A DNA stretch of 63,828 nt, counting the filler, from Rhabdomonas costata (taxonomy: Eukaryota): the NCBI GenBank assembly GCA_019059605.1. It is 52 parts of 52 records of this genome, joined end to end, with 100 filler letters (N's around TTAATTAATTAA, not from the genome) between each part and the next. Parts side by side here need not be neighbours in the genome. Positions count along the whole stretch, not along the records: positions 3,690 to 4,819 come from JAHMHO010027125.1; positions 4,920 to 6,048 come from JAHMHO010027126.1; positions 6,149 to 7,278 come from JAHMHO010027127.1; positions 7,379 to 8,507 come from JAHMHO010027128.1; positions 8,608 to 9,737 come from JAHMHO010027129.1; positions 9,838 to 10,967 come from JAHMHO010027130.1; positions 11,068 to 12,197 come from JAHMHO010027131.1; positions 12,298 to 13,426 come from JAHMHO010027132.1; 44 more parts are not named here. The stretch is one strand, 5' to 3'. Made by a program: the position numbers and the translations under genes. The notes beneath the pieces were generated by a model. It ran no database searches, was not told where the DNA came from, and saw only the letters and a list, made by a program, of their open reading frames with translations. Shown here piece by piece: positions 1-63,828 of the stretch (the first letter of the stretch is position 1; the number at the start of each line of letters is the position of its first letter).

Positions 1-1303
1 TCAAAAAGGTGGAAACAACAGTCGACCCCACGCATTTACGAATTGGCCTGTGCGCGAAGCCCGGTATTCACCCGGGCTCCGCGATGCTGGAACCACAGGT
101 TTGCTGGAGCTGCATAATATTGCGCGCCGTCCTTCCCTGAGCTCAGAGGAAAATCAGCTTTCCAAATTCTGCACAGCTTCCTGCTCCCCAGTGGGAGTTT
201 CTATTTGCATTGTACTGGGAGGGAGGGTGTGTGATATCCGTGCGATGTCATGAACTGGGCTTTGTTTCCCCCATTTTCTCTTATTCGTCCGGGCAGGTGA
301 GAACTTGGGCTCTCGGGCTGCGCCCGCAGCTCTGCAGGCAACCTGACGACCACTTTCTTCCCGCACGGCCCCGCGGGCTGTACCAGCCTTTCATCTTGTA
401 ATGATGCAAATGCGCTCTGTTGTCCAGTAGTCAGCCGTTTTTGGCTGGTCTGGACTAAAGTGTGTGTGGGAGGTGTTGTATCTGTTGCAATGGTAGTCAT
501 GGGCGAGAACGCGGAGCAATTCTTCTGACGAATACGAGTGCGTACTTAATTGGCAATATGTGTGTTGTGTTTGCTTGTTGGAGGGTGCTCTCCACTATGC
601 TGAGAGCGTTGACAGAGATGAGTACAAGTCAAAATGCGCGGGCATTTGTGATGACCGCAACGTCTCGTACATATTTTTTTTTGCCGAAAGATGGGCGATG
701 TGCAGCTGGAGCAGATGACAAGGAACAGCACAGCAGTCGTCATGCAGCACAAATGATGCCCTTGTGAGCCCTTTCACTGTCCTCTTCTCTGGCGGCCGTT
801 TGAGAGGTTCCAAGCGAGAATAGGACATCTGAGTAGTCTGAAACTCAGCAAGACACTTTTATTTGCTGCTTGCTCCTACCATCACTGTGGAGTTGGCCAG
901 AAAAGTTAAACGACTTAGTCCACATATGTGGACTGAGACTTTATGGCGACAACAGAAATCGCTCCCTCTCAATTTGGTTCTGCAAATCCTTTGCTGGTGG
1001 TTTTTCCATTCATTCCGCGAAGTCAGTTGGCTTTGAATCGTTTATTTGCCCTACAACACATGAGGGGGGGCGGGGGCGGTAACGCCTCCTAACCCCAGGC
1101 ATCTTGCTGGGGGGCTCCGCCCCCCCACACNNNNNNNNNNNNNNNNNNNNNNNNNNNNNNNNNNNNNNNNNNNNTTAATTAATTAANNNNNNNNNNNNNN
1201 NNNNNNNNNNNNNNNNNNNNNNNNNNNNNNCCCTGAAATTTTTTTCAGTTGCCGCCTTTCTATTTATGCTGTGTGGTGCACGTTTGGACGTTTCAACACC
1301 CAA

Positions 1304-2360
1304 ATGAGCGCAGAGCAAGCAAGACTGCACAGCGATTCAGGTGATACCAGTGAGTGCCACTCCCCACACTATGGTGAGGACTTCGAAGACTCCGACGATA
1401 ACTTTGACCTGGATATTTCTCAGCTTCAAGGGGTCGCGTGCTCAATCCATTCCGAGAGGCAAAAGATAAAATCTGACTACAGCAACGACGCGTTTTGCTC
1501 TGAGGCGTCTTCGGATTGTTCAAACGACCGTTCTTCTGGAGCTCGGAGATCCAATGCACCTGCAACTTCAGGGACTGCTTCAGGGACCGCTGCTTCGCCC
1601 GTGTCCTCACTTGTGCTTCGCAAGAGTGGTTCTTCTTCTCCTTCTCAGGACTCACCTGGTGCTTTGTCGAAGGCAGGCGTCCTCGCTCCTGGGGGGCACC
1701 AGTCTTCATCCTCAAAGGTTCACTTTGAAGCAGCTCCTGGCGAGAAAAGCAGCAAGACGAACGTTGCCCCTGCTGTGGATCCTGTGCCAGTAGTTAAAGT
1801 GCGATTGATACAGTCTGGGGCTGAGCTTGATGTCGCCGCCTTGACAGACCCATCGTCCCCCCCACTCGCCTCGGCTTCCTCGATTTTTGCCTCAGCAATG
1901 ATTGGCCGAACAAAGCCCACAACGGTATCCGAGCGGCCCACCACGCACGATGTAGCATCCTTGGCTGAGAAGCGCTCAAGCCCCGATCGGCCCATCGCAG
2001 GGCAGTCGGGCGGAACACTCCCACCTGCGGCTTTGTCCTCAGCCTTTCGGGCGGTAGGCAAGGAAACGGCTGCTCCAAGTACGACACTTCCGGAATCTCC
2101 TGAGAAACCACCCGGCGCCTTATCCGCAGGCATTGGAGGAGGGTACTCAGGCGTCGCAGCGGCGGATGTCACATCCAACCATGTCTCGGCTTCTTCCATA
2201 TTTGCCTCTGCGGTGGGAGGCCGCGGAAAGCGTCCGGGGTCAAGTCCGCCCCCAGCCAGCCCTGGCATCCCCTTGTCTTCCGTGAGCTCCTCAAGCCCCG
2301 ATCGGCCCATCGCAGGGCCGTCGGACGGAAAATCCTCACCCACGGCTTCGACCCACAAAA
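1304..2360 (+). CDS. Ser/Ala/Pro-rich low-complexity protein with a 105-aa internal repeat (partial, 3' truncated)
   Basis: Open for >350 codons from ATG 1304. SASSIFASA and SSPDRPIAG each recur at a 315-nt period (1871/2186; 1976/2291). Confidence 0.75.
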
Positions 2361-2942
2361 NNNNNNNNNNNNNNNNNNNNNNNNNNNNNNNNNNNNNNNN
2401 NNNNTTAATTAATTAANNNNNNNNNNNNNNNNNNNNNNNNNNNNNNNNNNNNNNNNNNNNTGTTTTTGTGGGGAAAGAGGTTTCGGCGTGCTGCGGTATG
2501 CTGATTTCGCAAAGCGGGCGTGGGCAGTTAAGGTTGCTGAGGGACAACCTAATCAGTCCGACTAGATAGATGTGGAGCAAAAACGAAAGGGCCACCCGAA
2601 TGATGGTGCAACATTGTGTATCGCGAAAACTCACCCAAATCTCCAACTCTGCTGACGAGTTCTTCAGTGTCACACAAAGACAAACACCGCGGTCCGTCAA
2701 AGGCTCACGGGCACCTAAAATCCTAACCAAAAGAAGAAATTCCAGCTATCTTACAAAGGCGCAATAAACTACAGAAAAAACGCAGCAGCGGGTGTAATCT
2801 AAGGCGTAACCACACCTCTTCTGCAAGAAGAAGAGCAAATCATCTACAAGCCGAATGCCTAAAACGCACACCAACTCTTCAGTCACATTTGTCTCTGACG
2901 GGACACTGGGGCTGCCCGTCAGAGCCGCCTTGCTTTGGAGCT

Positions 2943-3212
2943 CTACTTCCTGGAAAGAGAGCCGCTGGAGACGTTGTGGGTGGGCTTCGGCGGGGTGTAG
3001 GGCTCAGGGGTGGCCGAGGCCGACCTGTCATGGGCAAGAATCTGCCGCTGGGCCATCAGCCCCTCGATCTCGTGCAGAGCCTGGGCCTTGGCCTCGGCGT
3101 AGATCGCCGCCTCGGTGGCCTCCGCGGAGAGCAACTCCCGGTGCCTCCCCAGAAGGTCCTGCTGCTGCAGCCGCACCGCGTCGATCTCTCTCAACAGGAT
3201 GGTCTTCTGGAG
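2943..3212 (-). CDS. exon of hypothetical coiled-coil protein
   Basis: CCCTAG| acceptor, then GC3-rich LQKTILLREIDAVRLQQQDLL...; the 3' end is uncertain. Confidence 0.55.
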   Translation of the reverse strand, partial: LQKTILLREIDAVRLQQQDLLGRHRELLSAEATEAAIYAEAKAQALHEIEGLMAQRQILAHDRSASATPEPYTPPKPTHNVSSGSLSRK

Positions 3213-3996
3213 CTAGGGCGGAAGCGCAACAAACCAAAAGCCCACACAAGGCGCGGGACAACAGTACAGGGCTCACGGGAAAAGAATGGGAATCAACGCA
3301 ATGCCCGTAAAAATGGCTTTGAACAAGGATTCAATGCAGGGGTGGGAAAAATGAGAATTGTGCGAAAAAGTGTGAATCAAGCCAAATTTTAAAGCGTTCG
3401 AAAATCCAAAGGAAAAATGCACATTTTGCAGGTTGCACTTTTTTTTCCAACTTTTTCCCTGCTCAATAGAGGGAGGAACGAAAGGGGGAGAGGGAGGGGG
3501 GCGGGAGGCACAACAATAAAGGCCACGCAATGAAGACGGGCCGTTCTCGAAATAATTGCACCGTTGCCTCCCGCAGCAGGAGGGAGCATNNNNNNNNNNN
3601 NNNNNNNNNNNNNNNNNNNNNNNNNNNNNNNNNTTAATTAATTAANNNNNNNNNNNNNNNNNNNNNNNNNNNNNNNNNNNNNNNNNNNNGTTGGGGTTGC
3701 GAGAGGAGAACCCTCACAACCCTTAAATGCACAACGCCTTACGTTAGGTGTATTCTGTGCTTGGACCGTGGAGGGACGCACAAAGCCGTCGCCCTTTTTT
3801 GGGGGCGCAATTAAAGCCGAGCCTTTTAAAGTTATGGTCGTGTGAAAGGTTCCCATTCGACTTTAACACATCCTGTGTGCTGTGAGAGTGCGCTTCCTAA
3901 AATCTCTAAGCTGTGAGAGCTTTTAATGGCTCGGGATGGTCCAATGATTTTTGCCTTTTGCCCTCTTCCTCTGTGGACGTGTTCCCATCTGCACAG

Positions 3997-4485
3997 TCAT
4001 CCGGGGGCCATCGGAGGCCGTTTGTATCGCGGCGAAGCAGCGGATAGACATCATCGTGGCGAAGGTCTGCTGCGCACCTTTGGTGTTTGACTCGTTGGAC
4101 TGCTTAAGGTCGTTAGATCCCCACCCTGTTTTTGCGCGGCCTTTCTGCGGCACAACCCTTTGTCCCTTCGCATTTATGTCCGCATGTACTTTGTGGGCAT
4201 TGCCTGTCTTGGCTGTGTTTATCGCTTTTTTAATGCACACGTTGATTTGAGCAGGTACCCTCCTCCGTTTTTGGTTTGCTTGTCTGAGGAAAGCAGCGTG
4301 GACGACGACACATGGATGGGCGGTTTGGAGAAGGGCGGATGCGAGCAGAAAGCATGGATCTAAATGAATGGAATCTATGGGCGAAATGAGGATTTTTTCT
4401 CTGCAGTCTGCGAAGATGGTGGACTACACTCACTTTATCAGCATACCGCTGACCTCTGCTCAGGCGACTGTGGCGAAGCTTTTGG
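3997..4485 (+). CDS. ASCC1: ASCC1-like (KH + 2H-phosphoesterase), two exons 3997-4064 and 4407-~4485
   Basis: Spliced peptide IRGPSEAVCIAAKQRIDIIVAK|SAKMVDYTHFISIPL matches the ASCC1 KH end and THF motif. GT-AG intron 4065-4406 is in frame. Confidence 0.75.
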
Positions 4486-4678
4486 GTTCCTGTGCACTCC
4501 CATCAGCCCCCCCCTCGCAGGCACACCCTTCCTTTGTGATTGAACTTCCTTGTTCAGTAAAAAGGAGGATGGACATTCATGTTTTTGTCTCGCGCTTTGG
4601 CTTCTTTTCTTTTTATCCCTCGAAACGTGTCCTTGCTTGTTGGTGCATCGTTGTATGCGCCGCAGATAGCATTGACAC

Positions 4679-4771
4679 TCGTTTCAGCGGGAGGTCGAAG
4701 GGCGTCGACCCCACCATCTCCAGGTTCACCGTGAGGAACTCCTCGATTTTCGCCACGTGGGCCTGGGCAGA
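4679..4771 (-). CDS. isolated exon, unknown protein
   Basis: CGCAG| ... |GTGTC boundaries, 93 nt, GC3-rich SAQAHVAKIEEFLTVNLEMVGSTPFDLPLKR. Confidence 0.45.
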
Positions 4772-7700
4772 CTGCGAGAAACCGCCGAAAACCAACACAC
4801 ACCACCCACACCCAACACANNNNNNNNNNNNNNNNNNNNNNNNNNNNNNNNNNNNNNNNNNNNTTAATTAATTAANNNNNNNNNNNNNNNNNNNNNNNNN
4901 NNNNNNNNNNNNNNNNNNNTGTGGGTGGGAAAAGGGTGGACAATAGTGTCCAGGTCGCACGAAAGGTCAAAACATACCCTTCCAGAAAACAATACACATA
5001 GTTCAGGAGTACCACGATCCCACCAAGTGCGGGCCCCTGGCGGAGGGCACGACCAATTACCCCGAAATGGGAGGGCAGGGGGAGTTTACCAAGAGAACAG
5101 GTTGAATTCTTGATACGTTGGAGCCCTCAACTTTACCTCGGTTGACCCCGGACGGCTTGTGCAGGGCGGGAGCATGAACTCCAATTTTTAAAGCAAGTTC
5201 TCCCGGCGCCCTGCGTTGGTGAGGGATCCTAGTACCAGCGACTCCCTTGTGCGGTTGCCGCAGGTATAAATACAGAATGCGTCATTCGGACGGAATCCCA
5301 TCCACCCCTCACATAGGACACTCCAACGAACAATAAGGCCCTTCGAGGGAACTCTTGAGAAAGGTCGGCGATAGCGGCAGACCTTTTCGCAATGGGTTCA
5401 GTAACTTTTGGCACCAGCTTTGAGCACACCAACCACGGAAGCTGTTTCGGCTTCTTTCCTCTTGCACGATACCATCGCCTCTGACGATTTCGCAGAAGGC
5501 AACCACACGCACGCACACGCACGCTTGCACTTGGGGCACCTACGGACGCTCGCGGAAGCACGGCAGAGGGGTCAAACGGTCGCAAAGGCTCTTTTCAGTT
5601 TACACACTTCTCTTCACTGTTCGCGTTTATCCCGCGTTCAGGCTGCGGTGGCAGTGGCCGTGGCCTGCGGATGGGCCACTCGGATCTTGGGGGCCTTGGC
5701 GTGCAGCTCCATCAAGTGGTACGCAAAGGCGTCCTCAATGACCTTAGAACCCATGTCACACCACAACGAGAGTGAGAAAGCATGAGTTACGGGAGTTCAG
5801 TCCCAGCCCACATCACAAACCAAACTACACCACTTCGAGGGGTGTCACGGGCGAAAGGACAGAATGACACCTTCCACCTCAGCTGGGCCCTGCTAAAAGC
5901 TTTGCAGGGGGGGGGGCGGTTCAGAAGCCGCGACATTGTCGAGCAGCACATCAGCTTACAAACACAAAGGGACAAAGCAATGCAAGCAAGCTGATACTGC
6001 GACGACTTTCAGTCAACCAACCGACAGTCCAACGATGGAAAAACCACCNNNNNNNNNNNNNNNNNNNNNNNNNNNNNNNNNNNNNNNNNNNNTTAATTAA
6101 TTAANNNNNNNNNNNNNNNNNNNNNNNNNNNNNNNNNNNNNNNNNNNNGGGGTGGTGTGTTCCGTTGGCAGGCAGAATCTATGAGCGGCAGAAGATGCGC
6201 CGCACCTCAATAAACATCAGACAAAATAAAAAGCAGAATGAAGAACAGAGTTCTCACTGGTGAGCACAGCTCGAAGTATAACTTACAGTTGGGTGAGCAC
6301 GATCGAACAATAAGGTTACTGCGCAGCTGAAGTCGAATCAGTCTCGTTTCGCCAAAGCAGCCAAAGCTCCAGTGCCGTGGATTAGCAGTGCACGTTTGCA
6401 GAATCGCAAGATGTTACCATTTGCAACCTCGAACCCCCTCCCCTCCCCACAAAGGCACGAGCACATCGCAAAGCACAAAAAGTGCTGAGAATGTGGATTG
6501 ACACCGCCAAACTCAAGCAGGAAAAGAAAGGAGAGAAGGAACTGCACGGGGCGCTGCCAACGGAATGAAGTGGGGATGGGATGGGAGAGGGAATGTGCCC
6601 AAGCAGTAAACGAACGCGCAATGAATGACGAGCGTAGGAGTTCGCCACAGGTATATACAATTCCAAAGGGACCAGCAGAGGAGAGAGAGAAGCATGGGGG
6701 CAGGGGCAGGTGCTAACTCTCTCGAGGGAAGGGGGACTTCCAAATGAGAAACTGAAGCATGTGGTGAGCGCGAGAAAAAGGAGGGTGTCCAGTCCAGTCA
6801 TAGAAAGGCCCCAAGAAGGGGATGAGTGGTGGAACCGATGCGCGGGAAGTAGCAGCGCTGAAATCACGAAACGCGGAGGGTGGAGGTCTGAAGGGCTTAC
6901 CCGACGACTCCATGAGAGTGACACCTTCCCTTACAACTTCCACCAACCTGCAGACCAGAAAATACTGACACACGGCGATTTGTATGCAATCCGGGATCCA
7001 GGCTAAACCATCCCCTAAACCCATCTAAGAACACATGAACCCCAAAACGAGGAAGACAGACCAGAAATACCGAACCACCATCACAGCTCGCAAACAAAAC
7101 GCACAGACTCAAACAAAGAAAACAGCGGGACGAGGGCGCAGTGCAAGCCCTGCAAATTACGCTTTTTGCAATGGCAAACCCGTCCGCGCGGAAAAAGCAG
7201 CACCATGCCAATCACGCCAAGCAAAGGCGTTCCAAGAGAACAGGATCTCCCACTCTGTGGACCCCCTGTTGCTTACAANNNNNNNNNNNNNNNNNNNNNN
7301 NNNNNNNNNNNNNNNNNNNNNNTTAATTAATTAANNNNNNNNNNNNNNNNNNNNNNNNNNNNNNNNNNNNNNNNNNNNTGTGTGGGTGGGGTGAAACCAC
7401 CGTCCTGGAGAACGGCGATGATGGTTGGTGCTAAGCAGATCACTAGAGGAGAAACTTCCCAGCGGGTGCGGAAACGTCCGATGTGGTGCAAGTACCTTGC
7501 GACTTTTCGACTGTCTTTCGCGCTGTCGTCATGAAGAGATTATCCAGTCTTTTGCATGCTTCAGTTTTCACTCGAGAGTTGTGATGGTTCTGCGTGGTGG
7601 TGCAATTAGATGGGCTCCTTCCCTCTTGTCTTCCTGCGTCGCACACGTGTATCAGCACAATTCCGAACATTTAAGTCCGTCAAAGATTGCAGAAAAATAT

Positions 7701-8169
7701 GGGGTAAACGATTTTGTGAAGAAAAAAAGGTGTCCCTTTGCTTCTACAACAAGCCCACCCTCCATTTCTTTGTGACGGGCGAGGAACATTGCACATCTTT
7801 GTGTACGGAAAACGAGCCAGAAGCTTTTGCAACAACCGAAGGAAAACCACACAAGAACATTTCATGGCTTCAATTCAGCACGGTGTTGCAATGCGGCGAG
7901 TCGAAGTAGCTGCTGAACTCCCTTCTCCCTTCTCCCTTGTGGGAAGCCAGGCTCCAGCAGTATGAACTTTTTGCTATTTTTGCTTGGTTCGCTGGGTTCC
8001 TCAATCAGACTCTTCCTGCCCTGTGCCTTGCCTTGGAGTAGTGTGCGATTTTCTTTTTTGTTTGATTCTTGATCCTCGTGGGAATCCCCATCTGGTGAGG
8101 CGTGAGGAGCAGAAGGCGTAGAGAGAGCGAGAGAAGCTCCCTCCCTCCCTCTCTTCACCCCTCACTGCA

Positions 8170-8286
8170 ATGAGTGGGAAGAAGGCGTCGTGGAACGCGG
8201 GCAACCCCTCTGTGAAGCGGATCCTTCGGGAGGCTGCGGAGCTAAGGCAGAACCCCTGCCGGGAGTTCGTGGCCTACCCCACTGAG
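8170..8286 (+). CDS. UBE2J1: ubiquitin-conjugating enzyme E2, UBC6/UBE2J1-like, first exon
   Basis: MSGKKASWNAGNPSVKRILREAAELRQNPCREFVAYPTE then GAG|GTAACC donor. The PxVKRxxxEAxEL start is typical of UBE2J1. Absent from the ORF track. Confidence 0.8.
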
Positions 8287-8648
8287 GTAACCAGAGATTC
8301 CTGAGAGAAAGAAACACTGGGTTCTGTTTCCTTCTCTCCATTTTTTTCGATTTCGTTTTCCTTGTTCTTTGGTCTTGGTCTTTTTTCTGTCCCCCGATGT
8401 TATTAATTTGGGCTCCATAAGAGAACGGTTGGTACCCAAAAAAAACCGTTCAGCTACTGCAATGCATTTGGGACGTGTGTGTGTGGGGGGCTGACAGGAG
8501 TCCGTGTNNNNNNNNNNNNNNNNNNNNNNNNNNNNNNNNNNNNNNNNNNNNTTAATTAATTAANNNNNNNNNNNNNNNNNNNNNNNNNNNNNNNNNNNNN
8601 NNNNNNNTGAAGAAGCTCACGGATGCGGTCGATCATTTAATCGTTTAG

Positions 8649-9661
8649 GTGAAAATCATGGATCGCGCCCTGCTCGAGCAGCAGCATTACATGCAGCAGG
8701 TGTTTGCAATTCTTTGATTTGCCCTTTCCGGGACCCTTGACTTGTTTACTTGTGCATATCCACTCACTTGCCCCACACAGCATTTTCTTTCAGAATCTTT
8801 CAGAATTTCCGTTCAGAATTGGAGTCTTGTTAAGGAGGAGTCTTGTTCAGGTTGTTCAGGGAGGATAAGAAACTCAGACTTAAGTCTGACGGGTTGTGTC
8901 AGGCCATCGCAGAGCCTTGTTTTGCAAACCATGTACCGCAGGTGGAGCAGGAGGTGGCCGTGCTGCGGGCGCTGGACCACCCCGGCGTGTCTGAATTGTA
9001 CGCCTTCTTCCAAGACCAGCAGAGGGTGTACCTCGTGCTGGAGTACTGCCCGCAAGGAACGCCCCTTTGCCTATGAGTCAGCGGAGCAGATAGAGAGCCA
9101 TGTTTTTGTGCTGGGTGGTGGCTCGTCTCATGTATATTTTTTGCGGTGCAAATAGTAGTAAGTTATATCCCGAAACTCAGAATTCAGTATGTTTCCAATT
9201 GAAAACTTGGCAACGCTATAAAATGTCGCCTGGTATGTATGCATACGATAACGTTTTTAACGTTTTCACATGCTACTGAGGCTGAAAGGTCGTATTCTGA
9301 GTTTACGGTGTAGTGTGCAATACTTAGTAAACGTTAGCATTTCGTTAAGGAAGTTGGGTTCCGGTTTCGAAGCCGTGGTCCTCTGTTATATTCGTCCCCT
9401 CGCGTCTCAGGTTTTATGAGCGCCGATTGTGGATGATGCGTTTACAGGTGACTTGTTCTCGGCGGTCCTGGAGTCGGGAAGCACTGTCAGTGTGGAATGG
9501 CTGCGGTTCTGCCTGAGTGAGCTGGTGTGTTATAACTCTTTGATCCCCAGAGTGCATCTGAATTACGCTGTTCTCTCATGCCCTTCTGGTTTTGCTGCAC
9601 GTTTCAGACGGTTGTGCTGCAGCACATTCACAACGCTGGCTACTACTACGGCGACCTCAAG
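8649..9661 (+). CDS. Ser/Thr protein kinase (AGC/PDK1-like), exons 8649-8699, 8942-9056, 9448-9524, 9608-9661
   Basis: Spliced VKIMDRALLEQQHYMQQ|VEQEVAVLRALDHPGVSELYAFFQDQQRVYLVLEYCPQ|GDLFSAV...LSEL|TVVLQHIHNAGYYYGDLK covers kinase subdomains II-VIb. Confidence 0.92.
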
Positions 9662-9961
9662 GTATCCCTCCACACACATACACACACACACCGTCCTCAC
9701 TTCCCCTTTAGGTCTGGGCTCCTGAGACAACAAAACANNNNNNNNNNNNNNNNNNNNNNNNNNNNNNNNNNNNNNNNNNNNTTAATTAATTAANNNNNNN
9801 NNNNNNNNNNNNNNNNNNNNNNNNNNNNNNNNNNNNNGTGCATTAAAGGCGGTTATGTGTGCGTTTCATCGCGTCTCCCTTGTCGCCTTGCCAGAAATAT
9901 TGTGTCACTCCGCACGCCTTGCTTTTTCTGCTTTTTGTGAAACGTCACGAACAACTAACAG

Positions 9962-10136
9962 GCTCTGCGGCAGGGGCTGACGAAGATGGAGCGCACGGGG
10001 GGAAACGTGTTCTTCCGAGCCCACCAGACCATCACCCGCAACACCACGGTGATCGACGGGGAGGTCGTGGTGACGTACTCCAACTACAACTACGTCGGGA
10101 TGTCTGGGGAGCCCTCTGTGTTGGGGGCGGCCATCG
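9962..10136 (+). CDS. exon of class II PLP-dependent enzyme (8-amino-7-oxononanoate synthase/SPT family)
   Basis: NVFFRAHQTITRNTTVIDGEVVVTYSNYNYVGMSGEPSVLGAAI fits the xSxYNYLGxxxxPxV N-terminal motif. AG/GT boundaries. Confidence 0.8.
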
Positions 10137-11071
10137 GTGCGCGCTGTGCACATGCCTCTGCGCTCTTCTTCGTGGCTGTGTGTAGGATGGGCCGTGTTGC
10201 GGTGTGCTGTGTTCTTTTGGTGGTGTCGATGACTGATGGCAGTGGTGGTGGTGGTAGTGGTTTTACCTGTGCTGGGAGGCATTGTGGTGCTTATCAAGCA
10301 CTGCAACCCAAGAGAGGCATGAGGCTTGAAACCGTGATCGGTTTAGAGGACCGCGGGGCATTTACTGTGGAGGCGGCAGTCATTCGAAATCACGTGAGGC
10401 GTACTTTGTGCTATATGCGGACGGTTCCTTATTATAACATTCCTTCATTCCCTTAACCAATACACGACGAAGAACACCAAAGTCACTGGAAGCAACCATA
10501 TCATCCCCCCCCCCGAATTTACAGCACTATCTCGGGCAAGTAATGCACCGTGGCATGCGACTTTCAATTTAACAGTTCAACAGGAATTTAACAGCCGTCT
10601 TCGGACATTAAAACGACCTTATGCATGTCATTAAGTTTCGCATTTGAGGTTCCATGGTCAGTTTTAAAAGAAGTGTCGTTTCAGCTCTGCCGTTCACTTT
10701 TAAGATGACCCACGCCATAGTATTCCACAGATTGTATCTTTTTTGGCCTTCTGCCGCTGTTTTTCTTGCCGGAACGCTGCTCTCTTCAAACTGTGCTATA
10801 AAGAAACCGTGGTAGAATGGGAGAATAGTTTTCACAGAAAGGAGGCAGGTCCATTTTTGCGGCTTCCTATCTGCCGCATGGGGTTGTGGCACGTTCACAT
10901 TCTTGGATACGTAGATACGTTTATGAGCATATGCATCCTTCGCGGCAGATGCCATCACCCGACCCCCNNNNNNNNNNNNNNNNNNNNNNNNNNNNNNNNN
11001 NNNNNNNNNNNTTAATTAATTAANNNNNNNNNNNNNNNNNNNNNNNNNNNNNNNNNNNNNNNNNNNNGTTG

Positions 11072-11168
11072 TGGGGGCTTCAGGGGGTACTCGTGGGGAA
11101 ACCTCAGGCGGATCTGGTATGAACCCCCCGAGTAGGGCGTGCCCGTGGGGCCTGTCAGCTCGGCGTAC
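11072..11168 (-). CDS. ubiquitin-conjugating enzyme E2 exon (truncated by contig end)
   Basis: YAELTGPTGTPYSGGSYQIRLRFPHEYPLKPP matches the UBC GPxxTPYxGG...FPxxYPxxPP motif. CACAG| acceptor. Confidence 0.92.
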
Positions 11169-12297
11169 CTGTGCACACCCCGCCCGGTGTCCCCCATTAT
11201 TAATATAAAAATCTCCAAGAAACCCTCGGAAACCAGTGCAGTCTGCTTTTGCTTGGGGGTTTGAGGGCAGCGCAGGATTTTCGGTCTTTTCTGAAGGTGT
11301 TCAGCGGCCAGCATAGAATTGACAAAACCACACATGGCAACCAAGCAAAGGCGAAGACCTCAGGCCTGCTTGGGCTTTGCCCTCATGCTTTGTAATAAAA
11401 GCAACCGTGAAAGCAGAAAACTTTCTCCCGGCTGTAGCAGACGAAAACGGAATTTCCCATAAACATGAAAATAGGAGCCAAATCCAGTGGAAGAAATTAA
11501 AAGCAGCGAAGCTGGGTGACGGCCAGGACTATAGAAATCAATGAACTCGGGATGCGGTGTGCTCCAAGAAGAAATATGCCTAAAAAAGTCCAATTGCAGT
11601 GGACTCGTGGTGCGGACACCAGTCAAACTCTGAGTCCGGTGCCAGGAGTATCTCTTCGATTGGACTCCGGTACAGGTCGAGTGCGTCGTGCTCTAGGGCA
11701 ACCTGCCCTGCGCAGGCAACAGGACAACAAACATCGTGTCATATCCTTCAAAGGGGAAAAAACTTTCAAACAAGCAAAACGGTCACATTCGCAGCAGCAA
11801 ACCATAGAACAATTGGACAGGGACTACCGCGGCGCAGAAGTAACCCGACGCACAAAAGCGACTCGGAAAGATGGAGGACCGTTTGTTTACGCGGGTGATG
11901 ACCTGGTTATGAACCTGGAGCATCCAATGAACGCTTTTCTTGACTGAAGCGAATCTCCCATCATGGACGGGCATTGATGTCAGGGGCGGCGGCGAGTTAA
12001 GCAGGGTGTGGTGCACCCCTTGAACAGGTAACTCTTTGTTCCTTCCGACACCGGCCTCTTCTGAGTTGACAAACGGAACAGATCCCAAACAAAACCAAAG
12101 CAATCGTCAGCAAGTGTACCAGGCGGGGCGACTGTGGGTAGCCCAGACGCAGCGTCGGTAAGTTTTCTCCGATGACCGCTATCGGGAACACACACAANNN
12201 NNNNNNNNNNNNNNNNNNNNNNNNNNNNNNNNNNNNNNNNNTTAATTAATTAANNNNNNNNNNNNNNNNNNNNNNNNNNNNNNNNNNNNNNNNNNNN

Positions 12298-12545
12298 TTT
12301 TTATATATAAAAAAGTCTTAAAGACATCTTATGTCTTATATATATGTACATTTTTTGTACACTTATACATACACTTATACATGTATAAGTATATATGTAT
12401 ATGCTATACTACTACTACACTATACTACTTGTACAGTGTATACTACTACTAATGCTATATATACTACTCTACTACTACTAATCTATATCATAATGTACAT
12501 TTTACATCATACAAATTTGTTATGTTGTAAAAGATATCATTAATA
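12298..12545. repeat. AT-rich simple-sequence tract (TA/TAC/TACA)
   Basis: Directly visible low-complexity TATAC/TACTAC runs. Confidence 0.8.
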
Positions 12546-15500
12546 TTACAATTGTCACATATTTCTTCAATATTTCTGGAGTAAATCCTTCCCCAAGCGC
12601 CTCAGCTACTTCACCGAATTTTTGTTGCATGTTGCACGTGGCTTGGTCCGAGCAAGCCCTGCCTAATGAAGGCCACAGTTCACAGAAACTAGCCACAAAA
12701 AACAACACATCAAAATCAGCTGTTTGTTGTTCAGCCATGATATTACTGAACTTCTCGCGATGGTTCCCCACGTTGTTGTTTGTGGTGCATTTCTCACTGG
12801 GCCTGCCGGTAGCGGAGTGGTCAAACTCGACGGCTTTGACGAAACGGAACGTTCCGGTGTTCCCTCTGTGTTTTGCACACGTGTTTGCGGGATGCCAGAT
12901 TTTCTTATTCATCACCTCGAACGGAACGTTGTTGAACAATTGAAAAATGTTCTCACGAGTCTTTCCTTTGACTGTGAACGCGGCCGTGGTATGCGACATG
13001 TATCAGTTTACTGGCATACCAAGATTCGCACAAAATTCGCATCCAGTAAAGACAGATGTACTGGATGATACTAACACCGTCTGATGATCGCGGTGAGTGC
13101 ATTGGATCCGTCCACACACCATCCACTTACTTTGGTTTGATGGAACCGGAACCTTCAAGAGATACCGGGAACTTGGGGAATGGTTGCGGTACCGCTGGAG
13201 TCGCAACAGCTGTTGCAGTCATTGTAATTGGTATTTGCTTTGGCTGTTGCTTTGGCGTCTCTGTTTGCTGTGAGCTCTCTTCGGCTGGTTCTGCGTTGCA
13301 CTGTGAAGTCGTGTTTAACACAACGTCCACACAAGGCCGTCGTACGTGACATTCATGGGAGGGCGTTCGCATTCGAAAACAAGGAAATTATAAATTCCCC
13401 GACGTACATGTGAAAGCCACCAAACCNNNNNNNNNNNNNNNNNNNNNNNNNNNNNNNNNNNNNNNNNNNNTTAATTAATTAANNNNNNNNNNNNNNNNNN
13501 NNNNNNNNNNNNNNNNNNNNNNNNNNTTTTGTTGGTCACACACATACAAACTCTCCCAGCTCGTTAACAGTCACTACCCATTTATGGAATCTCATGCAGC
13601 ACGGCAGCTGGCTCAAGCATACCAAGACCAGAACAACTTTCGAGGAGTTCGCCTGCTCCTTGAGAGAGTTGTGCTCAATTCACCCAAATGATGCTAAATC
13701 ACGCCCAATCACCGAAATCACCGCAACCCATCATGCACAACCCTATAAGGAAACGGGTTTGTCAGAAGCTATTGGACGTTTCCGATGGAATTGAGGACTG
13801 GTTTTTTCTTGAAAAAAGCGATTTGAAGCAAAAAAAAATCGCCCTTATTTGATGGAATTGGGCGTTTTAGGGCAAGCCCAATCCAATCAAATGGCAAGGC
13901 AACCACGGGACAAAGACCAACGATCAGCGCAGTCATGTGAACTGGGACAGAAAGTTAGACAAGGATAAAACAATAATAAACGCGCAAATGAAAATATGGA
14001 AATAGAAAAGCCGTCGCTCACATACCACGCTGCTTCCCTTCCCCTAGAAAGAACAATGCGTATATTATCCATTGATGCAAGACCGCGCTGAAGTGCACAA
14101 TCGTTGTTCGGCTTATCATAGGCTTTCGTGCCAACATGGGACCACCTTTTTTTGCGCACCCGGGGTGGGTGTTTTTGGTGGAAGTGGAAAGGTCCACTCA
14201 ATTTGAAACTGAATGAGCCACTCTATTCTTGACAGGCGCTCGCCCTACGGTGTTCACGCTGGTTCACATTCACTCCAAACACGCCAAAAAAGTCAAACCA
14301 ACAGCCAGGACAGACCTTCAGAGACCTAATTGAGTGCGGATAAATCTCCCGCGAATACCTGGGGCACTATCACCGCGATCGTTTCCGTGGAGTTGAGGTT
14401 TGGATTGAGGCTCCTCAAAGCTGGGTCTGACCAGTGGGTCACATTTCCTGTTATTGGAAAAAAAAAACAAAAAATCGAGACCTTGCCGCATCCCAAAGTG
14501 CGCACAACAACAAGATTTGGGAATAGCAAATTAGACGGTCCCCCACCCCGTGACGCAGACCCGAGCGTAGCGATCGCTACCGAGTATACTCATTCCAGAA
14601 GTGTGTTGGTGCCTAGAATTTTAGGTGTTAAGTGTGTCAGAACCTAGAATCGCCCANNNNNNNNNNNNNNNNNNNNNNNNNNNNNNNNNNNNNNNNNNNN
14701 TTAATTAATTAANNNNNNNNNNNNNNNNNNNNNNNNNNNNNNNNNNNNNNNNNNNNGTTTTGTGGTTCTTCACTCAGGATGGCCCCCTCGCACGGTGCAG
14801 CCTCAGCTTCCAGTGAGGAGGCACCGTGCGAGGGGGCCATCCTGAGTGAAGAATCACGAAAGAGAAAAATTATACATACCTATAAGCCTCTGCGGTTGAA
14901 GCGCAGATTCTCCAGGTTTTCGGCTCCTTATTTCACGTGGAACACGTCAAACCTACAAGGTGAGAACAGAAGAAGCATTCCAACTGATTCATTCTTCCAA
15001 CTGCCCCATTCTGCTAATTGCCCCATTCTTCCAACTGGCTCATTCTTACTCATGAAAGGAGCCCTGATGAGGAAGAATGAACAGTCAATCGCAAGCACGG
15101 CGCGGAGCAGACCCGCAGCATCCCAGTGGACCGACCATGGCCACACCGTTGGCCCGCCTTTCTGCAGGCTTCTGTTGTCCTCCCAACGCCCGAGGCTGCG
15201 AAAGAAAAAGCACCAAAAATTTTCCACCGCACAGTGCATATGAACCGGAACTGTGGCGAGGAACTGGCATCTTCACAGTTTAGCTGGATCGTGTTGCTCG
15301 TTCGGGTTCTGAGTATCACACACGCTAGAAACGGAGATTGCTTTAAAAAAACATTCCCATTATTATATATCCAACTAACATTATTTTCTGCGCCTTTGGG
15401 TCTTTTAGTTGAGAGCAGCTGATTCTGAACTTCGTACTCTCTGCGTGAGAATCGGTCTCTTCAAAGACAAAAACGACAAAAACCGTTTGTGTCATTCAGA

Positions 15501-15623
15501 TGGAGGGTTTCCCATCAGACTAGCAGACTACCCAGAAAGTGAACTGAAAAAGCAACCATACATTAGTCGCAGCAAAGGAACTGAGCTGCACAAACGAAAC
15601 AAGATGCGCAGTCGACTTCGCAC

Positions 15624-15836
15624 CATTGGCTCCTGCCGGGGCGACTGCACCACTCGCTGGCCAAACCCCTGCGCCTGCAGCCGCAGCGTTAAGGTTGCCG
15701 TAGTTGATATCCAGGGCTCGGGCGACCCTGGAGGGGCTCGGCATAGCAACGGGGAGCACAGCTCGAAGTCCTGCCCAGCAACAAGCCAGCTGAGCTTGAG
15801 GTTGAGCTTGCCCACCAAGGTCTCTGGGTCCCCCGC
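15624..15836 (-). CDS. exon, hypothetical protein
   Basis: ATGCAG| ... |GTGCG boundaries; AGDPETLVGKLNLKLSWLVAGQDFELCSPLL...EPW. Confidence 0.5.
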
Positions 15837-16872
15837 CTGCATCGTCTGCATCATTACCTATGCACAAAAGGGAGCCGATGCCGCTGNNNNNNNNNNNNNN
15901 NNNNNNNNNNNNNNNNNNNNNNNNNNNNNNTTAATTAATTAANNNNNNNNNNNNNNNNNNNNNNNNNNNNNNNNNNNNNNNNNNNNTGTGTGGTGGCTAT
16001 TCTGGCGTTGACAAGCGACTTCTCATCACACAGCGGAAATGCCCTTTCAGGACTGGGCCAGACAGATTCGCTGCGCAAAACTGAGAAAGAGTTCGTTCCG
16101 CCGAAAATCGCCACAAAGTTCTTCATAGCACGTGAACGAATAGCGCGGGGAAAATATTGGAATACTTCGCTATCCCTCCAGCAATAAAAACGAGCACCCA
16201 ACAATCTCCACGTGGTTGCGGTAGACGATCAGAACGCAGGTCAACGCCAGAATAGCCAGCATCAAGACAGACATCCCCACCTCTGAGTACAAAAGACCAG
16301 GAAGGATGTGACTGGGTCAGAGGAAAGGGAAGGGGGAACGTTTTCCGCATTTGTGTCCGAAAGACTGTGCGCAACGGGCTCCCGACTCCTTGCTCTTAAA
16401 GCTTCTCACACGTATTCAGACCATGTGGCTGCAAGACAGAAAAAAGCCATGGCTGTTTAAGAATCCCCCCCCTCGCGCGCCCTCAAAGCCCTCAGCAAAA
16501 ATACTACTAGCACTTATATCCAGCAGAAAATATAAAAAACGTCAACGGTCATTCAAGGCATGCACAACCGGACGAATGAATGAACAGACTTTAGCTTGCT
16601 GCGGGAAGAAGGCGGGAGGGCACCGTGAAATGGGCAGCGGCGCAACAGATCGCTGCCCTGTGACTCGTCATGAAGCACAATTCGGACAGTGCGAACAGTG
16701 CGGCCAAGACCGCAACAAAGACAGGATCAGCAGCGGCTGAAGTGACAATTCAAACAGCACGGGTTTTTTATTGTTATAAGTTTCGCCGCACAAGATTTTC
16801 TTCACACTTTTTCCCCTACGCACGCTATTCTACGTTTATCCACACCCACGGCAAAAAGAGCGTTCAATATAC

Positions 16873-17008
16873 CGAGGGGCACTCGGGCCCCAGTGTCCTC
16901 CTTGGGGATGACATCCGCGACCTCCACGAAGTCTGTGTACTTCACCCCCTTGGACGCACAGTACGCTGTGATCTGGCTATCCTCACGGAGGATGTGGTTC
17001 ACCAGCCA
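16873..17008 (-). CDS. exon, hypothetical protein
   Basis: CTCAG| ... |GTATA boundaries; WLVNHILREDSQITAYCASKGVKYTDFVEVADVIPKEDTGARVPL, GC3-rich. Confidence 0.55.
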
Positions 17009-20000
17009 CTGAGCCCACACATAGGCGCAGCACAAAACAACGCACACAGAGCGAACTCGACGACGAACTCGACATGGTGCGGTGCCCTGCTTCGGGTCAA
17101 AGCGTCACAAACAAAANNNNNNNNNNNNNNNNNNNNNNNNNNNNNNNNNNNNNNNNNNNNTTAATTAATTAANNNNNNNNNNNNNNNNNNNNNNNNNNNN
17201 NNNNNNNNNNNNNNNNGGTGGGTTGTCCATCGCCCTCCTCAAAAACTCCGGAGAGCTGCAGGTGGAGCGTGGTGTGCAACGGGTGCGAGGGCAGGACGGC
17301 GAGATTGGTATCTGCATCTCATCTTTGTCCTCAGACTGCGACATTTGAGGGGAGGATGGGGTCCTCTGTGTGTGTTGGGCGCAGAGTGCGCTGGCTGTTG
17401 CCTGATTGACTGTTGGTGACCACTGTGGACTGACGGCGCACGCGATGCTGGCCACGGGTGCTCGCGAGTACCGCTTGAGAGAGCGGTGCCGTGGAGTACC
17501 GCCAAACGTTCCTCACACACTCGGTAACCTCCCTTCTGGGCCTTTGTCGCGCAGCTGTTCTGTTCCAGCGGCCACCCGCTCTGCTCCACTGCTGCTCGGT
17601 TTTCTGAGGCTCCGTGTTGTGTATGTGTGTGTGTCCTCCGTCTTTTTCTTTTAGTATATGCCTGAGTTTGCACAAAAGACACTGAACTGTATTCCTGCCG
17701 TAGTTGTCGGCCTGCTGACGCTGTGCTGCGTTTTTTTTGCCTTAATAACCGGGTACCCCCTTATGGCGAAAATCTTCCCATCTACAACCTGTATGTGTGT
17801 GCGCGCACCCGCGCGCGGCGCCCGCCGTGCCATATGAGGTCCTGCACGTGCTTCTCAGTTACAACCCCACCACCACCACATCCTGACATCTTTTAACGCC
17901 CGTGGGGGTATGTTGTCCTGGCCCCCCAAGTGTTTTTTTCCGTGCCGACGTGCGACAGCAAAAGTCATGGAGCACGCCTCACTCAATATTTCGTCTGTCC
18001 TCAAGGAGCGGCCCAAGCGGTGCCTATTTGTCTGCCCATGTCCGCCTCTCTCTTCTGGTTCGCCAAGGTCACGGTCCAAGCATTTCACAGCTGGACAGGT
18101 TTTTCAATGGGTGCGTGTAAGTCAGGCACGGAAAACTGAATTGAAACTGGCATAAAAAAGCAATCTCTTTTCAGAACATTTCATTCGGAGTGGCATCCCA
18201 TCCCCCCGGTGAGAATTCGGAGGAAAACTGGAAACTGGAAAAGTTTGCAAGACCAACTGTGTGAATGTGGGCGCCACTGCAGACGCAGGTGGTGGAACGG
18301 GAAAGATGTTCCTTGTTAAGAAACGCCACGCATTAACCAAAACACANNNNNNNNNNNNNNNNNNNNNNNNNNNNNNNNNNNNNNNNNNNNTTAATTAATT
18401 AANNNNNNNNNNNNNNNNNNNNNNNNNNNNNNNNNNNNNNNNNNNNAATTTTGGCCTACAAACCATCATTTTACCCCTAACGTTGGCCTTTTTAGCTGGA
18501 AAGAGCCGATTTGGGCACTTTTGTGGTTGCTGTGCAAAGCATACATGCCCCCCTTTCACCCTGTAGTCAATGTTGTTACACAATGGGACACCCAGCCTAC
18601 CATAAAAGTCAACATTGACCGAATGGTGGAAAGGGGGGTTCGAGCTGGGGAATTATTGACCCTAAAAAGTGCATTTTAAAATCGAGCTTTGTCAGTTAAT
18701 GACAGCCAGATATCACGTTTGCAGGAGAAGTTGTTTTGTAATGGCTAGGTGGGTTTGAAAAAGATTCTGTACGTGGAATGTTGATCTCATACCGGTCTTT
18801 ACCGGCTCTGTGTCTTTGTACAGAACAGCAATTGCATTTACTGAAGGACAGCTTAGAGTTGAACTGTTGCAGATGGTGTGAGAGGAAAGTGAGTATTATT
18901 AAATCTCAGAAGATCAGTGATGTACCGCTATGAAGTGTTTTCACACCAGAAGCGTTGAAGTTTCAAAGAGGCAACAGAGCTGAATATCAAGATCTTAGCT
19001 TTCACAAAAGTTGCAAAGATAAATGGAAGACATTTGCAAGGAGATGAATTTTGAGAGGAAAAACGTGTGCGACAATGGAGCGTTAGAAATGCAAGCGTGC
19101 AAAAGTGCAGAACTCAGGTTTCGAGAAAGACATGAAGATGGAAACATGGTGCGTGGAGTTTGACGAGTTGCGGTGGGCTTTGTAGAGAAGGAGAGATCCA
19201 GAAGCACTGGGAGCAGTCCAGAAGTTCACGACATGGCATTACAACGAGGAGAAGCAGACCTAGTGCGTGTTGATGCCACAAGACGCGCCAGCAGCGACCA
19301 CAAAATCTGGAAACACAGGCGTGACAAAGCAGAGTGACAACGGGAGTCCAAGGCGGATCAAAAGCATGGAATGTGGCCGCCTGAAGATGAGGTCAGCGCA
19401 AATAAAAAAGGAGGAAAAAAGAGAAGGCAATTTGTAGAAAAAGTTGTGGAAGAGTCTCGTTGCAGAGAAGAAAGCGTGGAAGTTAGAAGAGCAAGGTGAG
19501 AGACCAAATGTGTAGGTACAGTTAGTCGAGCCCAGGCAGGTGACCTGCCTGGGCTCGACTAACTGTACCACCACCCNNNNNNNNNNNNNNNNNNNNNNNN
19601 NNNNNNNNNNNNNNNNNNNNTTAATTAATTAANNNNNNNNNNNNNNNNNNNNNNNNNNNNNNNNNNNNNNNNNNNNTTGTTTGGTGGAATCATATGTTGC
19701 TTTACGTGTTGGTGTTGTGCTGTGTGCTTTGTAGGATTTCTGAGGTGACTTTTTCATTCACCATTTGAAGCGTGTGTGTGGATGTTGGCGGGGGGGGGGG
19801 GCAAGAACACGGCCTGGAGAGGTGGGTGCAAGAGTGCCATGCAGAATTTCAAAGCCACTGGTATGTGTGTGTGCGTCGTGATTGTCGGTGTACACACCTT
19901 TCATTCCCCAATGCCATTCCCTACGGCACAATCATACAGGAGCCTCAACTGAGAACAGGCACCCCCTCTCCCCCACTTCAAGCCTTCCATCTCAGGTCAC

Positions 20001-20196
20001 CTGTGATTCTCAGTCTGCCCACTGCGATGTGCCCAATGGAAAGGCCCTACAATGCGTGCATCCCCCTGAAAGGTAGTGCTTACCTCCAAAAACCCCTCCA
20101 AGCACAGCAGTTCAGGTCAAACGGCCGACTTTTGAGAATGTGACTGCCCCCTCAACCGTCCGTCTCTCCCAGCGCCCCACCCCCTTCCTTCCGTAC

Positions 20197-20519
20197 TGAG
20201 GCTCAGTGAGCACGGCGGCCAGCTCTGGGGCGCGGTCCCCGGGGTCCTCGCTGTGCAGGGCCTTGTCCAGGACGTAGTTGTGGTCGTACCCGCACCCAAA
20301 CCCCAGCTGGGGATGCGGGGAATCCACCCGGGCCCCTACCGCGGTGGGATTGCGGAAGTCGAACGGGGTGTCCTGCACCAGCGCGACCTCCCCCGTGGGC
20401 AGGTTGGTGGAGTCCGTGGGCAAGTACCGCGACGCGAACATCTGCAGCACGTGGCCCATCGCCGATCCGCTGCCGTGCCCGCCAAGGTTGAAGTAGCTGT
20501 GGTTGGTCAGGTTCAGCAC
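20197..20519 (-). CDS. GALM: aldose 1-epimerase (galactose mutarotase) exon
   Basis: NLTNHSYFNL, PTGE, TPFDF and GYDHNY motifs. CACAG| acceptor and |GTACGG donor. Confidence 0.97.
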
Positions 20520-20683
20520 CTGTGCCAAGGGAATCCGGGAACCAGAGAGCCCGGAACAGAATACTACGGCAGCACAGGTTTGCAAAACGGCAGCGAACAC
20601 TGGCGCCAAGGCACAAGGTACACGACAGATCGGAAAAAGGAAAGAAGGAAGGTTGAAGGGGGAGAGAAAGGGTTTGAGAGAGG

Positions 20684-20698
20684 GTGTGTGTGTGTGTG

Positions 20699-20742
<44 letters not shown>
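20684..20742 (+). repeat. (GT)n microsatellite; similar tracts near 9670, 21438, 33819, 36319, 47961, 48332
   Basis: Directly visible dinucleotide runs, mostly intronic. Confidence 0.95.
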
Positions 20743-20743
<1 letters not shown>

Positions 20744-21040
20744 AGAAATACAGGTGGGAATCCCGAGAGTGCGTCCAGGATGACAACCCCGGTCCTCCGG
20801 TTCCCCAAACCCCCCNNNNNNNNNNNNNNNNNNNNNNNNNNNNNNNNNNNNNNNNNNNNTTAATTAATTAANNNNNNNNNNNNNNNNNNNNNNNNNNNNN
20901 NNNNNNNNNNNNNNNTGTGTGGTGGATTAGGTGCCCCATCCACATGGAATCGGGTGGTACCATGAAAGAAGAATTGAAGAAGCTTTCTCTTGCCGTTGGT
21001 GAGTGGCACGTTTTTCTGATATAGTCCGGGTTTTTTTCAG

Positions 21041-22042
<1,002 letters not shown>

Positions 22043-22145
22043 ACNNNNNNNNNNNNNNNNNNNNNNNNNNNNNNNNNNNNNNNNNNNNTTAATTAATTAA
22101 NNNNNNNNNNNNNNNNNNNNNNNNNNNNNNNNNNNNNNNNNNNNG

Positions 22146-23144
22146 GTTGTGGTGAACTCCAAAGCAGAGGTTCTGGTGGTGCAGGAGAAGCAGTACGGGA
22201 AGCACTGGAAACTTCCCGGGGGGCTGGTGGAACCCGGGGAGGACCTGGCTAGGGCCGCGGTGCGGGAGGTCTTCGAGGAGACAGGGGTGAGGTGCCGGTT
22301 CCTCGGCCTCCTGGCAGTGCGGGAGAAGCATTTGGAGTGCATGTTTGGAAATCGCATCGGAGCTTCGCACATCGCCATATAAGTATTCCTATGGCTGAAA
22401 CCATTTTGAGGACTTTCGTTTTGGGGGTACCCCTTGTTTTCTTCATGCGACATTTCCAAGGTAGCTGGTAACGTAAAGGACGAGGGATTAATTTTTTGGA
22501 AGTGGTTTTGCACTTCCTGCTTCCCATCCTGTTCGTGGCATATTTATTGTGCAAAAGAAAGCTTGGACACAGCTTCACGCTCCTCTGCTCGACTGTTGTA
22601 TTCGTAAAAATTTCACCGCGTTGATAACTGCACATAAATGCACCCAAAAATGGATGTGCTACCGTCACCGTTTCGAATAGTAGGTGGCCTCCCGTTCGTC
22701 CTCGGGCTGCCTTCCACTGATATTCAATACGTCGCTGGTGTGCGCACTCCCGCTGCGTTTCCCGTGCCCGAGCAGCACGGCTACCTGTGGGGGCGCGATG
22801 ACCTCTACTTTGTCGCCCACCTGGAGCCCACCTCGGACGCAGAGCAAATCACGATGTGCGAGACTGAGCTCGCTGCTTGCCAATGGATGCCCCTTGAGGC
22901 CTACCTCAGCAGTGACAAGATCAACCCCATCTCCAGGCACATCGCGGCATGTGCCAAGGCTGCCGTGGCCGGAGCCTCGGCCTCTGTGGAGGTGTGCGGG
23001 GTGCAGATTCAGTACGCCCCCGCCACGGACAAGTACCACACCTTCTTCAGCCACTTGAATGGTCCCGCTCAAACGGTGCTCTCGGGGCTGTCGCTGGATT
23101 CGGCACAAAAGCCAGTCTACAAGCCCTACGAGGCTACTCTGTGA
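22146..23144 (+). CDS. Nudix hydrolase, NUDT6-like; last two exons separated by a ~447-nt non-canonical intron
   Basis: VLVVQEK...[28 protein letters not shown] (Nudix box), resuming at [13 protein letters not shown]...[13 protein letters not shown]. Stop TGA at 23142-23144. Confidence 0.93.
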
Positions 23145-23605
23145 AATTGTTTTAAGTTTTGAGGAGGGTGTGTTCATGGTGCTGCTGGTCGAATAGTGCA
23201 TGCATGCATCCACAGCTTGTCCTGTTCTTGTCTATCTATAAGACAGGATAGGCACCCCCACCCCAACCAAAGANNNNNNNNNNNNNNNNNNNNNNNNNNN
23301 NNNNNNNNNNNNNNNNNTTAATTAATTAANNNNNNNNNNNNNNNNNNNNNNNNNNNNNNNNNNNNNNNNNNNNCTAGAATGTCTTCTAACATACAGAAGG
23401 CATATGAAAGGAGTATCCTTGCTGGGAGGACAAAGCACAGGAACAGCAAAGCACCTGGCGCACACGGAGGTTGAGGTTCCATTTGCTCTCAGTCTTCGAC
23501 AGAGTGATCTCTGTGTTTTGCTTTGTGTGCCCGCCTCCATCCATCGCAGTGGTCTCTTCCCTTCCGGCGCCCAAGTCTATGTGGTGCTTTCGTTTTTTGT
23601 TTGTG

Positions 23606-23636
23606 TTGGGTTGGGGTTAGGGTTAGTGGTTAGGGT
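23606..23636 (+). repeat. short degenerate TTAGGG-like interstitial tract
   Basis: ttggg ttgggg ttaggg ttagtgg ttaggg. Confidence 0.55.
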
Positions 23637-24065
23637 GTATTGGAAACGGAAATACAGACGGCCTTGGCCGGTTTCTTACCTTGCCCATTTCTGTCACGGT
23701 TAATTCGTTTTAATAATACAGGGAGAAAGGAACACACAAACTGACAACTGTATTTTGGACGCTCGTAAAAAGATACGGGATGCAGCATGCAGTTCCAGCC
23801 GCGTGCAGGGACAGGGGCGGGGTTGATTGAACGGAGTGATTTCACGGGGTCATTATCATTTGCGGCAGAATGCGTAGAAGCTCGGTCCGTAGAAGGCAGC
23901 CATGCACCTCAATTTCGAAAATTCCCTATTTCAGGCAGCCCTATGTCATGTTCTTGAAACTGCGTTTCTACGCTTCTGCGGCCAAAGAACAACACAAGAT
24001 GCAAGAGAACTACACAGGCAGAGGATGGCAGCGGCGAGAAGAGGATTCATGGAAAAGGACCACAC

Positions 24066-24330
24066 CTCGTTGCACAGCTGGTACAGACAGAAGCCCCGGC
24101 TGCCGCCCTCCCAGGGCGCCGTGAAGGGGCGTTCTGGTGCCCCCCCGGAGCTAGCGCGCTGCAGGGTAGCCCCCACCGCGGCTAACCCGGCACAGGCCTT
24201 GAGCATGTCCGGGGTGACGTTGAAGTTCAGCCACTGCGCCTTCAGCCGCACCGAGCACAGCCAGCTCTGCTCGGCCTCCCCTCCCCCGCTGCCCACCGGC
24301 CCAGAGCTCACAGGGTCCCTGGACACCGAC
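24066..24330 (-). CDS. exon, probable VPS13-family protein
   Basis: QWLNFNVTPDML...YQLCNE| resembles the VPS13 repeat pattern LNxNVT..ML...Y.I.N.TG. CCCAG| and |GTGTG boundaries. Confidence 0.5.
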
Positions 24331-25460
24331 CTGGGAGAGACCAAAAGGAAACCCCGAACCAGGGCAAGGAACAGGGCTGACACGCACCAAGTTATTTCGG
24401 GCATGGCAAGCACAGTTGCCGCTTTGCCAAGGTTGCTAACGATCAAGGCCACCGGGTCATTACAATGACCCAAATCTGCACAACACGGCACACAAAAACA
24501 ACCNNNNNNNNNNNNNNNNNNNNNNNNNNNNNNNNNNNNNNNNNNNNTTAATTAATTAANNNNNNNNNNNNNNNNNNNNNNNNNNNNNNNNNNNNNNNNN
24601 NNNCGGCACGACACCTGACGATGGGGGCACAGATCCGGAGACCGGCATAGGAGGCGATGATTGATGCGGGAGGATACCTCACAACGATCATATATGCTCT
24701 GCACATCCCCCCCTCCCGAGCTTCCAGAAAACATTTGGAGATTTCGGATCCAAAAGAATACAGTCTAATCTCAAACGTTATGTTGGTTGCAACGGCATTT
24801 CATGGGGCCAACTGACGAAAACTAATTAGGCCAACAACAGTAATACTCGAATGCTCGAAGACCAGAATACCTGGTATGGTATAAGGTTAAAAAAAAATTG
24901 AGGTAAGCAACCACGAGTCATGCCATAAGCATACCAAAACTAAACCCATTCTCTAAAAAATAGGCATCCACACGCAAACCTGGGGGGCCAACAAAGACCA
25001 CGATGAACGGCTTCCCTTTGACATCACCCCCAGCTCCCTGCTCCATTGGCAGGGTTGCCTCCCGATTGGGGTGAAAAACAGGCTCTTTCTTCTATCTGTC
25101 TACCGACAGTCGGCGCTTCTTCCACTAATGAATAAGTGGAAGGGAGCGGATGAGAGAAGAAATCCAACAAAGAAATTGTCCGTGAGAATGGCTCGGGCCC
25201 AGTGCCTGCCCGCAAAACCCGCCAGTGCTTGGCTCACGGTAATGGAGCGATCAGAGGAGGGGAGGGTTCTCCAAGAAGGAGAGGCGGAACTATGCACGGA
25301 AAATAGAAAGGACAAACAGAAAAAAGTCTGCAGGGATCAGAAACTCCAACAAAACAAGACTCGGACACAGAAAATCGGGTGCATTCTCAAATCAAAGATA
25401 TCTAGCGCATCATTGTTGGTCCATGCGCCAATTACGGTACTTCGGCTAGACTGTAAACAG

Positions 25461-25520
25461 AGCCCAAGCCCAAGCCCAAGCCCAAGCCCAAGCCCAAGCC
25501 CAAGCCCAAGCCCAAGCCCA
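25461..25520 (+). repeat. (AGCCCA)10 hexanucleotide repeat
   Basis: Perfect tandem array. Confidence 0.95.
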
Positions 25521-26296
25521 GAAACCTAGACTCGTTACGGTTCCGGTTTGCCCCGGAGTGACCCACCACGGCGAACCGGGCGCAGCTCTGCCGTTCTCAG
25601 CCACCTTTTGAAGCCTTTGCGGGCTGGTAATTGAAAAGTGAAGGAGGGCAGGCAGTTGGTTGGAAAGCCGGTTTTTTGCAGCATCGCAAAACTGTGGAAT
25701 GCGCTTACGAGAATATTCTGGTACGAACCCACNNNNNNNNNNNNNNNNNNNNNNNNNNNNNNNNNNNNNNNNNNNNTTAATTAATTAANNNNNNNNNNNN
25801 NNNNNNNNNNNNNNNNNNNNNNNNNNNNNNNNTTTGTTTGTTGACGGTTTGATGCACTCTCTCTGCCTTTGGAAAACTTGTCACGCTGAACTTCCTCCAA
25901 ATGTTTTGAGTCGGTTCCCTTCTTGCATTCTTGATCCAAGTCTCTGTGGTGAAGGGTGCCGACTCAAAACATTTGGAGGAAGTTCAGCGTGACAAGTTTT
26001 CCAAAGGCAGAGAGAGTGCATCAAACCGTCAATAAACAATATAACGGTTCCCTCTTTTGGACTCCTGACAATTCCAGGCGGTACTGCGGCACCACGGTGC
26101 AGGCGTGGGTTTTAATCGTTATTTGGTGCATCGGGATCAAAAAGGGCCCGCAACGAGGAAGCAGGTGAGGCGGGACCATACTGAAAAAGAAAAGCGCAAG
26201 CGATCGTGCGCCTGCGCTGCTGAAATCGTCATTCCAAAAAATTCCAAAAAGAGAATTGGAATGGTGAGCCATCCCTGGTCGCCCTCGGAAGCATAC

Positions 26297-26708
26297 CGAG
26301 GAGCGAACTGCGGTGACTATGGAGACGTATTTGAAGGCGATCGCGCCGGGCGCGATCTGCAAAACGCTGTACTGCAGGTCCCCTGCGGCCAGATTGGAGG
26401 CCAGCTTGAACTCCCCTGAATCGAATATACTGATACTGAAGTTGCAGTAGTACACAAACCCCCGGTAGCAGCTCGAGCTGGGGTACAGGACGTGCAAGCT
26501 AGTTGTGTTCACGGCGTAGGTGCTGAATGGTTGGTGAGTCCCGGCGGCAACGATGGCCAGGGGAGGATACCCCAGCACGGACGGATTGACGTCCATGAAG
26601 GACACGATGATCCCGGTGAGGGGGCCCAGAAAAGACAGGGTGGTGGTCCGCTCGTAGTGCAGCGAGGAGAGAACCTTTAAGGGCGTGGGCGGCAGCGAAG
26701 AAGATCCA
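26297..26708 (-). CDS. exon, hypothetical beta-rich/extracellular protein
   Basis: Long open GC3-rich stretch inside ORF 26021-26800, bounded by TGCAG| and |GTATGC. Confidence 0.6.
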
Positions 26709-27812
26709 CTGCAAGGTAACGCAGAAAGAAAGCGGGTACCGATGACAAGTGATGAAGACCCCCTCCCCGGGAAGATTAGGACCCTCAACTTGAAGGCCAA
26801 GAGAAAAACAAGCCGGGTTCAGTCAAAAATCGACTTGAGCGGGATCTCATCATGTCGTCTGCGGAATCGTGGATCTGGCGCTGCACCTGCGAACTTGCAA
26901 ATGTTCTCTTTTTGGAGCGATGCCCCCCTTCTTCCGCAGTTTGTCAGCAACCTCCAGAGCTNNNNNNNNNNNNNNNNNNNNNNNNNNNNNNNNNNNNNNN
27001 NNNNNTTAATTAATTAANNNNNNNNNNNNNNNNNNNNNNNNNNNNNNNNNNNNNNNNNNNNGGGGGGGGGCGTGCACGAGGAAGATGTCAGCGCCGCTTC
27101 GACCAGGAGGCATCACAGGCACCGCTTCTGACGAACTGCGAGAAGGCGGGGGGGCGTGCTCCAGGAGCCCGAGAATGCCTGCCGGCATTCCTGGAGCTTA
27201 TTCGATTTCCCTGATCTCCATTGAGCAGAATGGGTGCATTGCAGGCCCAGAGCCAATGGAGCGCTATGCCTGAGGTTGTCGGCGCATCGTGGTGAGCTGC
27301 CTCATCGCACCCCGCTCTGGGCGTGGCCCGCCTGCGGCATGTTGGACGTTGCGTCGACGGCTCCGATGTTCACTGGGTGCCCGGGGATATGACGACAACA
27401 AACTGCAATTTTTTCTTCAGATAGTGTCTTTTCCCTGGAAAACTCGTCCCGTGACAGGTTACTCAGATGGGCTGTCCATGCTGAAGCAGAGGAACCCTGG
27501 GCGCATTGCTTTATCTGCCAGGGTGATGAACGGTGGTGCTGGTTAGGGTCTGCACCGCGCACGCACACTCAGCTGGAGACCGGCGATTAAGTGAGTGAGG
27601 GAATGCGCGTGTGTCTGCGTGTTTGAAGCACGTTGTGTCCATGTTGTGGCTCGCGCGTGGTCTGGGCCTTTACCGCATACCACCTGACGTCCTCTCTGGG
27701 GGTCCTTCCCCGTATCGCATTTTCTGTATTGTATTCGGGTAGTCGATTGTCTCTTCTGCCTCTGTCAACGGCTGCTCTAGGAATACGCTGGGGGAAGGTG
27801 CGGGCTCCACAC

Positions 27813-28120
27813 CGGTGATGGGCATGAAGACCACCACGTTCTGCCACTGGCACCATGGGGCACGACTGCGGAAGGCGGGCACCACCGCGACAGCGGAGGT
27901 GTCCGAGAAAAGTTCGTTGCACTGCACGTCCGTTGCGGTGGTCTTGTTCAGGGCGCAGCTCCACAGTCGCAGCCGTCGAGCCTGATAGTCCAGCAAATTC
28001 TCAATGCGCATGAAAGTCTCCTCGAGAACCCCCGTGAAAGCGTTCACGTTTACACGCAGCAGGGAGACACTGGCGTAGGTCAGGGGAAGCTCAGACGCCG
28101 GGGGCTCGGAGGAGCTGCTC
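27813..28120 (-). CDS. exon, hypothetical protein
   Basis: TTGCAG| ... |GTGTGG boundaries; ...LLRVNVNAFTGVLEETFMRIENLLDYQARRLRLWSC... Confidence 0.6.
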
Positions 28121-29072
28121 CTGCAAAGAACAGGGAAGCACCATCTCCACCCGAGAGAGAGAAACAAGAACGGAAAGGAAACAACAAACCNNNNNNNNNN
28201 NNNNNNNNNNNNNNNNNNNNNNNNNNNNNNNNNNTTAATTAATTAANNNNNNNNNNNNNNNNNNNNNNNNNNNNNNNNNNNNNNNNNNNNTCGGTACGTT
28301 GGGGACAGAAACCGGCCGCACGTGACAGCAATGTAACAAAGCGTCATGTGCGGCCGGTTTCTGTCCCCAACGTACCGACCAGACTGACCAAGGGATGAGC
28401 ACAAACGTTGATACCCAACACGTCATTGCTGTGAAGAGTGGGAGATCAGGATGTCCTCCCCTTTAGGCCTTTGCCGGAGGCATCGGTTCCAGTTTTAACG
28501 GTTCCTCGTGGCGGTTACAACAGTTGGGCCGTTTTTCTTCCAGCTGAGAGGGCAAGAGGGGAAGACCCACGAATACCGCCGTGGAGATCCGGTCCCACCG
28601 CCAGAAGAGTGGGCCGAAGCCCCAGAAGGACCTCCGTGTCAGGCGTCAGCACGTGTAACCGGCACAGGGTGGCCCAAGGGCGTCCCTTGGTGGGCCGGCC
28701 TTCCGCAGGTTCCTCCCATGGCTCGCGGCTTGGAAGGCAGACGGGCAAGTCCAGGAGTTCCCCTGTGTGGCATCACCCCAGCGTGCCCATCGCGGTAGCC
28801 ACATGATGGCACCAACTGTAAGATTCTACCTTACTATCAGAAGTAGGGAGTGCATGGATGCAGTGATATGAGAAGAACAAGGATTCAGAGTAGACAAGTG
28901 ATAATCTCTCCAGAAACACATTCAAGCCTAATCCTATCGAACTTCGACACCATCAAAAAGGTTATACTCTGCCACACCAAAGGAAGGACCTCTGGTCTGC
29001 ATTGAGCGCAAAACCTGCGAGAGAGGATGGTCTCTTTGGGGTACCCCCCCCCATAAACTTGCAATAAAACCC

Positions 29073-29294
29073 TTAGCAATGGAAGAAATTATGCAGGACG
29101 TTGTACTTATTGTCTTCGGTCGCTTCGCCGCACAAGACATCCGTAAGTGGGGGGGGGGATCCAAAAGAAGCCAGCGTCTGTATACATAAAAAAGAGGGGG
29201 TACCCGAGCTCTCGGAAGGAAGAACGTCCATTGGGGTGGCCAACCAGCGCCGCCCACTGCCCTGCTCCTGGTACTCCAGCCCAAGGCTGAGCAC
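29073..29294 (-). mobile_element. degenerate non-LTR retrotransposon ORF2 C-terminus (zf-RVT-like)
   Basis: Frameshifted W..QWTFFLPRARVPPLF...RWLL, followed by LCGEATED...HNFFHC. This resembles the LINE CxxC-x-E-x-HxFxxC finger. Confidence 0.4.
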
Positions 29295-29608
29295 AAGGGC
29301 GTTCCGAGCAGGCGGCGGGACCTCCTACCGAAAAAAAAACACGACTTGTGCACAAGGAAAGCTATCAAAGAGCCAGCTCTGGGCGTCTCTCTGCGCGTCA
29401 AACGCTGGCCAAAAACACANNNNNNNNNNNNNNNNNNNNNNNNNNNNNNNNNNNNNNNNNNNNTTAATTAATTAANNNNNNNNNNNNNNNNNNNNNNNNN
29501 NNNNNNNNNNNNNNNNNNNGTGTTGGGTTTTGGGGGTGAAAGAAGAAAGCGTGATTCTCTCCGAACACGAGTAGTCGTTAAGACGAACAGTCGTTGAACG
29601 CGATGCGG

Positions 29609-30396
29609 CTAGATTCGCGACATTGTCGGTCCCTCGACACTCCGGAGGACAACAAAAACGAGTCCGCTGCCCGCTGTCAAGACGACGGTTGAGCGGCGGA
29701 TGATATCCATGGCAGCGTCCTTAAGTTCACTCCTCTTGACCTTCACCTTTGAGCCATCCGGTTGCCGCACCGAAAGCTCCGCATCGTAAACAGCTGGACC
29801 CCAACAGAGCCATTGCAGTACTAATTGGCAAGCGTTCGCAAACGCATTGGGCTTCTGAAGATTGAAACGATCCTCGAGGGTTGGGAACTTGGTCTCCTTG
29901 AGCATCTTAATGAGATCCTCAGCATTGTCAGTCTTGGCCGGTCTTATCGCTTCGACAAACATCCAACCATCAAAAGCCTGGCAGTACACTGGAGACATCG
30001 TAGTCCGCTCAGGATCCATGACTGGAACAGCGAAGCAGCGATCGATGAGTGCACGTTCACACCAAGCGCCGTGATCTTTGCCCGTTGAAAGACATTCTTG
30101 ACTAAAAGTTGACGCCTGGCCTGAGGCAGAAGCATGGACTGAAAGTCCATGTGGGATGAGGCCTCTGTGAGTGCAACGGCTCCATCCTGCTCGAAGCCAT
30201 GACCATGGCTCACAAGTCCGATCTGGTAGAAGCTGGGAAGCGAATCTCGCTCGTCTGGGCTGACCGCATACCCATGGACAGAGTACTCCACACAAGATGC
30301 CGGATTGGCGCCTTGACCTCCACCGGGAGGTGAAGCAATGGCTTCAGCCTGAAACGGAGCGACGAGGCAATCGAGCCTCGCTATCTTCGTCCCCAT
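29609..30396 (-). pseudogene. intronless ORF pair overlapping in two frames (29609-30295, 29944-30396), unknown
   Basis: ORF track. Codon style differs from the GC3-rich host exons, and no motif was recognised. Confidence 0.3.
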
Positions 30397-30941
30397 GCGA
30401 ACAAGTAATTCATTCAGCTACAAGATTTCGAAAAAGATTACACTCAGTAATGAAATGAAGTATGAAATGAATATGGTATCTGTGGCACAGCGGTTTGTAA
30501 TTGCATCCTGCTGAATGAAAAAGATCAGCGAAAATGTTGTTGAGAACCCTCTGCTTTGTGTCATTGCTACATTCGTATCACACTGGTTTTCCTTGCCTTT
30601 CTTCTTCTTGTATTTTTTTGTGCTGACTTCTGCTACTGCAAAAAACAANNNNNNNNNNNNNNNNNNNNNNNNNNNNNNNNNNNNNNNNNNNNTTAATTAA
30701 TTAANNNNNNNNNNNNNNNNNNNNNNNNNNNNNNNNNNNNNNNNNNNNATTTGTGCTGTTCAGGTGACCGAGCAAACGGAAAGTAAAAGTGGAAGTGACA
30801 TTATTTTCATACGGCAGCATTGACACCGCCCGCAACGCAAGAGACCCACTCCAATGACATGACTCACTCCTCCTCCTTTCTCAGTTTCTCAGAGGGGTCC
30901 ATAGCAGTCGCGCGTGTCTGCGGGGGGGGGGGGAGGTGCAC

Positions 30942-31606
30942 CGGGGTTGCTGCCATGCAGATCGACGAGAAACTCCGTGGCCAAGAGCACAATGTCGTCC
31001 TCCGTGGTCACCGTGAGTACCACCAACAAGTGGGACAGGAAGGTGTGGCCTGTTGGGCCCCCGCCACGACCCCGGAATGACGACCCCTACACGACCCACT
31101 CATCCACCCCGTCCCCTCCCAGTCCCCTTCCATGGGTTTCTATCATATGGTTCATCACGCGAGAAACATCTCTATTTAAATATCTTCATTCACGCGTCAA
31201 TCAATGTTTCATCCTTTCTCTGTCCCAAGCCACAGACAAGTGCAGATAGGGATCTGAGCGGCGACCCAGCACTTCAAGGAGGTAAAAGCACAGCTATCCA
31301 ACCGGTAGACCAAAAGTCGATCCACATTCGCGTGTTGCACGTCACTGCAGTCTGACCATTCACTGCCCCAAATCTGTCAGACAGGCGGATGGGGTTTGGG
31401 CCCGTGGGGAAGAGGTCACCCTTGCGTGACATCAAGATCTCAACGATTCGCGCCTTCGCGGCAGGACTGGGCAGCATTCCGACCAGCAGCTCTAGGATGG
31501 GCTTCCACACGCACAGGTCGTCCAGTACAGCAATTCCCGCGTCCAGCACGATGTTGAGGAGCGGCAGCTGGAGCTCTGGAGGGGCCTCCCGGTGCAGAAG
31601 CTCAAG
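30942..31606 (-). CDS. alpha-helical protein, exons 31606-31357 and 31049-30942
   Basis: GT-AG intron 31356-31050 joins ...DRFGAVN|GHTFLSHLLVVLTVTTEDDIVLLATEFLVDLH in matching phase. Confidence 0.7.
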
Positions 31607-32471
31607 CTGCACAGCACATCCGCACAATAACAAGCACAAGCCATCCTCTGATGGTGCAAAAAGAATGGTATCATGCAGTTGCACATGCTTAAGGTACACT
31701 GGGCACATGTTCCCACTTGAAGCGAGCAGCCAAATATGAACCCCCCAACAAAATATCTCGAATCCTATCGGTTAAGTTAAATTGTACGAGGTACGCATCA
31801 CCATTGTACCTCGCTCTACAGCAAGCAAGGTACGGTGGCCCTGCACACTTAGGCTCCAGAATTGCGACCCCACCCCCNNNNNNNNNNNNNNNNNNNNNNN
31901 NNNNNNNNNNNNNNNNNNNNNTTAATTAATTAANNNNNNNNNNNNNNNNNNNNNNNNNNNNNNNNNNNNNNNNNNNNGGGGGGGTTTTTATTTCAAAGAA
32001 AAATACTACCACTTTTTCGCTTCTTTTTGTTCACTGCGTTCCGTTTTTGTTTGCGACTCAGGTGGTTGCCAAGGGGGCGCAGTGCATTGGCCACACCGAT
32101 GTGCCAGCAGGTGCGACGACTGTTTTACCGCTAGTAAGGGACGAAATTGAACAAGGGAGTGCGGTTTGGGGAGGGGGGGATGCTGTTATGTACTCATCTG
32201 AACTCCTCCAGTCCCACTTGCACATATTGGCAGGGATGAAAGAAGGTGCCAGGCTGACATTCGCCCAACTTTCTTTCATCATCAAGACGGCCTAAGGCCA
32301 TAGCTTGAAACCTCTGCAGAGTCCCCGCCAAAGCTCAAATTACGCAAAACTCTACCACTTACCATTGTTCCATTTGCACTTTGTATTTGCCGTGGGATGG
32401 TATGTTGTTTGTGTTTTTTTGAGAGAAAACAATGCAAGAGAAATGCGATGGGTGGGTGCTTCTTTTTGCAG

Positions 32472-32690
32472 GAGTCTGCGACTTGGCCGACGTGTGCGAC
32501 GGCGTGTCTCCGCGCTGCCCGCCTCACGCGTACTCCGTGGGTACTCTGTGCCGCGCCTCTGCCGGCCCATGCGATGTCGCGGAGTACTGCAGCAGCACCT
32601 CCTCGGCTTGTCCGGAGGACGCCAAGGTCAACTCCACCGTTATCTGCCGCGCCAGCGTGGCCCAGTGTGACATCCCCGAGTTCTGCGATG
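32472..32690 (+). CDS. exon with tandem disintegrin-like Cys-rich repeats
   Basis: Three units of CR....CD..E.C...S..CP.D (CDLADVCDG / CRASAGPCDVAEYC / CRASVAQCDIPEFCDG). TGCAG| and |GTACAG boundaries. Confidence 0.88.
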
Positions 32691-34716
32691 GTACAGATGT
32701 GAAGTGTGGAGTGGAGAGGGACCGTGTGACAAGAACTAAAAGTCGGCAGCATTTGGTCCAAAAGCCGTGTTAGGGTCTGGTAACAGGTGTCTTCTCCTTC
32801 GAAAGCAGACGCGTGTTCTCGAGGTTCATGTGGAAAAAGGGCCCACATCACCCTCCTTCCAAGAAAAAGTCCTGACGACTCTCTGTGGCTTTGTGTGTGT
32901 GTGTGTTGAGTTTTTCTTCGGCATTTCGGCATGACGTCCTTCTTTCTTGTAGGTGAACATGACCTTTGCCCAGATGACCAGAAGGACCAGACGACTGTCT
33001 GCAGGTCCATGTGACGTCTTCCTGAGTCCCTTGAGCCATTTTTGTGAACTTTTGCGCACCTCTCCGTCCGCTGCTGCCGTGGTGCAGTTCCAGGCAAATT
33101 GAGCCANNNNNNNNNNNNNNNNNNNNNNNNNNNNNNNNNNNNNNNNNNNNTTAATTAATTAANNNNNNNNNNNNNNNNNNNNNNNNNNNNNNNNNNNNNN
33201 NNNNNNGGTGTTGGGGGAGGGATGCACGTGCTGCAAAATGCACTTGATGGGCACCGGGTCATGAGTTCGGGAGTCTCATGGCGGGCTGGTGGGGTGGCGG
33301 GGATGTATATTGAGTGTTTTCGTATGGTGGCAGAGGCATTAGGAGTGGTGAAGTGGAAGGAATCCAATCCATCCATCGGTGCATTTCTACTGAACTGCAC
33401 CGCCACCCTCCACAAACGTTCATGTGAACGAAATAACAGTGCGAGCGTGCCGCAAGCAGTCCTAGACAAAGAACAGCAGGTACCAAAATACCTCAAGGGG
33501 CTGACCCCCAGGCTGCTTCGACTAAACCTCTTTGTACGTGAGAGGCGGCCAGCTGAGAAAAGCAACGGGCGCAGGGGAGGGGGGGGCATACGAGTGGCGT
33601 GGATGGCAGAGGCAGAGGTGTCGGGAAGGCTGACCGAGGCGCTGGTGGCGGTGGAGGGGTGTTCCGGGGAGATGGGAATCGGCACCCCAACGGAGGAGGT
33701 CACCGTGACGTGGGGCACCCCCAGGCCCTCTGTGCACCCCCCCTCCTACACACGCACACACCATTCAGGGTTGCGGCAGAGGCAAGATCGGGATCTCCAA
33801 GACGCAAGGCATCTTTCCACACACACACACACACACACACACACAAGCGCGCACACACACACAAAGCGCCCGGTTACATCACCAGTCGCACAACGCAGCC
33901 CACTGAAGCAAATTCTGACGAAATCCACGGCAAGGACAGCAAACCATACCGACCAAAGCACGAAGTTGGCCACACGGCTGCAGAGTTTTTCAAATTTCTC
34001 CAAGGACCACAAACTGGACACAGTGTAGGACACTCGGTTTTTCAGCGGAGTTTCTGCTGAGTTCATTTCCCACGACATGACCCTACAGCGATCATTACGA
34101 ACAATGGAGAGGGATGGCGTGTACGGGGGGAGGGGGACAGCAAAGAGGGAAGGAGCAGCATACGAGCGTTCAGAGGGGACATCCTCGACAGCTGGTCATG
34201 GAGCACTGCACGCGCGCATAGCCACACATATAAGGCTGATGTCTGGAGTGTGGTGAAACACGGTTGGCGGTCGGCAAAGGGGAAACAAACGCAGTGAGGC
34301 TCAAAAAAGTGACACGCGGCGCCTGCATCGAGATGANNNNNNNNNNNNNNNNNNNNNNNNNNNNNNNNNNNNNNNNNNNNTTAATTAATTAANNNNNNNN
34401 NNNNNNNNNNNNNNNNNNNNNNNNNNNNNNNNNNNNGGGGGGTTGGTACGATGAGGGCGTCCTCGTGACCGGTTGGCCCTGGGCCCTCTTTTGCACTCTC
34501 CTGCACGAACGAAAGGACTCAGGGTGCACACATGGGAAACATAAAACAAAGCAAAACAAGACATAATAACAGTGAGAAAGGGGAAAATAAAAAGGACACT
34601 TCTGTGCTCCAGTCATGGACAGGAACAAGGATGCTCCCTTCTGTTCGGTGGCTCGCAGCTTAGCGGGCGCAGTCGAGTGGGTACACTAGATGAAGCACAA
34701 AGCAGCCCCTCCGTAC

Positions 34717-35019
34717 CTGCAGGGACTTGAGGGCAGCCTCCAGCCGTGGAATCCATGTCCCCTGCAGTGCCTCTCTCATCTGCCGAGAGACTTCGGGGTC
34801 GTGCTCGCTGATCCGCACGGTGGCCGGCAAGGGCACCTTTAGGGAGGCAAAGAAGGCCTGCAGGTCACTCTCCGGGATCACCCCCGCTGCCTCGCTGTAG
34901 AAGCGCTCCAGGGCGGGGTTGGTGTACTCGCTCTGGTTCACCCAGCCAGGGGGGCGGGGGTCCCAGGACTCCCCAGGCTGGTCCCGGGGCCTGGGCCTTT
35001 TTGGTCCACGCTTCCCCAT
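34717..35019 (-). CDS. NSUN2: tRNA m5C methyltransferase NSUN2/Trm4-like, first exon
   Basis: MGKRGPKR...NPALERFYSEAAGVIPESDLQAFFASLKVPLPATVRI matches N..FE.YY...I.P......F...L..PLP.T.RI. CAG|GTACGG donor. Confidence 0.85.
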
Positions 35020-37441
35020 CAGGGCCGATTCAGTAGTGTAGGGGAAGGGACAAAAAGTAGGGAGACCGGATGTCCGGGAACGCCTCAATAAAAAAGGAAG
35101 GTCGATAGTGGGCAGCAAGCTCGTGCAAAGCGATGATAATGACGATCGAGAATGAGAACATGGTTGGGTCAGAGGAGCCTACAGTTATGCCGCAGGTGGT
35201 GTGTTATCCTCACGGCAAGCATATTGGACCCTAGTCCTCAAGGTTTATTTGGATTACACTGACCCAGGTAAACATTGCTGTCCTGATTACCAGCTGGCTT
35301 AGTGACTAGAAACGTTTTATGCGATGTTTCACGTTTGAAGCCAGACTGTGAACTGCACATGCACCGCAAAACTAGTCGTGCATGCCTTATGTCTGAAGAA
35401 CAAGAAAAAAAAAGGTTGAAAAAAGCGCTTTTTGGCAAGTCCAGATCCGAGCAGAAATCGCGGAGTCCCGAAACCCGAAGAAACCGAAAACATCCACCAG
35501 ACAATCAACATCGCCATCGATCGGGGATCGGTACTGCGAAACCAACAACCACACACACCCAACACNNNNNNNNNNNNNNNNNNNNNNNNNNNNNNNNNNN
35601 NNNNNNNNNTTAATTAATTAANNNNNNNNNNNNNNNNNNNNNNNNNNNNNNNNNNNNNNNNNNNNGAAAGAAGAGGAACGAAAAGAATTCTCCCCTGCGA
35701 GCGACGCACTGCCGCCGAAAGAGGACGACAAGGTGAGGCGTGTGAATGGATGCCTCAAGGTGAGCGTCTTGTCGGCAGGCTGAGTTGCAACTCCATCGTG
35801 ACTGGTCTCATGAGCCAAATAAACAACATACTTTCCGGCCTCTGCCTTTCTTCGTGCCACTGGACGAGCTCTTTTGTCCTACTACGAGGAAGAAGTGCGT
35901 CCTGCCGAGTATTCTCGGCCTCCCAAGGTTCCGGAAGTTGATCAGTCGTTGCCTGTACAGAACATGATTCTGTGCCTGTGTTCTGAAGGAACTCATGCAC
36001 TTTGTCAGCCCAGTAGTGCTGAGCAAACAGCTGATCCTTAACGATCTGACTCGGCTGAGGGAGGGTGCCGTGTGCAAGCCATTGCACCAGCTCTGGAGAC
36101 TCTAACTTGATTTATTTTCGTTTTTTTATTATATTTTTGATCCCAAACTCAGGGAAATCGGTGTCCAGCAGGTTCGGTTTTGCGTGATTTTGGTGTTTTA
36201 CGCACAACCCTCAAAGACTCAACCTGGATTTTAATACCAATTGTCGAGAGCTGTGACACTGTCAATATACTCAATCAGCTTCTTCTGAATATCATGAAAA
36301 CCATTGTGTGAATGTCGCCGTGTGTGTGTGTGTGTGTGTGTCCGCGCGCGCGCGGGTTGGGCACTTCTTCACCTTTGGTGTCGCGTGAGGTGCACCTGAC
36401 GACTCCTCTCGTCAGACCCCTTCCAAGAGCATTTTCTTCATTCAGTCCAACCCTTTCTGATTTTTCTCATAGCGAACAATGGTGCGGCTTCTGGTGGTTT
36501 TTGTGTCCCGTGAGGAGCTGAACTCTGTCCGGCTTCCAGAGTTTCTCAGTGTCGCAGAGACTCTGGGCATCTCCGTGAGTTGTGAAGGTCTGTATACCTC
36601 AAAAAACCGGCTGATCTGAAGGGACACCAATGCCCGCAATGCGTAACGGGATGAGGAATGATGCTGCAGAAAGCCTCCCCCCTCCCCCTGCACGCACACT
36701 GCGCAACCGTGAAAAGCTCCTTTTACGCACCCGCGAGCGCCAAACGAAAGGAAGGGATTTCCAAAACTCGCGATGCAAAAGGCTCCACCACACANNNNNN
36801 NNNNNNNNNNNNNNNNNNNNNNNNNNNNNNNNNNNNNNTTAATTAATTAANNNNNNNNNNNNNNNNNNNNNNNNNNNNNNNNNNNNNNNNNNNNGTTTTT
36901 TGGGCACTCCGAATTTTGCATTTGATGTCATTTCTTCTTTGTGTCCTTCGCCTTTTCTGAGCGTTCGTAAAAGTAAAAGGAGAAGGACACAAAGAAGAAA
37001 TGACATCAAATGCAAAATTCGGAGTGCCCGAAAAAAACAAAAAAATTTTTTATAAAAATTTATAGTTTAATAATTTATAAATAAATAAAAATAAAAATAA
37101 AAATACGGGCGTTCAAAGCAGATGAAAAAAGAGAAAATTTACCATTGTGAGATGGGTATTACTTCGGGGGTCAAATGTTCAGAAATTTTTGTTTCACGTT
37201 TTTGGCTCTCTTCGCAATCCCCATGCTACATGCTGTCAACAAGCTTTTGTGTCAATAAAATTGGGCCCACTGCTGCGCGAGTTGGCAACAATTCTTTGTA
37301 ACGGGCACTTGGAGCATCCTCCTCCACTTTATTAAGCGTCCACGTGACCCACACCCCAAACAATTCGGACGGTCCAACCTTCTTTTCCGTTTTTCTTCCC
37401 CCTATGTTTCTTCTTCTTCACTCGTTTTTTTCTTCTTTTCA

Positions 37442-37639
37442 CAACAAACCGCATCGTGCTGCAACCTGTGGCACCTCTGCCTCTCCTTTGGGTGCAAGGG
37501 CGGGAACCCCTGGTTCGCGTGGCTGTACTTCCTCACCAACGGCCTGGTGACGGGCGGAGACTACGGCTCCACGGGCACGTGCTACCCCTACGAGATTGCC
37601 CCTTGCCACAACAAATCCGACCCCCACTGCGCCGATGCG
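37442..37639 (+). CDS. cathepsin B-like cysteine protease exon
   Basis: ASCCNLWHLCLSFGCKGGNPWFAWLYFLTNGLVTGGDYGSTGTCYPYEIAPCH carries the GCxGG, GLVTGG and CxPY motifs. This frame is absent from the ORF track, and the 5' boundary is approximate. Confidence 0.95.
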
Positions 37640-38591
37640 GTGCCGTGTGTGTGTTTATGTGTGCCGGAGAAAGGAGAAGAAGAAGGAGAAGAATGCCCCA
37701 TTTGGTAACCTTTCTGTGTCGTCATCTCAAGATTCGCCACTGAGCGAGACTCTGTTCAACCGTCCCGCACCGAGGCGATGTATGTCCCCACACAGGCACG
37801 TGCTGGGCCACGAGTTTGCGGAGCTTACTTCACCAGCACACCTGAGCGACAGCAGTGTGGCCGACCGTGAATATGGATAGGATTGGGTTTCGGTGCCTGA
37901 TAGTAATCATTCTGGTGTTTACCCTTTACAGCCAACCATTGTGTATGTGCATCCCGGTCGGCGAATAAATAGGGTGTTTGGGGTCTTATGGAGATGTTGG
38001 GAGGGTAGAGGGTGTCACTGGTTNNNNNNNNNNNNNNNNNNNNNNNNNNNNNNNNNNNNNNNNNNNNTTAATTAATTAANNNNNNNNNNNNNNNNNNNNN
38101 NNNNNNNNNNNNNNNNNNNNNNNGTGGTTGGGTCTATTCGATGGCCACAGTGCATTTTCGTTGTGCCTGTTTTCGTGGCAGTTTTGCTGCAGTTGTGGTT
38201 TTCCGTTGCGCAACGCCCCTTGCAAAACCTCCAGAGGGATGGAAAAGCATACCCGCCGGTAAACCCGTGTTCAGATCGGCGATGAGGTTTAGGATGGCGC
38301 TTTTCATGCGCGTTCATCAGCTTTCTTTGTTGGGTGGGGCCCCGCTGATGTGGAGAGGGGGGCATTATGTTTAAATGTTCAGTTTACCAAAACTGTATGC
38401 CAGCTGTGCTGCGGGCACTGGATATGATCTGCCGTTATTCATCAGCTCGTTGCAACTGATGTACCTCAAGCTACATCTTTTCTCCTGGCTCTTTATCGCA
38501 GCGCTTCCCCTGCTTCTTCTTTGTTTCCTCAGTTTTCTCGCGAGCCAGGCTTTTCTCTCTCCACACCACAGGGTACGCACTTCCCTGAAAA

Positions 38592-38702
38592 ATGCTCGAC
38601 GACTCCACCCTGGCTACGGTGTCGAACTTCATGGGCTTCTTGATCTTCCTGCTGGTGCTGCTCTACCACCACCTCACCGCCACTGCTGAGGGTCCCTCGT
38701 GA
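38592..38702 (+). CDS. OST4: oligosaccharyltransferase subunit OST4 (complete, 36 aa)
   Basis: MLDDSTLATVSNFMGFLIFLLVLLYHHLTATAEGPS* matches M.xD..L...N.xG...F.Lx.LYH. A pyrimidine tract and CACAG acceptor lie ~20 nt upstream. Confidence 0.9.
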   Translation: MLDDSTLATVSNFMGFLIFLLVLLYHHLTATAEGPS

Positions 38703-41700
38703 TAGCAGTTGGGGGAGAGGCCAACGTGCACTACGATTGTGACGGTTTACACCTTGTTGGGCACTCCACCACCACGAGCCTTTCGTGTGATGGTTACTTA
38801 ACCCACCGGGATATCCGCCGTCTTTCTTGTAACTGCTGCACTCTCGGACCTGTGTGATATGTGGGTCTACTTCGCTTTGTTCTCAGTGGCTTCGTTGTTT
38901 TGCTATGGAAGGTTGGGGGTGGTCATGGGTTTGGTGTGCCTGTGTTTTGGAAATCCAAAATAATCCAAAATAGGAAGATGCAGGGGTACTGTGCATTTGT
39001 GTACGTGCGTACTGTGGGGAAAGGAGCAACATAGGAAAGAATATTTGATGCTGCATTCGGAATGGAATTTTTATTCTTTGACTTAGGGAATGGTAACGGT
39101 AGGGAGGCAGCTGATTCAAAGTTGGAGAGTACACCCGTGGAAGGGGAATGTGTGGTGTGGTGCTGTTGGAGGTGGGTTCGTCGGCTCCCACAGCTTCATG
39201 CCGAAACATCGGAAAATGTAGGTCAGCGGGTATGCGAAGCGAAAGAAGCGATNNNNNNNNNNNNNNNNNNNNNNNNNNNNNNNNNNNNNNNNNNNNTTAA
39301 TTAATTAANNNNNNNNNNNNNNNNNNNNNNNNNNNNNNNNNNNNNNNNNNNNTGGCAAGAGACACCCATATGGGTGCCCAAAAATGCCAGTGGAACTGTC
39401 CATCCAAGGGCACCCATATGGGTGTCTCTTGCCACTTCATGGCACCAACAGACTGAGACAACTTGAAAAACTTCAGTAGCACCGGCGCACATGATGAATA
39501 CTACACGCAATGCAAGAACGAATTCGGGGGGTGAGGGCTTTTTACAGCAGCAACTTCTACAAAAGGAACAGTTGAACGGTTACCGGAGAGACATGAGGCC
39601 GTGCAAAGTGTTATATACACAGTCATCATGACATCCGTGGATGCTGGGCGGAAGCTCCGGGATATCCAAGTCTCGGGAAACCCGAGCCCCAGCTTTCAGG
39701 TGGAGGAGAAGCCTGTACCATCATAAATACACAGGAGAAAACGCGCTGCGCTTTCAAAATGATCTTCAACAATTTTCTTGCGCTGACTTCGTTTGGAGTT
39801 CCCGAGAAAATTGAAAACCTCTCGTCTGCAGACAAATTCGGCCGAACATCGCAGCGGGCTTTCAAACGCAATTCTTGGGTGAAAATTGGGTGAAAAACCA
39901 GCACAAATCGAACTTGAAAAGGGATGAAATAAGGAAATCTGGATTACGATGCCTGTCTGCCATGAGAGGACACAAATCGGATCGCCTGCCACGCAAAAAA
40001 AAACGCAAGTCAACTGTCCCACACAAAAGGACAATAATCTTACGGCAACAACCACCTGTTGAGGGCTGCCCCCAGCCGCCCGTGGGGCGGCTTGTTGGGG
40101 GTATCGATGCGGCAAGGGAGGACGTGCAGGACTGCAACCCCCGGACGGGCTGTTCCGGCCCAGTCCACAAGCCACAGCCCCACCAGCAACCATGGAGACA
40201 TATGAGTCAGAAGGGCCACAGGGCGAACCAGCTAAACGCTTCATGGTGACGGGGGAGCTCGAAGGCGGTCGGCTGTCGCGATCGTGGCTCACCCCTGTGG
40301 AACGAAAAGATACCGCAAAACACCGCACCCACTGAAATCCAATCGAGCGCGCCCAGCCACCATGGCAAAAAAAACTTGGGGATGAAATCATAAAATACCG
40401 AAGCTTCCCTTTTAACATGAATCTTGGGACCAAAGAGCTTTTCTAAGCAGCCACTGGTTCAGGGGTTGAATGCTGTTCGAANNNNNNNNNNNNNNNNNNN
40501 NNNNNNNNNNNNNNNNNNNNNNNNNTTAATTAATTAANNNNNNNNNNNNNNNNNNNNNNNNNNNNNNNNNNNNNNNNNNNNTGTTGTTTTTGACTCCGTT
40601 TCGCTTGGAACTTGCCGAGGGTAATATACTTCATTGTGACTGGTGCGACCGGCGCTTTCTGGCGCCCCGTCGCCATTGAATCGACCGCCTTTTCCCGATC
40701 CTATTCTATCGGACCCGTTTTGCTCGACGCAAAACAAAGTGAGGTACGAACACAGTTTATTTTGCCTGTGTGGTTCCGTGTAAGTGTGCGAACATTGTAA
40801 GTTTACGGTTGACCGTTTTTATTATCCTGAACATCTCATGGAAACCTTGAAAACCGTGGTGCAAAAAGGCAAAATGTTTTTGGTGTTGCCGCAAAGTCAA
40901 TGTGCCTGTTGCGCCTTGCCTCGATTTAAAAAATTAGTTTTAAACTTCTTGACATCAGCTTTTCCATGATGATGATTCAACCAAAACGTTAACACGCTCA
41001 TGTGTGAAGAAAATGATGGAGAAGTGACAGACTGGCGGACGCCACGACAATTAGAGTCGATAGCACCGTGCATCCTAGCATCGTTGTCGGCATTGCTTTG
41101 CAACATGATCCGTTGCGCTGTTCGAGACATCCGGGTCGGGAGAGGTGTGTGTAGGGGGGTGGGGGTGGCGCGGAAACCTCGGTGGCACGCCCGGCCTCGA
41201 TCTGCTTCAGAATGAATTTTCTCAATCAGATCTTTTATTACACAGCCCTTTTATTGAAGCCAGGAAATGAACAACATCAAAAAAGTACTGGCACTTTTCT
41301 GTACCGTGGTTGCGCAAAACTTCCCGGTCCAATGTGTTTCGCCCAATTCAAAGTCCATCCCTTCATGAGCAGACGTTCGAAATCACAAAGTTCTCACAGC
41401 GCTGTTCCTGAGGACTGCGAACCTCAAGGCAAGCCCAGGGATATCAACCACCTTCCCGCGCCCGACCTCGCACCCCACCACCACAAACCCGCTGTTCCGC
41501 CGTTTTCACCGCATGACCCATCCATTTAATCCCTATTTCGTTCCTTCAACGGTTCCCTTGGACTAGCAGGATGGGCTATTCATTCAAAAAAGCTAATTAC
41601 GAAGTGGTCAAAAAAGTGATCAAGCCGATGACTAGTTGCGCCTATGCGATCAAGACGGCTTTGGACCAAGGTGTTGTCAACGGCGGTGTGGCTGAGGGCG

Positions 41701-44586
41701 GCAACACAACNNNNNNNNNNNNNNNNNNNNNNNNNNNNNNNNNNNNNNNNNNNNTTAATTAATTAANNNNNNNNNNNNNNNNNNNNNNNNNNNNNNNNNN
41801 NNNNNNNNNNGTTGTGTGGGCTGGCGGCGCACAGCATGCAGGCCAGCTCGCTCACCGTGCCCCCGTGGAGGCAGGCCTGGTTTCTGCGGAAGTGCTTCCG
41901 GCGAGGCCTGGCGACGGCGACAGGCAGAACGGGCGATAGCGGTGAGGGCGCTTCCGAAGGACCCGCCTGCAATTCCCACCCCGACGAGGTCTCGATAGAG
42001 AGCTGAGAAACAGATCAGAGGCAGAGCTTAAGCCAGTTTTTTATGGAAAACAACCACATTCGCACGCACGCCAGCAAGATCTTCAGGCGTTGTGCACACA
42101 TCACTTGCGAAGCCACACATGGAACTCCCCCAAAGAAGCTTGAGAATAGTACACGGCGAATTCGGAGCATACGTGACTTAGGGCGACTGGCTCATTGTGG
42201 TGGTGGCCGTGCTCGGCGTTTCCGACAAACCCCAGGGTGTAACAAACGATTGTAGGTAACACCTGCTCCTGCTTGAACAGAGCATTACGTGAAGCAAAGA
42301 AATAACACGTTTCCTTCGAAATATTCTTTGAAAGCAGATTCCAGATTCGTGGTCTACCGGGGTCTATGTACATTGTTTTTGCATTTTTCAGGTTATGCTC
42401 AAATTGTTGACTGACCAATACTCAGACTGTTTTGCGTCAGTGGGAAGACTTTCCATGTTATTTTGCACGTGAAGAGGTCTTGTTTGTTTGTGTGTGAGGC
42501 CTTTTTTAAATACATTTGACATGGAAAGAAAATCTTTCCTAATGCTAACTATTGCGGCATTGTGAATTCTGCTGGGCCGAACCCTGACGCACATTTACAC
42601 ACACATCGCTCGCCTGTGAACTGACGGCAGTGAGTACACTGCACCGCGCGCTGAGAAGTTATCTCCTCCGGGAACCTGTGGTTAACAGCGCCCGTCGGCG
42701 TATAGCTGTCACCAACAGCCCGTCAGGCAGCATCCAGTCAACGCCCTACTGCGATATGCACCCCTTGAGCGCGCGCTGACATACCCTTTCAATTTGTCAT
42801 CGTGGATCGTGGGTGGGTAAGTCAACTCAAAACAGGGCGTGGAGACGCGAGCATCACTACGCCTCACTGTTCTCGCGCAACCAGAACAAGTGCAAGCCAT
42901 GTGATTCACTTCCGCTCACAGCGCGACGCACAAAACACANNNNNNNNNNNNNNNNNNNNNNNNNNNNNNNNNNNNNNNNNNNNTTAATTAATTAANNNNN
43001 NNNNNNNNNNNNNNNNNNNNNNNNNNNNNNNNNNNNNNNGGTTGTTGTTTCCATGACTGCTTCAGCAACTCGTGCGCGCTTCCTCGCCCCATGGTCCCTA
43101 GCATGCCCTCTGCTCCGCCATTGCTTTTTGTTTTGATACCTTTGTTTGGATATCCCAGTTGTTGTGACACAGTGCGGTAATACACAGGAAGAATGAAAAG
43201 CAAGGAGTGCGTCGGTGGTGAAGAGCAGGGGAAGGAGCGGGTGTGGTACCGATTGAGGAGGTCACCTGGGGATCCATCCGGTGCATCTCCGCCGCGCTGA
43301 CCAGAGATCGAGACGGGGGGGCCGTAGGCAGCGGTGGAAGGGTCCCTTGGATGGCGTGGGGAGTTTCCCTGAGGCTGGAGCTCCCTGAGGCGTCGGCGCC
43401 CAGCAAGGGGTACATCGGGCTGCTGGGCGCCCGACTGGGCTGACTGGTGCTGGCTCGGGAGCTGGGCAGGAGGTAGGTCGGGCCATTGGAGGAGGAGGGG
43501 CCCCCGCTGCCACTACCGCCCCCGTTGCCACCCCCACTGCACCCGCGGGAATGGCGGCTGAGCAGCAGGCAGGCGGTCTCCAGAACAAGCCCCACCGGGT
43601 CGGGGGAGGTCGCGCCCAGGTGAAAGTGCAGGATGAACTGTTGTGATTTTGAGGAAGGGACGCACATTGTTCAGCACCGGACGTACCAGCCCCTCCACCA
43701 CCACCCTGCTTGCCTAATCAGCTGCAATGCAGACAGCCTTGCGGCAGGCCTTCACCCCCCATGATGTGGACAGGACGGAGGGGGAAGGGGCGGACCGCCC
43801 GCGCGTCCCGAACTTACAGCTACATTGTCTCTTTGAGCAGGTTTGCTTTGCTTAACACCGTGAAAGTTTCTCATCGCAGTTTCGAGAACTGAGGGGCATA
43901 ACAATAAGGTAGGTTACGCCGTATACTCAAAATCCACGCTTTTTCAGCCCTGGACACGTCAGAATCAATGATTCGCTCTGAGGTGGAGGTGTGGAAGACA
44001 ATTTTCAAGCACTCAGGAGCACTCCAGGAATCCGATTGGAAACTTGCAACAAACTTAACTCTGAAGTTCACGATGTAGCTAAACTTCAGAGTTAAGTTTG
44101 TTGCAAGTTTCCAATCGGATTCCTGGAGTGCTCCTGAGTGCTTGAAAATTGTCTTCCACACCACCACCNNNNNNNNNNNNNNNNNNNNNNNNNNNNNNNN
44201 NNNNNNNNNNNNTTAATTAATTAANNNNNNNNNNNNNNNNNNNNNNNNNNNNNNNNNNNNNNNNNNNNGTCCGACGTGATCCTGGACGAGGTTCAGGCTG
44301 GATGACCTCAGCGTGGCGACGGAATGCTAGCTTTATCTTATTCCTTTTGTTCTGGTGGTTCACTATAGTGTTGGCTGTGTCATTCGTCCAGGGCTCGTTA
44401 TTTTCTGGTGTCGTCGGGGCATCTTTTCGTTCCTCGGCTTTACTTTGTTCTGGCTCTTGGGTCTTGCTTAACCTATGTTGGGTGAACGTTGAAATGTACG
44501 GATCATCTCTGCTCCTCTTTGCTTTTTTTTTCATCCACGAATTCAGCTTAGGAGGTGTTCTCGTTATCTGTGAACTGCTCATGCAG

Positions 44587-45138
44587 GGTCGCGTTTTCTT
44601 CTGGCGGAATGCACCGCCCATGGCTGCGGACGCCAGCGTGACGGCCTCCTCCCACAAATTGCTGTCGTTGGCCCTGCCCAGCGTTGACACAGATGGGGAT
44701 ATCTTATACTGTGTGATAACCAAACTCCCAACACAGGGTATGCTTTGTGCTGACACCCCTTATTCTTGTTGTCGTCTATTTTCGGGCTTCAGTGCATCCT
44801 TGCACTTCCTCTGCCCCGTGGCCTCAGGTTCCCTGTACCAGTCCACTGACGGCTCGCCCATTCTTAGCCCTGGGACGGTGGTCGCCAGCCCGGGCTGCGA
44901 GATAATGTTCCAGAGCTCCGGGTATGGGTGGGGCCTGGGATACACCACCTTCCAGTACGGGGTGCTGGAGCAGGCCATCCACCCTACGAACCTGAGCTTC
45001 GCTGCAGCGGTGGCCACGATCACGGTCGACGTGACGTACACCAGCAGCCTGCCCGAGCTTGGGGCTCCGGCCCGTGCCACGATGCTTGAGGACTCCTCTG
45101 GGGCTGTGCTGCAGATCACCGCGAGCGACCCGAATGGG
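44587..45138 (+). CDS. surface protein with cadherin-like/bacterial Ig-like repeats, exons 44587-44737 and 44828-45138
   Basis: NAPPMAADASVT...DTDGDILYCVITKLPTQ|GSLYQ...TTFQY...ITVDV...MLEDS...ITASDPNG. GT-AG intron 44738-44827. Confidence 0.8.
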
Positions 45139-45922
45139 GTATGCCTCTTGTGTTGTATTTTGGGGGAAATTAGGTGTTCGATTGAGCAGCGGTACTTGCG
45201 GCATTGTTTGGATAGCTGTCTCTTTAGGCAGGATTTATGTGATTGCCAGGTGGGCGAAAAATCTCTCTGTACATCGGACACACAGTGTATCCGAACACCA
45301 CATGCGTTAACTCCCTGCATAGCATGTCGCTTGCAAGTCCTCGCCCGGGATACACCCTGCACCTCAAGTGTCTCCGGTTTTGCACTGCAACAAACAANNN
45401 NNNNNNNNNNNNNNNNNNNNNNNNNNNNNNNNNNNNNNNNNTTAATTAATTAANNNNNNNNNNNNNNNNNNNNNNNNNNNNNNNNNNNNNNNNNNNNGTG
45501 TGTTTGTTTGTGGACGTTCCATGGACGTTCAATCGCTCAAGCCGCTCGGTCAAAAAGTGGTTCGGCTAATGATGAACGCAACCAGAAGACTGACACGTGA
45601 GAGGTGACAACTGCTGTTGCAATCGCGGTGTTCTCTTTTGGTTCTACGTAATAGTCAGATATTGCTGCAAACACTGCTGCCTGCTTGAGGTCCGGATGTC
45701 TCTGCAGTTGAATGCATAGACTTTAACCCACAGTTTTCGAGGCATCATCATTACCATCATCAATAACACCAACAGACGAGACACCGACTGCTGGTTCATC
45801 CACGCGCATCGACAAACTCAGCACGAAGCGAAGCAACTAAAATAAATTATCTGCAAGCCACAGATGCGAAAGGGCCCAACCCCAACAGCAGCCCGTCACA
45901 TCTCCTTTGGAATCAAACGTAC

Positions 45923-46621
45923 TTCTGCGCATCAAAGTACTTCCGAGTGGACACGCTCTTCACCAGCTTTACCGTACGCTTCATCTTCTTCTCAGGGTCT
46001 TGAGTGCTCAGCTTCAGAACCGCCATTTTGCCCCGAAGAGAGCCACCGCTCAGACCCGCCGGCGAGGACATCGTCGTCAGTGACAGCACACGCTCCGGAA
46101 AGCTCACCGCCATCTGCTGCACGATCAGCCCTCCCATGCTGAACCCGCACAGATGGGCCTGCGGCAGGTCCAGGTGGTCCAGAAGCGCCGCCGCGTCCAG
46201 CGCCATGTCATACACCGTGTACGGCGAGTCTTGTGTTCCGAAAACCGACCCCAGGAACACCGAGACCACGTCGGTGCTTCCCAGGTGATCCAAGTGGGTG
46301 CTCAGGCTGCAGCACAGGTAACGTTGCAGTTAGATGGCAGAGCAAGTCAGTGTCTCCGAACCGCAGGAAAAGGGGGTGAACACACACTACACTAACAGGC
46401 AGCAGGACCAACCAGGGAAGAAAGGAGAGAACAAAAGGGAAAGCGAGGGAAAAGATAATGACCATCCCGATGATGGGGCAGCAGAAAACCCGTTTTATCA
46501 CAGAGGGGTAATGAAGCGCACACACATACCCCACGTCTCGGTTGTCAAACCGGATCACAAAGAAGCCCTCCTCCACCAACCTCTCGCAGAACTCCGTCCG
46601 CCAAAGGATCATCTGTCCCAA
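45923..46621 (-). CDS. alpha/beta hydrolase (bacterial RdmC/MhpC-like), exons 46621-46530 and 46306-45923
   Basis: QMILW..EFCERL..GFFVIRFDNRDVG|LSTH...PYTVYDMALDAAALLDHL...HLCGFSMGG (GxSxG nucleophile). Confidence 0.95.
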
Positions 46622-47106
46622 AACCCNNNNNNNNNNNNNNNNNNNNNNNNNNNNNNNNNNNNNNNNNNNNTTAATTAATTAANNNNNNNNNNNNNNNNNN
46701 NNNNNNNNNNNNNNNNNNNNNNNNNNTTGTTGGACCTCAGTTCCCCCTGTCTGAGCAAGCTGAGTTAGCACTTGCTCAGACAGGGGGAACTGAGGTCCAA
46801 CTAAACCAAGCATTGCATGGAGCAGAATACAGATGAAACAAACACCCCAAATCGCCATGCCATTGGAACCTGGGGCTGCATCTCGATTGCTTGGGTATGA
46901 GAAGGGGGTGCATATGTCCGTCAGGAGCAGCGAATATTTTGAACTGAGTGTTAACCTGAACTGCATTGAGATCTTTGTTAAAAAGAAACCTGGATTACCT
47001 AGTGAACGAGGATAGAGCCCCAAGAGCAACGAACGCAAACTGCGACACAAGAGCTGATGACAGAGGTACATTTAAAATGGTTGAAACGTGGGATAGAAAA
47101 GTCGGT

Positions 47107-47219
47107 GAAATGATACCCGGTGCCCAGATAATGGGACATTATAGCCATTATACTATAATGGTATTATGCGGGCTATAATACCCCATTATACGGGCACCCC
47201 CCCCCCCAAGTATCATTTC
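47107..47219. mobile_element. intronic imperfect palindromic element (MITE-like)
   Basis: Nested inverted arms gaaatgatac/gtatcatttc, ggtgccc/gggcacc and ataatgggacattatagcc/ggctataataccccattat. Confidence 0.55.
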
Positions 47220-47238
47220 CCCGAAAAGTCAGCCACAC

Positions 47239-47835
47239 CATTCATGATCAGGAGGTCCACTAAGGAGGAAGTGTCCTCAATGAGCTTCAGGGGCGCCTTG
47301 TAGGCTTTCGAGAACGCGTACACGTCCAGCACCAGGTGAGATACCCCCGCGTTGACCAGTGCATCTTGGTCTTCCTTCCGGACATCTGTCGCGCCACAAA
47401 AAAGTCCACGCTTTCACCCGCAACGTAAACTGACGGGGATGTCAATCCTACCCCTTCCCACTCAACAATAACAACGAAGATCAGCGGTCTCAGGAGGAGA
47501 CACGCAGCAAAGAAAACGGCGCTTATTTTACCATGATTTCACCATTCGTTTCATTAAAGGCCAACCAGAACAATGAACAGAAACAAACAGCAGCACAGCA
47601 TGAACGGACAGTCCGGTTTCGATTGATTCGATTGATATGCCTTAGCTGAAAAAGCGCTATACTGGAGGGACAATGTGGGAATGTGAAGAGAAGTGGGGGG
47701 CACACCCTCGCCGGTCACCATTTTCAGGGTTAATGCCACCACAACCGACTTCATAGAGACGGCGTAGGTTGCCATCGCTGCACGGAAGATTTGCTCAAAG
47801 ACGTTCACGGTGGCATGCTTGTCCCGGAAGGCAAC
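47239..47835 (-). CDS. helical (ARM-like) protein, exons 47835-47706 and 47385-47239
   Basis: A GT-AG intron joins ...LTLKMVTGE|DVRKEDQDALVNAGVSHLVLDVY in phase. Confidence 0.65.
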
Positions 47836-50634
47836 CTGCACCCCCCCCCACAACNNNNNNNNNNNNNNNNNNNNNNNNNNNNNNNNNNNNNNNNNNNNTT
47901 AATTAATTAANNNNNNNNNNNNNNNNNNNNNNNNNNNNNNNNNNNNNNNNNNNNTTGTTGGTGTGTGTGTGTGTGTGTGTGTGTGTCTGCACTCTCGATC
48001 CTCGCACCACTCGGGTACCTCCGAGTCTACTGGCTGGCTTGGCGGCGAAGCTACGCCATTGTCGAGCGCCGGGCACAGGCGGGTTCACTGCGTCGATTCG
48101 CCGGGCGGTGCAATTCATCAAAGCGAAACAGCATCCCCACAAGTGGTGGGTTAGACGCTTTGCCCTCTCCCTACTTCGGCAGGGAGTTCCGGTGGGGTAC
48201 TTTCCTCCCCTCTTGCGTTCATCGGTCTCCTTCCAAAAATGTGGGATGTCTGCGTAAGGTACCCGAGTTTCGCAAACTGTTCTTCTGCGGACATGGGTCG
48301 GTTTCCCTCACCTCGACTCTATGGGAGCGCCGTGTGTGTGTGTGTGTGTGTGCGCGCGCGCGTGCGTGCGTGCGTGCATGGTTGCTTCCTCGAGCCATGT
48401 TCAGCGTTCTCGAGAAATTGGCCAGTCTTGAACCTCTGATCGCAGCCTGCATCTTTCCCCAGCCTTGGGCGTTTCTGTGGCTCGGTGCTGTTGTGGGTCG
48501 GTCGACAGGGTTGGGTGCGGGTGTTGGAACGGGGTGTAAGGGGTTTATCCACCTGACAGTGTGTCCAAAGATTTGCTTACTCCTCGATGTTTGCCTGGCT
48601 GATTCCCGTGGCTCTCATGCTCTCTCACTCTGTCACTTATATACGTTCTAGTCAGGACGGACAGAAACCGCGCCTGCGTTCGTTGCAGGTTGTGCACCAG
48701 AAGACGTTTGTAAGACGCTTTTTGTTGTGATTTTTTTCCGTGGTCTTTTCCCCGCGGAAAGGACTAGAACAAAGTGTGTGCACTCTCCACAAGAGACATG
48801 CAAATGGCACGAGTGCCGGCCCTTAACAAGGTCCCACCCCACTCCCCGTAACATTACCGTGAGATAAAATGAAACGAGAGAAGCAGAGCAACGAATCCCA
48901 AAACAAATCGTCGTCCCACACATCCAGGGTCCAGCAAACATTTTCACTGCGAGACTGCAAGGAGGAATGCTAATCCATTTCAGCTCATCAAAAAAATCGC
49001 TCCCATGCATCTGCGAACGTACGGAACCCATGATCCATAAAAAGGCGAGGATCCTGGGGAAGATCGTTCGCGTAACAACCCCACCNNNNNNNNNNNNNNN
49101 NNNNNNNNNNNNNNNNNNNNNNNNNNNNNTTAATTAATTAANNNNNNNNNNNNNNNNNNNNNNNNNNNNNNNNNNNNNNNNNNNNAACGCGTTAGGACGC
49201 AGAAGCTGCGGATCCAATTCTGCTGGCAGGGTGGGATATGCAGCCGACCGACCGAAAAAAATCCCAAATTGTCAGCTAAACAAACCTCTGGACATTGTTG
49301 TAGTTCTGTGATCCTGAGCGTGTTTGCTTATGCACTTCACGAGGGGTGAAGTGTTTGCACGTTGAGTTCGCAGGTGAGTTTGCTGTGGTGGGTGAGTCGT
49401 GAGTCGTACACTTTGAATACTTTCTGCTGGGCTGAGGCTGAGAGGCCAGGGTCGGGTGGGCGACAATCACTGAGACTGGTGAACTGCCCCAGTGGCATGA
49501 GACATGTGTGGCCCGCCCATTCACGCTTTTGTTCTCCCAACCGTCTTCACTCTCTACTTCAACACCTGTTTTCCCAAACCTCACCCCAGCCGTTGCAAAA
49601 CTCTTGTGCCTGTGCCGCAGTGCCGAACTTCTATCAAGTACTACCATGCTGAGCAAACAAAAAACCGTCCCCATACCCTTGCGGACCCCCACGTCTCTTC
49701 AAGGTGACTTGGCTGCTGTGCATACAACTTGGGGGACAATAGCAGCCTAACAACTTGCGAACCTCCAAAATTCGAGCTGTTTTGGAAATGTCACGTTGGA
49801 GGTCAGTTTCATCCTTTACAGTGTGGGGCTCCTGTAGGTTACTTGTACTTTTTTGGAAGCGTGTTGGCTCTTCCATATTGGAAGCCGTCTATTAGCTCAT
49901 GCTGATTGCTTGAGTTCCGTTGTGTTCAAGGTGCCGGTGCTCAGTCATACAATTGCATACACTTAGACAAGAGACTTGCTTAAAATAGCCCCGTAAAATC
50001 TAGTCACAGGGAATATCCGGACAAACGGGGCTCCAGAGTCCATTGAGGAGCAAACAAACACAACCGACTACACTCTACAGTGCATTGAATAATTGAACAG
50101 CAGTTTTAAATCTCAATTTTGCACTTTGTGCCCCTTTGGACCAAACAATGTCCTCTTTCTGTATCTTCCCCGGGGGATTCTGTATTTTTTTTTACAATTT
50201 TCAAAATTTGATTGAACACGTAGATGTTCCAAGTTCGAAGTGATTATGTACACTTTCAAAATAATAATACAGGAATATCTTATATACCAATTTTATAACA
50301 GTGACAACAACACCNNNNNNNNNNNNNNNNNNNNNNNNNNNNNNNNNNNNNNNNNNNNTTAATTAATTAANNNNNNNNNNNNNNNNNNNNNNNNNNNNNN
50401 NNNNNNNNNNNNNNGATGGGCAGCTTGACGCTGTCCCCGGAGCGACTTAGCTCCACAGAGAGCTCCCCCAGTGGTGCGGAGTGCTCACCCCCCCCCCCGC
50501 TTGTTCGCTTTTTTGTTGATGAAGGAAGATTGATGACGCAATAGCATCGCTGTGGTGCACTGGGTTCGAGCCCCGGATGGGTTGTTTCACGAGTGACGGC
50601 CGTACAAAGAGGGGACTAAGCCGAAGTTGGCCAG

Positions 50635-50694
50635 GGATCTTTGTTGTTGAAACAGTGGGCCTCCTCAAGAGGGTGCGTGAACGGTCCTTTGGGG
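50635..50694 (+). CDS. possible TUTase/non-canonical poly(A) polymerase micro-exon
   Basis: CCAG|GSLLLKQWASSRGCVNGPLG|GTCAG resembles the K.WA..RG.N....G motif. The match is short. Confidence 0.35.
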
Positions 50695-53009
50695 GTCAGA
50701 TTTTTCTCACCTCTGTCATTTGTGGTGCCCCATTGGCGGCTCTGTGGTATTCCTGTTGTGCCCCTTCTTGCCCCAGGCAACTGGGGGGTTTACGACAGCC
50801 ACCCACACCATTCACAAGAAAAACAAGCCACGCCGAACGGCGCGAGGCAAACGCTTTTGGCCGCCTGCAGCCCAAGGGAGTGACCCAGTTACTAACCTGT
50901 CACTAATTATGTAGCACCCAGCGTGGGACTTGAAGAGTTCCTGCTCTGATGCACAAGGTTCTAGGGTAAGCTACACACACCCGCGGAAAAAAACATCCGA
51001 AGTGGGTTCGGAATGTCTCAGAGAGTTCCATCCCAGGGCGGATGTGTGATCGCAGGAAGTTGCAAGTTGTTTAGTTCGGTGTTTGCAGATTGAGTATGGG
51101 TATTGATGGGTAGCTGGACAACTGTGGAACAGCTTCCTTCCAACGCGTCCTTTTATACCCGCCCATTTTGTTGGCAAGGAGCGGCACAACATTGAACAAT
51201 ATATACATGAGCCGCCAAAAATGGATGTGAGTTACCTGTGGTGCAAGGACCACTGCGTAGCTGCTTCCTGTGCTTCAGCTTAAGTTCCAGTGGTGGGGTG
51301 GATAACCAACGCTCGCTGCTCATTCAGAGGCTGGCGCTTAGCTTAGTGCTGCGCTGTACTTATGGTCGGGATGCAACAGAATCCAAGAAGGAGGGGGCGA
51401 GGTAGTTGGGTACCCCTCTCCATAGCCACTAACGGACAGGGAAAAATGTCTACAAGAAGTTGAGAGTTGAGTGCACCCCCCCCCTGCGAAGGAAACGATT
51501 TGCACAGTTCAACCAGAGAAAGTTTTATGAAGTACACCACCACNNNNNNNNNNNNNNNNNNNNNNNNNNNNNNNNNNNNNNNNNNNNTTAATTAATTAAN
51601 NNNNNNNNNNNNNNNNNNNNNNNNNNNNNNNNNNNNNNNNNNNGAGTCGCGGAAGAAGTTTCGGTCTGTGGTAAACCAGCGAAGAAGAGAAATGTTCCTT
51701 CCGATTCCTGCGGCTCAAGCTGTCCATTCGCCCTTGTGTCCACCTCATCACAAGCACACGTTCCCCAAAAGCAAAATTCTCGACAGGCTCAAGTCGGGGA
51801 ATGAATTCACAGCATAAAATTTTAAGATATTGTATCTCTTTTCGCCGCCTCGGCAATGACACAATAGGAAATTGTAGTCTGCAGCACAAAACAAGTGAAC
51901 CAGTGAACCAGGACAACTGCACGACTAAGGAACTTTGCGCGAATATTATAAAAAGCTGAACCACACCTAACGCAGTTGGCATATAAATTTGCATCTTCAC
52001 CAGGGCACATCTGCACAGGCAAGGTCGTCCTGTAACTCGAAACAGAAGCGTTGAAGTCCCTTCTCTGCGCTCCTTTTGGGCAAGGCGCGCACCTTTTCTG
52101 GCGGCTTTTGGAATGATGTGCAGCGTGATGATCCTCAGCAGACAAGTGGCGGGGTTGGGAATATCCTTGGAATACCTGAAACAAAGAGCGCGCACACCGT
52201 CCATGTTCGAAACTATAAGGTGAATGACTGTGCATGATCTTTTTGAAGTATCATGGAGGAAGTTCCTGAAGGGCCTGAGGTTGTACACCCGTGGGATGGA
52301 ACCACGCCGGAGGCGGAGGCGTCCTCCAGTGGTGACGAGGCGCCCCCTAAACGGGCACCGCCCATCCCCCCTCCTCTCCTATCAAGGGACCCGAGGTCGT
52401 CAAAACTAAAGCTAGAGCCAGAGGAGATGAATTAGACTAAGCCGGGGATGCGCAGATCATTGCGTGCCTCCTCTTGAGGGGGACTTGCAGCCATTCTACG
52501 AGTTTTACGGGACACTGACACTTTCGTTAACTTCATTGCAGCCGTTACGGCGCACTGGACAGGGGTCTATGAATTCTCAAAGATGAGCAGGGAAACGCGA
52601 AGGAATGGGCGGAAATGGTCGCCCAGCGGGCCAGAGTGGCTCAAAAGGAGAAAATGGGAGGAGCTGTAAAAGGCAGCAGATGCTTTTGATATAATTTGAA
52701 GGAAGCCGGATCAACCTTTGGCCGAGCCCAAGGGTGTAACCCTCTCTCCTCCTCCGAAAGGCCCCAACAAACNNNNNNNNNNNNNNNNNNNNNNNNNNNN
52801 NNNNNNNNNNNNNNNNTTAATTAATTAANNNNNNNNNNNNNNNNNNNNNNNNNNNNNNNNNNNNNNNNNNNNTTTGTGGTTTCGGGGTGCGGTTGCTCGC
52901 CAACAGACACCATCCTTTGTTGGAACATCTGGTCTCCCTGTGCGTCTGGAATACCGCACTGCGACCCCGCGATGCGTGTGGCACCATTCTTGTATTATGT
53001 CAATTCCAG

Positions 53010-53330
53010 GGCCAATGACTGACCTTTTCAACATGATGGTCGAGAATTCCCATCATGGAGAGCAGAGAATTTTCCGTGCTGGGTGGTCTCGCTCCTTCCG
53101 TATGGAATCAGGACCTATTTGGCGCGCCCTGTTACGGTGGTGGTCACGGTTAGAGTGTGCCTGTGTGGCTCCGTGAATCCATCGTTTTGATCGGTTTCCC
53201 TTCTTCAGAGGGCTGCACGCGTTTGCGAAGTATGTCCCCCGGGATGTGGTGAAGATGATGCTCAGCGGAGGGATGAGCTCGAACGCGATGACGCGGCGGA
53301 ATGTGACGATCATGTTCGCGGACATTGTTG
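53010..53330 (+). CDS. HAMP + class III adenylate/guanylate cyclase, exons 53010-53043 and 53209-53330
   Basis: PMTDLFNMMVE|GLHAFAKYVPRDVVKMML...RRNVTIMFADIVG: HAMP end, FxKYVP linker and first catalytic Asp. Confidence 0.92.
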
Positions 53331-54135
53331 GTTTGCTTTTTGCCTCCTTTTTCTTATCAGCACCACTACGTTGTTTGCTTTGATCGGAGCAGGATTGTCT
53401 CTCGATCATGCAGGTTGGTTGTATTCGTATCGTGTGATGCTCATGCTTTTGGTTTCCCTCTACTTATTGCTGTTGTCCTTGTATGCTTGAAGGGGAGCAC
53501 AACGCCAACACTCTGCGGCTGAGTGAAGTTTGGTGCTTCCAACCAATTAAATTTAGGCTGAGAATTATATGTCTGGTACGTTTTGTCTCATCCTTCCCAA
53601 AACGGAGAACGCCCTATTTTCGAGAATACATAGCGGATTGCAGATGATTCAGCTGCTATGATGTGCCTGGGAAGACCTGGGATTGATGTACTGCACCGTG
53701 GATCTGATGAAGTATAAGCCAAAGCGTTCTTTCGGGTGGAATGGACAGTGATTGATACGATGATAACCGACCAAACAAGTTTGCTCCGGTGCCGAGAGCA
53801 CGACACGACGCCAGCTCACAGCAGCTCACAGGGTTTGTGCTGGTGCATCAGCGGTGCCTTGTACCAACAGGTTTTTGAATTGCTTCTTTTGTTGGAGCCG
53901 TTGTGACCAACTGGCTGGACATATCGGGCCAATTCGACCCTGGGGTCCTTCCTGGGCTGTTGATCTTTCCAGCCAGTTGGTCACAACGGCTCCCCCCAAA
54001 ANNNNNNNNNNNNNNNNNNNNNNNNNNNNNNNNNNNNNNNNNNNNTTAATTAATTAANNNNNNNNNNNNNNNNNNNNNNNNNNNNNNNNNNNNNNNNNNN
54101 NTTTTTGTGGTGGGAATGTGAAAGGGAGCTGACGC

Positions 54136-54733
54136 CTGGAGCAGCTTCCGATCAATCCGGTCGATGTCCAGCAGGACGTGGTCGTACATCTGCTCGGCCT
54201 TGCCCAGGGCCTTGCTGTCCAGCACGTCCGCCTCGGGGTGAGCGTGTAACTGTCGTGCATTGAGCACGATCTGCTCGATGTCACTGACAAACTTCTGTGT
54301 GCAGATTTTGCAGCGAGTGGTGATACTGGTTCTTCGAAATACAGCTTCAGTTTCTTTCCACTACAAGGTAAAAAAGATAACTAGTGGCCATATGCCTTAG
54401 AAACCCTAAATTGAATGAGCAAATGCAACGCACTAGAATGAAGTTCGTTTCAGAAAAAGAAGGCTTATTTCAAACAGCAGCCATAGTCAAAATGCATCAG
54501 ACGCAAATAAAGATAACATAAGGGAACTGGAAACCAATCCAAGGAACGTGATATTTGTGTGTGAGTCTTCCACCTGAATGCTGGTGTATTCTCCGTCATT
54601 GCACCTCCGCATGCAGTCGGTCAGCCACAGCGGCTTCTTCACGGTGGCGTAGAAGCCCGGGCACTCGCTGGGATCCACGGGCTTGTGGAAGGGCGCGAAC
54701 TTCCTGTCATTCTGCAACCTCAGGATGATGTCC
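54136..54733 (-). CDS. ATAD2/Yta7-like bromodomain, exons ~54733-54574 and 54294-54136
   Basis: RDIILRLQNDRKFAPFHKPVDPSECPGFYATVKKPL...EYTSIQ|KFVSDIEQIVLNA...KAEQMYD. GT-AG intron 54573-54295. Confidence 0.85.
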
Positions 54734-56714
54734 CTGCAGATGGAGTGACCCTTCACCACACCGTCACCAGTGCGCAAACACACGCACACGCAGACGCACA
54801 CTTTGCGCACTGGGACAAGGCGACTTTTTTCTCGGGAAGACTCTCGTTTCTCTTCCCCCCTGGGCTACCCACCCTTGATGGGTCTTTCTGTTTCTCGTTC
54901 CTCGGTCCATTCCAGCGATCCCATTTCTCCTCTCTGATCTCCTCTTACCGCCGTCATTCATCGGGGGTGGTGCATGGCGCTCTGGATTCCACCCTCACGG
55001 CAAACTGGGCGCCGTTGGGCAATCTCTGTCTTATGCTTGATGACTTGGGTTCTCGGTGCACACTCACACTCATGCTCACACTCACACGCACAAAATATTT
55101 GGATTTGGTATTTTGGAGGTGCTTTTACGCGAGTGATGGGAGCTGCCATCGCTCTGTATGACACCCGACCGACCGAGGAACGCTTCGGGGTGAGCTCTCG
55201 CCATATAAGAAGCAAAAAAAGATTGGTGCCNNNNNNNNNNNNNNNNNNNNNNNNNNNNNNNNNNNNNNNNNNNNTTAATTAATTAANNNNNNNNNNNNNN
55301 NNNNNNNNNNNNNNNNNNNNNNNNNNNNNNGGGGGTTTTGTGTGACTTTTGTTCAAAAGTTCTGTTGGCGAAACAGAAGGAGTGGGAAAGGAATGGGTAA
55401 TTCCAACGGAGGTAAATGGGGGGGGGACCGTTCAGAGGCAGAGAGAAGGAGAAGGACTACAACATTCCCCCGAAAGGAGTGGACAAGATGCAAAATGTTA
55501 TGGATGGGCGAGTCACAGAAACGGGATCCTTGTGAACAAGCGCACGCCAACCAAAAAGGGCTGAAGCGCCTATCTGGTCCACAGCGATTGTCTGTGTGGG
55601 ATTGCGGTTGAACTTCCTGGAAATACATCGGCGGAGCGTAACTCTTGCAAAGAAAATTTTATGTTCTTTTTTTCCCTAAAACTTGCTTCCATACCACCAG
55701 CTTGCCAAAAATGTCCTTCAGGTGCACTAAGCCAGGGCCAAAGCTGCAGCAAATGAAGCCTAGAGACCAAAGAAGCATTTATGAAGCACCAAGGAAGCAT
55801 TTATATATAAGGCATCGCCATGGGTTTGGAGATGGGCAGTTTCTTGCTTTCCTTCTTTGGCATAGGCACAATGTGAAAGTTTTCCCGAAGGTTTTCATGT
55901 TGCTGCCCCTCGCGCTGCTTCTTTGTGCATTAGGAGGTCTTTTTACACCGTCGTTTCTGTTTCTCCGAGCCCCATCACCCCCCCCCCCCCGTTGCGAGGG
56001 AGAGATGGAGGGCAAAGAGGTTCGCGTGCAGTTTGTAAAAACTCCCGCGTGGCTGAGCATGGTCCAGGTGTGCGTGTATCTGTTATGTGCCTTGCTGTCG
56101 TGCTTTTGTTTGTTTTTGTGGTATTTTTCATTTCCAAATAAATTCATGAACTTTTGGGGGAATGTTGGCAGTGATGCCAATCTCTTTTCCTATCCTTCCT
56201 ACCATTTGTCATGTGCATTTTGCTTTTTCCCTTACATAATGCAATGTGCTGGAGTGCGGTCCAGGGCTCATGTCACCGGAAATTTCGTTCTACATTTACC
56301 TGCCAGAAACCTGCAAATACCTGCCTCCCTAAGAACCTGCTTCGCTTCCTCACTTGCTGTTCAGGACGCCCAAGCTCAGGACCTGCTCTCCGTTGTGTCG
56401 AGCGGAGGGCTGCCCCGCGAGGCCAGCGCGGTCTCCAGCTTTGGCACCGCACCACCACCNNNNNNNNNNNNNNNNNNNNNNNNNNNNNNNNNNNNNNNNN
56501 NNNTTAATTAATTAANNNNNNNNNNNNNNNNNNNNNNNNNNNNNNNNNNNNNNNNNNNNGTTGGTGTGTTGAGAATCTAAGGACGGGCCCGTGGCAAGCC
56601 AATTAACGGAGCTAGGCTATTGCAGTATTGAGCGCTGGCACTGCCGAAATGTTTCCGACCGTTGCATCTGTTGTACTGAACACTGACGGTTGTGTGTGGT
56701 GTTCTGCGTCGCAG

Positions 56715-56813
56715 CTCGGGTCGGAGATCGATGACGTGAAGCATTCCTTCTTGCAGCGCTGTGACGCTCGTGGAAAGATCTGCTCGGCAAGTTTTATGCA
56801 GTGGATCGCCGAG
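56715..56813 (+). CDS. exon, EF-hand-like
   Basis: CGCAG| LGSEIDDVKHSFLQRCDARGKICSASFMQWIAE |GTTTAC. Confidence 0.45.
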
Positions 56814-58502
56814 GTTTACGCAATTGACCGCTTTCCCGGGGAACCGGGGGGGGGGCTTTTTCCACAAGTGTGGCTGACGGTATTATAGCTGTCTCTTTTG
56901 CCTGGGGACAGAGAAGAGGCGAAGTCGAAGGATTGATAGACGCATGAGTAAAAAGATGCAATTAGAAAAGATGTCCCTCATATGCAACCCCACGCATTGG
57001 ATGTGTTTGCAGGTGAACCCAAGGGGCAGGATCCGCGGGAGACACTGTTGGGAGGCGCGGGGTGCACACTCATATACCATATGCTCATTTGCCCACACAA
57101 CAGGCCAAGATCCATCCCCTGCCCACCCATCGCAGGCGGACTATCACGCGTGATTGGTGCTGAAGCACCAGAGTGTTTGCTCCTTCCTCCTCCGTTTCCA
57201 CACAGCACGAAGGCTTAAGCACTCTAGGCCTCTCCTCCCAGCGAGGGTTCCAATACTATGCTTCCTTTCATGGGTATTGAGGCAGGTGGGCGTTTTGTTC
57301 ATGAGTTGTGGCTGCCGTCGATATACCCTCCGCTGCGCTGGGGAAAAAAGAGGTACAAGAGCAAAAAGGAAGCCGCCAAGGGCACGGGTGGGTGCCGTTG
57401 TGAGGGTGTAAGGACCGGCCACACAGCGTTTCGGGAGGCCCACTGAACATAAATGTTCAGTCGGCCTCCCGGGCATGTTCAGTGATCATCTTTTCTTTTT
57501 TGTATACATACATTTCACATTGTATACATGTATGAGACTCCTTTGGCTTTGCCCTCTGCCCCGTTTCTCGTGCTCACTGCGAGGGCTCGGGGTTTGCACT
57601 AGCCACCGTTGTGGTGCTTTGCTAGGTGCTGTCCTCCTCCGGAGCTCTTCCAGAGAGCACCAGCCCCACCCCACCAAACACACCCACANNNNNNNNNNNN
57701 NNNNNNNNNNNNNNNNNNNNNNNNNNNNNNNNTTAATTAATTAANNNNNNNNNNNNNNNNNNNNNNNNNNNNNNNNNNNNNNNNNNNNTTTTGTGTGTTA
57801 GAAATTTAGGTAACCATATGCGTATAGGTATATGTGTTTTTAAATAGTAATGACGTTTTGGCGTCCTTTAGGTACAAAAAGCCCCTGGCCTGCTTTGGCT
57901 TTGCCCCATCCAGAAATCACGTTCACTCATTAGAAAGAAATTATTTATATGCTGTTATAGTCAGGGTTGAGATCTAAACCCAGTCACTTCGGAAACAGCG
58001 GGGGCCCACTCCAGAGAACCTGTCCCTCCTGTGCGACGAAGGAACGAGGAACGATCAAGGAGCCTGGAGTGGGAGCGCAGGCACACACCCAGAACAGAAC
58101 CCCTTGCTTCCTCTTGGTCGAAACTCCAAGCACCCAGAAACGCAGCCTGCCAGATGCCTCATTCCTTTCCGCAGTGCACCACCGCTGCATCGCAGAGCGA
58201 GAGGTAAAAAAAATTTCTCTCGTTCGCTGCATGCACGGGTGTCCCGTGTCGCAAATATTCTTTGCTTGTTTGTGTGAGAGCGAATGTATGGGTGTGTCAG
58301 TCGGTGGGTGGGTGTCCGTGCACAAGCTGCGCATTGGGCTGTTTGTCGCCAACTTTTTGTTAAGCCGTGTCACCATGGGTGTATATATGGACTGAAGAAT
58401 GACAGAAGGACAGAGAGAGAGAGAGAGAGAGAGCTATGGACCCAGCACGCTTTTTCTCGGCTGCCTTTCTGCACCTTTCCAAGAAGGAAACAGGTGCTAC
58501 AC

Positions 58503-58616
58503 CTGGCTGGGCGATCCCCCCGGGAGCAGGCTGGGCAGGATGTCCGTGTGGAGATCCTCCAGCAGCACGAAGGCGCCGGTCTTTTCCCCCTCCCGCTTCC
58601 TTCGCAGCTGACACAC
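58503..58616 (-). CDS. exon, hypothetical protein
   Basis: GTGCAG| VCQLRRKREGEKTGAFVLLEDLHTDILPSLLPGGSPSQ |GTGTAG. Confidence 0.5.
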
Positions 58617-61600
58617 CTGCACAAGGGAAAACCGCACGTGCCACAGTCCACAACAAAGCGAACTCACTGGAGAATCACAGGATGGAACCTGAGGTGTGCT
58701 GGGCCACCCAGGCTCAGCAGCTAACCTCGAGCGTTGCCCCAGCGTGGTTTAGCATTCAATCCCAAGACTTTGGGGCTGTCAGCACTTCGAGCTTATCCCG
58801 TTGAGAGCCCGGCCCGGATCGCCCGGATGACACGCGTCTGTCCATCTGGACATCAGACCCGCTGTGGGAGTTTCCTTCATGGACAACTTAAACACTGAAG
58901 GGGAAACGTACCNNNNNNNNNNNNNNNNNNNNNNNNNNNNNNNNNNNNNNNNNNNNTTAATTAATTAANNNNNNNNNNNNNNNNNNNNNNNNNNNNNNNN
59001 NNNNNNNNNNNNGTGTTTAGGCTCCCTGCCGACCGTGACACCCAATGGTCGCAACTTCCAAGGCACCATGACGCACCATTGAGCAGCACCCATGCCGGAG
59101 AGTACCAACACTCCATTGTAACCAGCATCCAAGCTCACGACTCAGGTCCTGTTGACCTTGTGCTTTTTGTTATCTTTCTTTTGTGAGTTTCTCGCAGCAA
59201 CCCTAAAAGACTGCAATACAGCGAGGACACAGGGATGCAAGGAGCGGAGTCGTAGCGCAAGGTATTTTGCAACTGTTCAAGCTTTTGCAGAGATGCGTGC
59301 ACTTCATTTGGTCTCTCAGATCCTGCACCTGTGGTGTCGCAGTTTCTAAAATCGTTGCGTGTTCGTGTTGGAACCTCTTGCTGCAAGTGCTGTTGAGGTA
59401 AAAAACCTCACCTGTACCCGCGGAATGCATTGGTGCACACCACGCCGCACGGCTGCACTCCTGCTGTTTCCACGAAGCAGGTATGTTGACGATGATTGAC
59501 TACAGCAACCCTAACTTTCCTCACGCTAATATTTTTCGGGATTCTCCCAAATCAGGCAAAAAGAAGAAGAAATTGTTTAATCCAGTTGAGAAAAAACACA
59601 TCACCTAAAAACCAAAGATTTATAAATGAGTACCATCTGAAGGCTTGCCCAGAGCAAGGACCTCTTCAACTCTCGGGTGTGGCATCTGTACAATCTACAA
59701 GCCGCTCGTATCTTTGAATTTCCGACAATGTGGGAAGGTTTGATTATATACTATTTTGGATGGTTTCGATATATTTTTATTATTAAAAATTATTGGAATA
59801 AATAGTTTAATTATATTTGTGTATTATGATTTCCCATAATATTTTGATACCTTGTTTCTTGTCCGCAGTTGCCCTGGACTGCCTCGGCTACTTGGCTAAT
59901 TCGCATCTGTGGGTCCCCATTTCGCAGCTGTATTGTTTAAGTAAACGATTTTACGGAAACAACGGATTTTAAGTAAAGTTAAGTATACAAACGCATTTTT
60001 GAAACAATACTATTAAAAGCATTCCGGAAATTCAGGAGCAAAAGGGCATATTCAACTGGCACTCCGGACTGGAACCATTCTTTGACCTTGTGAGTAATGG
60101 ACTCAGTCGCTCCGGCTTTGCCCACACCGAGTTTGCCCATANNNNNNNNNNNNNNNNNNNNNNNNNNNNNNNNNNNNNNNNNNNNTTAATTAATTAANNN
60201 NNNNNNNNNNNNNNNNNNNNNNNNNNNNNNNNNNNNNNNNNTTGTTTGTTACGCATTTGTTTGACGGGTAACAATTGCGGTGATTATGATTTTATCTCGT
60301 GGTTTCGGTGTAAGGCCGATAGCGAGGCTGGGTATCTGAACAAACGCCTCCATAGGTTTCATAGATCTAATAGGTTCCAATTTTGATCTAGAATGTCTTC
60401 TGTCCCTCTGTCGGGATCCTCTCCTCAAATCTTTCGGCCATACCATTGAGAGCCCCCCAGAGTCGACGCCGGAATTATTGATTGAAAGTGGCAAATAATA
60501 ATGACGAGACTTTCTGGTACGAGGGTTCTTTTTGACCCTAACTCACAGTCCTCCCTCTGAAAGTCCTTCTTGCACCATGACCTTCCCTTGCCCCTTTCCG
60601 TCAGGCTCACTTCCACAATCAGCAGCACTTTCTGCACTGCTTCACAGTAGCAGTGCGGTAGCAGAGGCAACATCTCGCTTATCAGCCGCTGAAGAAAGCC
60701 GTCTCTTTCACAGACTTCGAACACATAGCTGCTCCAGCCTCCCGGCCTCTCAGCCCACTCGGAAGCCACCGTTCCCAGGCTGCCAGTTGGACTGGCCGAG
60801 GGTGTTCCCCTGGGGGGCACGCATGACACCAGTGCTGTCGTGACCCGCACAGCACGCATTCCTCCGCTTCCCCCGTGGCAGCCCTCGCCACCGCCAGGAA
60901 AGTAATAGGAGAGGAAAAACACAAAGCAAGGGAAAAGGCACAAAAAGTCGCAGTAGTAGTATGTTGAGTATGAAAGCGGGGAAACAGTTTTGTGGGCTGT
61001 TTACGGGTTTGTTCAAAATGGAGTTGATATAAAAAACTTTATTTTTGTCTGCCGCACATTTTGATGCGGAAATATGTGAAACCAATGGAACAATTGCTAT
61101 TCTTGTCTCTCGGTGTATCCATGCAACACTCCGTCACACAAGTAAAAAATCACTCAAATAAGGCAAAAAAATGAAAAAAAAAATGAACCAAGTGTTTTCT
61201 CGCACTCAGATATTGCAAGTGGCCTAATCAAAAGGTAGGAATTCATAGGAGTCGTTTCTTTTTATGGATCCAAAAATGAGTGGTGGAGCTTTGTGGACTA
61301 CGAAAATGGTCCAGGAGATGAAAAAGTCAGAAAGTTCACAAAGTTTTGAGGAAAAGTTTCCGGGTGTCTGNNNNNNNNNNNNNNNNNNNNNNNNNNNNNN
61401 NNNNNNNNNNNNNNTTAATTAATTAANNNNNNNNNNNNNNNNNNNNNNNNNNNNNNNNNNNNNNNNNNNNTTGTGGGTGTGCTACTTTCAACGTTGGCCT
61501 AGTTTTTGCTGAACCAAAGAAAAGAATGCTACGATGCTGAAATACACAGCGGGAGTGAGCAGTGCCAGCACCACTGCCATTGACGGCCTTTGCACGAACA

Positions 61601-62699
61601 ATAAAATGCAGGCATGTTTCCGTTTTCCACCCACCGTATCCATATTTCTCCGAGCGCGAATGCTGAACACACAGGTGAAGTCCAAGAAGCTTGAAGATGT
61701 GCAGAGTAGTGGAGCCATACCCTGCGGCCAAGAATCCCAGTTCTCCAGCTCCCCAGAAGGACAACCTAAGCAAGACAACAAGACAACGGCGGAGTGGGCG
61801 GGAAACGAGAATCCACGATCCATGCAATAGTGCCCGCGTCGGACCATGCTCGGTTTGTCTCCAACTCCGCATCCACTCTATTGCGAGGCTTTCGCTCACT
61901 CCCGCTGTGTATTTCAGCATCGTAGCATTCTTTTCTTTGGTTCAGCAAAAACTAGGCCAACGTTGAAAGTAGCACACTCACTCATCACACCAGGCAAATA
62001 ACGCCACCACGGGAACCATGAACAGCATCATCCCAATTTCTGCGCATTGGAGACAGAGAAAGCCAAGACAAAAAGCGAAATCGAAAAAGGTGGAATAGGA
62101 GGCCTTGAAGAGGTTTAGAGGGCCAGTGGAGATGTTTCCATGACGTGTTGGGTCTCGAGATCCTGTATTTGCCCTGGAATATTTAACGGATACCACGGGT
62201 GCCGGGTACCCACACACACAGCCACTAATTTTCAAGACCCGACGAGAGAGATGAGAGAAATAAAACCAGCCGTTGTGCAGAGTTAATATGCGCAAGCAAG
62301 TGGCGCATGCTCGACAATGCTCAGCGATCAAACAAGACCAAGACAAAAACGAGCATCCCTTTGATGTTACATTCGATCACCACGCGGTCATTCATCGCGC
62401 ACAGCTTTGGCAGAAGAATATTTGCAAGTGAGAGACGACAGAAAAAGGACCAAACAGTGTCACTCGGTAAAGGTGTTTTTTCTGGAGGGAAAACTTCGGA
62501 AAGTTAAGCTTAGGGGGCAAAACGGCAGTAATTGGGTGGGAATTTCGAGCACGCCACGCACCCACAGGAAGGTGAAGCCTGCCCTTGACCCCCCACCCCN
62601 NNNNNNNNNNNNNNNNNNNNNNNNNNNNNNNNNNNNNNNNNNNTTAATTAATTAANNNNNNNNNNNNNNNNNNNNNNNNNNNNNNNNNNNNNNNNNNNN

Positions 62700-63770
62700 T
62701 TGTCGGGAGAGTCTTCGCAATGCATCCCCAAGCAGCGCCAGCCCGTGCCCCGTGAAGCTGTTGCCAACGAGGCCCAAGTCCAACGTCACCAGCCCTCGAC
62801 ACTCCCGGAGTCGTGACAGCACTGAAACAGAGGCATCACTGAGTCCTGTGTAACCAAGGTTAACCGCCAAGAAGGAAAGACTATTGACCGGCAGTCCTTC
62901 CATCACATGGGAGACGCCCACGTCCCCAATCTGGTTCACCTCCAGATCGAGCCCTAAAGTGGTGAGTCGCGTTAGTGCCGCACATGCCTGGAAGCCCAGA
63001 AGGGAATCCGCGGTTAAGTTGGTGAGTGAAAGGTCCAAGCATAAGCTTGTCAGACTTTGGCCCAAGGAGGCCGTCAGAAGGTCCGACCAGCGGAGAGAAG
63101 AATCCACACCAATCCTTGCGTTTCCACACAGCTGAACAGTGAGCACCCGCAAGCAAGGGAGACTGCCCAGCGTCCGCCAAAGCACATTGACCCCAGTAGC
63201 CTGCAAACCATTGGCCTGCAGATTGAGCAGAAGCTCCCGCAGCTGCAGTGCGGCAGCTATGCTCCCGGACAGCGAATTGCAGTCACCGTCGTCCAGGTGA
63301 CAATCCTCAAGGCTTAGCTGAAGCTGAGTGAGTCGAGGAGCCTGGAAGCAGCGGGATAGGGTCGCCATGCCGCTGCTGGTGTGCCTGCGGATGAAGTCCA
63401 TCCGAAGGACAAGCCGGTGAAGGGTCGGGCAGCAGCGCAGCTCGCCAAGACCCTCACAGCTCTGCTCCACGTACCCCCTCAGCCCAAAGGTAGAGAGCTC
63501 CAGGCTCTCCAGCTCCAGGCATCCCCGTAGAGAGCGCAGGAATGGCGGCAGCGCCTCGCGCCAGGACCTTTCCAAAGTAGTGAGGTCGAGCACAGCAGTG
63601 CGCAGCCCGCATTCCACAAGTCGGCCGAAAAGCTTTTCCGGTGGAACAGCCGAACCATGGATCGCGCGCAGATGGACCAGTCTTGCCCACCGCCGCGAGA
63701 CCAGACAAAATGCGGGAGACTTCTTGAAGGAGAAGATGCAGTTCAGGACATCGGTAGGGAGAGAGGCCAT
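62700..63770 (-). CDS. F-box + RI-like leucine-rich repeat protein (intronless here, 3' truncated)
   Basis: LPTDVLNCIFSF...LVSRRW F-box, followed by ~28-aa LxxLxLxLxxNxI repeats (e.g. LTTLGLDLEVNQIGDVG). Confidence 0.9.
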
Positions 63771-63828
63771 ACGGGAGCACAAAAAGCTCTAGCCGAAATG
63801 AATGAGTGCAAAAAAGAAAACTAGCAAC

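What the first reader, a model, noticed from the sequence alone, without database searches (positions are those of the whole stretch)
4065..54573. Unusually heterogeneous splice-site repertoire overall
Seen: among complete introns anchored on both sides, 10 are GT-AG (4065, 8700, 9525, 21116, 21438, 31356, 44738, 46529, 47705, 54573) and 3 are not (9057, 22320/22329, 53044). There are also likely GC donors after DDX41 (CAAG|GCACGG, 21993) and the bromodomain exon (CAG|GCGTCA, 54135), plus one non-AG acceptor. CAAG|GCACG and CAAG|GAACG differ only at +2. Inference: a spliceosome tolerant of G[T/C/A] donors may coexist with a structure-guided intron class. This is the best candidate for an undescribed system here. 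The sample is small and hand-picked.
Basis: partly seen in the sequence, partly recalled or inferred. Interest (0 to 1): 0.75.

Follow-up and report, generated by a model that had tools for sequence, protein, structure and literature searches.

The report
Euglenid mix of ordinary and odd introns
The mixed splice sites are real, but they are the already described two-class intron system of euglenid protists (here Rhabdomonas costata or a very close relative), not an undescribed one.

Summary
The window is not one locus. It is 52 separate contigs of about 1.13 kb, joined by identical N44-TTAATTAATTAA-N44 linkers. One gene matches a transcriptome-derived protein of the euglenid Rhabdomonas costata (eukprot:RCo007841) at 100% over exon 1 and with one mismatch over exon 2.

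That protein fixes one truly non-canonical intron in a Nudix gene (about 22328-22774). None of its six possible boundary placements is GT-AG, GC-AG or AT-AC. A 4-nt repeat flanks it and its ends pair. These are the hallmarks of euglenid nonconventional introns.

Two further introns (9057, 53044) read best as GA-AG by homology. They have no transcript support and no terminal pairing. The DDX41 donor at 21993 is GC (or GG), anchored on its exon side only. The bromodomain "GC donor" at 54135 is not anchored at all.

Of the ten GT-AG calls, five are supported by family motifs or Pfam order, four by open frames only, and one (8700) has no fixed acceptor.

Conventional and nonconventional introns together are well described in euglenids, including this species (PMC8219788). 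GA-AG rows also appear in that paper's tables. Verdict: real observation, already known biology, low interest.

The parts
22328..22774 (+). Nonconventional intron in a Nudix hydrolase gene (447 nt). The boundary can slide: start 22327-22332, end 22773-22778. Drawn here as GC..CA; the slide 22330-22776 gives C|A at both junctions.
   Evidence: The junction ...REKH|GYLWG... in transcriptome-derived P0001 is identical to both flanks. AGCA is repeated at both junctions and no canonical placement exists. Ends pair: 27 pairs between the first and last 40 nt in the MFE, against a maximum of 24 in 299 random 447-nt windows. A 7-bp perfect helix is present, reached by 3.4% of shuffles.
22146..22327 (+). 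Nudix exon upstream of the nonconventional intron (the contig starts at 22145)
   Evidence: 100% identical to P0001 residues 114-174. Pfam NUDIX profile 9-68, E 2e-17.
22775..23144 (+). Nudix last exon, with stop codon
   Evidence: Matches P0001 from GYLWG to the C-terminus with one mismatch (A/T). The junction fits 7 of 8 aligned homologues without an indel.
9057..9447 (+). Putative GA-AG intron (391 nt) in a kinase-like gene. An AGG repeat also allows AG..AC, GG..CA and AA..GG.
   Evidence: The exon ends at Pkinase profile position 83 and the next exon begins DLF. No same-species protein was found. The gene lacks the catalytic lysine. Only 6 terminal pairs in the MFE.
53044..53208 (+). Putative GA-AG intron (165 nt) in an adenylate/guanylate-cyclase-like gene
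   Evidence: Paralogue P0023 reads ...FDAMERGLEAFAKYVP against window ...FNMMVE|GLHAFAKYVP, the same length. The pyrimidine-rich 3' end is ...CCCTTCTTCAG. No terminal pairs in the MFE. The family name rests on my reading of the FADIVG motif; Pfam gave no hit on these short exons.
21993..22044 (+). 5' part of an intron after DDX41 exon 3, beginning GCACGG (GC donor, or GG by a 1-nt slide). It is cut by the contig end.
   Evidence: Orthologues continue ...EYVKQEAK..., whereas the window reads through as GTESATPPP. The type (GC-AG or nonconventional) cannot be told.
54102..54135 (-). Claimed GC donor after the bromodomain exon: not anchored
   Evidence: The frame stays open to the contig end and no homology marks an exon end.
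21116..21354 (+). GT-AG intron, DDX41
   Evidence: The join ...[21 protein letters not shown] fits the DEAD profile order 94-109 then 115-137.
21438..21816 (+). GT-AG intron, DDX41 (starts with a GT/GC-rich microsatellite)
   Evidence: The join ...EDEVR|KVFDFF fits DEAD profile 115-137 then 148-167.
9525..9607 (+). GT-AG intron (83 nt), kinase-like gene
   Evidence: The join ...CLSEL|TVVLQHIH...YGDLK keeps the frame. The fit to the kinase motif is my reading.
46307..46529 (-). GT-AG intron, alpha/beta-hydrolase gene
   Evidence: The join ...FDNRDVG|LSTHLD keeps the frame. The downstream exon hits Abhydrolase_1, E 3e-12.
54295..54573 (-). GT-AG intron inside the bromodomain
   Evidence: The upstream exon matches Bromodomain profile 1-54 of 84. 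The join ...EYTSIQ|KFVSDIEQ keeps the frame.
4065..4406 (+). GT-AG intron (open-frame support only)
   Evidence: GTCTGC...TTTTTTCTCTGCAG; the frame continues ...IIVAK|SAKMVDYTHF. No Pfam hit.
31050..31356 (-). GT-AG intron (open-frame support only)
   Evidence: GTCAGA...CCCAACAG; the frame continues ...GAVNG|HTFLSHLL.
44738..44827 (+). GT-AG intron, 90 nt (open-frame support only)
   Evidence: GTATGC...GGCCTCAG; the frame continues ...KLPTQ|GSLYQ.
47646..47705 (-). Short GT-AG intron (60 nt, or 49 nt ending at 47657)
   Evidence: Both AG acceptors keep an open frame.
8700..8793 (+). GT donor at 8700. The acceptor is not fixed; 8793 is one candidate AG.
   Evidence: Several AG acceptors keep a frame, and the downstream exon has a frame break near 8834-8868.

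Best explanation
The window is a string of 52 short contigs from the fragmented nuclear genome of the euglenid Rhabdomonas costata, or a very close relative. Its mixed splice sites reflect the known euglenid intron repertoire.

(1) Conventional spliceosomal introns carry GT-AG (less often GC-AG) ends and a GTGTG-like 5' site that pairs with U1. This accounts for the ten GT-AG calls and possibly the GC donor of DDX41.

(2) Nonconventional introns have arbitrary end dinucleotides and a short direct repeat at both junctions. Base pairing between the two intron ends brings the junctions together. In Euglena these introns are removed after the conventional ones by unknown machinery and released as circles. 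The Nudix intron at about 22328-22774 is one of these.

(3) The two GA-AG introns have AG acceptors, one with a clear pyrimidine tract and one weak, and their ends do not pair. They most likely are conventional-type introns whose +2 base is A, either tolerated by the spliceosome or dead donors in unexpressed gene copies.

Shown: the organism link, the Nudix junction and its features, and the exon ends by homology. Inferred: the removal mechanism (taken from Euglena work) and whether the GA donors function.
For: Structure of the window:
- 51 identical linkers separate pieces of 1124-1139 bp.
- DDX41 is followed across a linker by an unrelated Nudix gene.

Organism:
- P0001 (eukprot:RCo007841) is 100% identical over 61 residues and differs at 1 of 122 residues in the second exon.
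- RCo identifiers are transcriptome-derived R. costata proteins, and that genome draft has N50 1194 bp.

Nonconventional intron:
- None of six boundary placements is canonical, and AGCA is repeated at both junctions.
- 27 end-to-end pairs in the MFE, against 0 of 299 random windows reaching 27.
- A 7-bp helix, reached by 3.4% of shuffles.
- In the slide 22330-22776 both junctions are C|A. There +4..+6 UGG pairs with -9..-7 CCG, followed by 6 nt and an A. This is one base away from the CGG-CCG variant of the Euglena code.
- All seven published R. costata candidates start GC, and the following exon starts with G, three times as GCAC. The Nudix intron drawn as GC..CA is likewise followed by GCAC.

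Conventional class:
- The E. gracilis 5' consensus is GTGTG. Window donors include GTGTGT (twice), GTGTGC and GTGTTT.

GA class:
- Junctions are fixed by Pkinase and solved-structure alignments and by a paralogue.
- The published tables for this species hold GAAG 90 and CTTC 95 occurrences. Five of the 26 read-supported annotated cases are GA-AG.
Against: - No RNA data could be laid on the window, so only 1 of the 3 non-canonical introns has transcript-level support.
- The kinase-like gene found no same-species protein. It lacks the catalytic lysine and has a frame break, so its GA may be a decayed donor.
- The cyclase-like gene matched only a paralogue.
- The Nudix intron fails the strict Euglena signature: no C at +4 in any slide.
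- Its end-to-end duplex energy is not significantly better than shuffles (z -1.3).
- The organism link rests on one gene plus one paralogue.
- The contigs come from low-coverage, amplified DNA according to the species paper, so single-base errors cannot be excluded.
Confidence: 0.85

Rival explanations
1. The GA-AG (and perhaps GC) sites are not working splice sites. They are mutated donors of unexpressed or decaying gene copies, or base errors in low-coverage amplified contigs. Only GT-AG and the nonconventional class are real.
For: The kinase-like gene lacks the catalytic lysine, has a frame break, and gave no same-species protein of 141 aa or more. The cyclase-like gene hit only a 70%-identical paralogue. 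The species paper describes an amplified sample at 10-20x coverage, and kept only 7 of 26 inspected non-canonical cases as nonconventional, none of them GA-AG.
Against: Five of the 26 read-supported, annotated non-canonical introns in that paper are GA-AG. GA-AG gave the highest count of the four non-GT/GC classes I tallied: 185 occurrences, against CA-AG 122, GG-AG 91 and AT-AG 82. Two independent errors at exactly +2 of donors would be unlikely.
Confidence: 0.3
2. An undescribed splicing system: a new kind of spliceosome tolerance together with a new structure-guided intron class.
For: The Nudix intron does not meet the strict Euglena code. R. costata introns begin GC(A) rather than N3-CAG. 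No paper in the held library pairs the term GA-AG with euglenids in a relevant way (2 hits, both off-topic).
Against: Every feature seen has a published counterpart in euglenids, including this species: non-canonical borders, junction repeats, paired ends, coexistence with GT/GC-AG, and GA-AG rows in the tables. In E. agilis, 38.8% of nonconventional introns also miss the strict code.
Confidence: 0.03
3. The DNA is from a dinoflagellate, where GT, GC and GA donors with an AG|G acceptor are the norm (recalled, not from a call).
For: There are GA and GC donors after AAG. The kinase-like acceptor is AG|G.
Against: There is an exact match to an R. costata protein. The cyclase-like acceptor is AG|A, and only 2 of 9 fixed GT-AG acceptors are followed by G. 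The Nudix intron has no G-N donor in most slides.
Confidence: 0.01

Closest known systems
Nonconventional introns of Euglena (E. gracilis, E. agilis). Sources read: PMC3935182 and PMC6221363 abstracts in the search listing; PMC11170887 sections 4 and 10; PMC12501133 abstract and sections 5 and 11; PMC11282704 passages.
   Same: Non-canonical, slidable borders with a short direct repeat. Ends brought together by pairing. Coexistence with GT/GC-AG introns in the same genome. In one slide, the Nudix intron shows the N3 / 3-bp core / N6 / purine-exon geometry.
   Different: The core is UGG-CCG (G.U at +4) rather than C-D-G/C-H'-G. The predicted terminal stem is long (27 pairs), not just 3-5 bp. 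The share of such introns looks low here, whereas they are 57% of introns in E. gracilis and 72% in E. agilis.
The seven putative nonconventional introns reported for Rhabdomonas costata (PMC8219788: section 'Intron characteristics' and Table S6 read)
   Same: Same species by protein identity. The intron can be drawn starting GCA, with the next exon starting GCAC. Inverted repeats lie near the ends.
   Different: The only Table S2 row whose contig name gives this piece's length (1129 bp) is a GT-AG intron, so this intron looks like a further instance. That rests on contig length alone. The 3' end is ...GAGCA rather than the ...CC seen in five of the seven.
Conventional euglenid GT/GC-AG introns (PMC11170887, section 4 read)
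   Same: GTGTG-like 5' sites, AG acceptors, and some very short introns (49-90 nt).
   Different: None for the ten GT-AG calls. The GA-AG pair differs only at +2.
Dinoflagellate GC/GA donor usage (recalled; no paper read for it)
   Same: Works alike on paper: G at +1 with variable +2, and an AG acceptor.
   Different: Different lineage. The G after AG is not consistent here. The frequency is about 1% in this species' tables rather than tens of percent.

Membership tests
Euglenid nonconventional intron (Nudix intron) | Borders are not GT-AG, GC-AG or AT-AC | tested here: met
   Six placements are allowed by P0001 and the DNA: AG..GC, GC..CA, CA..AG, AT..GC, TT..CA, TT..AC.
Euglenid nonconventional intron (Nudix intron) | Short direct (TSD-like) repeat at both junctions, making the intron slidable | tested here: met
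   AGCA is present at both the 5' and the 3' junction.
Euglenid nonconventional intron (Nudix intron) | Base pairing that brings the two intron ends together | tested here: met
   27 pairs between the first and last 40 nt in the MFE; 0 of 299 random 447-nt windows reached 27 (maximum 24). A 7-bp perfect helix, reached by 3.4% of shuffles. Against: duplex energy z is only -1.3.
Euglenid nonconventional intron (Nudix intron) | Euglena code 5'-N3CDG-/-CH'GN5-6|R (PMC12501133) | tested here: not met
   No slide has C at +4. Slide 22330-22776 has UGG at +4..+6 and CCG-N6|A at the 3' end, so the 3' half is met and the 5' half is one base off.
Euglenid nonconventional intron (Nudix intron) | No polypyrimidine tract | tested here: inconclusive
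   The pyrimidine share at -20..-3 is 0.61, inside the 0.44-0.78 range of the GT-AG introns.
Euglenid nonconventional intron (Nudix intron) | Removed after conventional introns and released as circular RNA | not testable with these tools
   No RNA data for this window.
R. costata published nonconventional set (Table S6) | Intron drawn starting GC(A), with the following exon starting G (GCAC in 3 of 7) | tested here: met
   Slide 22328-22774 starts GCATTTGG and is followed by GCACGG.
Euglenid nonconventional intron (GA-AG introns 9057, 53044) | Terminal pairing of the intron ends | tested here: not met
   6 and 0 end-to-end pairs in the MFE. The longest helix is 5 bp, reached by 57% and 67% of shuffles.
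Conventional U2-type intron (GA-AG introns 9057, 53044) | GT or GC at +1/+2 with an AG acceptor and a pyrimidine-rich 3' end | tested here: not met
   The AG acceptor is present in both. The pyrimidine share is 0.50 and 0.78. But +2 is A.
Conventional U2-type intron (ten GT-AG calls) | GT...AG with a frame-preserving join | tested here: met
   Nine of 10 have both ends fixed. For 8700 the acceptor is not fixed.
U12-type AT-AC intron (Nudix intron) | AT-AC ends with a conserved extended 5' site (recalled) | tested here: not met
   No slide gives AT..AC. The AT slide ends in GC and starts ATTTGGAG.
Dinoflagellate-type introns | Dinoflagellate host genome | tested here: not met
   Exact match to an R. 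costata protein.

The most novel reading that the evidence does not exclude
In this early-branching, non-photosynthetic euglenid two things hold together. First, GA donors with AG acceptors and no end pairing are working spliceosomal introns. The euglenid U2-type spliceosome would then accept G[T/C/A] at the 5' site, much as in dinoflagellates. Second, the nonconventional class follows a relaxed relative of the Euglena code: the N3 / 3-bp core / N6 / purine geometry, but a UGG-CCG or GGG-CCC core and GCA(C) junction repeats. That would point to an older, looser form of the code.
Probability: 0.3. Interest if true: 0.4.

Novelty: already known. Interest (0 to 1): 0.2.

Why it matters
The finding matters mainly as a check. 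A reader working from raw sequence alone rediscovered the dual intron system of euglenids.

Two small points go beyond the literature I read. The Nudix intron looks like a further, well-anchored nonconventional intron in a species where only seven candidates were reported. GA-AG introns recur both in this window and in that species' supplementary tables, yet the sections I read do not discuss them.

Neither point changes what is known about how these introns are removed, which remains an open question in Euglena.

Tried and rejected
- Whole genome: none is held.
- Rfam at gathering thresholds: 0 hits, so no snRNA to examine.
- Earlier notes of this scan: none.
- Dinoflagellate origin: my first alternative, rejected.
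- Kinase-like exon search for a same-species protein: no hit.
- Cyclase-like exon search: only a paralogue.
- DDX41 representative search: 760 proteins at E up to 0.001, but no 100% match. The best was a 90%-identical 85-aa fragment, so the GC donor stays anchored on one side only.
- Cluster look-up for P0024, P0001 and P0023: could not be made because the database was switched off.
- Introner or repeat-family test: an all-against-all blastn of the 52 pieces found only (TG)n runs and palindromic contig ends, with no shared intron family.
- Motif GCACGG-N8-ACTCC: 2 matches against 0.97 expected, not enriched.
- End-to-end duplex energy and the 10+U7+10 fold used for E. gracilis: neither separated the intron classes in this small set.
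- Hairpin across the GA donor at 53044: real, but such hairpins occur at 0.42 per kb, so it is not significant.
- Aldose-epimerase 3' exons, which might hold a GG-AG intron: my by-eye model got no Pfam or solved-structure support and was dropped.
I used coordinates instead.
- Matching window pieces to named contigs of the species paper by length class: no piece could be matched.

Full report
**What the window is.** The 63,828 bases are not one stretch of genome. They are 52 pieces of 1124-1139 bp (mostly 1129-1130) joined by 51 identical 100-base linkers, N44-TTAATTAATTAA-N44. Genes do not continue across linkers. Three DDX41 exons in piece 20916-22044 are followed, after a linker, by an unrelated Nudix gene. 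So the pieces are separate short contigs of a very fragmented assembly. Every "complete" intron in the finding lies inside a single 1.13-kb contig.

Rfam finds no RNA gene at gathering thresholds.

**Organism.** The Nudix exon at 22146-22379 was searched against longer proteins. The best of 22 hits was P0001, named eukprot:RCo007841, at 100% identity. tblastn of P0001 on the window gives 61 of 61 identical residues for exon 1. The second exon is identical from GYLWG to the C-terminus except for one A/T difference.

The paper on Rhabdomonas costata (PMC8219788; abstract, passages and the section "Intron characteristics" read) uses RCo identifiers for its 39,456 proteins, which were predicted from the transcriptome. 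It describes a genome draft with N50 1194 bp. The window therefore comes from this osmotrophic euglenid or a very close relative. My earlier alternative, a dinoflagellate with GT/GC/GA donors, is rejected.

**The one transcript-anchored non-canonical intron.** P0001 reads ...[16 protein letters not shown].... The DNA on the 5' side is ...GAGAAGCAT|TTGG and on the 3' side ...GAGCAGCAC|GGC. The shared AGCA, plus the synonymous CAT/CAC codons, allows six boundary placements: AG..GC, GC..CA, CA..AG, AT..GC, TT..CA and TT..AC. None is GT-AG, GC-AG or AT-AC. The join fits the family, since 7 of 8 aligned Nudix homologues show no indel at the junction.

The intron (447 nt) folds with its two ends paired:
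- The MFE has 27 pairs between the first and last 40 nt. In 299 random 447-nt windows from the same contigs the mean was 4.5, the maximum 24, and 15 reached 20 or more.
- A 7-bp perfect helix (GGAGTGC/GCACTCC) links the ends and is reached by 3.4% of shuffles.
- Against this, the simple duplex energy of the two 40-mers is not significant (z -1.3, 9.7% of shuffles as good).

**Comparison with the Euglena code.** The experimentally defined signature is 5'-N3CDG-/-CH'GN5-6|R, with CGG-CCG as a working variant (PMC12501133, abstract and section 11). In the slide 22330-22776 both junctions are C|A. There +4..+6 is UGG and -9..-7 is CCG, followed by six bases and an exon that starts with A. The three pairs +4/-7, +5/-8 and +6/-9 are in the MFE.

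So the 3' half of the code is met and the 5' half is one base off. The strict test fails. In E. agilis, 38.8% of nonconventional introns also miss it.

**Comparison with this species' own published set.** In Table S6 of PMC8219788 all seven candidates are drawn starting GC. The next exon starts with G, three times as GCAC. The Nudix intron drawn as 22328-22774 starts GCATTTGG and is followed by GCACGG.

The only row of Table S2 whose contig name gives a length of 1129 is a GT-AG intron. The Nudix intron therefore looks like an additional instance, but that rests on contig length alone.

**The two GA-AG introns.**

At 9057 the kinase-like exon aligns to Pkinase profile 44-83 and ends exactly at its last residue. 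It aligns to solved kinases up to ...LVLEYCPQ(G). The next exon begins DLFSAV behind ...TTTACAG. That gives CAAG|GAACG...TTTACAG|GTGAC. A 3-nt repeat also allows AG..AC, GG..CA and AA..GG, but only GA..AG has an AG acceptor.

At 53044 the only protein hit was a paralogue, P0023 (RCo016229), 70% identical over 34 residues. Its ...FDAMERGLEAFAKYVP matches the window's ...FNMMVE|GLHAFAKYVP in length when GTCGA|GAATTC... is joined to ...CCCTTCTTCAG|AGGGC. No in-frame GT-AG pair gives that join (my reading).

Both introns lack end pairing: 6 and 0 end-to-end pairs, and longest helices of 5 bp that 57% and 67% of shuffles reach. They look like conventional introns with A at +2.

Caveats are serious:
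- Neither has transcript support.
- The kinase-like gene gave no same-species protein of 141 aa or more.
- It has AIA where kinases have the catalytic AIK.
- It shows a frame break near 8834-8868.

It may therefore be a pseudogene.

**GC donors.** Orthologues of DDX41 continue ...EVEYVKQEAK(I/M)VYLLECLQKT (P0028, P0030, P0031, P0035, P0041). The window instead reads through as GTESATPPP. The exon therefore ends at CAA(G), and the intron starts GCACGG (or GG by one slide).

A GT lies 11 nt downstream, but using it would insert residues into a motif conserved in all these orthologues. The 3' end is outside the contig, so GC-AG and nonconventional cannot be told apart. By eye, the start GCACGG...AACTCC...C-run resembles the published NODE_718 intron. 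A pattern test in the window was not enriched.

The bromodomain "GC donor" at 54135 is not anchored, because the frame stays open to the contig end.

**The ten GT-AG calls.** All ten sites have GT at the stated place.
- Five have joins that fit family motifs or the order of Pfam profile positions: 9525, 21116, 21438, 46529 and 54573.
- Four rest on open frames only: 4065, 31356, 44738 and 47705.
- For 8700 I could not fix the acceptor.

Several donors are GTGTG-like, as in E. gracilis conventional introns (PMC11170887, section 4).

**Published tally for the species.** The supplementary workbook holds 11,418 putative introns in Table S2 and 1,164 non-canonical ones in Table S3. Whole-file word counts are:

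| Boundary word | Count | Reverse-strand word | Count |
|---|---|---|---|
| GTAG | 4549 | CTAC | 4912 |
| GCAG | 308 | CTGC | 326 |
| GAAG | 90 | CTTC | 95 |
| GGAG | 54 | CTCC | 37 |
| CAAG | 70 | CTTG | 52 |
| ATAG | 63 | CTAT | 19 |

They run over all sheets, so classes listed in both S2 and S3 are counted about twice. I could not reconcile the sums exactly.

GT-AG is about 83% of Table S2. However, the authors kept only 105 contigs after read mapping and seven introns after inspection. Five of the 26 inspected annotated cases are GA-AG. The sections I read do not discuss them.

A search for "GA-AG" with "euglenid" gave two papers, both off-topic. The diplonemid paper PMC12621601 does not use the term.

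**Verdict.** What remains open is whether GA donors function in this species.

Noticed in passing
whole window; linkers e.g. 1131-1230, 22045-22144: The window is a concatenation of 52 contigs of about 1.13 kb. They are joined by 51 identical linkers (N44-TTAATTAATTAA-N44) that carry stops in all six frames. ORFs that run through N stretches are artefacts.
   Followed up: yes
43982-44168, 36896-37035, 14766-14853, 28291-28378, 46729-46801, 19515-19569; also 61894-61977 vs 61477-61560 and 25959-26039 vs 25834-25914: Many contigs begin or end with long palindromes or carry inverted duplications. These are most likely chimeras from whole-genome amplification and assembly; the species paper says the reads came from an amplified sample.
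   Followed up: partly
47675-47687 and 54110-54122, minus strand: The 13-mer TTCACATTCCCAC occurs twice (0.08 expected), each time 20-30 nt inside a putative intron just after the donor. Its meaning is unknown.
   Followed up: partly
53032-53039 / 53050-53057: A perfect 8-bp hairpin encloses the GA donor at 53044. Such hairpins occur at 0.42 per kb in the window, so this may be chance.
   Followed up: yes
8794-9661, plus strand: The kinase-like gene has AIA in place of the catalytic AIK motif and a frame break near 8834-8868. It found no same-species protein. It may be a pseudokinase or a pseudogene.
   Followed up: partly
P0024 (85 aa): A protein fragment 90% identical to DDX41 exon 3 diverges right after ...VKQG. 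This suggests a called ORF that reads into an intron at the same position in a related organism. Its source could not be looked up.
   Followed up: partly
19761-20116, minus strand: Downstream of the aldose 1-epimerase ORF (20115-20867) there may be two more small exons, joined by introns whose best by-eye model includes a GG-AG. Pfam and solved-structure searches gave no support.
   Followed up: partly
20683-20745, 21438-21481, 33816-33863, 36316-36354, 47960-47987, 48328-48367: (TG)n/(CA)n microsatellites are the only sequence shared between contigs. One forms the start of the DDX41 intron at 21438.
   Followed up: no
32423-32770 (+), 37259-37705 (+), 11068-11359 (-): Other coding pieces: a disintegrin-like domain (E 2e-14), a weak papain-family hit (E 2e-4) and a ubiquitin-conjugating enzyme exon (E 2e-8). 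Their introns were not examined.
   Followed up: no

Follow-up and report, generated by a model that had tools for sequence, protein, structure and literature searches.

Gene content of the kinase contig

The window, as we call the whole stretch of DNA analysed, comprises 63,828 bases of Rhabdomonas costata sequence and consists of 52 separate contigs of 1124-1139 bp each (1129 or 1130 in nearly every case), between which stand 51 linkers, each 100 nt long and made of N runs around TTAATTAATTAA. Since these 52 contigs are unrelated, only positions 8608-9737 belong to the gene considered here, a protein kinase gene of which this contig holds four exons. Its features are given below, with the supporting evidence in brackets; P0011 is a Euglena gracilis homologue described in the next section.

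8608..9737, plus strand: assembly contig with the kinase gene fragment (linker map)
8608..8648, plus strand: 3' part of the intron before exon 1, truncated where the contig starts, ending ...CGTTTAG
8649..8699, plus strand: kinase exon 1, the first on the contig and 17 codons long (P0011 residues 581-598 by tblastn; gapless alignment)
8700..8941, plus strand: conventional GT-AG intron of 242 nt, CAG|GTGTTTGC...CCGCAG|G
8942..9056, plus strand: kinase exon 2, whose end lies between 9054 and 9057 depending on intron placement (Pkinase profile; Aurora kinase chains; P0011 residues 597-636)
9055..9057, plus strand: AGG, the 5' copy of a direct repeat that allows the borders to slide
9057..9447, plus strand: non-GT intron of 391 nt, drawn as GA..AG, with equivalents 9055-9445, 9056-9446 and 9058-9448 (gapless join)
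9057..9062, plus strand: 5' arm of a terminal helix, GAACGC (minimum free energy and centroid fold)
9438..9443, plus strand: 3' arm of the terminal helix, GCGTTT (minimum free energy and centroid fold)
9446..9448, plus strand: 3' copy of the AGG direct repeat
9448..9524, plus strand: kinase exon 3 (tblastn to P0011 residues 635-661; gapless alignment)
9525..9607, plus strand: conventional GT-AG intron of 83 nt, CTG|GTGTGTTA...GTTTCAG|A
9608..9661, plus strand: kinase exon 4, ending in the catalytic-loop motif YGDLK (tblastn and alignment to P0011)
9662..9737, plus strand: 5' part of the following intron (AAG|GTATCCCT), truncated where the contig stops

Exon 2 alone matches the Pfam kinase profile PF00069 (Pkinase) over profile positions 47-83 of 263, with an E value of 2.5e-7 and a score of 30.8 bits, which falls just below the 31.7-bit whole-protein cut-off, as expected because the piece is only 39 residues long. 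Aurora kinase chains from solved structures align to this exon through its last residue. The same comparison with solved structures, made for exon 3 alone, returned only three chance matches, with E values above 1.

Euglenid homologues fix the exon join

With exon 2 as the query, a search of 1.84 billion representative proteins gave 187 matches at E <= 0.001. When the best 150 of these 187 were aligned to the contig by tblastn, P0011 covered all four exons colinearly. This protein is EukProt entry EG_transcript_2213 of Euglena gracilis and carries a B56 domain (PF01603) together with a kinase domain (PF00069). The four-exon join, made by coordinates and translated, yields a 99-residue product that is identical to residues 581-679 of P0011 at 57 of 99 positions (58%), with no gaps and an E value of 3e-40. 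Residues 585-683 of P0151, a second euglenid protein in EukProt that is likewise transcript-derived, are identical to it at 60 of 99 positions (61%), again with no gaps, and the alignment to P0020 contains one gap, away from the join between exons 2 and 3. These gapless homologue alignments confirm to the residue the join 9056|9448, which links ...CCGCAAG, the last bases of exon 2 (to 9056), with GTGAC, the first of exon 3 (from 9448), as a preliminary description of this DNA had proposed. All four exons are open, the conserved motifs of the family are retained, the remaining splice sites on the contig are undamaged, and an unusual YGDLK catalytic loop is common to the contig product, P0011, P0151 and P0020. 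We conclude that the gap 9057-9447 is a true intron, and that the gene it interrupts encodes a B56-domain protein kinase of the heterotrophic, colourless euglenid Rhabdomonas costata.

Two shorter homologues, P0004, which is close to P0011, and P0009, which is close to P0151, lose all their similarity right after the same Gln-Gly pair; in both, exons 1 and 2 are fused, and the simplest view is that the sequence then runs into the intron. This common break point suggests that an intron may occupy the same codon in other euglenids. A Rhabdomonas costata protein covering the exon was sought in a collection of 5.8 billion proteins, where none of 19 candidates matched at E <= 0.01, and no RCo entry occurred among 40 homologue matches in a search limited to proteins of 494-1574 residues; other Rhabdomonas costata proteins are present in the same collection. 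A metagenome scan for orthologous loci gave no orthologue: the 80 loci kept of 150 confirmed were all generic kinases with about 24-38% identity to P0011.

Four equivalent placements, none of them canonical

Because AGG stands at both junctions, four placements of the intron yield the same mRNA. Their ends read AG..AC (9055-9445), GG..CA (9056-9446), GA..AG (9057-9447) and AA..GG (9058-9448), and none of the four has GT/GC-AG or AT-AC borders. Drawn at 9057-9447, the intron starts GAACGC and ends TTTACAG, and the flanking introns of the same gene, 8700-8941 and 9525-9607, are GT-AG, all of which agrees with the preliminary description; its further step, that the intron must therefore begin with GA, does not follow, GA being the start in only one of the four equivalent placements.

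Canonical borders elsewhere in the region were considered and rejected. All 25 open-frame GT/GC-AG or AT-AC pairs add or delete residues relative to the gapless homologues, and the nearest of these alternatives would lose three residues or gain four to five at the hinge. U12-type introns are marked by AT-AC or GT-AG borders together with a conserved U12 donor box. An intron of this type was likewise rejected: the AT-AC options, with donors at 8995 or 9073, alter the length of the protein, and no placement of the kinase intron begins with AT.

The flanks are those of a conventional intron except at +2

A Pfam scan of all 541 stop-to-stop open reading frames of at least 60 residues in the window found 11 with a match, and the introns located through these frames were five GT-AG introns, the kinase intron and one nonconventional intron, a number that does not suffice for tallying donors. 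Seven GT donors were available for comparison: four flank the kinase and UBC-like exons, a DEAD-box gene contributes two and a bromodomain gene one. In 7/7 of these donors position -1 is G and position +3 a purine, and the AG acceptors printed for the window ended in YAG in 6/6 cases. Placed at 9057-9447, the kinase intron carries G at both -1 and +1, A at +3 and the acceptor CAG|G, so that among these positions only +2 differs from the window donors. Positions +4 to +6 read CGC, of which only the G at +5 fits the textbook consensus; the window GT donors also vary there, with examples such as GTGTTT, GTATCC and GTAACC. Rfam gave no match, and hence no snRNA, over the whole window.

From these sequence features, the intron is most likely spliceosomal and of U2 type, with GA as its donor and an ordinary AG as its acceptor, a reading that we prefer while holding it with slightly less than even confidence. 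In AAG|GAACGC...GCGTTTACAG|G, the spliceosome would rely on AG at the end of the exon, on +1 G and a +3 purine, and on YAG at the acceptor; it would tolerate A in place of T at +2, as it does C in the GC-AG introns that are frequent in euglenids. Here we infer both that the cutting is done by the spliceosome and that base 9058 is truly A in the genome. The apparently conserved position of the intron favours a spliceosomal GA donor, to the extent that the break point in P0004 and P0009 marks the same site; PMC3935182 and PMC6221363 describe conventional euglenid introns as typically conserved in position. The C residues at +4 and +6, which are off the usual donor consensus, count against it, as does the negative search for a Rhabdomonas costata protein covering the exon.

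GA-AG calls in the published tables of Rhabdomonas costata

The supplementary tables of PMC8219788 (Soukal et al. 2021) allow the +2 position to be surveyed in this species. String counts in the workbook are 4549 + 4912 for GTAG/CTAC, 308 + 326 for GCAG/CTGC and 90 + 95 for GAAG/CTTC. By subtracting the five GA-AG rows of Table S5 and halving the remainder, a step that assumes that each row of Table S3 repeats a row of Table S2, we arrived at about 90 GA-AG calls in a total of 11,418 putative introns, all of them counts of exonerate calls that are mostly unverified and come from a program that favours AG-keeping placements. The same derivation gives about 45 GG-AG, 61 CA-AG, 40 CG-AG, 40 AT-AG, 7 AA-AG and 3 TA-AG calls; CA-AG, CG-AG and AT-AG are thus also common in these tables, and GA-AG is not uniquely enriched. 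Before an AG acceptor, the base at +2 is T in 82.9%, C in 5.6%, A in about 0.8% and G in about 0.4% of the calls. According to the same paper, 1,164 non-canonical introns were predicted by the aligner and reads support such borders in 105 contigs; of the read-supported cases, 26 carry an annotation, and the authors accept seven as putative nonconventional introns. Among the 26 read-verified, annotated non-canonical introns of Table S5, five are GA-AG. These rows sit in the supplement and are not discussed in the accessible part of the main text, and in a literature search combining GA-AG with 'euglen' neither term occurred in any matching title or abstract.

The derived +2 tally and the GA-AG calls in the tables together favour a GA donor in the kinase gene. 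GC-AG introns are frequent in euglenids, with 634 GC-AG against 9461 GT-AG introns in Rhabdomonas costata (PMC8219788) and 659 against 11,527 in E. gracilis, which fits a tolerant +2 position. A wider claim, possible though somewhat doubtful, is that Rhabdomonas costata, and perhaps euglenids generally, have a distinct spliceosomal class of GA-AG introns, amounting to about 1% of all introns and produced by a loose reading of +2, of which the kinase intron would be an old, position-conserved member.

The ends of the intron can pair in an unusual register

The first six bases of the intron, GAACGC (9057-9062), and GCGTTT (9438-9443) near its 3' end can form a helix that closes both the minimum free energy fold and the centroid fold of the intron. 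In the placement 9056-9446, the pairs A9059-T9441, C9060-G9440 and G9061-C9439 fall at +4 to +6 and -8 to -6. This register occurs in one of the four placements, and there the helix extends to +3/-5 and +7/-9. We compared this arrangement with 20,000 stretches of 391 nt drawn at random from the window. The three-base-pair register appeared in any of the four placements in 5.9% of them, and a Watson-Crick helix of at least 5 bp between the first 12 and the last 15 nt in 7.7%. Five base pairs at +3..+7/-9..-5 in any of the four slid placements were found in 0.38%.

For the 30-nt ends, 26% of 1000 shuffles reached the observed duplex energy, and for the 25-nt ends 45% of 500 did. In a test that joins 10 nt of either end through seven U residues (10+U7+10), the kinase intron reached -5.0 kcal/mol, as did 10% of random stretches, and a GT-AG neighbour reached -4.9 kcal/mol; the fold of the whole intron has a z of -0.10. 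As controls, the nonconventional intron of a NUDIX gene in the window was matched by 18% of shuffles and one GT-AG intron by 3.8%, and the energy-based tests of end pairing thus do not discriminate intron types. Only the register of the helix is unusual, and the end pairing is otherwise not clearly beyond chance. The pairing of gaacgc with gcgttt, to which the preliminary description had drawn attention, accordingly exists as five Watson-Crick pairs plus one G.U pair, and its distinction from chance is not clear.

The NUDIX gene provides a comparison within the window. Its exon at 22146-22379 is 100% identical to P0190, which is EukProt RCo007841, an identity that by itself would assign the window to Rhabdomonas costata or a very close relative; residues 114-174 and 175-295 of RCo007841 match positions 22149-22331 and about 22779-23141, and the exons differ from this transcript-derived protein at one of 194 aligned residues. 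The protein fixes the intron junction, for which six placements are compatible with it, none of them canonical. Placed at 22328-22774, the intron reads GAGAA|GCATTT...GAGCA|GCACG, with ends that pair from the first base. This intron fits the nonconventional pattern of Rhabdomonas costata (|GCA...|GCAC), which the kinase intron does not.

Weighing a nonconventional intron, a wrong base and a dead copy

Could the kinase intron instead be a euglenid nonconventional intron, of the subtype formerly called 'intermediate/nonconventional', with its true borders at 9056-9446? We regard this as unlikely, but it is the main alternative. Nonconventional introns of Euglena, as described in PMC4770533, have non-canonical and often slidable borders and a purine at the start of both the intron and the next exon; positions +4, +5 and +6 pair with -6, -7 and -8 in 54-55 of 55 known cases, with CAG/CTG as the triplets in 33 of the 55. 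A code defined by genome editing, 5'-N3CDG/CH'GN5-6|R, covers 61.2% of the nonconventional introns of E. agilis (PMC12501133); in the same paper, a synthetic-intron assay called for stable terminal structure beyond the core triplet, and nonconventional splicing is connected with the formation of circular RNA. At 9056-9446 the kinase intron shows a GGA spacer, ACG pairing with CGT, a TTACA spacer and the purine G9447 as the first base of the exon, which is the geometry of that code and of the +4,+5,+6/-8,-7,-6 rule (PMC4770533); the intron begins with a purine, the helix goes beyond the triplet (+3/-5 and +7/-9) and closes both folds, and its five-pair register is the one that chance produced so rarely. 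Its host is a euglenid that has nonconventional introns, among them the NUDIX intron. Such an intron is predicted to be excised by a structure-dependent machinery after the neighbouring GT-AG introns, and in P0004 and P0009 exons 1 and 2 are joined while the kinase intron appears to be read into. Against it, the triplets ACG/CGT are neither CAG/CTG nor any form of CDG/CH'G, and in the knock-in assays of PMC12501133 single changes within CAG or CTG abolished splicing; the pairing energy of the kinase intron is within chance, and the fold of the whole intron has a z of -0.10. The purines A9055 and A9446 would end the upstream exon and the intron, at positions that are each a pyrimidine in 49 of 55 known cases (PMC4770533); the placement 9055-9445 puts C at both ends, but loses the register. 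In Rhabdomonas costata itself, by our reading of Table S6 of PMC8219788, none of the seven nonconventional introns has the +4..+6/-8..-6 register as printed (a shift by one base would bring one of them into it), and every one of them begins with GC, as none of the four kinase placements does. Six model genes of this species contain 29 complete introns, every one of them GT-AG (PMC8219788), the AGG repeat is expected anyway from the conventional AG|G...AG|G consensus, and the perfect conventional flanks of the GA..AG placement would have to be a coincidence. Conversely, a spliceosomal GA donor makes a coincidence of the helix, whose pairing in the register that defines Euglena nonconventional introns counts against it; the departure of the kinase intron from the Rhabdomonas costata pattern |GC[A]...CC|G[CAC] counts in its favour. 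We give the flanks more weight than the register because the known nonconventional introns of Rhabdomonas costata lack that register. Joining the two, a bolder variant of our proposal would make this a true intermediate intron, with spliceosomal flanks and a Euglena-type end helix, removable by either euglenid system.

The remaining explanations concern the sequence and the fate of the gene. An ordinary GT-AG intron whose A at 9058 arose in base calling, assembly or amplification, or comes from a rare allele, seems improbable to us. A single T-to-A change at +2 would explain the site, which with T would read AAG|GTACGC...CAG|G, an unremarkable donor for the window, and the draft was made from whole-genome-amplified DNA at an estimated 10-20x and is very fragmented (143,763 contigs, N50 1194, 51.6% GC; PMC8219788). 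The one mismatch in 194 residues between the NUDIX exons and RCo007841 points to a disagreement between genome and transcriptome of roughly per-mille size. A per-base discrepancy of about 0.2%, however, would produce about 6 GT-to-GA artefacts among about 9,500 GT-AG introns, against about 90 GA-AG calls, five of them among the 26 verified introns, so that the prior for a wrong base is several-fold below that for a real GA-AG intron; the four kinase exons otherwise show no damage. Still less probable, to the point of being very unlikely, is a dead or dying paralogue that lost its donor by a GT-to-GA mutation and leaves the intron unspliced. The failure to find a Rhabdomonas costata protein for the exon in the 5.8-billion-protein collection, where other proteins of the species are found, would agree with such a copy, and the nearest relatives are only 58-61% identical, as a divergent family member might be. 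The missing protein is nevertheless weak evidence because the transcriptome is incomplete, with 75% complete BUSCOs and 43.5% of RNA reads mapping to the assembly (PMC8219788), and the four exons are open and align without gaps, their motifs, including YGDLK, being kept and the other splice sites of the contig intact. Explanations other than these four are quite unlikely. Of the two readings that the preliminary description had offered, a relaxed +2 position read by the spliceosome and an intermediate intron, both still lead after these tests; it had missed the slidable borders and the possibility of a base error at +2. A spliceosomal GA donor remains the reading that we prefer.

Significance

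Non-canonical introns are well known in euglenids, and spliceosomal GA-AG introns are known elsewhere; the kinase intron is a modest addition, one candidate in a low-coverage draft that adds a little to a known peculiarity of the lineage. Its interest lies in the two systems of intron removal that run side by side in euglenids. With flanks that are conventional save at +2 and a helix in the nonconventional register, it is a natural test case for what each system reads, and could show whether introns convert between types. It also points to the approximately 90 GA-AG calls in the published Rhabdomonas tables (PMC8219788).

Comparison with known systems

Known GA-AG introns, as documented by Frey and Pucker (PMC7072748) for Eurytemora affinis, Oikopleura dioica and the human FGFR genes, share with the kinase intron a GA donor, an AG acceptor, an exon-end AG and A at +3, and their neighbours in the same gene are ordinary GT-AG introns, as here. 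The AG|GA-A flank is common to the kinase intron and to the introns of Eurytemora affinis and Oikopleura dioica, which are supported by RNA. Unlike all of these, the kinase intron has a euglenid host.

The nonconventional introns of Euglena (PMC12501133, PMC4770533, PMC11170887) resemble it in having no GT/GC-AG placement, slidable borders and paired ends with 3-nt and 5-nt spacers, as well as a purine at the start of the intron and of the next exon and GT-AG introns in the same gene (PMC4770533). By contrast, the kinase triplets are ACG/CGT and not CAG/CTG, CGG/CCG or CTG/CAG (PMC12501133), the helix has only 5 bp plus one G.U pair at a chance-level energy, the exon and the intron end in purines, and the host is Rhabdomonas. 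One canonical-looking border, here AG, combined with end pairing recalls the euglenid 'intermediate/nonconventional' introns; those discussed in the abstract of PMC4770533 have GT or GC at the 5' end, whereas the kinase intron has GA there and its canonical-looking border at the 3' end. Milanowski et al. (2016; PMC4770533) argued against treating 'intermediate' introns as a type of their own.

The nonconventional introns of Rhabdomonas costata itself (PMC8219788) have non-canonical borders, direct repeats at the junctions and paired ends, as does the kinase intron. The seven in Table S6 start with GC in 7/7 cases (GCA in 5/7), end in CC in 5/7 and are followed by an exon starting GCAC in 4/7, and by our reading of the ends printed in that table they have longer helices, placed further inside the intron, than the kinase intron. 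The kinase intron shares none of these start, end, next-exon or helix features.

A NUDIX hydrolase gene with a non-canonical intron

One contig of the window carries a NUDIX hydrolase gene whose intron junction is pinned by an identical transcript-derived protein of Rhabdomonas costata, RCo007841 (P0190). Junctions are marked below by a slash.

22328-22774, + strand: non-canonical intron of the NUDIX hydrolase gene, 447 nt, on contig 22145-23273; junction taken from protein RCo007841

Six placements of this intron are compatible with the protein, none of which has GT/GC-AG ends. In the placement 22328-22774 (/GCATTT...GAGCA/GCACG), the pairing of the intron ends begins at the first base. In the C-terminal part of the gene, within 22743-23141 (+), a single residue differs, Thr in the genome contig versus Ala in P0190, giving a rough gauge of the disagreement between genome and transcriptome in the assembly.

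The kinase family and a possible shared intron in its homologues

The kinase gene of the window belongs to a family in which a PP2A B56-type domain (PF01603) is fused to a kinase domain. Its catalytic loop (9608-9661) reads Y-G-D rather than the usual HRD, as do those of the Euglena gracilis homologue P0011 and of two further homologues, P0151 and P0020. PF01603 is also found in more distant relatives, including one protein of the haptophyte Chrysochromulina. In two short predicted proteins, P0004 and P0009, exons 1 and 2 are fused and followed by apparent read-through into an intron at the same Gln-Gly codon. A few codons into the read-through, both share a Pro-Leu with the window's own read-through at 9057-9073, which hints that the start of the intron is conserved between species.

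Other genes and make-up of the window

The window (1-63828) consists of 52 contigs that have no relation to one another, each of about 1129-1130 bp and apparently ordered by length, joined by 100-nt linkers (N's, TTAATTAATTAA, N's); gene-neighbourhood reasoning across any linker is void. Two different contigs each carry an apparent exon of a UBC6-type gene, and the two may directly follow one another in a single gene.

8171-8286, + strand: putative N-terminal exon of a UBC6-type ubiquitin-conjugating enzyme, on one contig, ending GAG/GTAACC
11069-11164, - strand: putative exon of a UBC6-type ubiquitin-conjugating enzyme, on another contig, matching UQ_con profile positions 32-63
54295-54573, - strand: GT-AG intron of a bromodomain gene, 279 nt, CAG/GTGGAAGA...CACACAG/AAG

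The bromodomain intron was added to the local tally of conventional introns. Three contigs are open in a single frame over nearly their full length (363-376 codons): 1232-2359 (+) and 44269-45396 (+), neither with a Pfam family, and 62700-63788 (-), whose sole Pfam match is a weak one to F-box-like (E 6.7e-4).

Contig 20916-22044 carries a DEAD-box helicase gene, which we take to be DDX41-like.

21116-21354 and 21438-21816, + strand: its two GT-AG introns
21993-22044, + strand: region of the junction that follows its last exon in the contig

The junction reads CAAG/GCACGG, the 3' end of the intron lying beyond the contig.

Comparison with published Rhabdomonas introns

In Soukal et al. 2021 (PMC8219788), GCACGG also forms the first six bases of the nonconventional intron of NODE_718; the DEAD-box sequence could be either a GC donor or the start of a nonconventional intron. 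Tables S5 and S6 of that paper list no NUDIX gene, and in placement 22328-22774 the NUDIX intron fits the pattern of the seven nonconventional Rhabdomonas introns published there.

Follow-up and report, generated by a model that had tools for sequence, protein, structure and literature searches.

The window, a stretch of 63,828 nucleotides of DNA, carries a gene for a Nudix hydrolase whose coding sequence is interrupted by several hundred bases with no canonical intron ends. Which bases leave the transcript of this gene, and what marks them for removal? The window consists of 52 contigs, each ~1.13 kb, linked by N/TTAATTAATTAA, and the interrupted locus lies entirely within a single contig (22145-23273). 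Judged by protein sequence identity, the source of the locus is probably Rhabdomonas costata or a very close relative.

The host gene and its transcript-derived protein

The interrupted gene encodes a NUDT6-like Nudix hydrolase (match to PDB entry 3h95_A [NUDT6]; E=4e-14). The translation of exon 1 contains the Nudix box sequence REVFEETG, and both exons are open, with neither a stop codon nor a frameshift in their translations. The GC content of the intron is 0.48, compared with 0.65 and 0.61 for the two exons. The parts of the gene are as follows.

22146-22329, + strand: exon 1 (upstream, a fragment), holding the Nudix box; best-fit end, with the true end between 22326 and 22331
22777-23144, + strand: exon 2 (downstream), from translation and open reading frame; ends at the stop codon 23142-23144
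22380-22382, + strand: stop codon that is in frame if the intron is retained, from translation and open reading frame

Evidence for splicing comes from RCo007841 (eukprot; P0003), a 295-aa protein from the R. costata transcriptome that carries the Pfam domains Nudix_hydro PF18290 (E=8.6e-23) and NUDIX PF00293 (E=2.8e-24). According to the partial text of PMC8219788, RCo identifiers denote R. costata proteins; these were predicted from the transcriptome, and the genome was left without gene prediction. Residues 114 to 174 of RCo007841 are identical to the translation of 22149-22331 at 61/61 positions (100% for exon 1), and the translation of exon 2 is 98% identical to the protein. After G175, tblastn of RCo007841 returned a single mismatch, a Thr codon at 23073-23075 where the protein has Ala. 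The second difference between protein and contig is Phe/Val at the first codon, 22146-22148. Because the two differ at one or two residues, the transcript may derive from another allele or copy.

RCo007841 lacks the 447 nt and reads REKH across the gap between exon 1 and exon 2. In the homologue search, it was the sole relative above 52% identity among the matches listed (best 120 of 302). A search for isoforms with residues 125-225, in a database clustered at 90% identity, gave 84 matches, none of them from R. costata; the best covered >80% of the region at 50% identity. We infer the splice from this one transcriptome-derived protein, whose transcript we tentatively assign, by sequence, to the locus in contig 22145-23273. 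Our preferred explanation, which we hold to be fairly likely, is that the NUDT6-like Nudix gene of R. costata or a very close relative is interrupted by a nonconventional (non-GT-AG) intron of 447 nt, and that removal of this intron restores REKH.

Placement of the junctions

The RCo007841 sequence was restored by exactly six equivalent 447-nt removals (start 22327-22332, end 22773-22778). Their ends are AG-GC, GC-CA, CA-AG, AT-GC, TT-CA and TT-AC, none of which is canonical. All six placements give one protein, and five of them give an identical mRNA; the exact intron ends are unreadable from the mRNA because the cut lies within the short direct repeat AGCA. None of the 38 canonical in-frame, stop-free removals (GT/GC-AG or AT-AC) reproduced RCo007841. 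This agrees with the initial annotation, made from the DNA sequence, in which a removal of 447 nt was needed and no canonical pair could achieve it. One of the boundaries proposed there, 22329-22775 (CA-AG, giving REKH), is among the six placements. The favored boundary, 22320-22766 (AVPEQH), and a further one, 22322-22768 (REQH), are both contradicted by the REKH of RCo007841.

The published junction consensus of euglenid nonconventional introns is pyrimidine/purine, the slash marking the junction here and below (PMC6221363, PMC11282704 and PMC4770533, each in partial text). Of the six placements, the following is the best fitting to the junction preferences given in the available parts of PMC6221363 and PMC4770533.

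22330-22776, + strand: intron, best-fit placement, 447 nt; AT..GC ends, with exon 2 beginning with A

This placement has pyrimidine/purine (C/A) at both the 5' and the 3' junction, and U-G-G at +4..+6 can pair with C-C-G at -9..-7. Exon 2 then has G as its third base, versus the C preferred in PMC4770533 (partial text). C-D-G at +4..+6 occurs in 0/6 of the transcript-compatible placements.

Removal of the 447 nt joins GAGAAGCA to CGGC and restores the conserved R-E-K-H-G-Y-L-W-G. The spliced product keeps R171, which is invariant in 120/120 homologues listed, and H174, found in 114/120. Its 9-residue R..G spacing is the same as that of P0004 (REKHNYSFG), the nearest relative among the matches listed. 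The spacing R-x-x-H-x-x-x-[FW]-G, from which the 447-nt removal had first been deduced as a family trait, held for 45/120 homologues listed, including the nearest, and failed for 75, which have two extra residues. Bases 22317-22331 encode V-R-E-K-H in frame, as in RCo007841, and REKH is also present in P0004; these bases are therefore ancestral coding sequence and not intron. A non-canonical intron in the Nudix gene is most likely real.

A direct repeat at the junctions

A short direct repeat lies at the two junctions.

22323-22330, + strand: direct repeat, upstream copy GAGAAGCA; resembles a target site duplication (TSD); extended form 22315-22330
22770-22777, + strand: direct repeat, downstream copy GAGCAGCA; extended form 22762-22777

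The imperfect end repeat had been noticed before, and its copies are identical at 7/8 positions, with AGCA shared exactly. The extended copies are identical at 12/16 positions, a level that 0/635 other 16-mer pairs at offset 447 in the contig reached. The a/c difference between 22326 and 22773 decides between REKH and REQH. The element plus one repeat copy adds up to the length removed (439 + 8 = 447 nt). Eight-nucleotide repeats also flank the recently gained nonconventional intron in gapC of Euglena agilis (PMC4770533, partial text), and by analogy the 8-nt repeat at the Nudix intron is suggestive of a recent gain.

A long-range stem spans the 5' junction

The stem proposed between 22317-22340 and 22744-22767 was confirmed in the pair map, with 21/24 positions paired (17 Watson-Crick and 4 G-U pairs). 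Its parts are as follows.

22317-22340, + strand: stem 5' arm; 10-15 nt of exon 1 (codons V-R-E-K-H) plus the first intron bases
22744-22767, + strand: stem 3' arm; pyrimidine-rich, within the intron, stopping 6-11 nt before the 3' junction
22334-22340, + strand: inner helix GGAGTGC; 7 Watson-Crick pairs with 22744-22750

Three positions are mismatched: a22327xg22757, t22331xc22753 and t22333xc22751. A 3x3 internal loop (22331-22333 / 22751-22753) parts the outer helix, 22317-22330 x 22754-22767, from the inner one. It is at this loop that the 5' junction is located, 10-15 nt inside the 5' arm, and 6-11 nt separate the end of the 3' arm from the 3' junction. Of the final 30 bases of the intron, 20 are C or T, and this tract coincides with the 3' arm.

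The stem was found in both the minimum free energy (MFE) and the centroid folds of 22297-22797 (+ strand). It is rare in shuffled sequence: ungapped helices with at least 21/24 pairs arose in 3/3000 dinucleotide shuffles of the 3' segment, and in 3/1327 same-geometry segment pairs from other contigs. The exon part of the stem, 22317-22330, is paired at 13/14 positions, which was equalled in 22/5000 shuffles. The duplex energy of -37.5 kcal/mol was equalled in 90/2000 shuffles and is less unusual than the pair count, since one arm is rich in G and the other in C. The suggestion to fold the intron against shuffled controls brought nothing out for the intron as a whole, whose MFE was unremarkable on the + strand (z = -0.78, with 20/100 shuffles folding as well); on the - strand, z was -1.94. 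According to these folding predictions, the terminal stem alone stands out structurally, not the intron body.

An alternative helix whose base would lie 3 nt into the intron at its 5' end and 5-6 nt short of the 3' junction was rejected on inspection, consisting of just the 3-bp U-G-G/C-C-G. A terminal test of 10+U7+10 gave -2.1 to -5.1 kcal/mol over the six placements; these values come partly from the artificial linker and were therefore given no weight. The stem, the repeat, a junction that is non-canonical relative to the transcriptome-derived protein, and an intron-like base composition are established at this locus.

The Euglena splicing code predicts a different cut

In Euglena, the code for splicing nonconventional introns has been genetically defined as N3-CDG...CH'G-N5-6/R (Nomura et al. 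2025, PMC12501133). The usual nonconventional pairing is of +4,+5,+6 with -8,-7,-6, mostly as CAG/CTG. Every single substitution tested in CAG or CTG abolished paramylon formation in Euglena, and CGG paired with CCG is a working variant of the code (PMC12501133). The Nudix locus contains a unit of this kind.

22317-22769, + strand: alternative excision unit, 453 nt; GTG-CGG ... CCG-TGCCC/G, in frame, at the base of the stem

This unit fits every element of the Euglena code (N3, CGG:CCG, a spacer of 5 nt and an exon that begins with a purine). In a grid of 60 motif pairs, donor 22317 with end 22769 or 22770 (5- or 6-nt spacer) had the longest helix run, at 7 pairs, and the remaining motif pairs had runs of <=6. 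The cut would, however, delete the Arg that is invariant in 120/120 homologues listed, and it disagrees with RCo007841. Given the sequence of RCo007841, the intron is cut ~10 bases from the site predicted by the stem and the Euglena rule. If the site is unused, the perfect fit of 22317-22769, at the stem base, to the code would be an uncomfortable coincidence. The code is also missing from ~39% of E. agilis nonconventional introns (PMC12501133), so it is not strictly required for class membership. A euglenid-style conventional pair, 22317-22775 (GTGCG...C-rich tract...CAG), is likewise in frame.

Alternative explanations

The match between RCo007841 and the contig could also have arisen from two gene copies. 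Under this explanation, which we consider unlikely, the transcript came from an insertion-free allele or paralogue, and the copy in the window either (a) carries a nonconventional intron cut at 22317/22770 (453 nt), (b) is spliced by the spliceosome between GT at 22317 and AG at 22775 or 22772, or (c) is unspliced and inactive, with an insertion and its 8-bp duplication. The one or two residues at which protein and contig differ are in keeping with it, as is the documented strain-specific presence and absence of nonconventional introns (PMC4770533, partial text). Milanowski 2014 likewise did not rule out that an active intron-less copy coexists with an inactive copy bearing introns or insertion elements. 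Form (a) satisfies the whole Euglena code with a 24-bp helix and in frame. Form (b) has in its favor a C-rich tract and CAG at the 3' end and the resemblance of GTGCG to GTGTG, the conventional 5' motif of Euglena gracilis that pairs with Euglena U1. The products of both (a) and (b), however, lose R171, invariant among the 120 homologues listed. Bases 22317-22331 encode V-R-E-K-H just as RCo007841 has it and are hence ancestral coding sequence. The sum of 439 and 8 nt is what form (c), a simple insertion into intact REKH-coding sequence, predicts. Against this form, the exons are intact, without stop or frameshift, and the 13/14 pairing between intron and exon (22/5000 shuffles) needs selection at the RNA level, which an inert insertion leaves unexplained.

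The spliceosome could instead have used a non-canonical donor at the REKH junction itself, either as CA-AG (22329-22775, among the six transcript-compatible placements) or as GC-AG if the assembly dropped a G at 22328 (AAG/GCATTT). The 3' end does look like a euglenid conventional acceptor (20/30 C/T, then CAG), and the R. costata draft DNA was amplified before sequencing (PMC8219788, partial text), making errors conceivable if the window comes from such data. Yet in the given sequence neither a GT nor a GC donor is present at any compatible position, the 5' bases CATTTGG are, by eye, unlike the GTGTG motif, and the collapse of a 2-base G run would be an unusual short-read assembly error. We regard this explanation as highly unlikely. 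An intron at the stem base (22320-22766 or 22322-22768, with +4:-6 and +5:-7 pairing) seems barely plausible. The part of the original geometry that stood is its length of 447 nt and its pairs g22323-c22761 and a22324-t22760, whereas its purine/pyrimidine junctions reverse the published preference. AVPEQH would also replace the invariant Arg, and either product departs from the REKH of RCo007841; the stem-base intron would be viable only if the expressed allele has A, not C, at the equivalent of 22773. Just as hard to credit is an assembly or amplification artefact, namely a chimeric insertion that includes an inverted copy. Elsewhere in the window, a contig does open with an 88-nt, 99% inverted repeat (61473-61560 / 61894-61981) that has the typical look of an amplification chimera. 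The arms of the Nudix stem, on the other hand, are imperfect (17/24 Watson-Crick plus 4 G-U), the 447 nt are unique within the window, and the insert, bordered by a direct repeat, falls precisely where one coding part of the gene gives way to the next.

Several other candidates were rejected. Ire1/HAC1-type splicing has a consensus that suggests G/C cuts; at this locus such cuts lead to REQH, and no bulge-helix-bulge of the tRNA type was formed. For a group I or group II self-splicing intron, no Rfam core match was found within the intron: cmscan of the contig, with E up to 10, returned two unrelated weak matches, both outside the intron. The notion of an introner-like insertion drew no support from the search for further copies, since blastn-short of 22300-22800 found no second copy of the arms or body in the other 51 contigs (~58 kb, and therefore weak evidence), the best foreign match being a chance one of 15 nt.

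Proposed mechanism and its implications

For the 447-nt nonconventional intron that we prefer, we propose that the pyrimidine-rich 3' end of the intron would pair, in the pre-mRNA, with a stretch made up of the final 10-15 nt of exon 1 and the opening ~10 nt of the intron. The 5' junction would thereby come to lie at the small internal loop that divides a 14-bp from a 7-bp helix, and the distance from exon 1 to the 3' junction would be held to 6-11 nt. The helix may in this way let the euglenid nonconventional pathway find and join both sites. The stem would thus be used in splicing, and excision would presumably be non-spliceosomal and yield a circle.

A more far-reaching proposal, which we think improbable, is that Rhabdomonas sets its nonconventional splice sites by another rule than Euglena. 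The 3' arm would act as a guide via the last 10-15 nt of exon 1, with the 5' cut at the internal loop and the 3' cut in single-stranded RNA ~10 nt past the helix, and the code-perfect 22317/22770 would be ignored. If this is true, recognition of nonconventional introns would be exon dependent, and the code would be lineage specific and not universal in euglenids.

For the removal of euglenid nonconventional introns, a sequence code has been genetically defined only in Euglena (PMC12501133). Primary heterotrophs like Rhabdomonas have barely been sampled, the published candidates being seven, with one example named in the partial text of PMC8219788. At the Nudix locus, one stem leads to two predictions: the Euglena code points to 22317/22770, and the sole transcript evidence points to a cut ten bases further in. 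If the REKH junction is the true one, the Euglena rule does not carry over to Rhabdomonas, and exon pairing is a candidate for what determines the site. If the code-compliant cut is true, the published protein comes from an intron-less second allele, and the locus records a newly gained intron that is polymorphic, present in one allele and absent from another. The scope of either outcome is modest, as a single locus is concerned.

Comparison with known systems

Assignment to the euglenid nonconventional introns had been suggested from the start, and an intron of this kind with non-GT-AG ends, a terminal stem and a TSD-like repeat is the best-supported reading; the specific geometry suggested with it is not supported, as the junctions lie off the stem base and C-D-G at +4..+6 is absent. 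The nonconventional introns of Euglena (E. gracilis and E. agilis) share with the Nudix intron a euglenid host (diplonemids can also host the class), the lack of GT/GC-AG or AT-AC ends, a long-range stem of near-end inverted repeats, a junction direct repeat that makes the intron "slidable," and a GC content below that of the exons. Pyrimidine/purine is possible at both junctions here as well (22330-22776). The Nudix junctions differ in offering at best U-G-G:C-C-G with a 6-nt spacer in place of the usual motif. In addition, the helix begins 10-15 nt upstream, in exon 1, as opposed to 3 nt into the intron, and its end is separated from the 3' junction by 6-11 nt. In Euglena, nonconventional introns keep splicing after transplantation, and any nucleotide can serve as the last base of the donor exon (PMC12501133), whereas the outer helix of the Nudix intron is built mostly from exon bases.

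The review in PMC11282704, as far as its partial text goes, describes nonconventional introns as lacking a polypyrimidine tract and as being excised after the conventional ones, non-spliceosomally and as full-length circular RNA. Against this description, the Nudix intron ends in a C/T-rich stretch (20/30), which is at the same time the 3' arm of its stem. Another trait of the class is that it lacks complementarity to U1; in the Nudix intron, the 5' bases CATTTGG look, by eye, unlike the U1-pairing motif GTGTG. The intermediate (I/N and C/I) euglenid introns also combine a GT start (here 22317) and a CAG end (22775) with a stable stem, but the canonical-looking pair of the Nudix gene is not backed by RCo007841.

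Closest in origin are the putative nonconventional introns of R. costata (Soukal et al. 2021, PMC8219788, partial text), with which the Nudix intron shares the organism (by protein identity), detection by comparing transcript with contig, and a stem-loop. In that study, Exonerate predicted 1164 introns with non-canonical boundaries, 105 contigs retained read support for such boundaries, and seven were kept on manual inspection; the example named in the available text is NODE_718 / TR27401. With read support in 105 contigs against 1164 predicted introns, mapping of transcripts to contigs alone often misleads.

An eight-nucleotide direct repeat at the junctions is shared with gapC intron 4 of E. 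agilis ACOI 323 (Milanowski 2016, PMC4770533, partial text), where its authors took it as the sign that the intron was recently gained, through an insertion or the repair of a double-strand break. The gapC intron is described as showing all nonconventional features, whereas the Nudix repeat matches at 7/8 positions and the CAG/CTG register is unmet at the junction used. Introns derived from introners or miniature transposons (MITEs) in Micromonas, dinoflagellates and Fritillaria (PMC11282704, partial text) resemble the Nudix intron in their TSD-like repeat, their inverted repeats and the coding sequence restored here by removal of 439 + 8 nt. They differ in forming copy families, of which none was seen within ~58 kb, and in the position of the inverted repeat, which in the Nudix gene is not terminal to the insert. 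The stem arms are not element termini, most of the 5' arm being coding sequence of ancestral origin.

A parallel to the proposed exon pairing is offered by self-splicing introns. In group I (P1/IGS) and group II (EBS-IBS) introns, an intron segment base-pairs with the end of the upstream exon. As with these exon-binding guides, the 5' splice site of the Nudix intron would lie within or beside a helix of intron and 5' exon. The Nudix intron is not a member of either group, having no Rfam match and residing in a nuclear protein-coding gene. It is probable that it adds to the euglenid nonconventional intron class, with an atypical geometry.

Host gene and transcript-derived protein

The window is a chain of 52 contigs of 1124 to 1139 nt, apparently ordered by length, separated by linkers in which N-runs flank TTAATTAATTAA, giving stops in all six frames (e.g., 22045-22144 and 23274-23373). 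Adjacent contigs are unrelated, and features crossing linkers are meaningless. By eye, one contig (23374-24503) has an internal, degenerate TTAGGG-like run, gggttggggttagggttagtggttagggtg, at about 23605-23645 that is telomere-like. The Nudix locus lies entirely inside contig 22145-23273, where two coding parts of one gene share a reading frame:

22146-22331, + strand, first coding part (translation VVVNSK...LLAVREKH)
22761-23144, + strand, second coding part (translation closed by a stop codon)

Reading on past 22331 in frame leads to a stop codon at 22380-22382. The first part aligns with human NUDT6 (PDB 3h95_A, E = 4e-14) as far as ...SIRQQHTN, and the second aligns with the same protein starting at the Y of GYLWG. 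Within exon 1, 22173-22192 (CTGGTGGTGCAGGAGAAGCA, encoding LVVQEK) and 22311-22330 (CTGGCAGTGCGGGAGAAGCA, encoding LAVREK) form a direct repeat identical at 17 of 20 positions.

When the exon 2 translation was used as a query (longer proteins only), the single match was P0003 (EukProt RCo007841), a protein of 295 aa with 98% identity and with Nudix_hydro and NUDIX domains (Pfam). RCo identifiers denote Rhabdomonas costata proteins. The cited sections of the genome report describe 39,456 proteins predicted from the transcriptome and a genome without gene prediction (PMC8219788), so P0003 serves as a proxy for the spliced mRNA. It is identical to the translation of 22149-22331 (61/61 residues) and has one mismatch to exon 2 (Ala in P0003; Thr codon 23073-23075 in the contig). 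At 22146-22148, the contig's first full codon, Val replaces the Phe of P0003, possibly reflecting an error at the contig end or the edge of an intron. Taken as sequence differences, Val/Phe and Thr/Ala hint at allelic or copy variation.

Excision junctions

We enumerated all removals starting in 22290-22385 and ending in 22640-22799. Exactly six reproduce P0003, each of 447 nt, with starts at 22327-22332 and ends AG-GC, GC-CA, CA-AG, AT-GC, TT-CA, and TT-AC. Since both ends carry AGCA, five of these placements give the same mRNA, and the remaining one differs at a synonymous base only. None of the 38 enumerated GT-AG, GC-AG, or AT-AC removals with an open frame yields P0003. The non-GT-AG removal of 447 nt proposed in the initial annotation is thus upheld, as is its REKH option (e.g., CA-AG at 22329-22775), which is among the six. 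Its preferred boundary, 22320-22766, yields AVPEQH and its option 22322-22768 yields REQH; both are contradicted by the REKH of P0003.

Among the matches listed, the Arg of REKH (R171) is present in 120/120 homologues and H174 in 114/120. The stretch from this Arg to the Gly spans 9 residues in 45/120, including P0003 and its nearest relative, P0004 (REKHNYSFG), and 11 residues, the vertebrate type, in the other 75. The "family spacing" by which the gap was first delimited therefore applies to part of the family only, though to the relevant part. The locus offers in-frame excisions of 447, 453, and 459 nt, and as judged from the sequences only that of 447 nt fits both P0003 and conservation, though it is the least rule-conforming. 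A euglenid-style conventional pair, 22317-22775 (GTGCG, C-rich tract, CAG), is also in frame and would give LLA|HGYLWG.

Terminal stem

The predicted stem between 22317-22340 (5' arm) and 22744-22767 (3' arm) is borne out by the pair map, with 21 of 24 positions paired (four of them G-U), and is present in both the minimum free energy and centroid folds of 22297-22797. When the 3' segment was dinucleotide-shuffled, an equally good ungapped helix arose 3 times in 3000, and such a helix was seen in 3/1327 same-geometry segment pairs from the other contigs. The duplex energy (-37.5 kcal/mol, reached by 90/2000 shuffles) is less telling than the pairing, because a G-rich arm opposes a C-rich arm. 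In the fold-versus-shuffle comparison, the whole intron is not unusually structured (z = -0.78). On the - strand a weaker stem still forms, the four G-U pairs becoming C-A mismatches. A second 5' segment of the intron, 22347-22371, is 72% complementary over 25 nt to 22739-22763 in the same 3' arm and can, on sequence, form a weaker alternative helix that rivals the main stem.

The junctions do not lie at the stem base, where they had initially been placed. In the six placements, 10 to 15 nt of the 5' arm belong to exon 1 (codons V-R-E-K-H), and the 3' junction falls 6 to 11 nt beyond the end of the 3' arm. The 5' junction is located at a 3x3 internal loop (22331-22333/22751-22753) that separates a 14-bp outer helix (13 pairs) from a 7-bp inner helix (GGAGTGC/GCACTCC). 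The exon portion alone is paired at 13 of 14 positions, a value reached by 22/5000 shuffles. REKH also occurs in the nearest relative, so these codons are ancestral coding sequence; given the exon 1 repeat, the stretch of exon pairing with the 3' arm has a near-copy 138 nt upstream.

Origin and alternative explanations

The imperfect direct repeat noticed at the two ends is confirmed: GAGAAGCA/GAGCAGCA match at 7 of 8 positions, extending to 12 of 16. An element of 439 nt plus one repeat copy makes up the 447 nt removed, exactly as expected if the element had entered a previously uninterrupted REKH-coding sequence. In the cited part of PMC4770533, a strain-specific, recently gained nonconventional intron in E. 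agilis gapC has eight-nucleotide junction repeats, which its authors take to indicate insertion or the repair of a double-strand break. The suggested search for further copies of the arms or body found none in the other 51 contigs (~58 kb, a weak test). As for the TIR-derived insertion originally offered as an alternative, most of one arm was already coding sequence in the ancestor, which means that the two arms cannot both be transposon termini. The ability of the 3' arm to pair with the exon must then have been shaped, or favoured by selection. Elsewhere, contig 61471-62599 carries an 88-nt inverted repeat (61473-61560/61894-61981; 99% complementary; arms 333 nt apart) that begins 2 nt from the contig end; this is a MITE-like or foldback element, or else an inverted chimera produced by whole-genome amplification.

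The locus probably contains a genuine R. costata nonconventional intron, 447 nt being removed within the AGCA repeat and the stem incorporating the end of exon 1. The initial annotation had recognized this kind of object, and its sequence facts were also right; its boundary and geometry were wrong. The main competing explanation, rather unlikely, is that the expressed mRNA comes from an intron-less allele, with the window copy cut elsewhere or not at all. P0003 may derive from another allele or copy, given one clear residue difference from the contig and another at the contig's first codon, and in the passages cited, Milanowski 2014 cannot exclude that an active copy lacking the intron coexists with an inactive one that carries introns or insertions; against a cut elsewhere, removal of 453 nt would lose the Arg found in all 120 listed homologues. 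The imperfect arms, together with an insert that has no second copy in the window, make an amplification chimera unlikely. Rfam gave no match to a self-splicing intron family.

Comparison with euglenid introns

Nonconventional introns are already known as a class, of which the Nudix intron is probably a new example. In the cited portions of PMC6221363, PMC11282704, and PMC4770533, they have variable non-canonical ends joined by a stem, pairing of +4 to +6 with -8 to -6 (mostly CAG/CTG), a pyrimidine|purine step at each junction, TSD-like direct repeats, and excision as full-length circles. For R. costata, the sections cited of PMC8219788 report 1164 introns with non-canonical boundaries predicted by Exonerate, with read support kept in only 105 contigs.

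The DEAD-box helicase gene fragment (VLDEAD) at 21355-21997 (contig 20916-22044) is too short to clear the Pfam cut-off (DEAD, E = 4.7e-4). Its 379-nt segment 21438-21816 looks, by eye, like a conventional intron: it opens with GTGTGTG, the 5' motif of conventional E. gracilis introns, closes with CAG, and provides a useful contrast with the Nudix intron. Two more GT-AG introns appear upstream, at about 20999-21040 and 21116-21354 (by eye only).

Nomura et al. 2025 (PMC12501133, in the parts cited) genetically defined in Euglena a code, 5'-N3-CDG...CH'G-N5-6|R, in which CGG-CCG variants function and the donor spacer is strictly 3 nt; 61.2% of the nonconventional introns in E. agilis conform to it. 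At +4 to +6, C-D-G is absent from all six transcript-compatible placements. The best-fitting one, 22330-22776, has C|A at both junctions, with exon 2 beginning with A, and its U-G-G can pair with C-C-G at -9 to -7. The code is matched exactly by 22317-22769 (GTG-CGG...CCG-TGCCC|G), a 453-nt in-frame segment at the base of the 24-bp stem, and of the 60 motif pairs scanned, a 7-pair run occurs only with the 22317 donor (ends 22769 or 22770). This cut would delete the invariant Arg and disagrees with P0003. With the P0003-compatible junctions, the Nudix intron differs from the classical nonconventional geometry in that its stem takes in the end of exon 1, and the one unusual point of this locus is that the Euglena code and the P0003-supported junction disagree.
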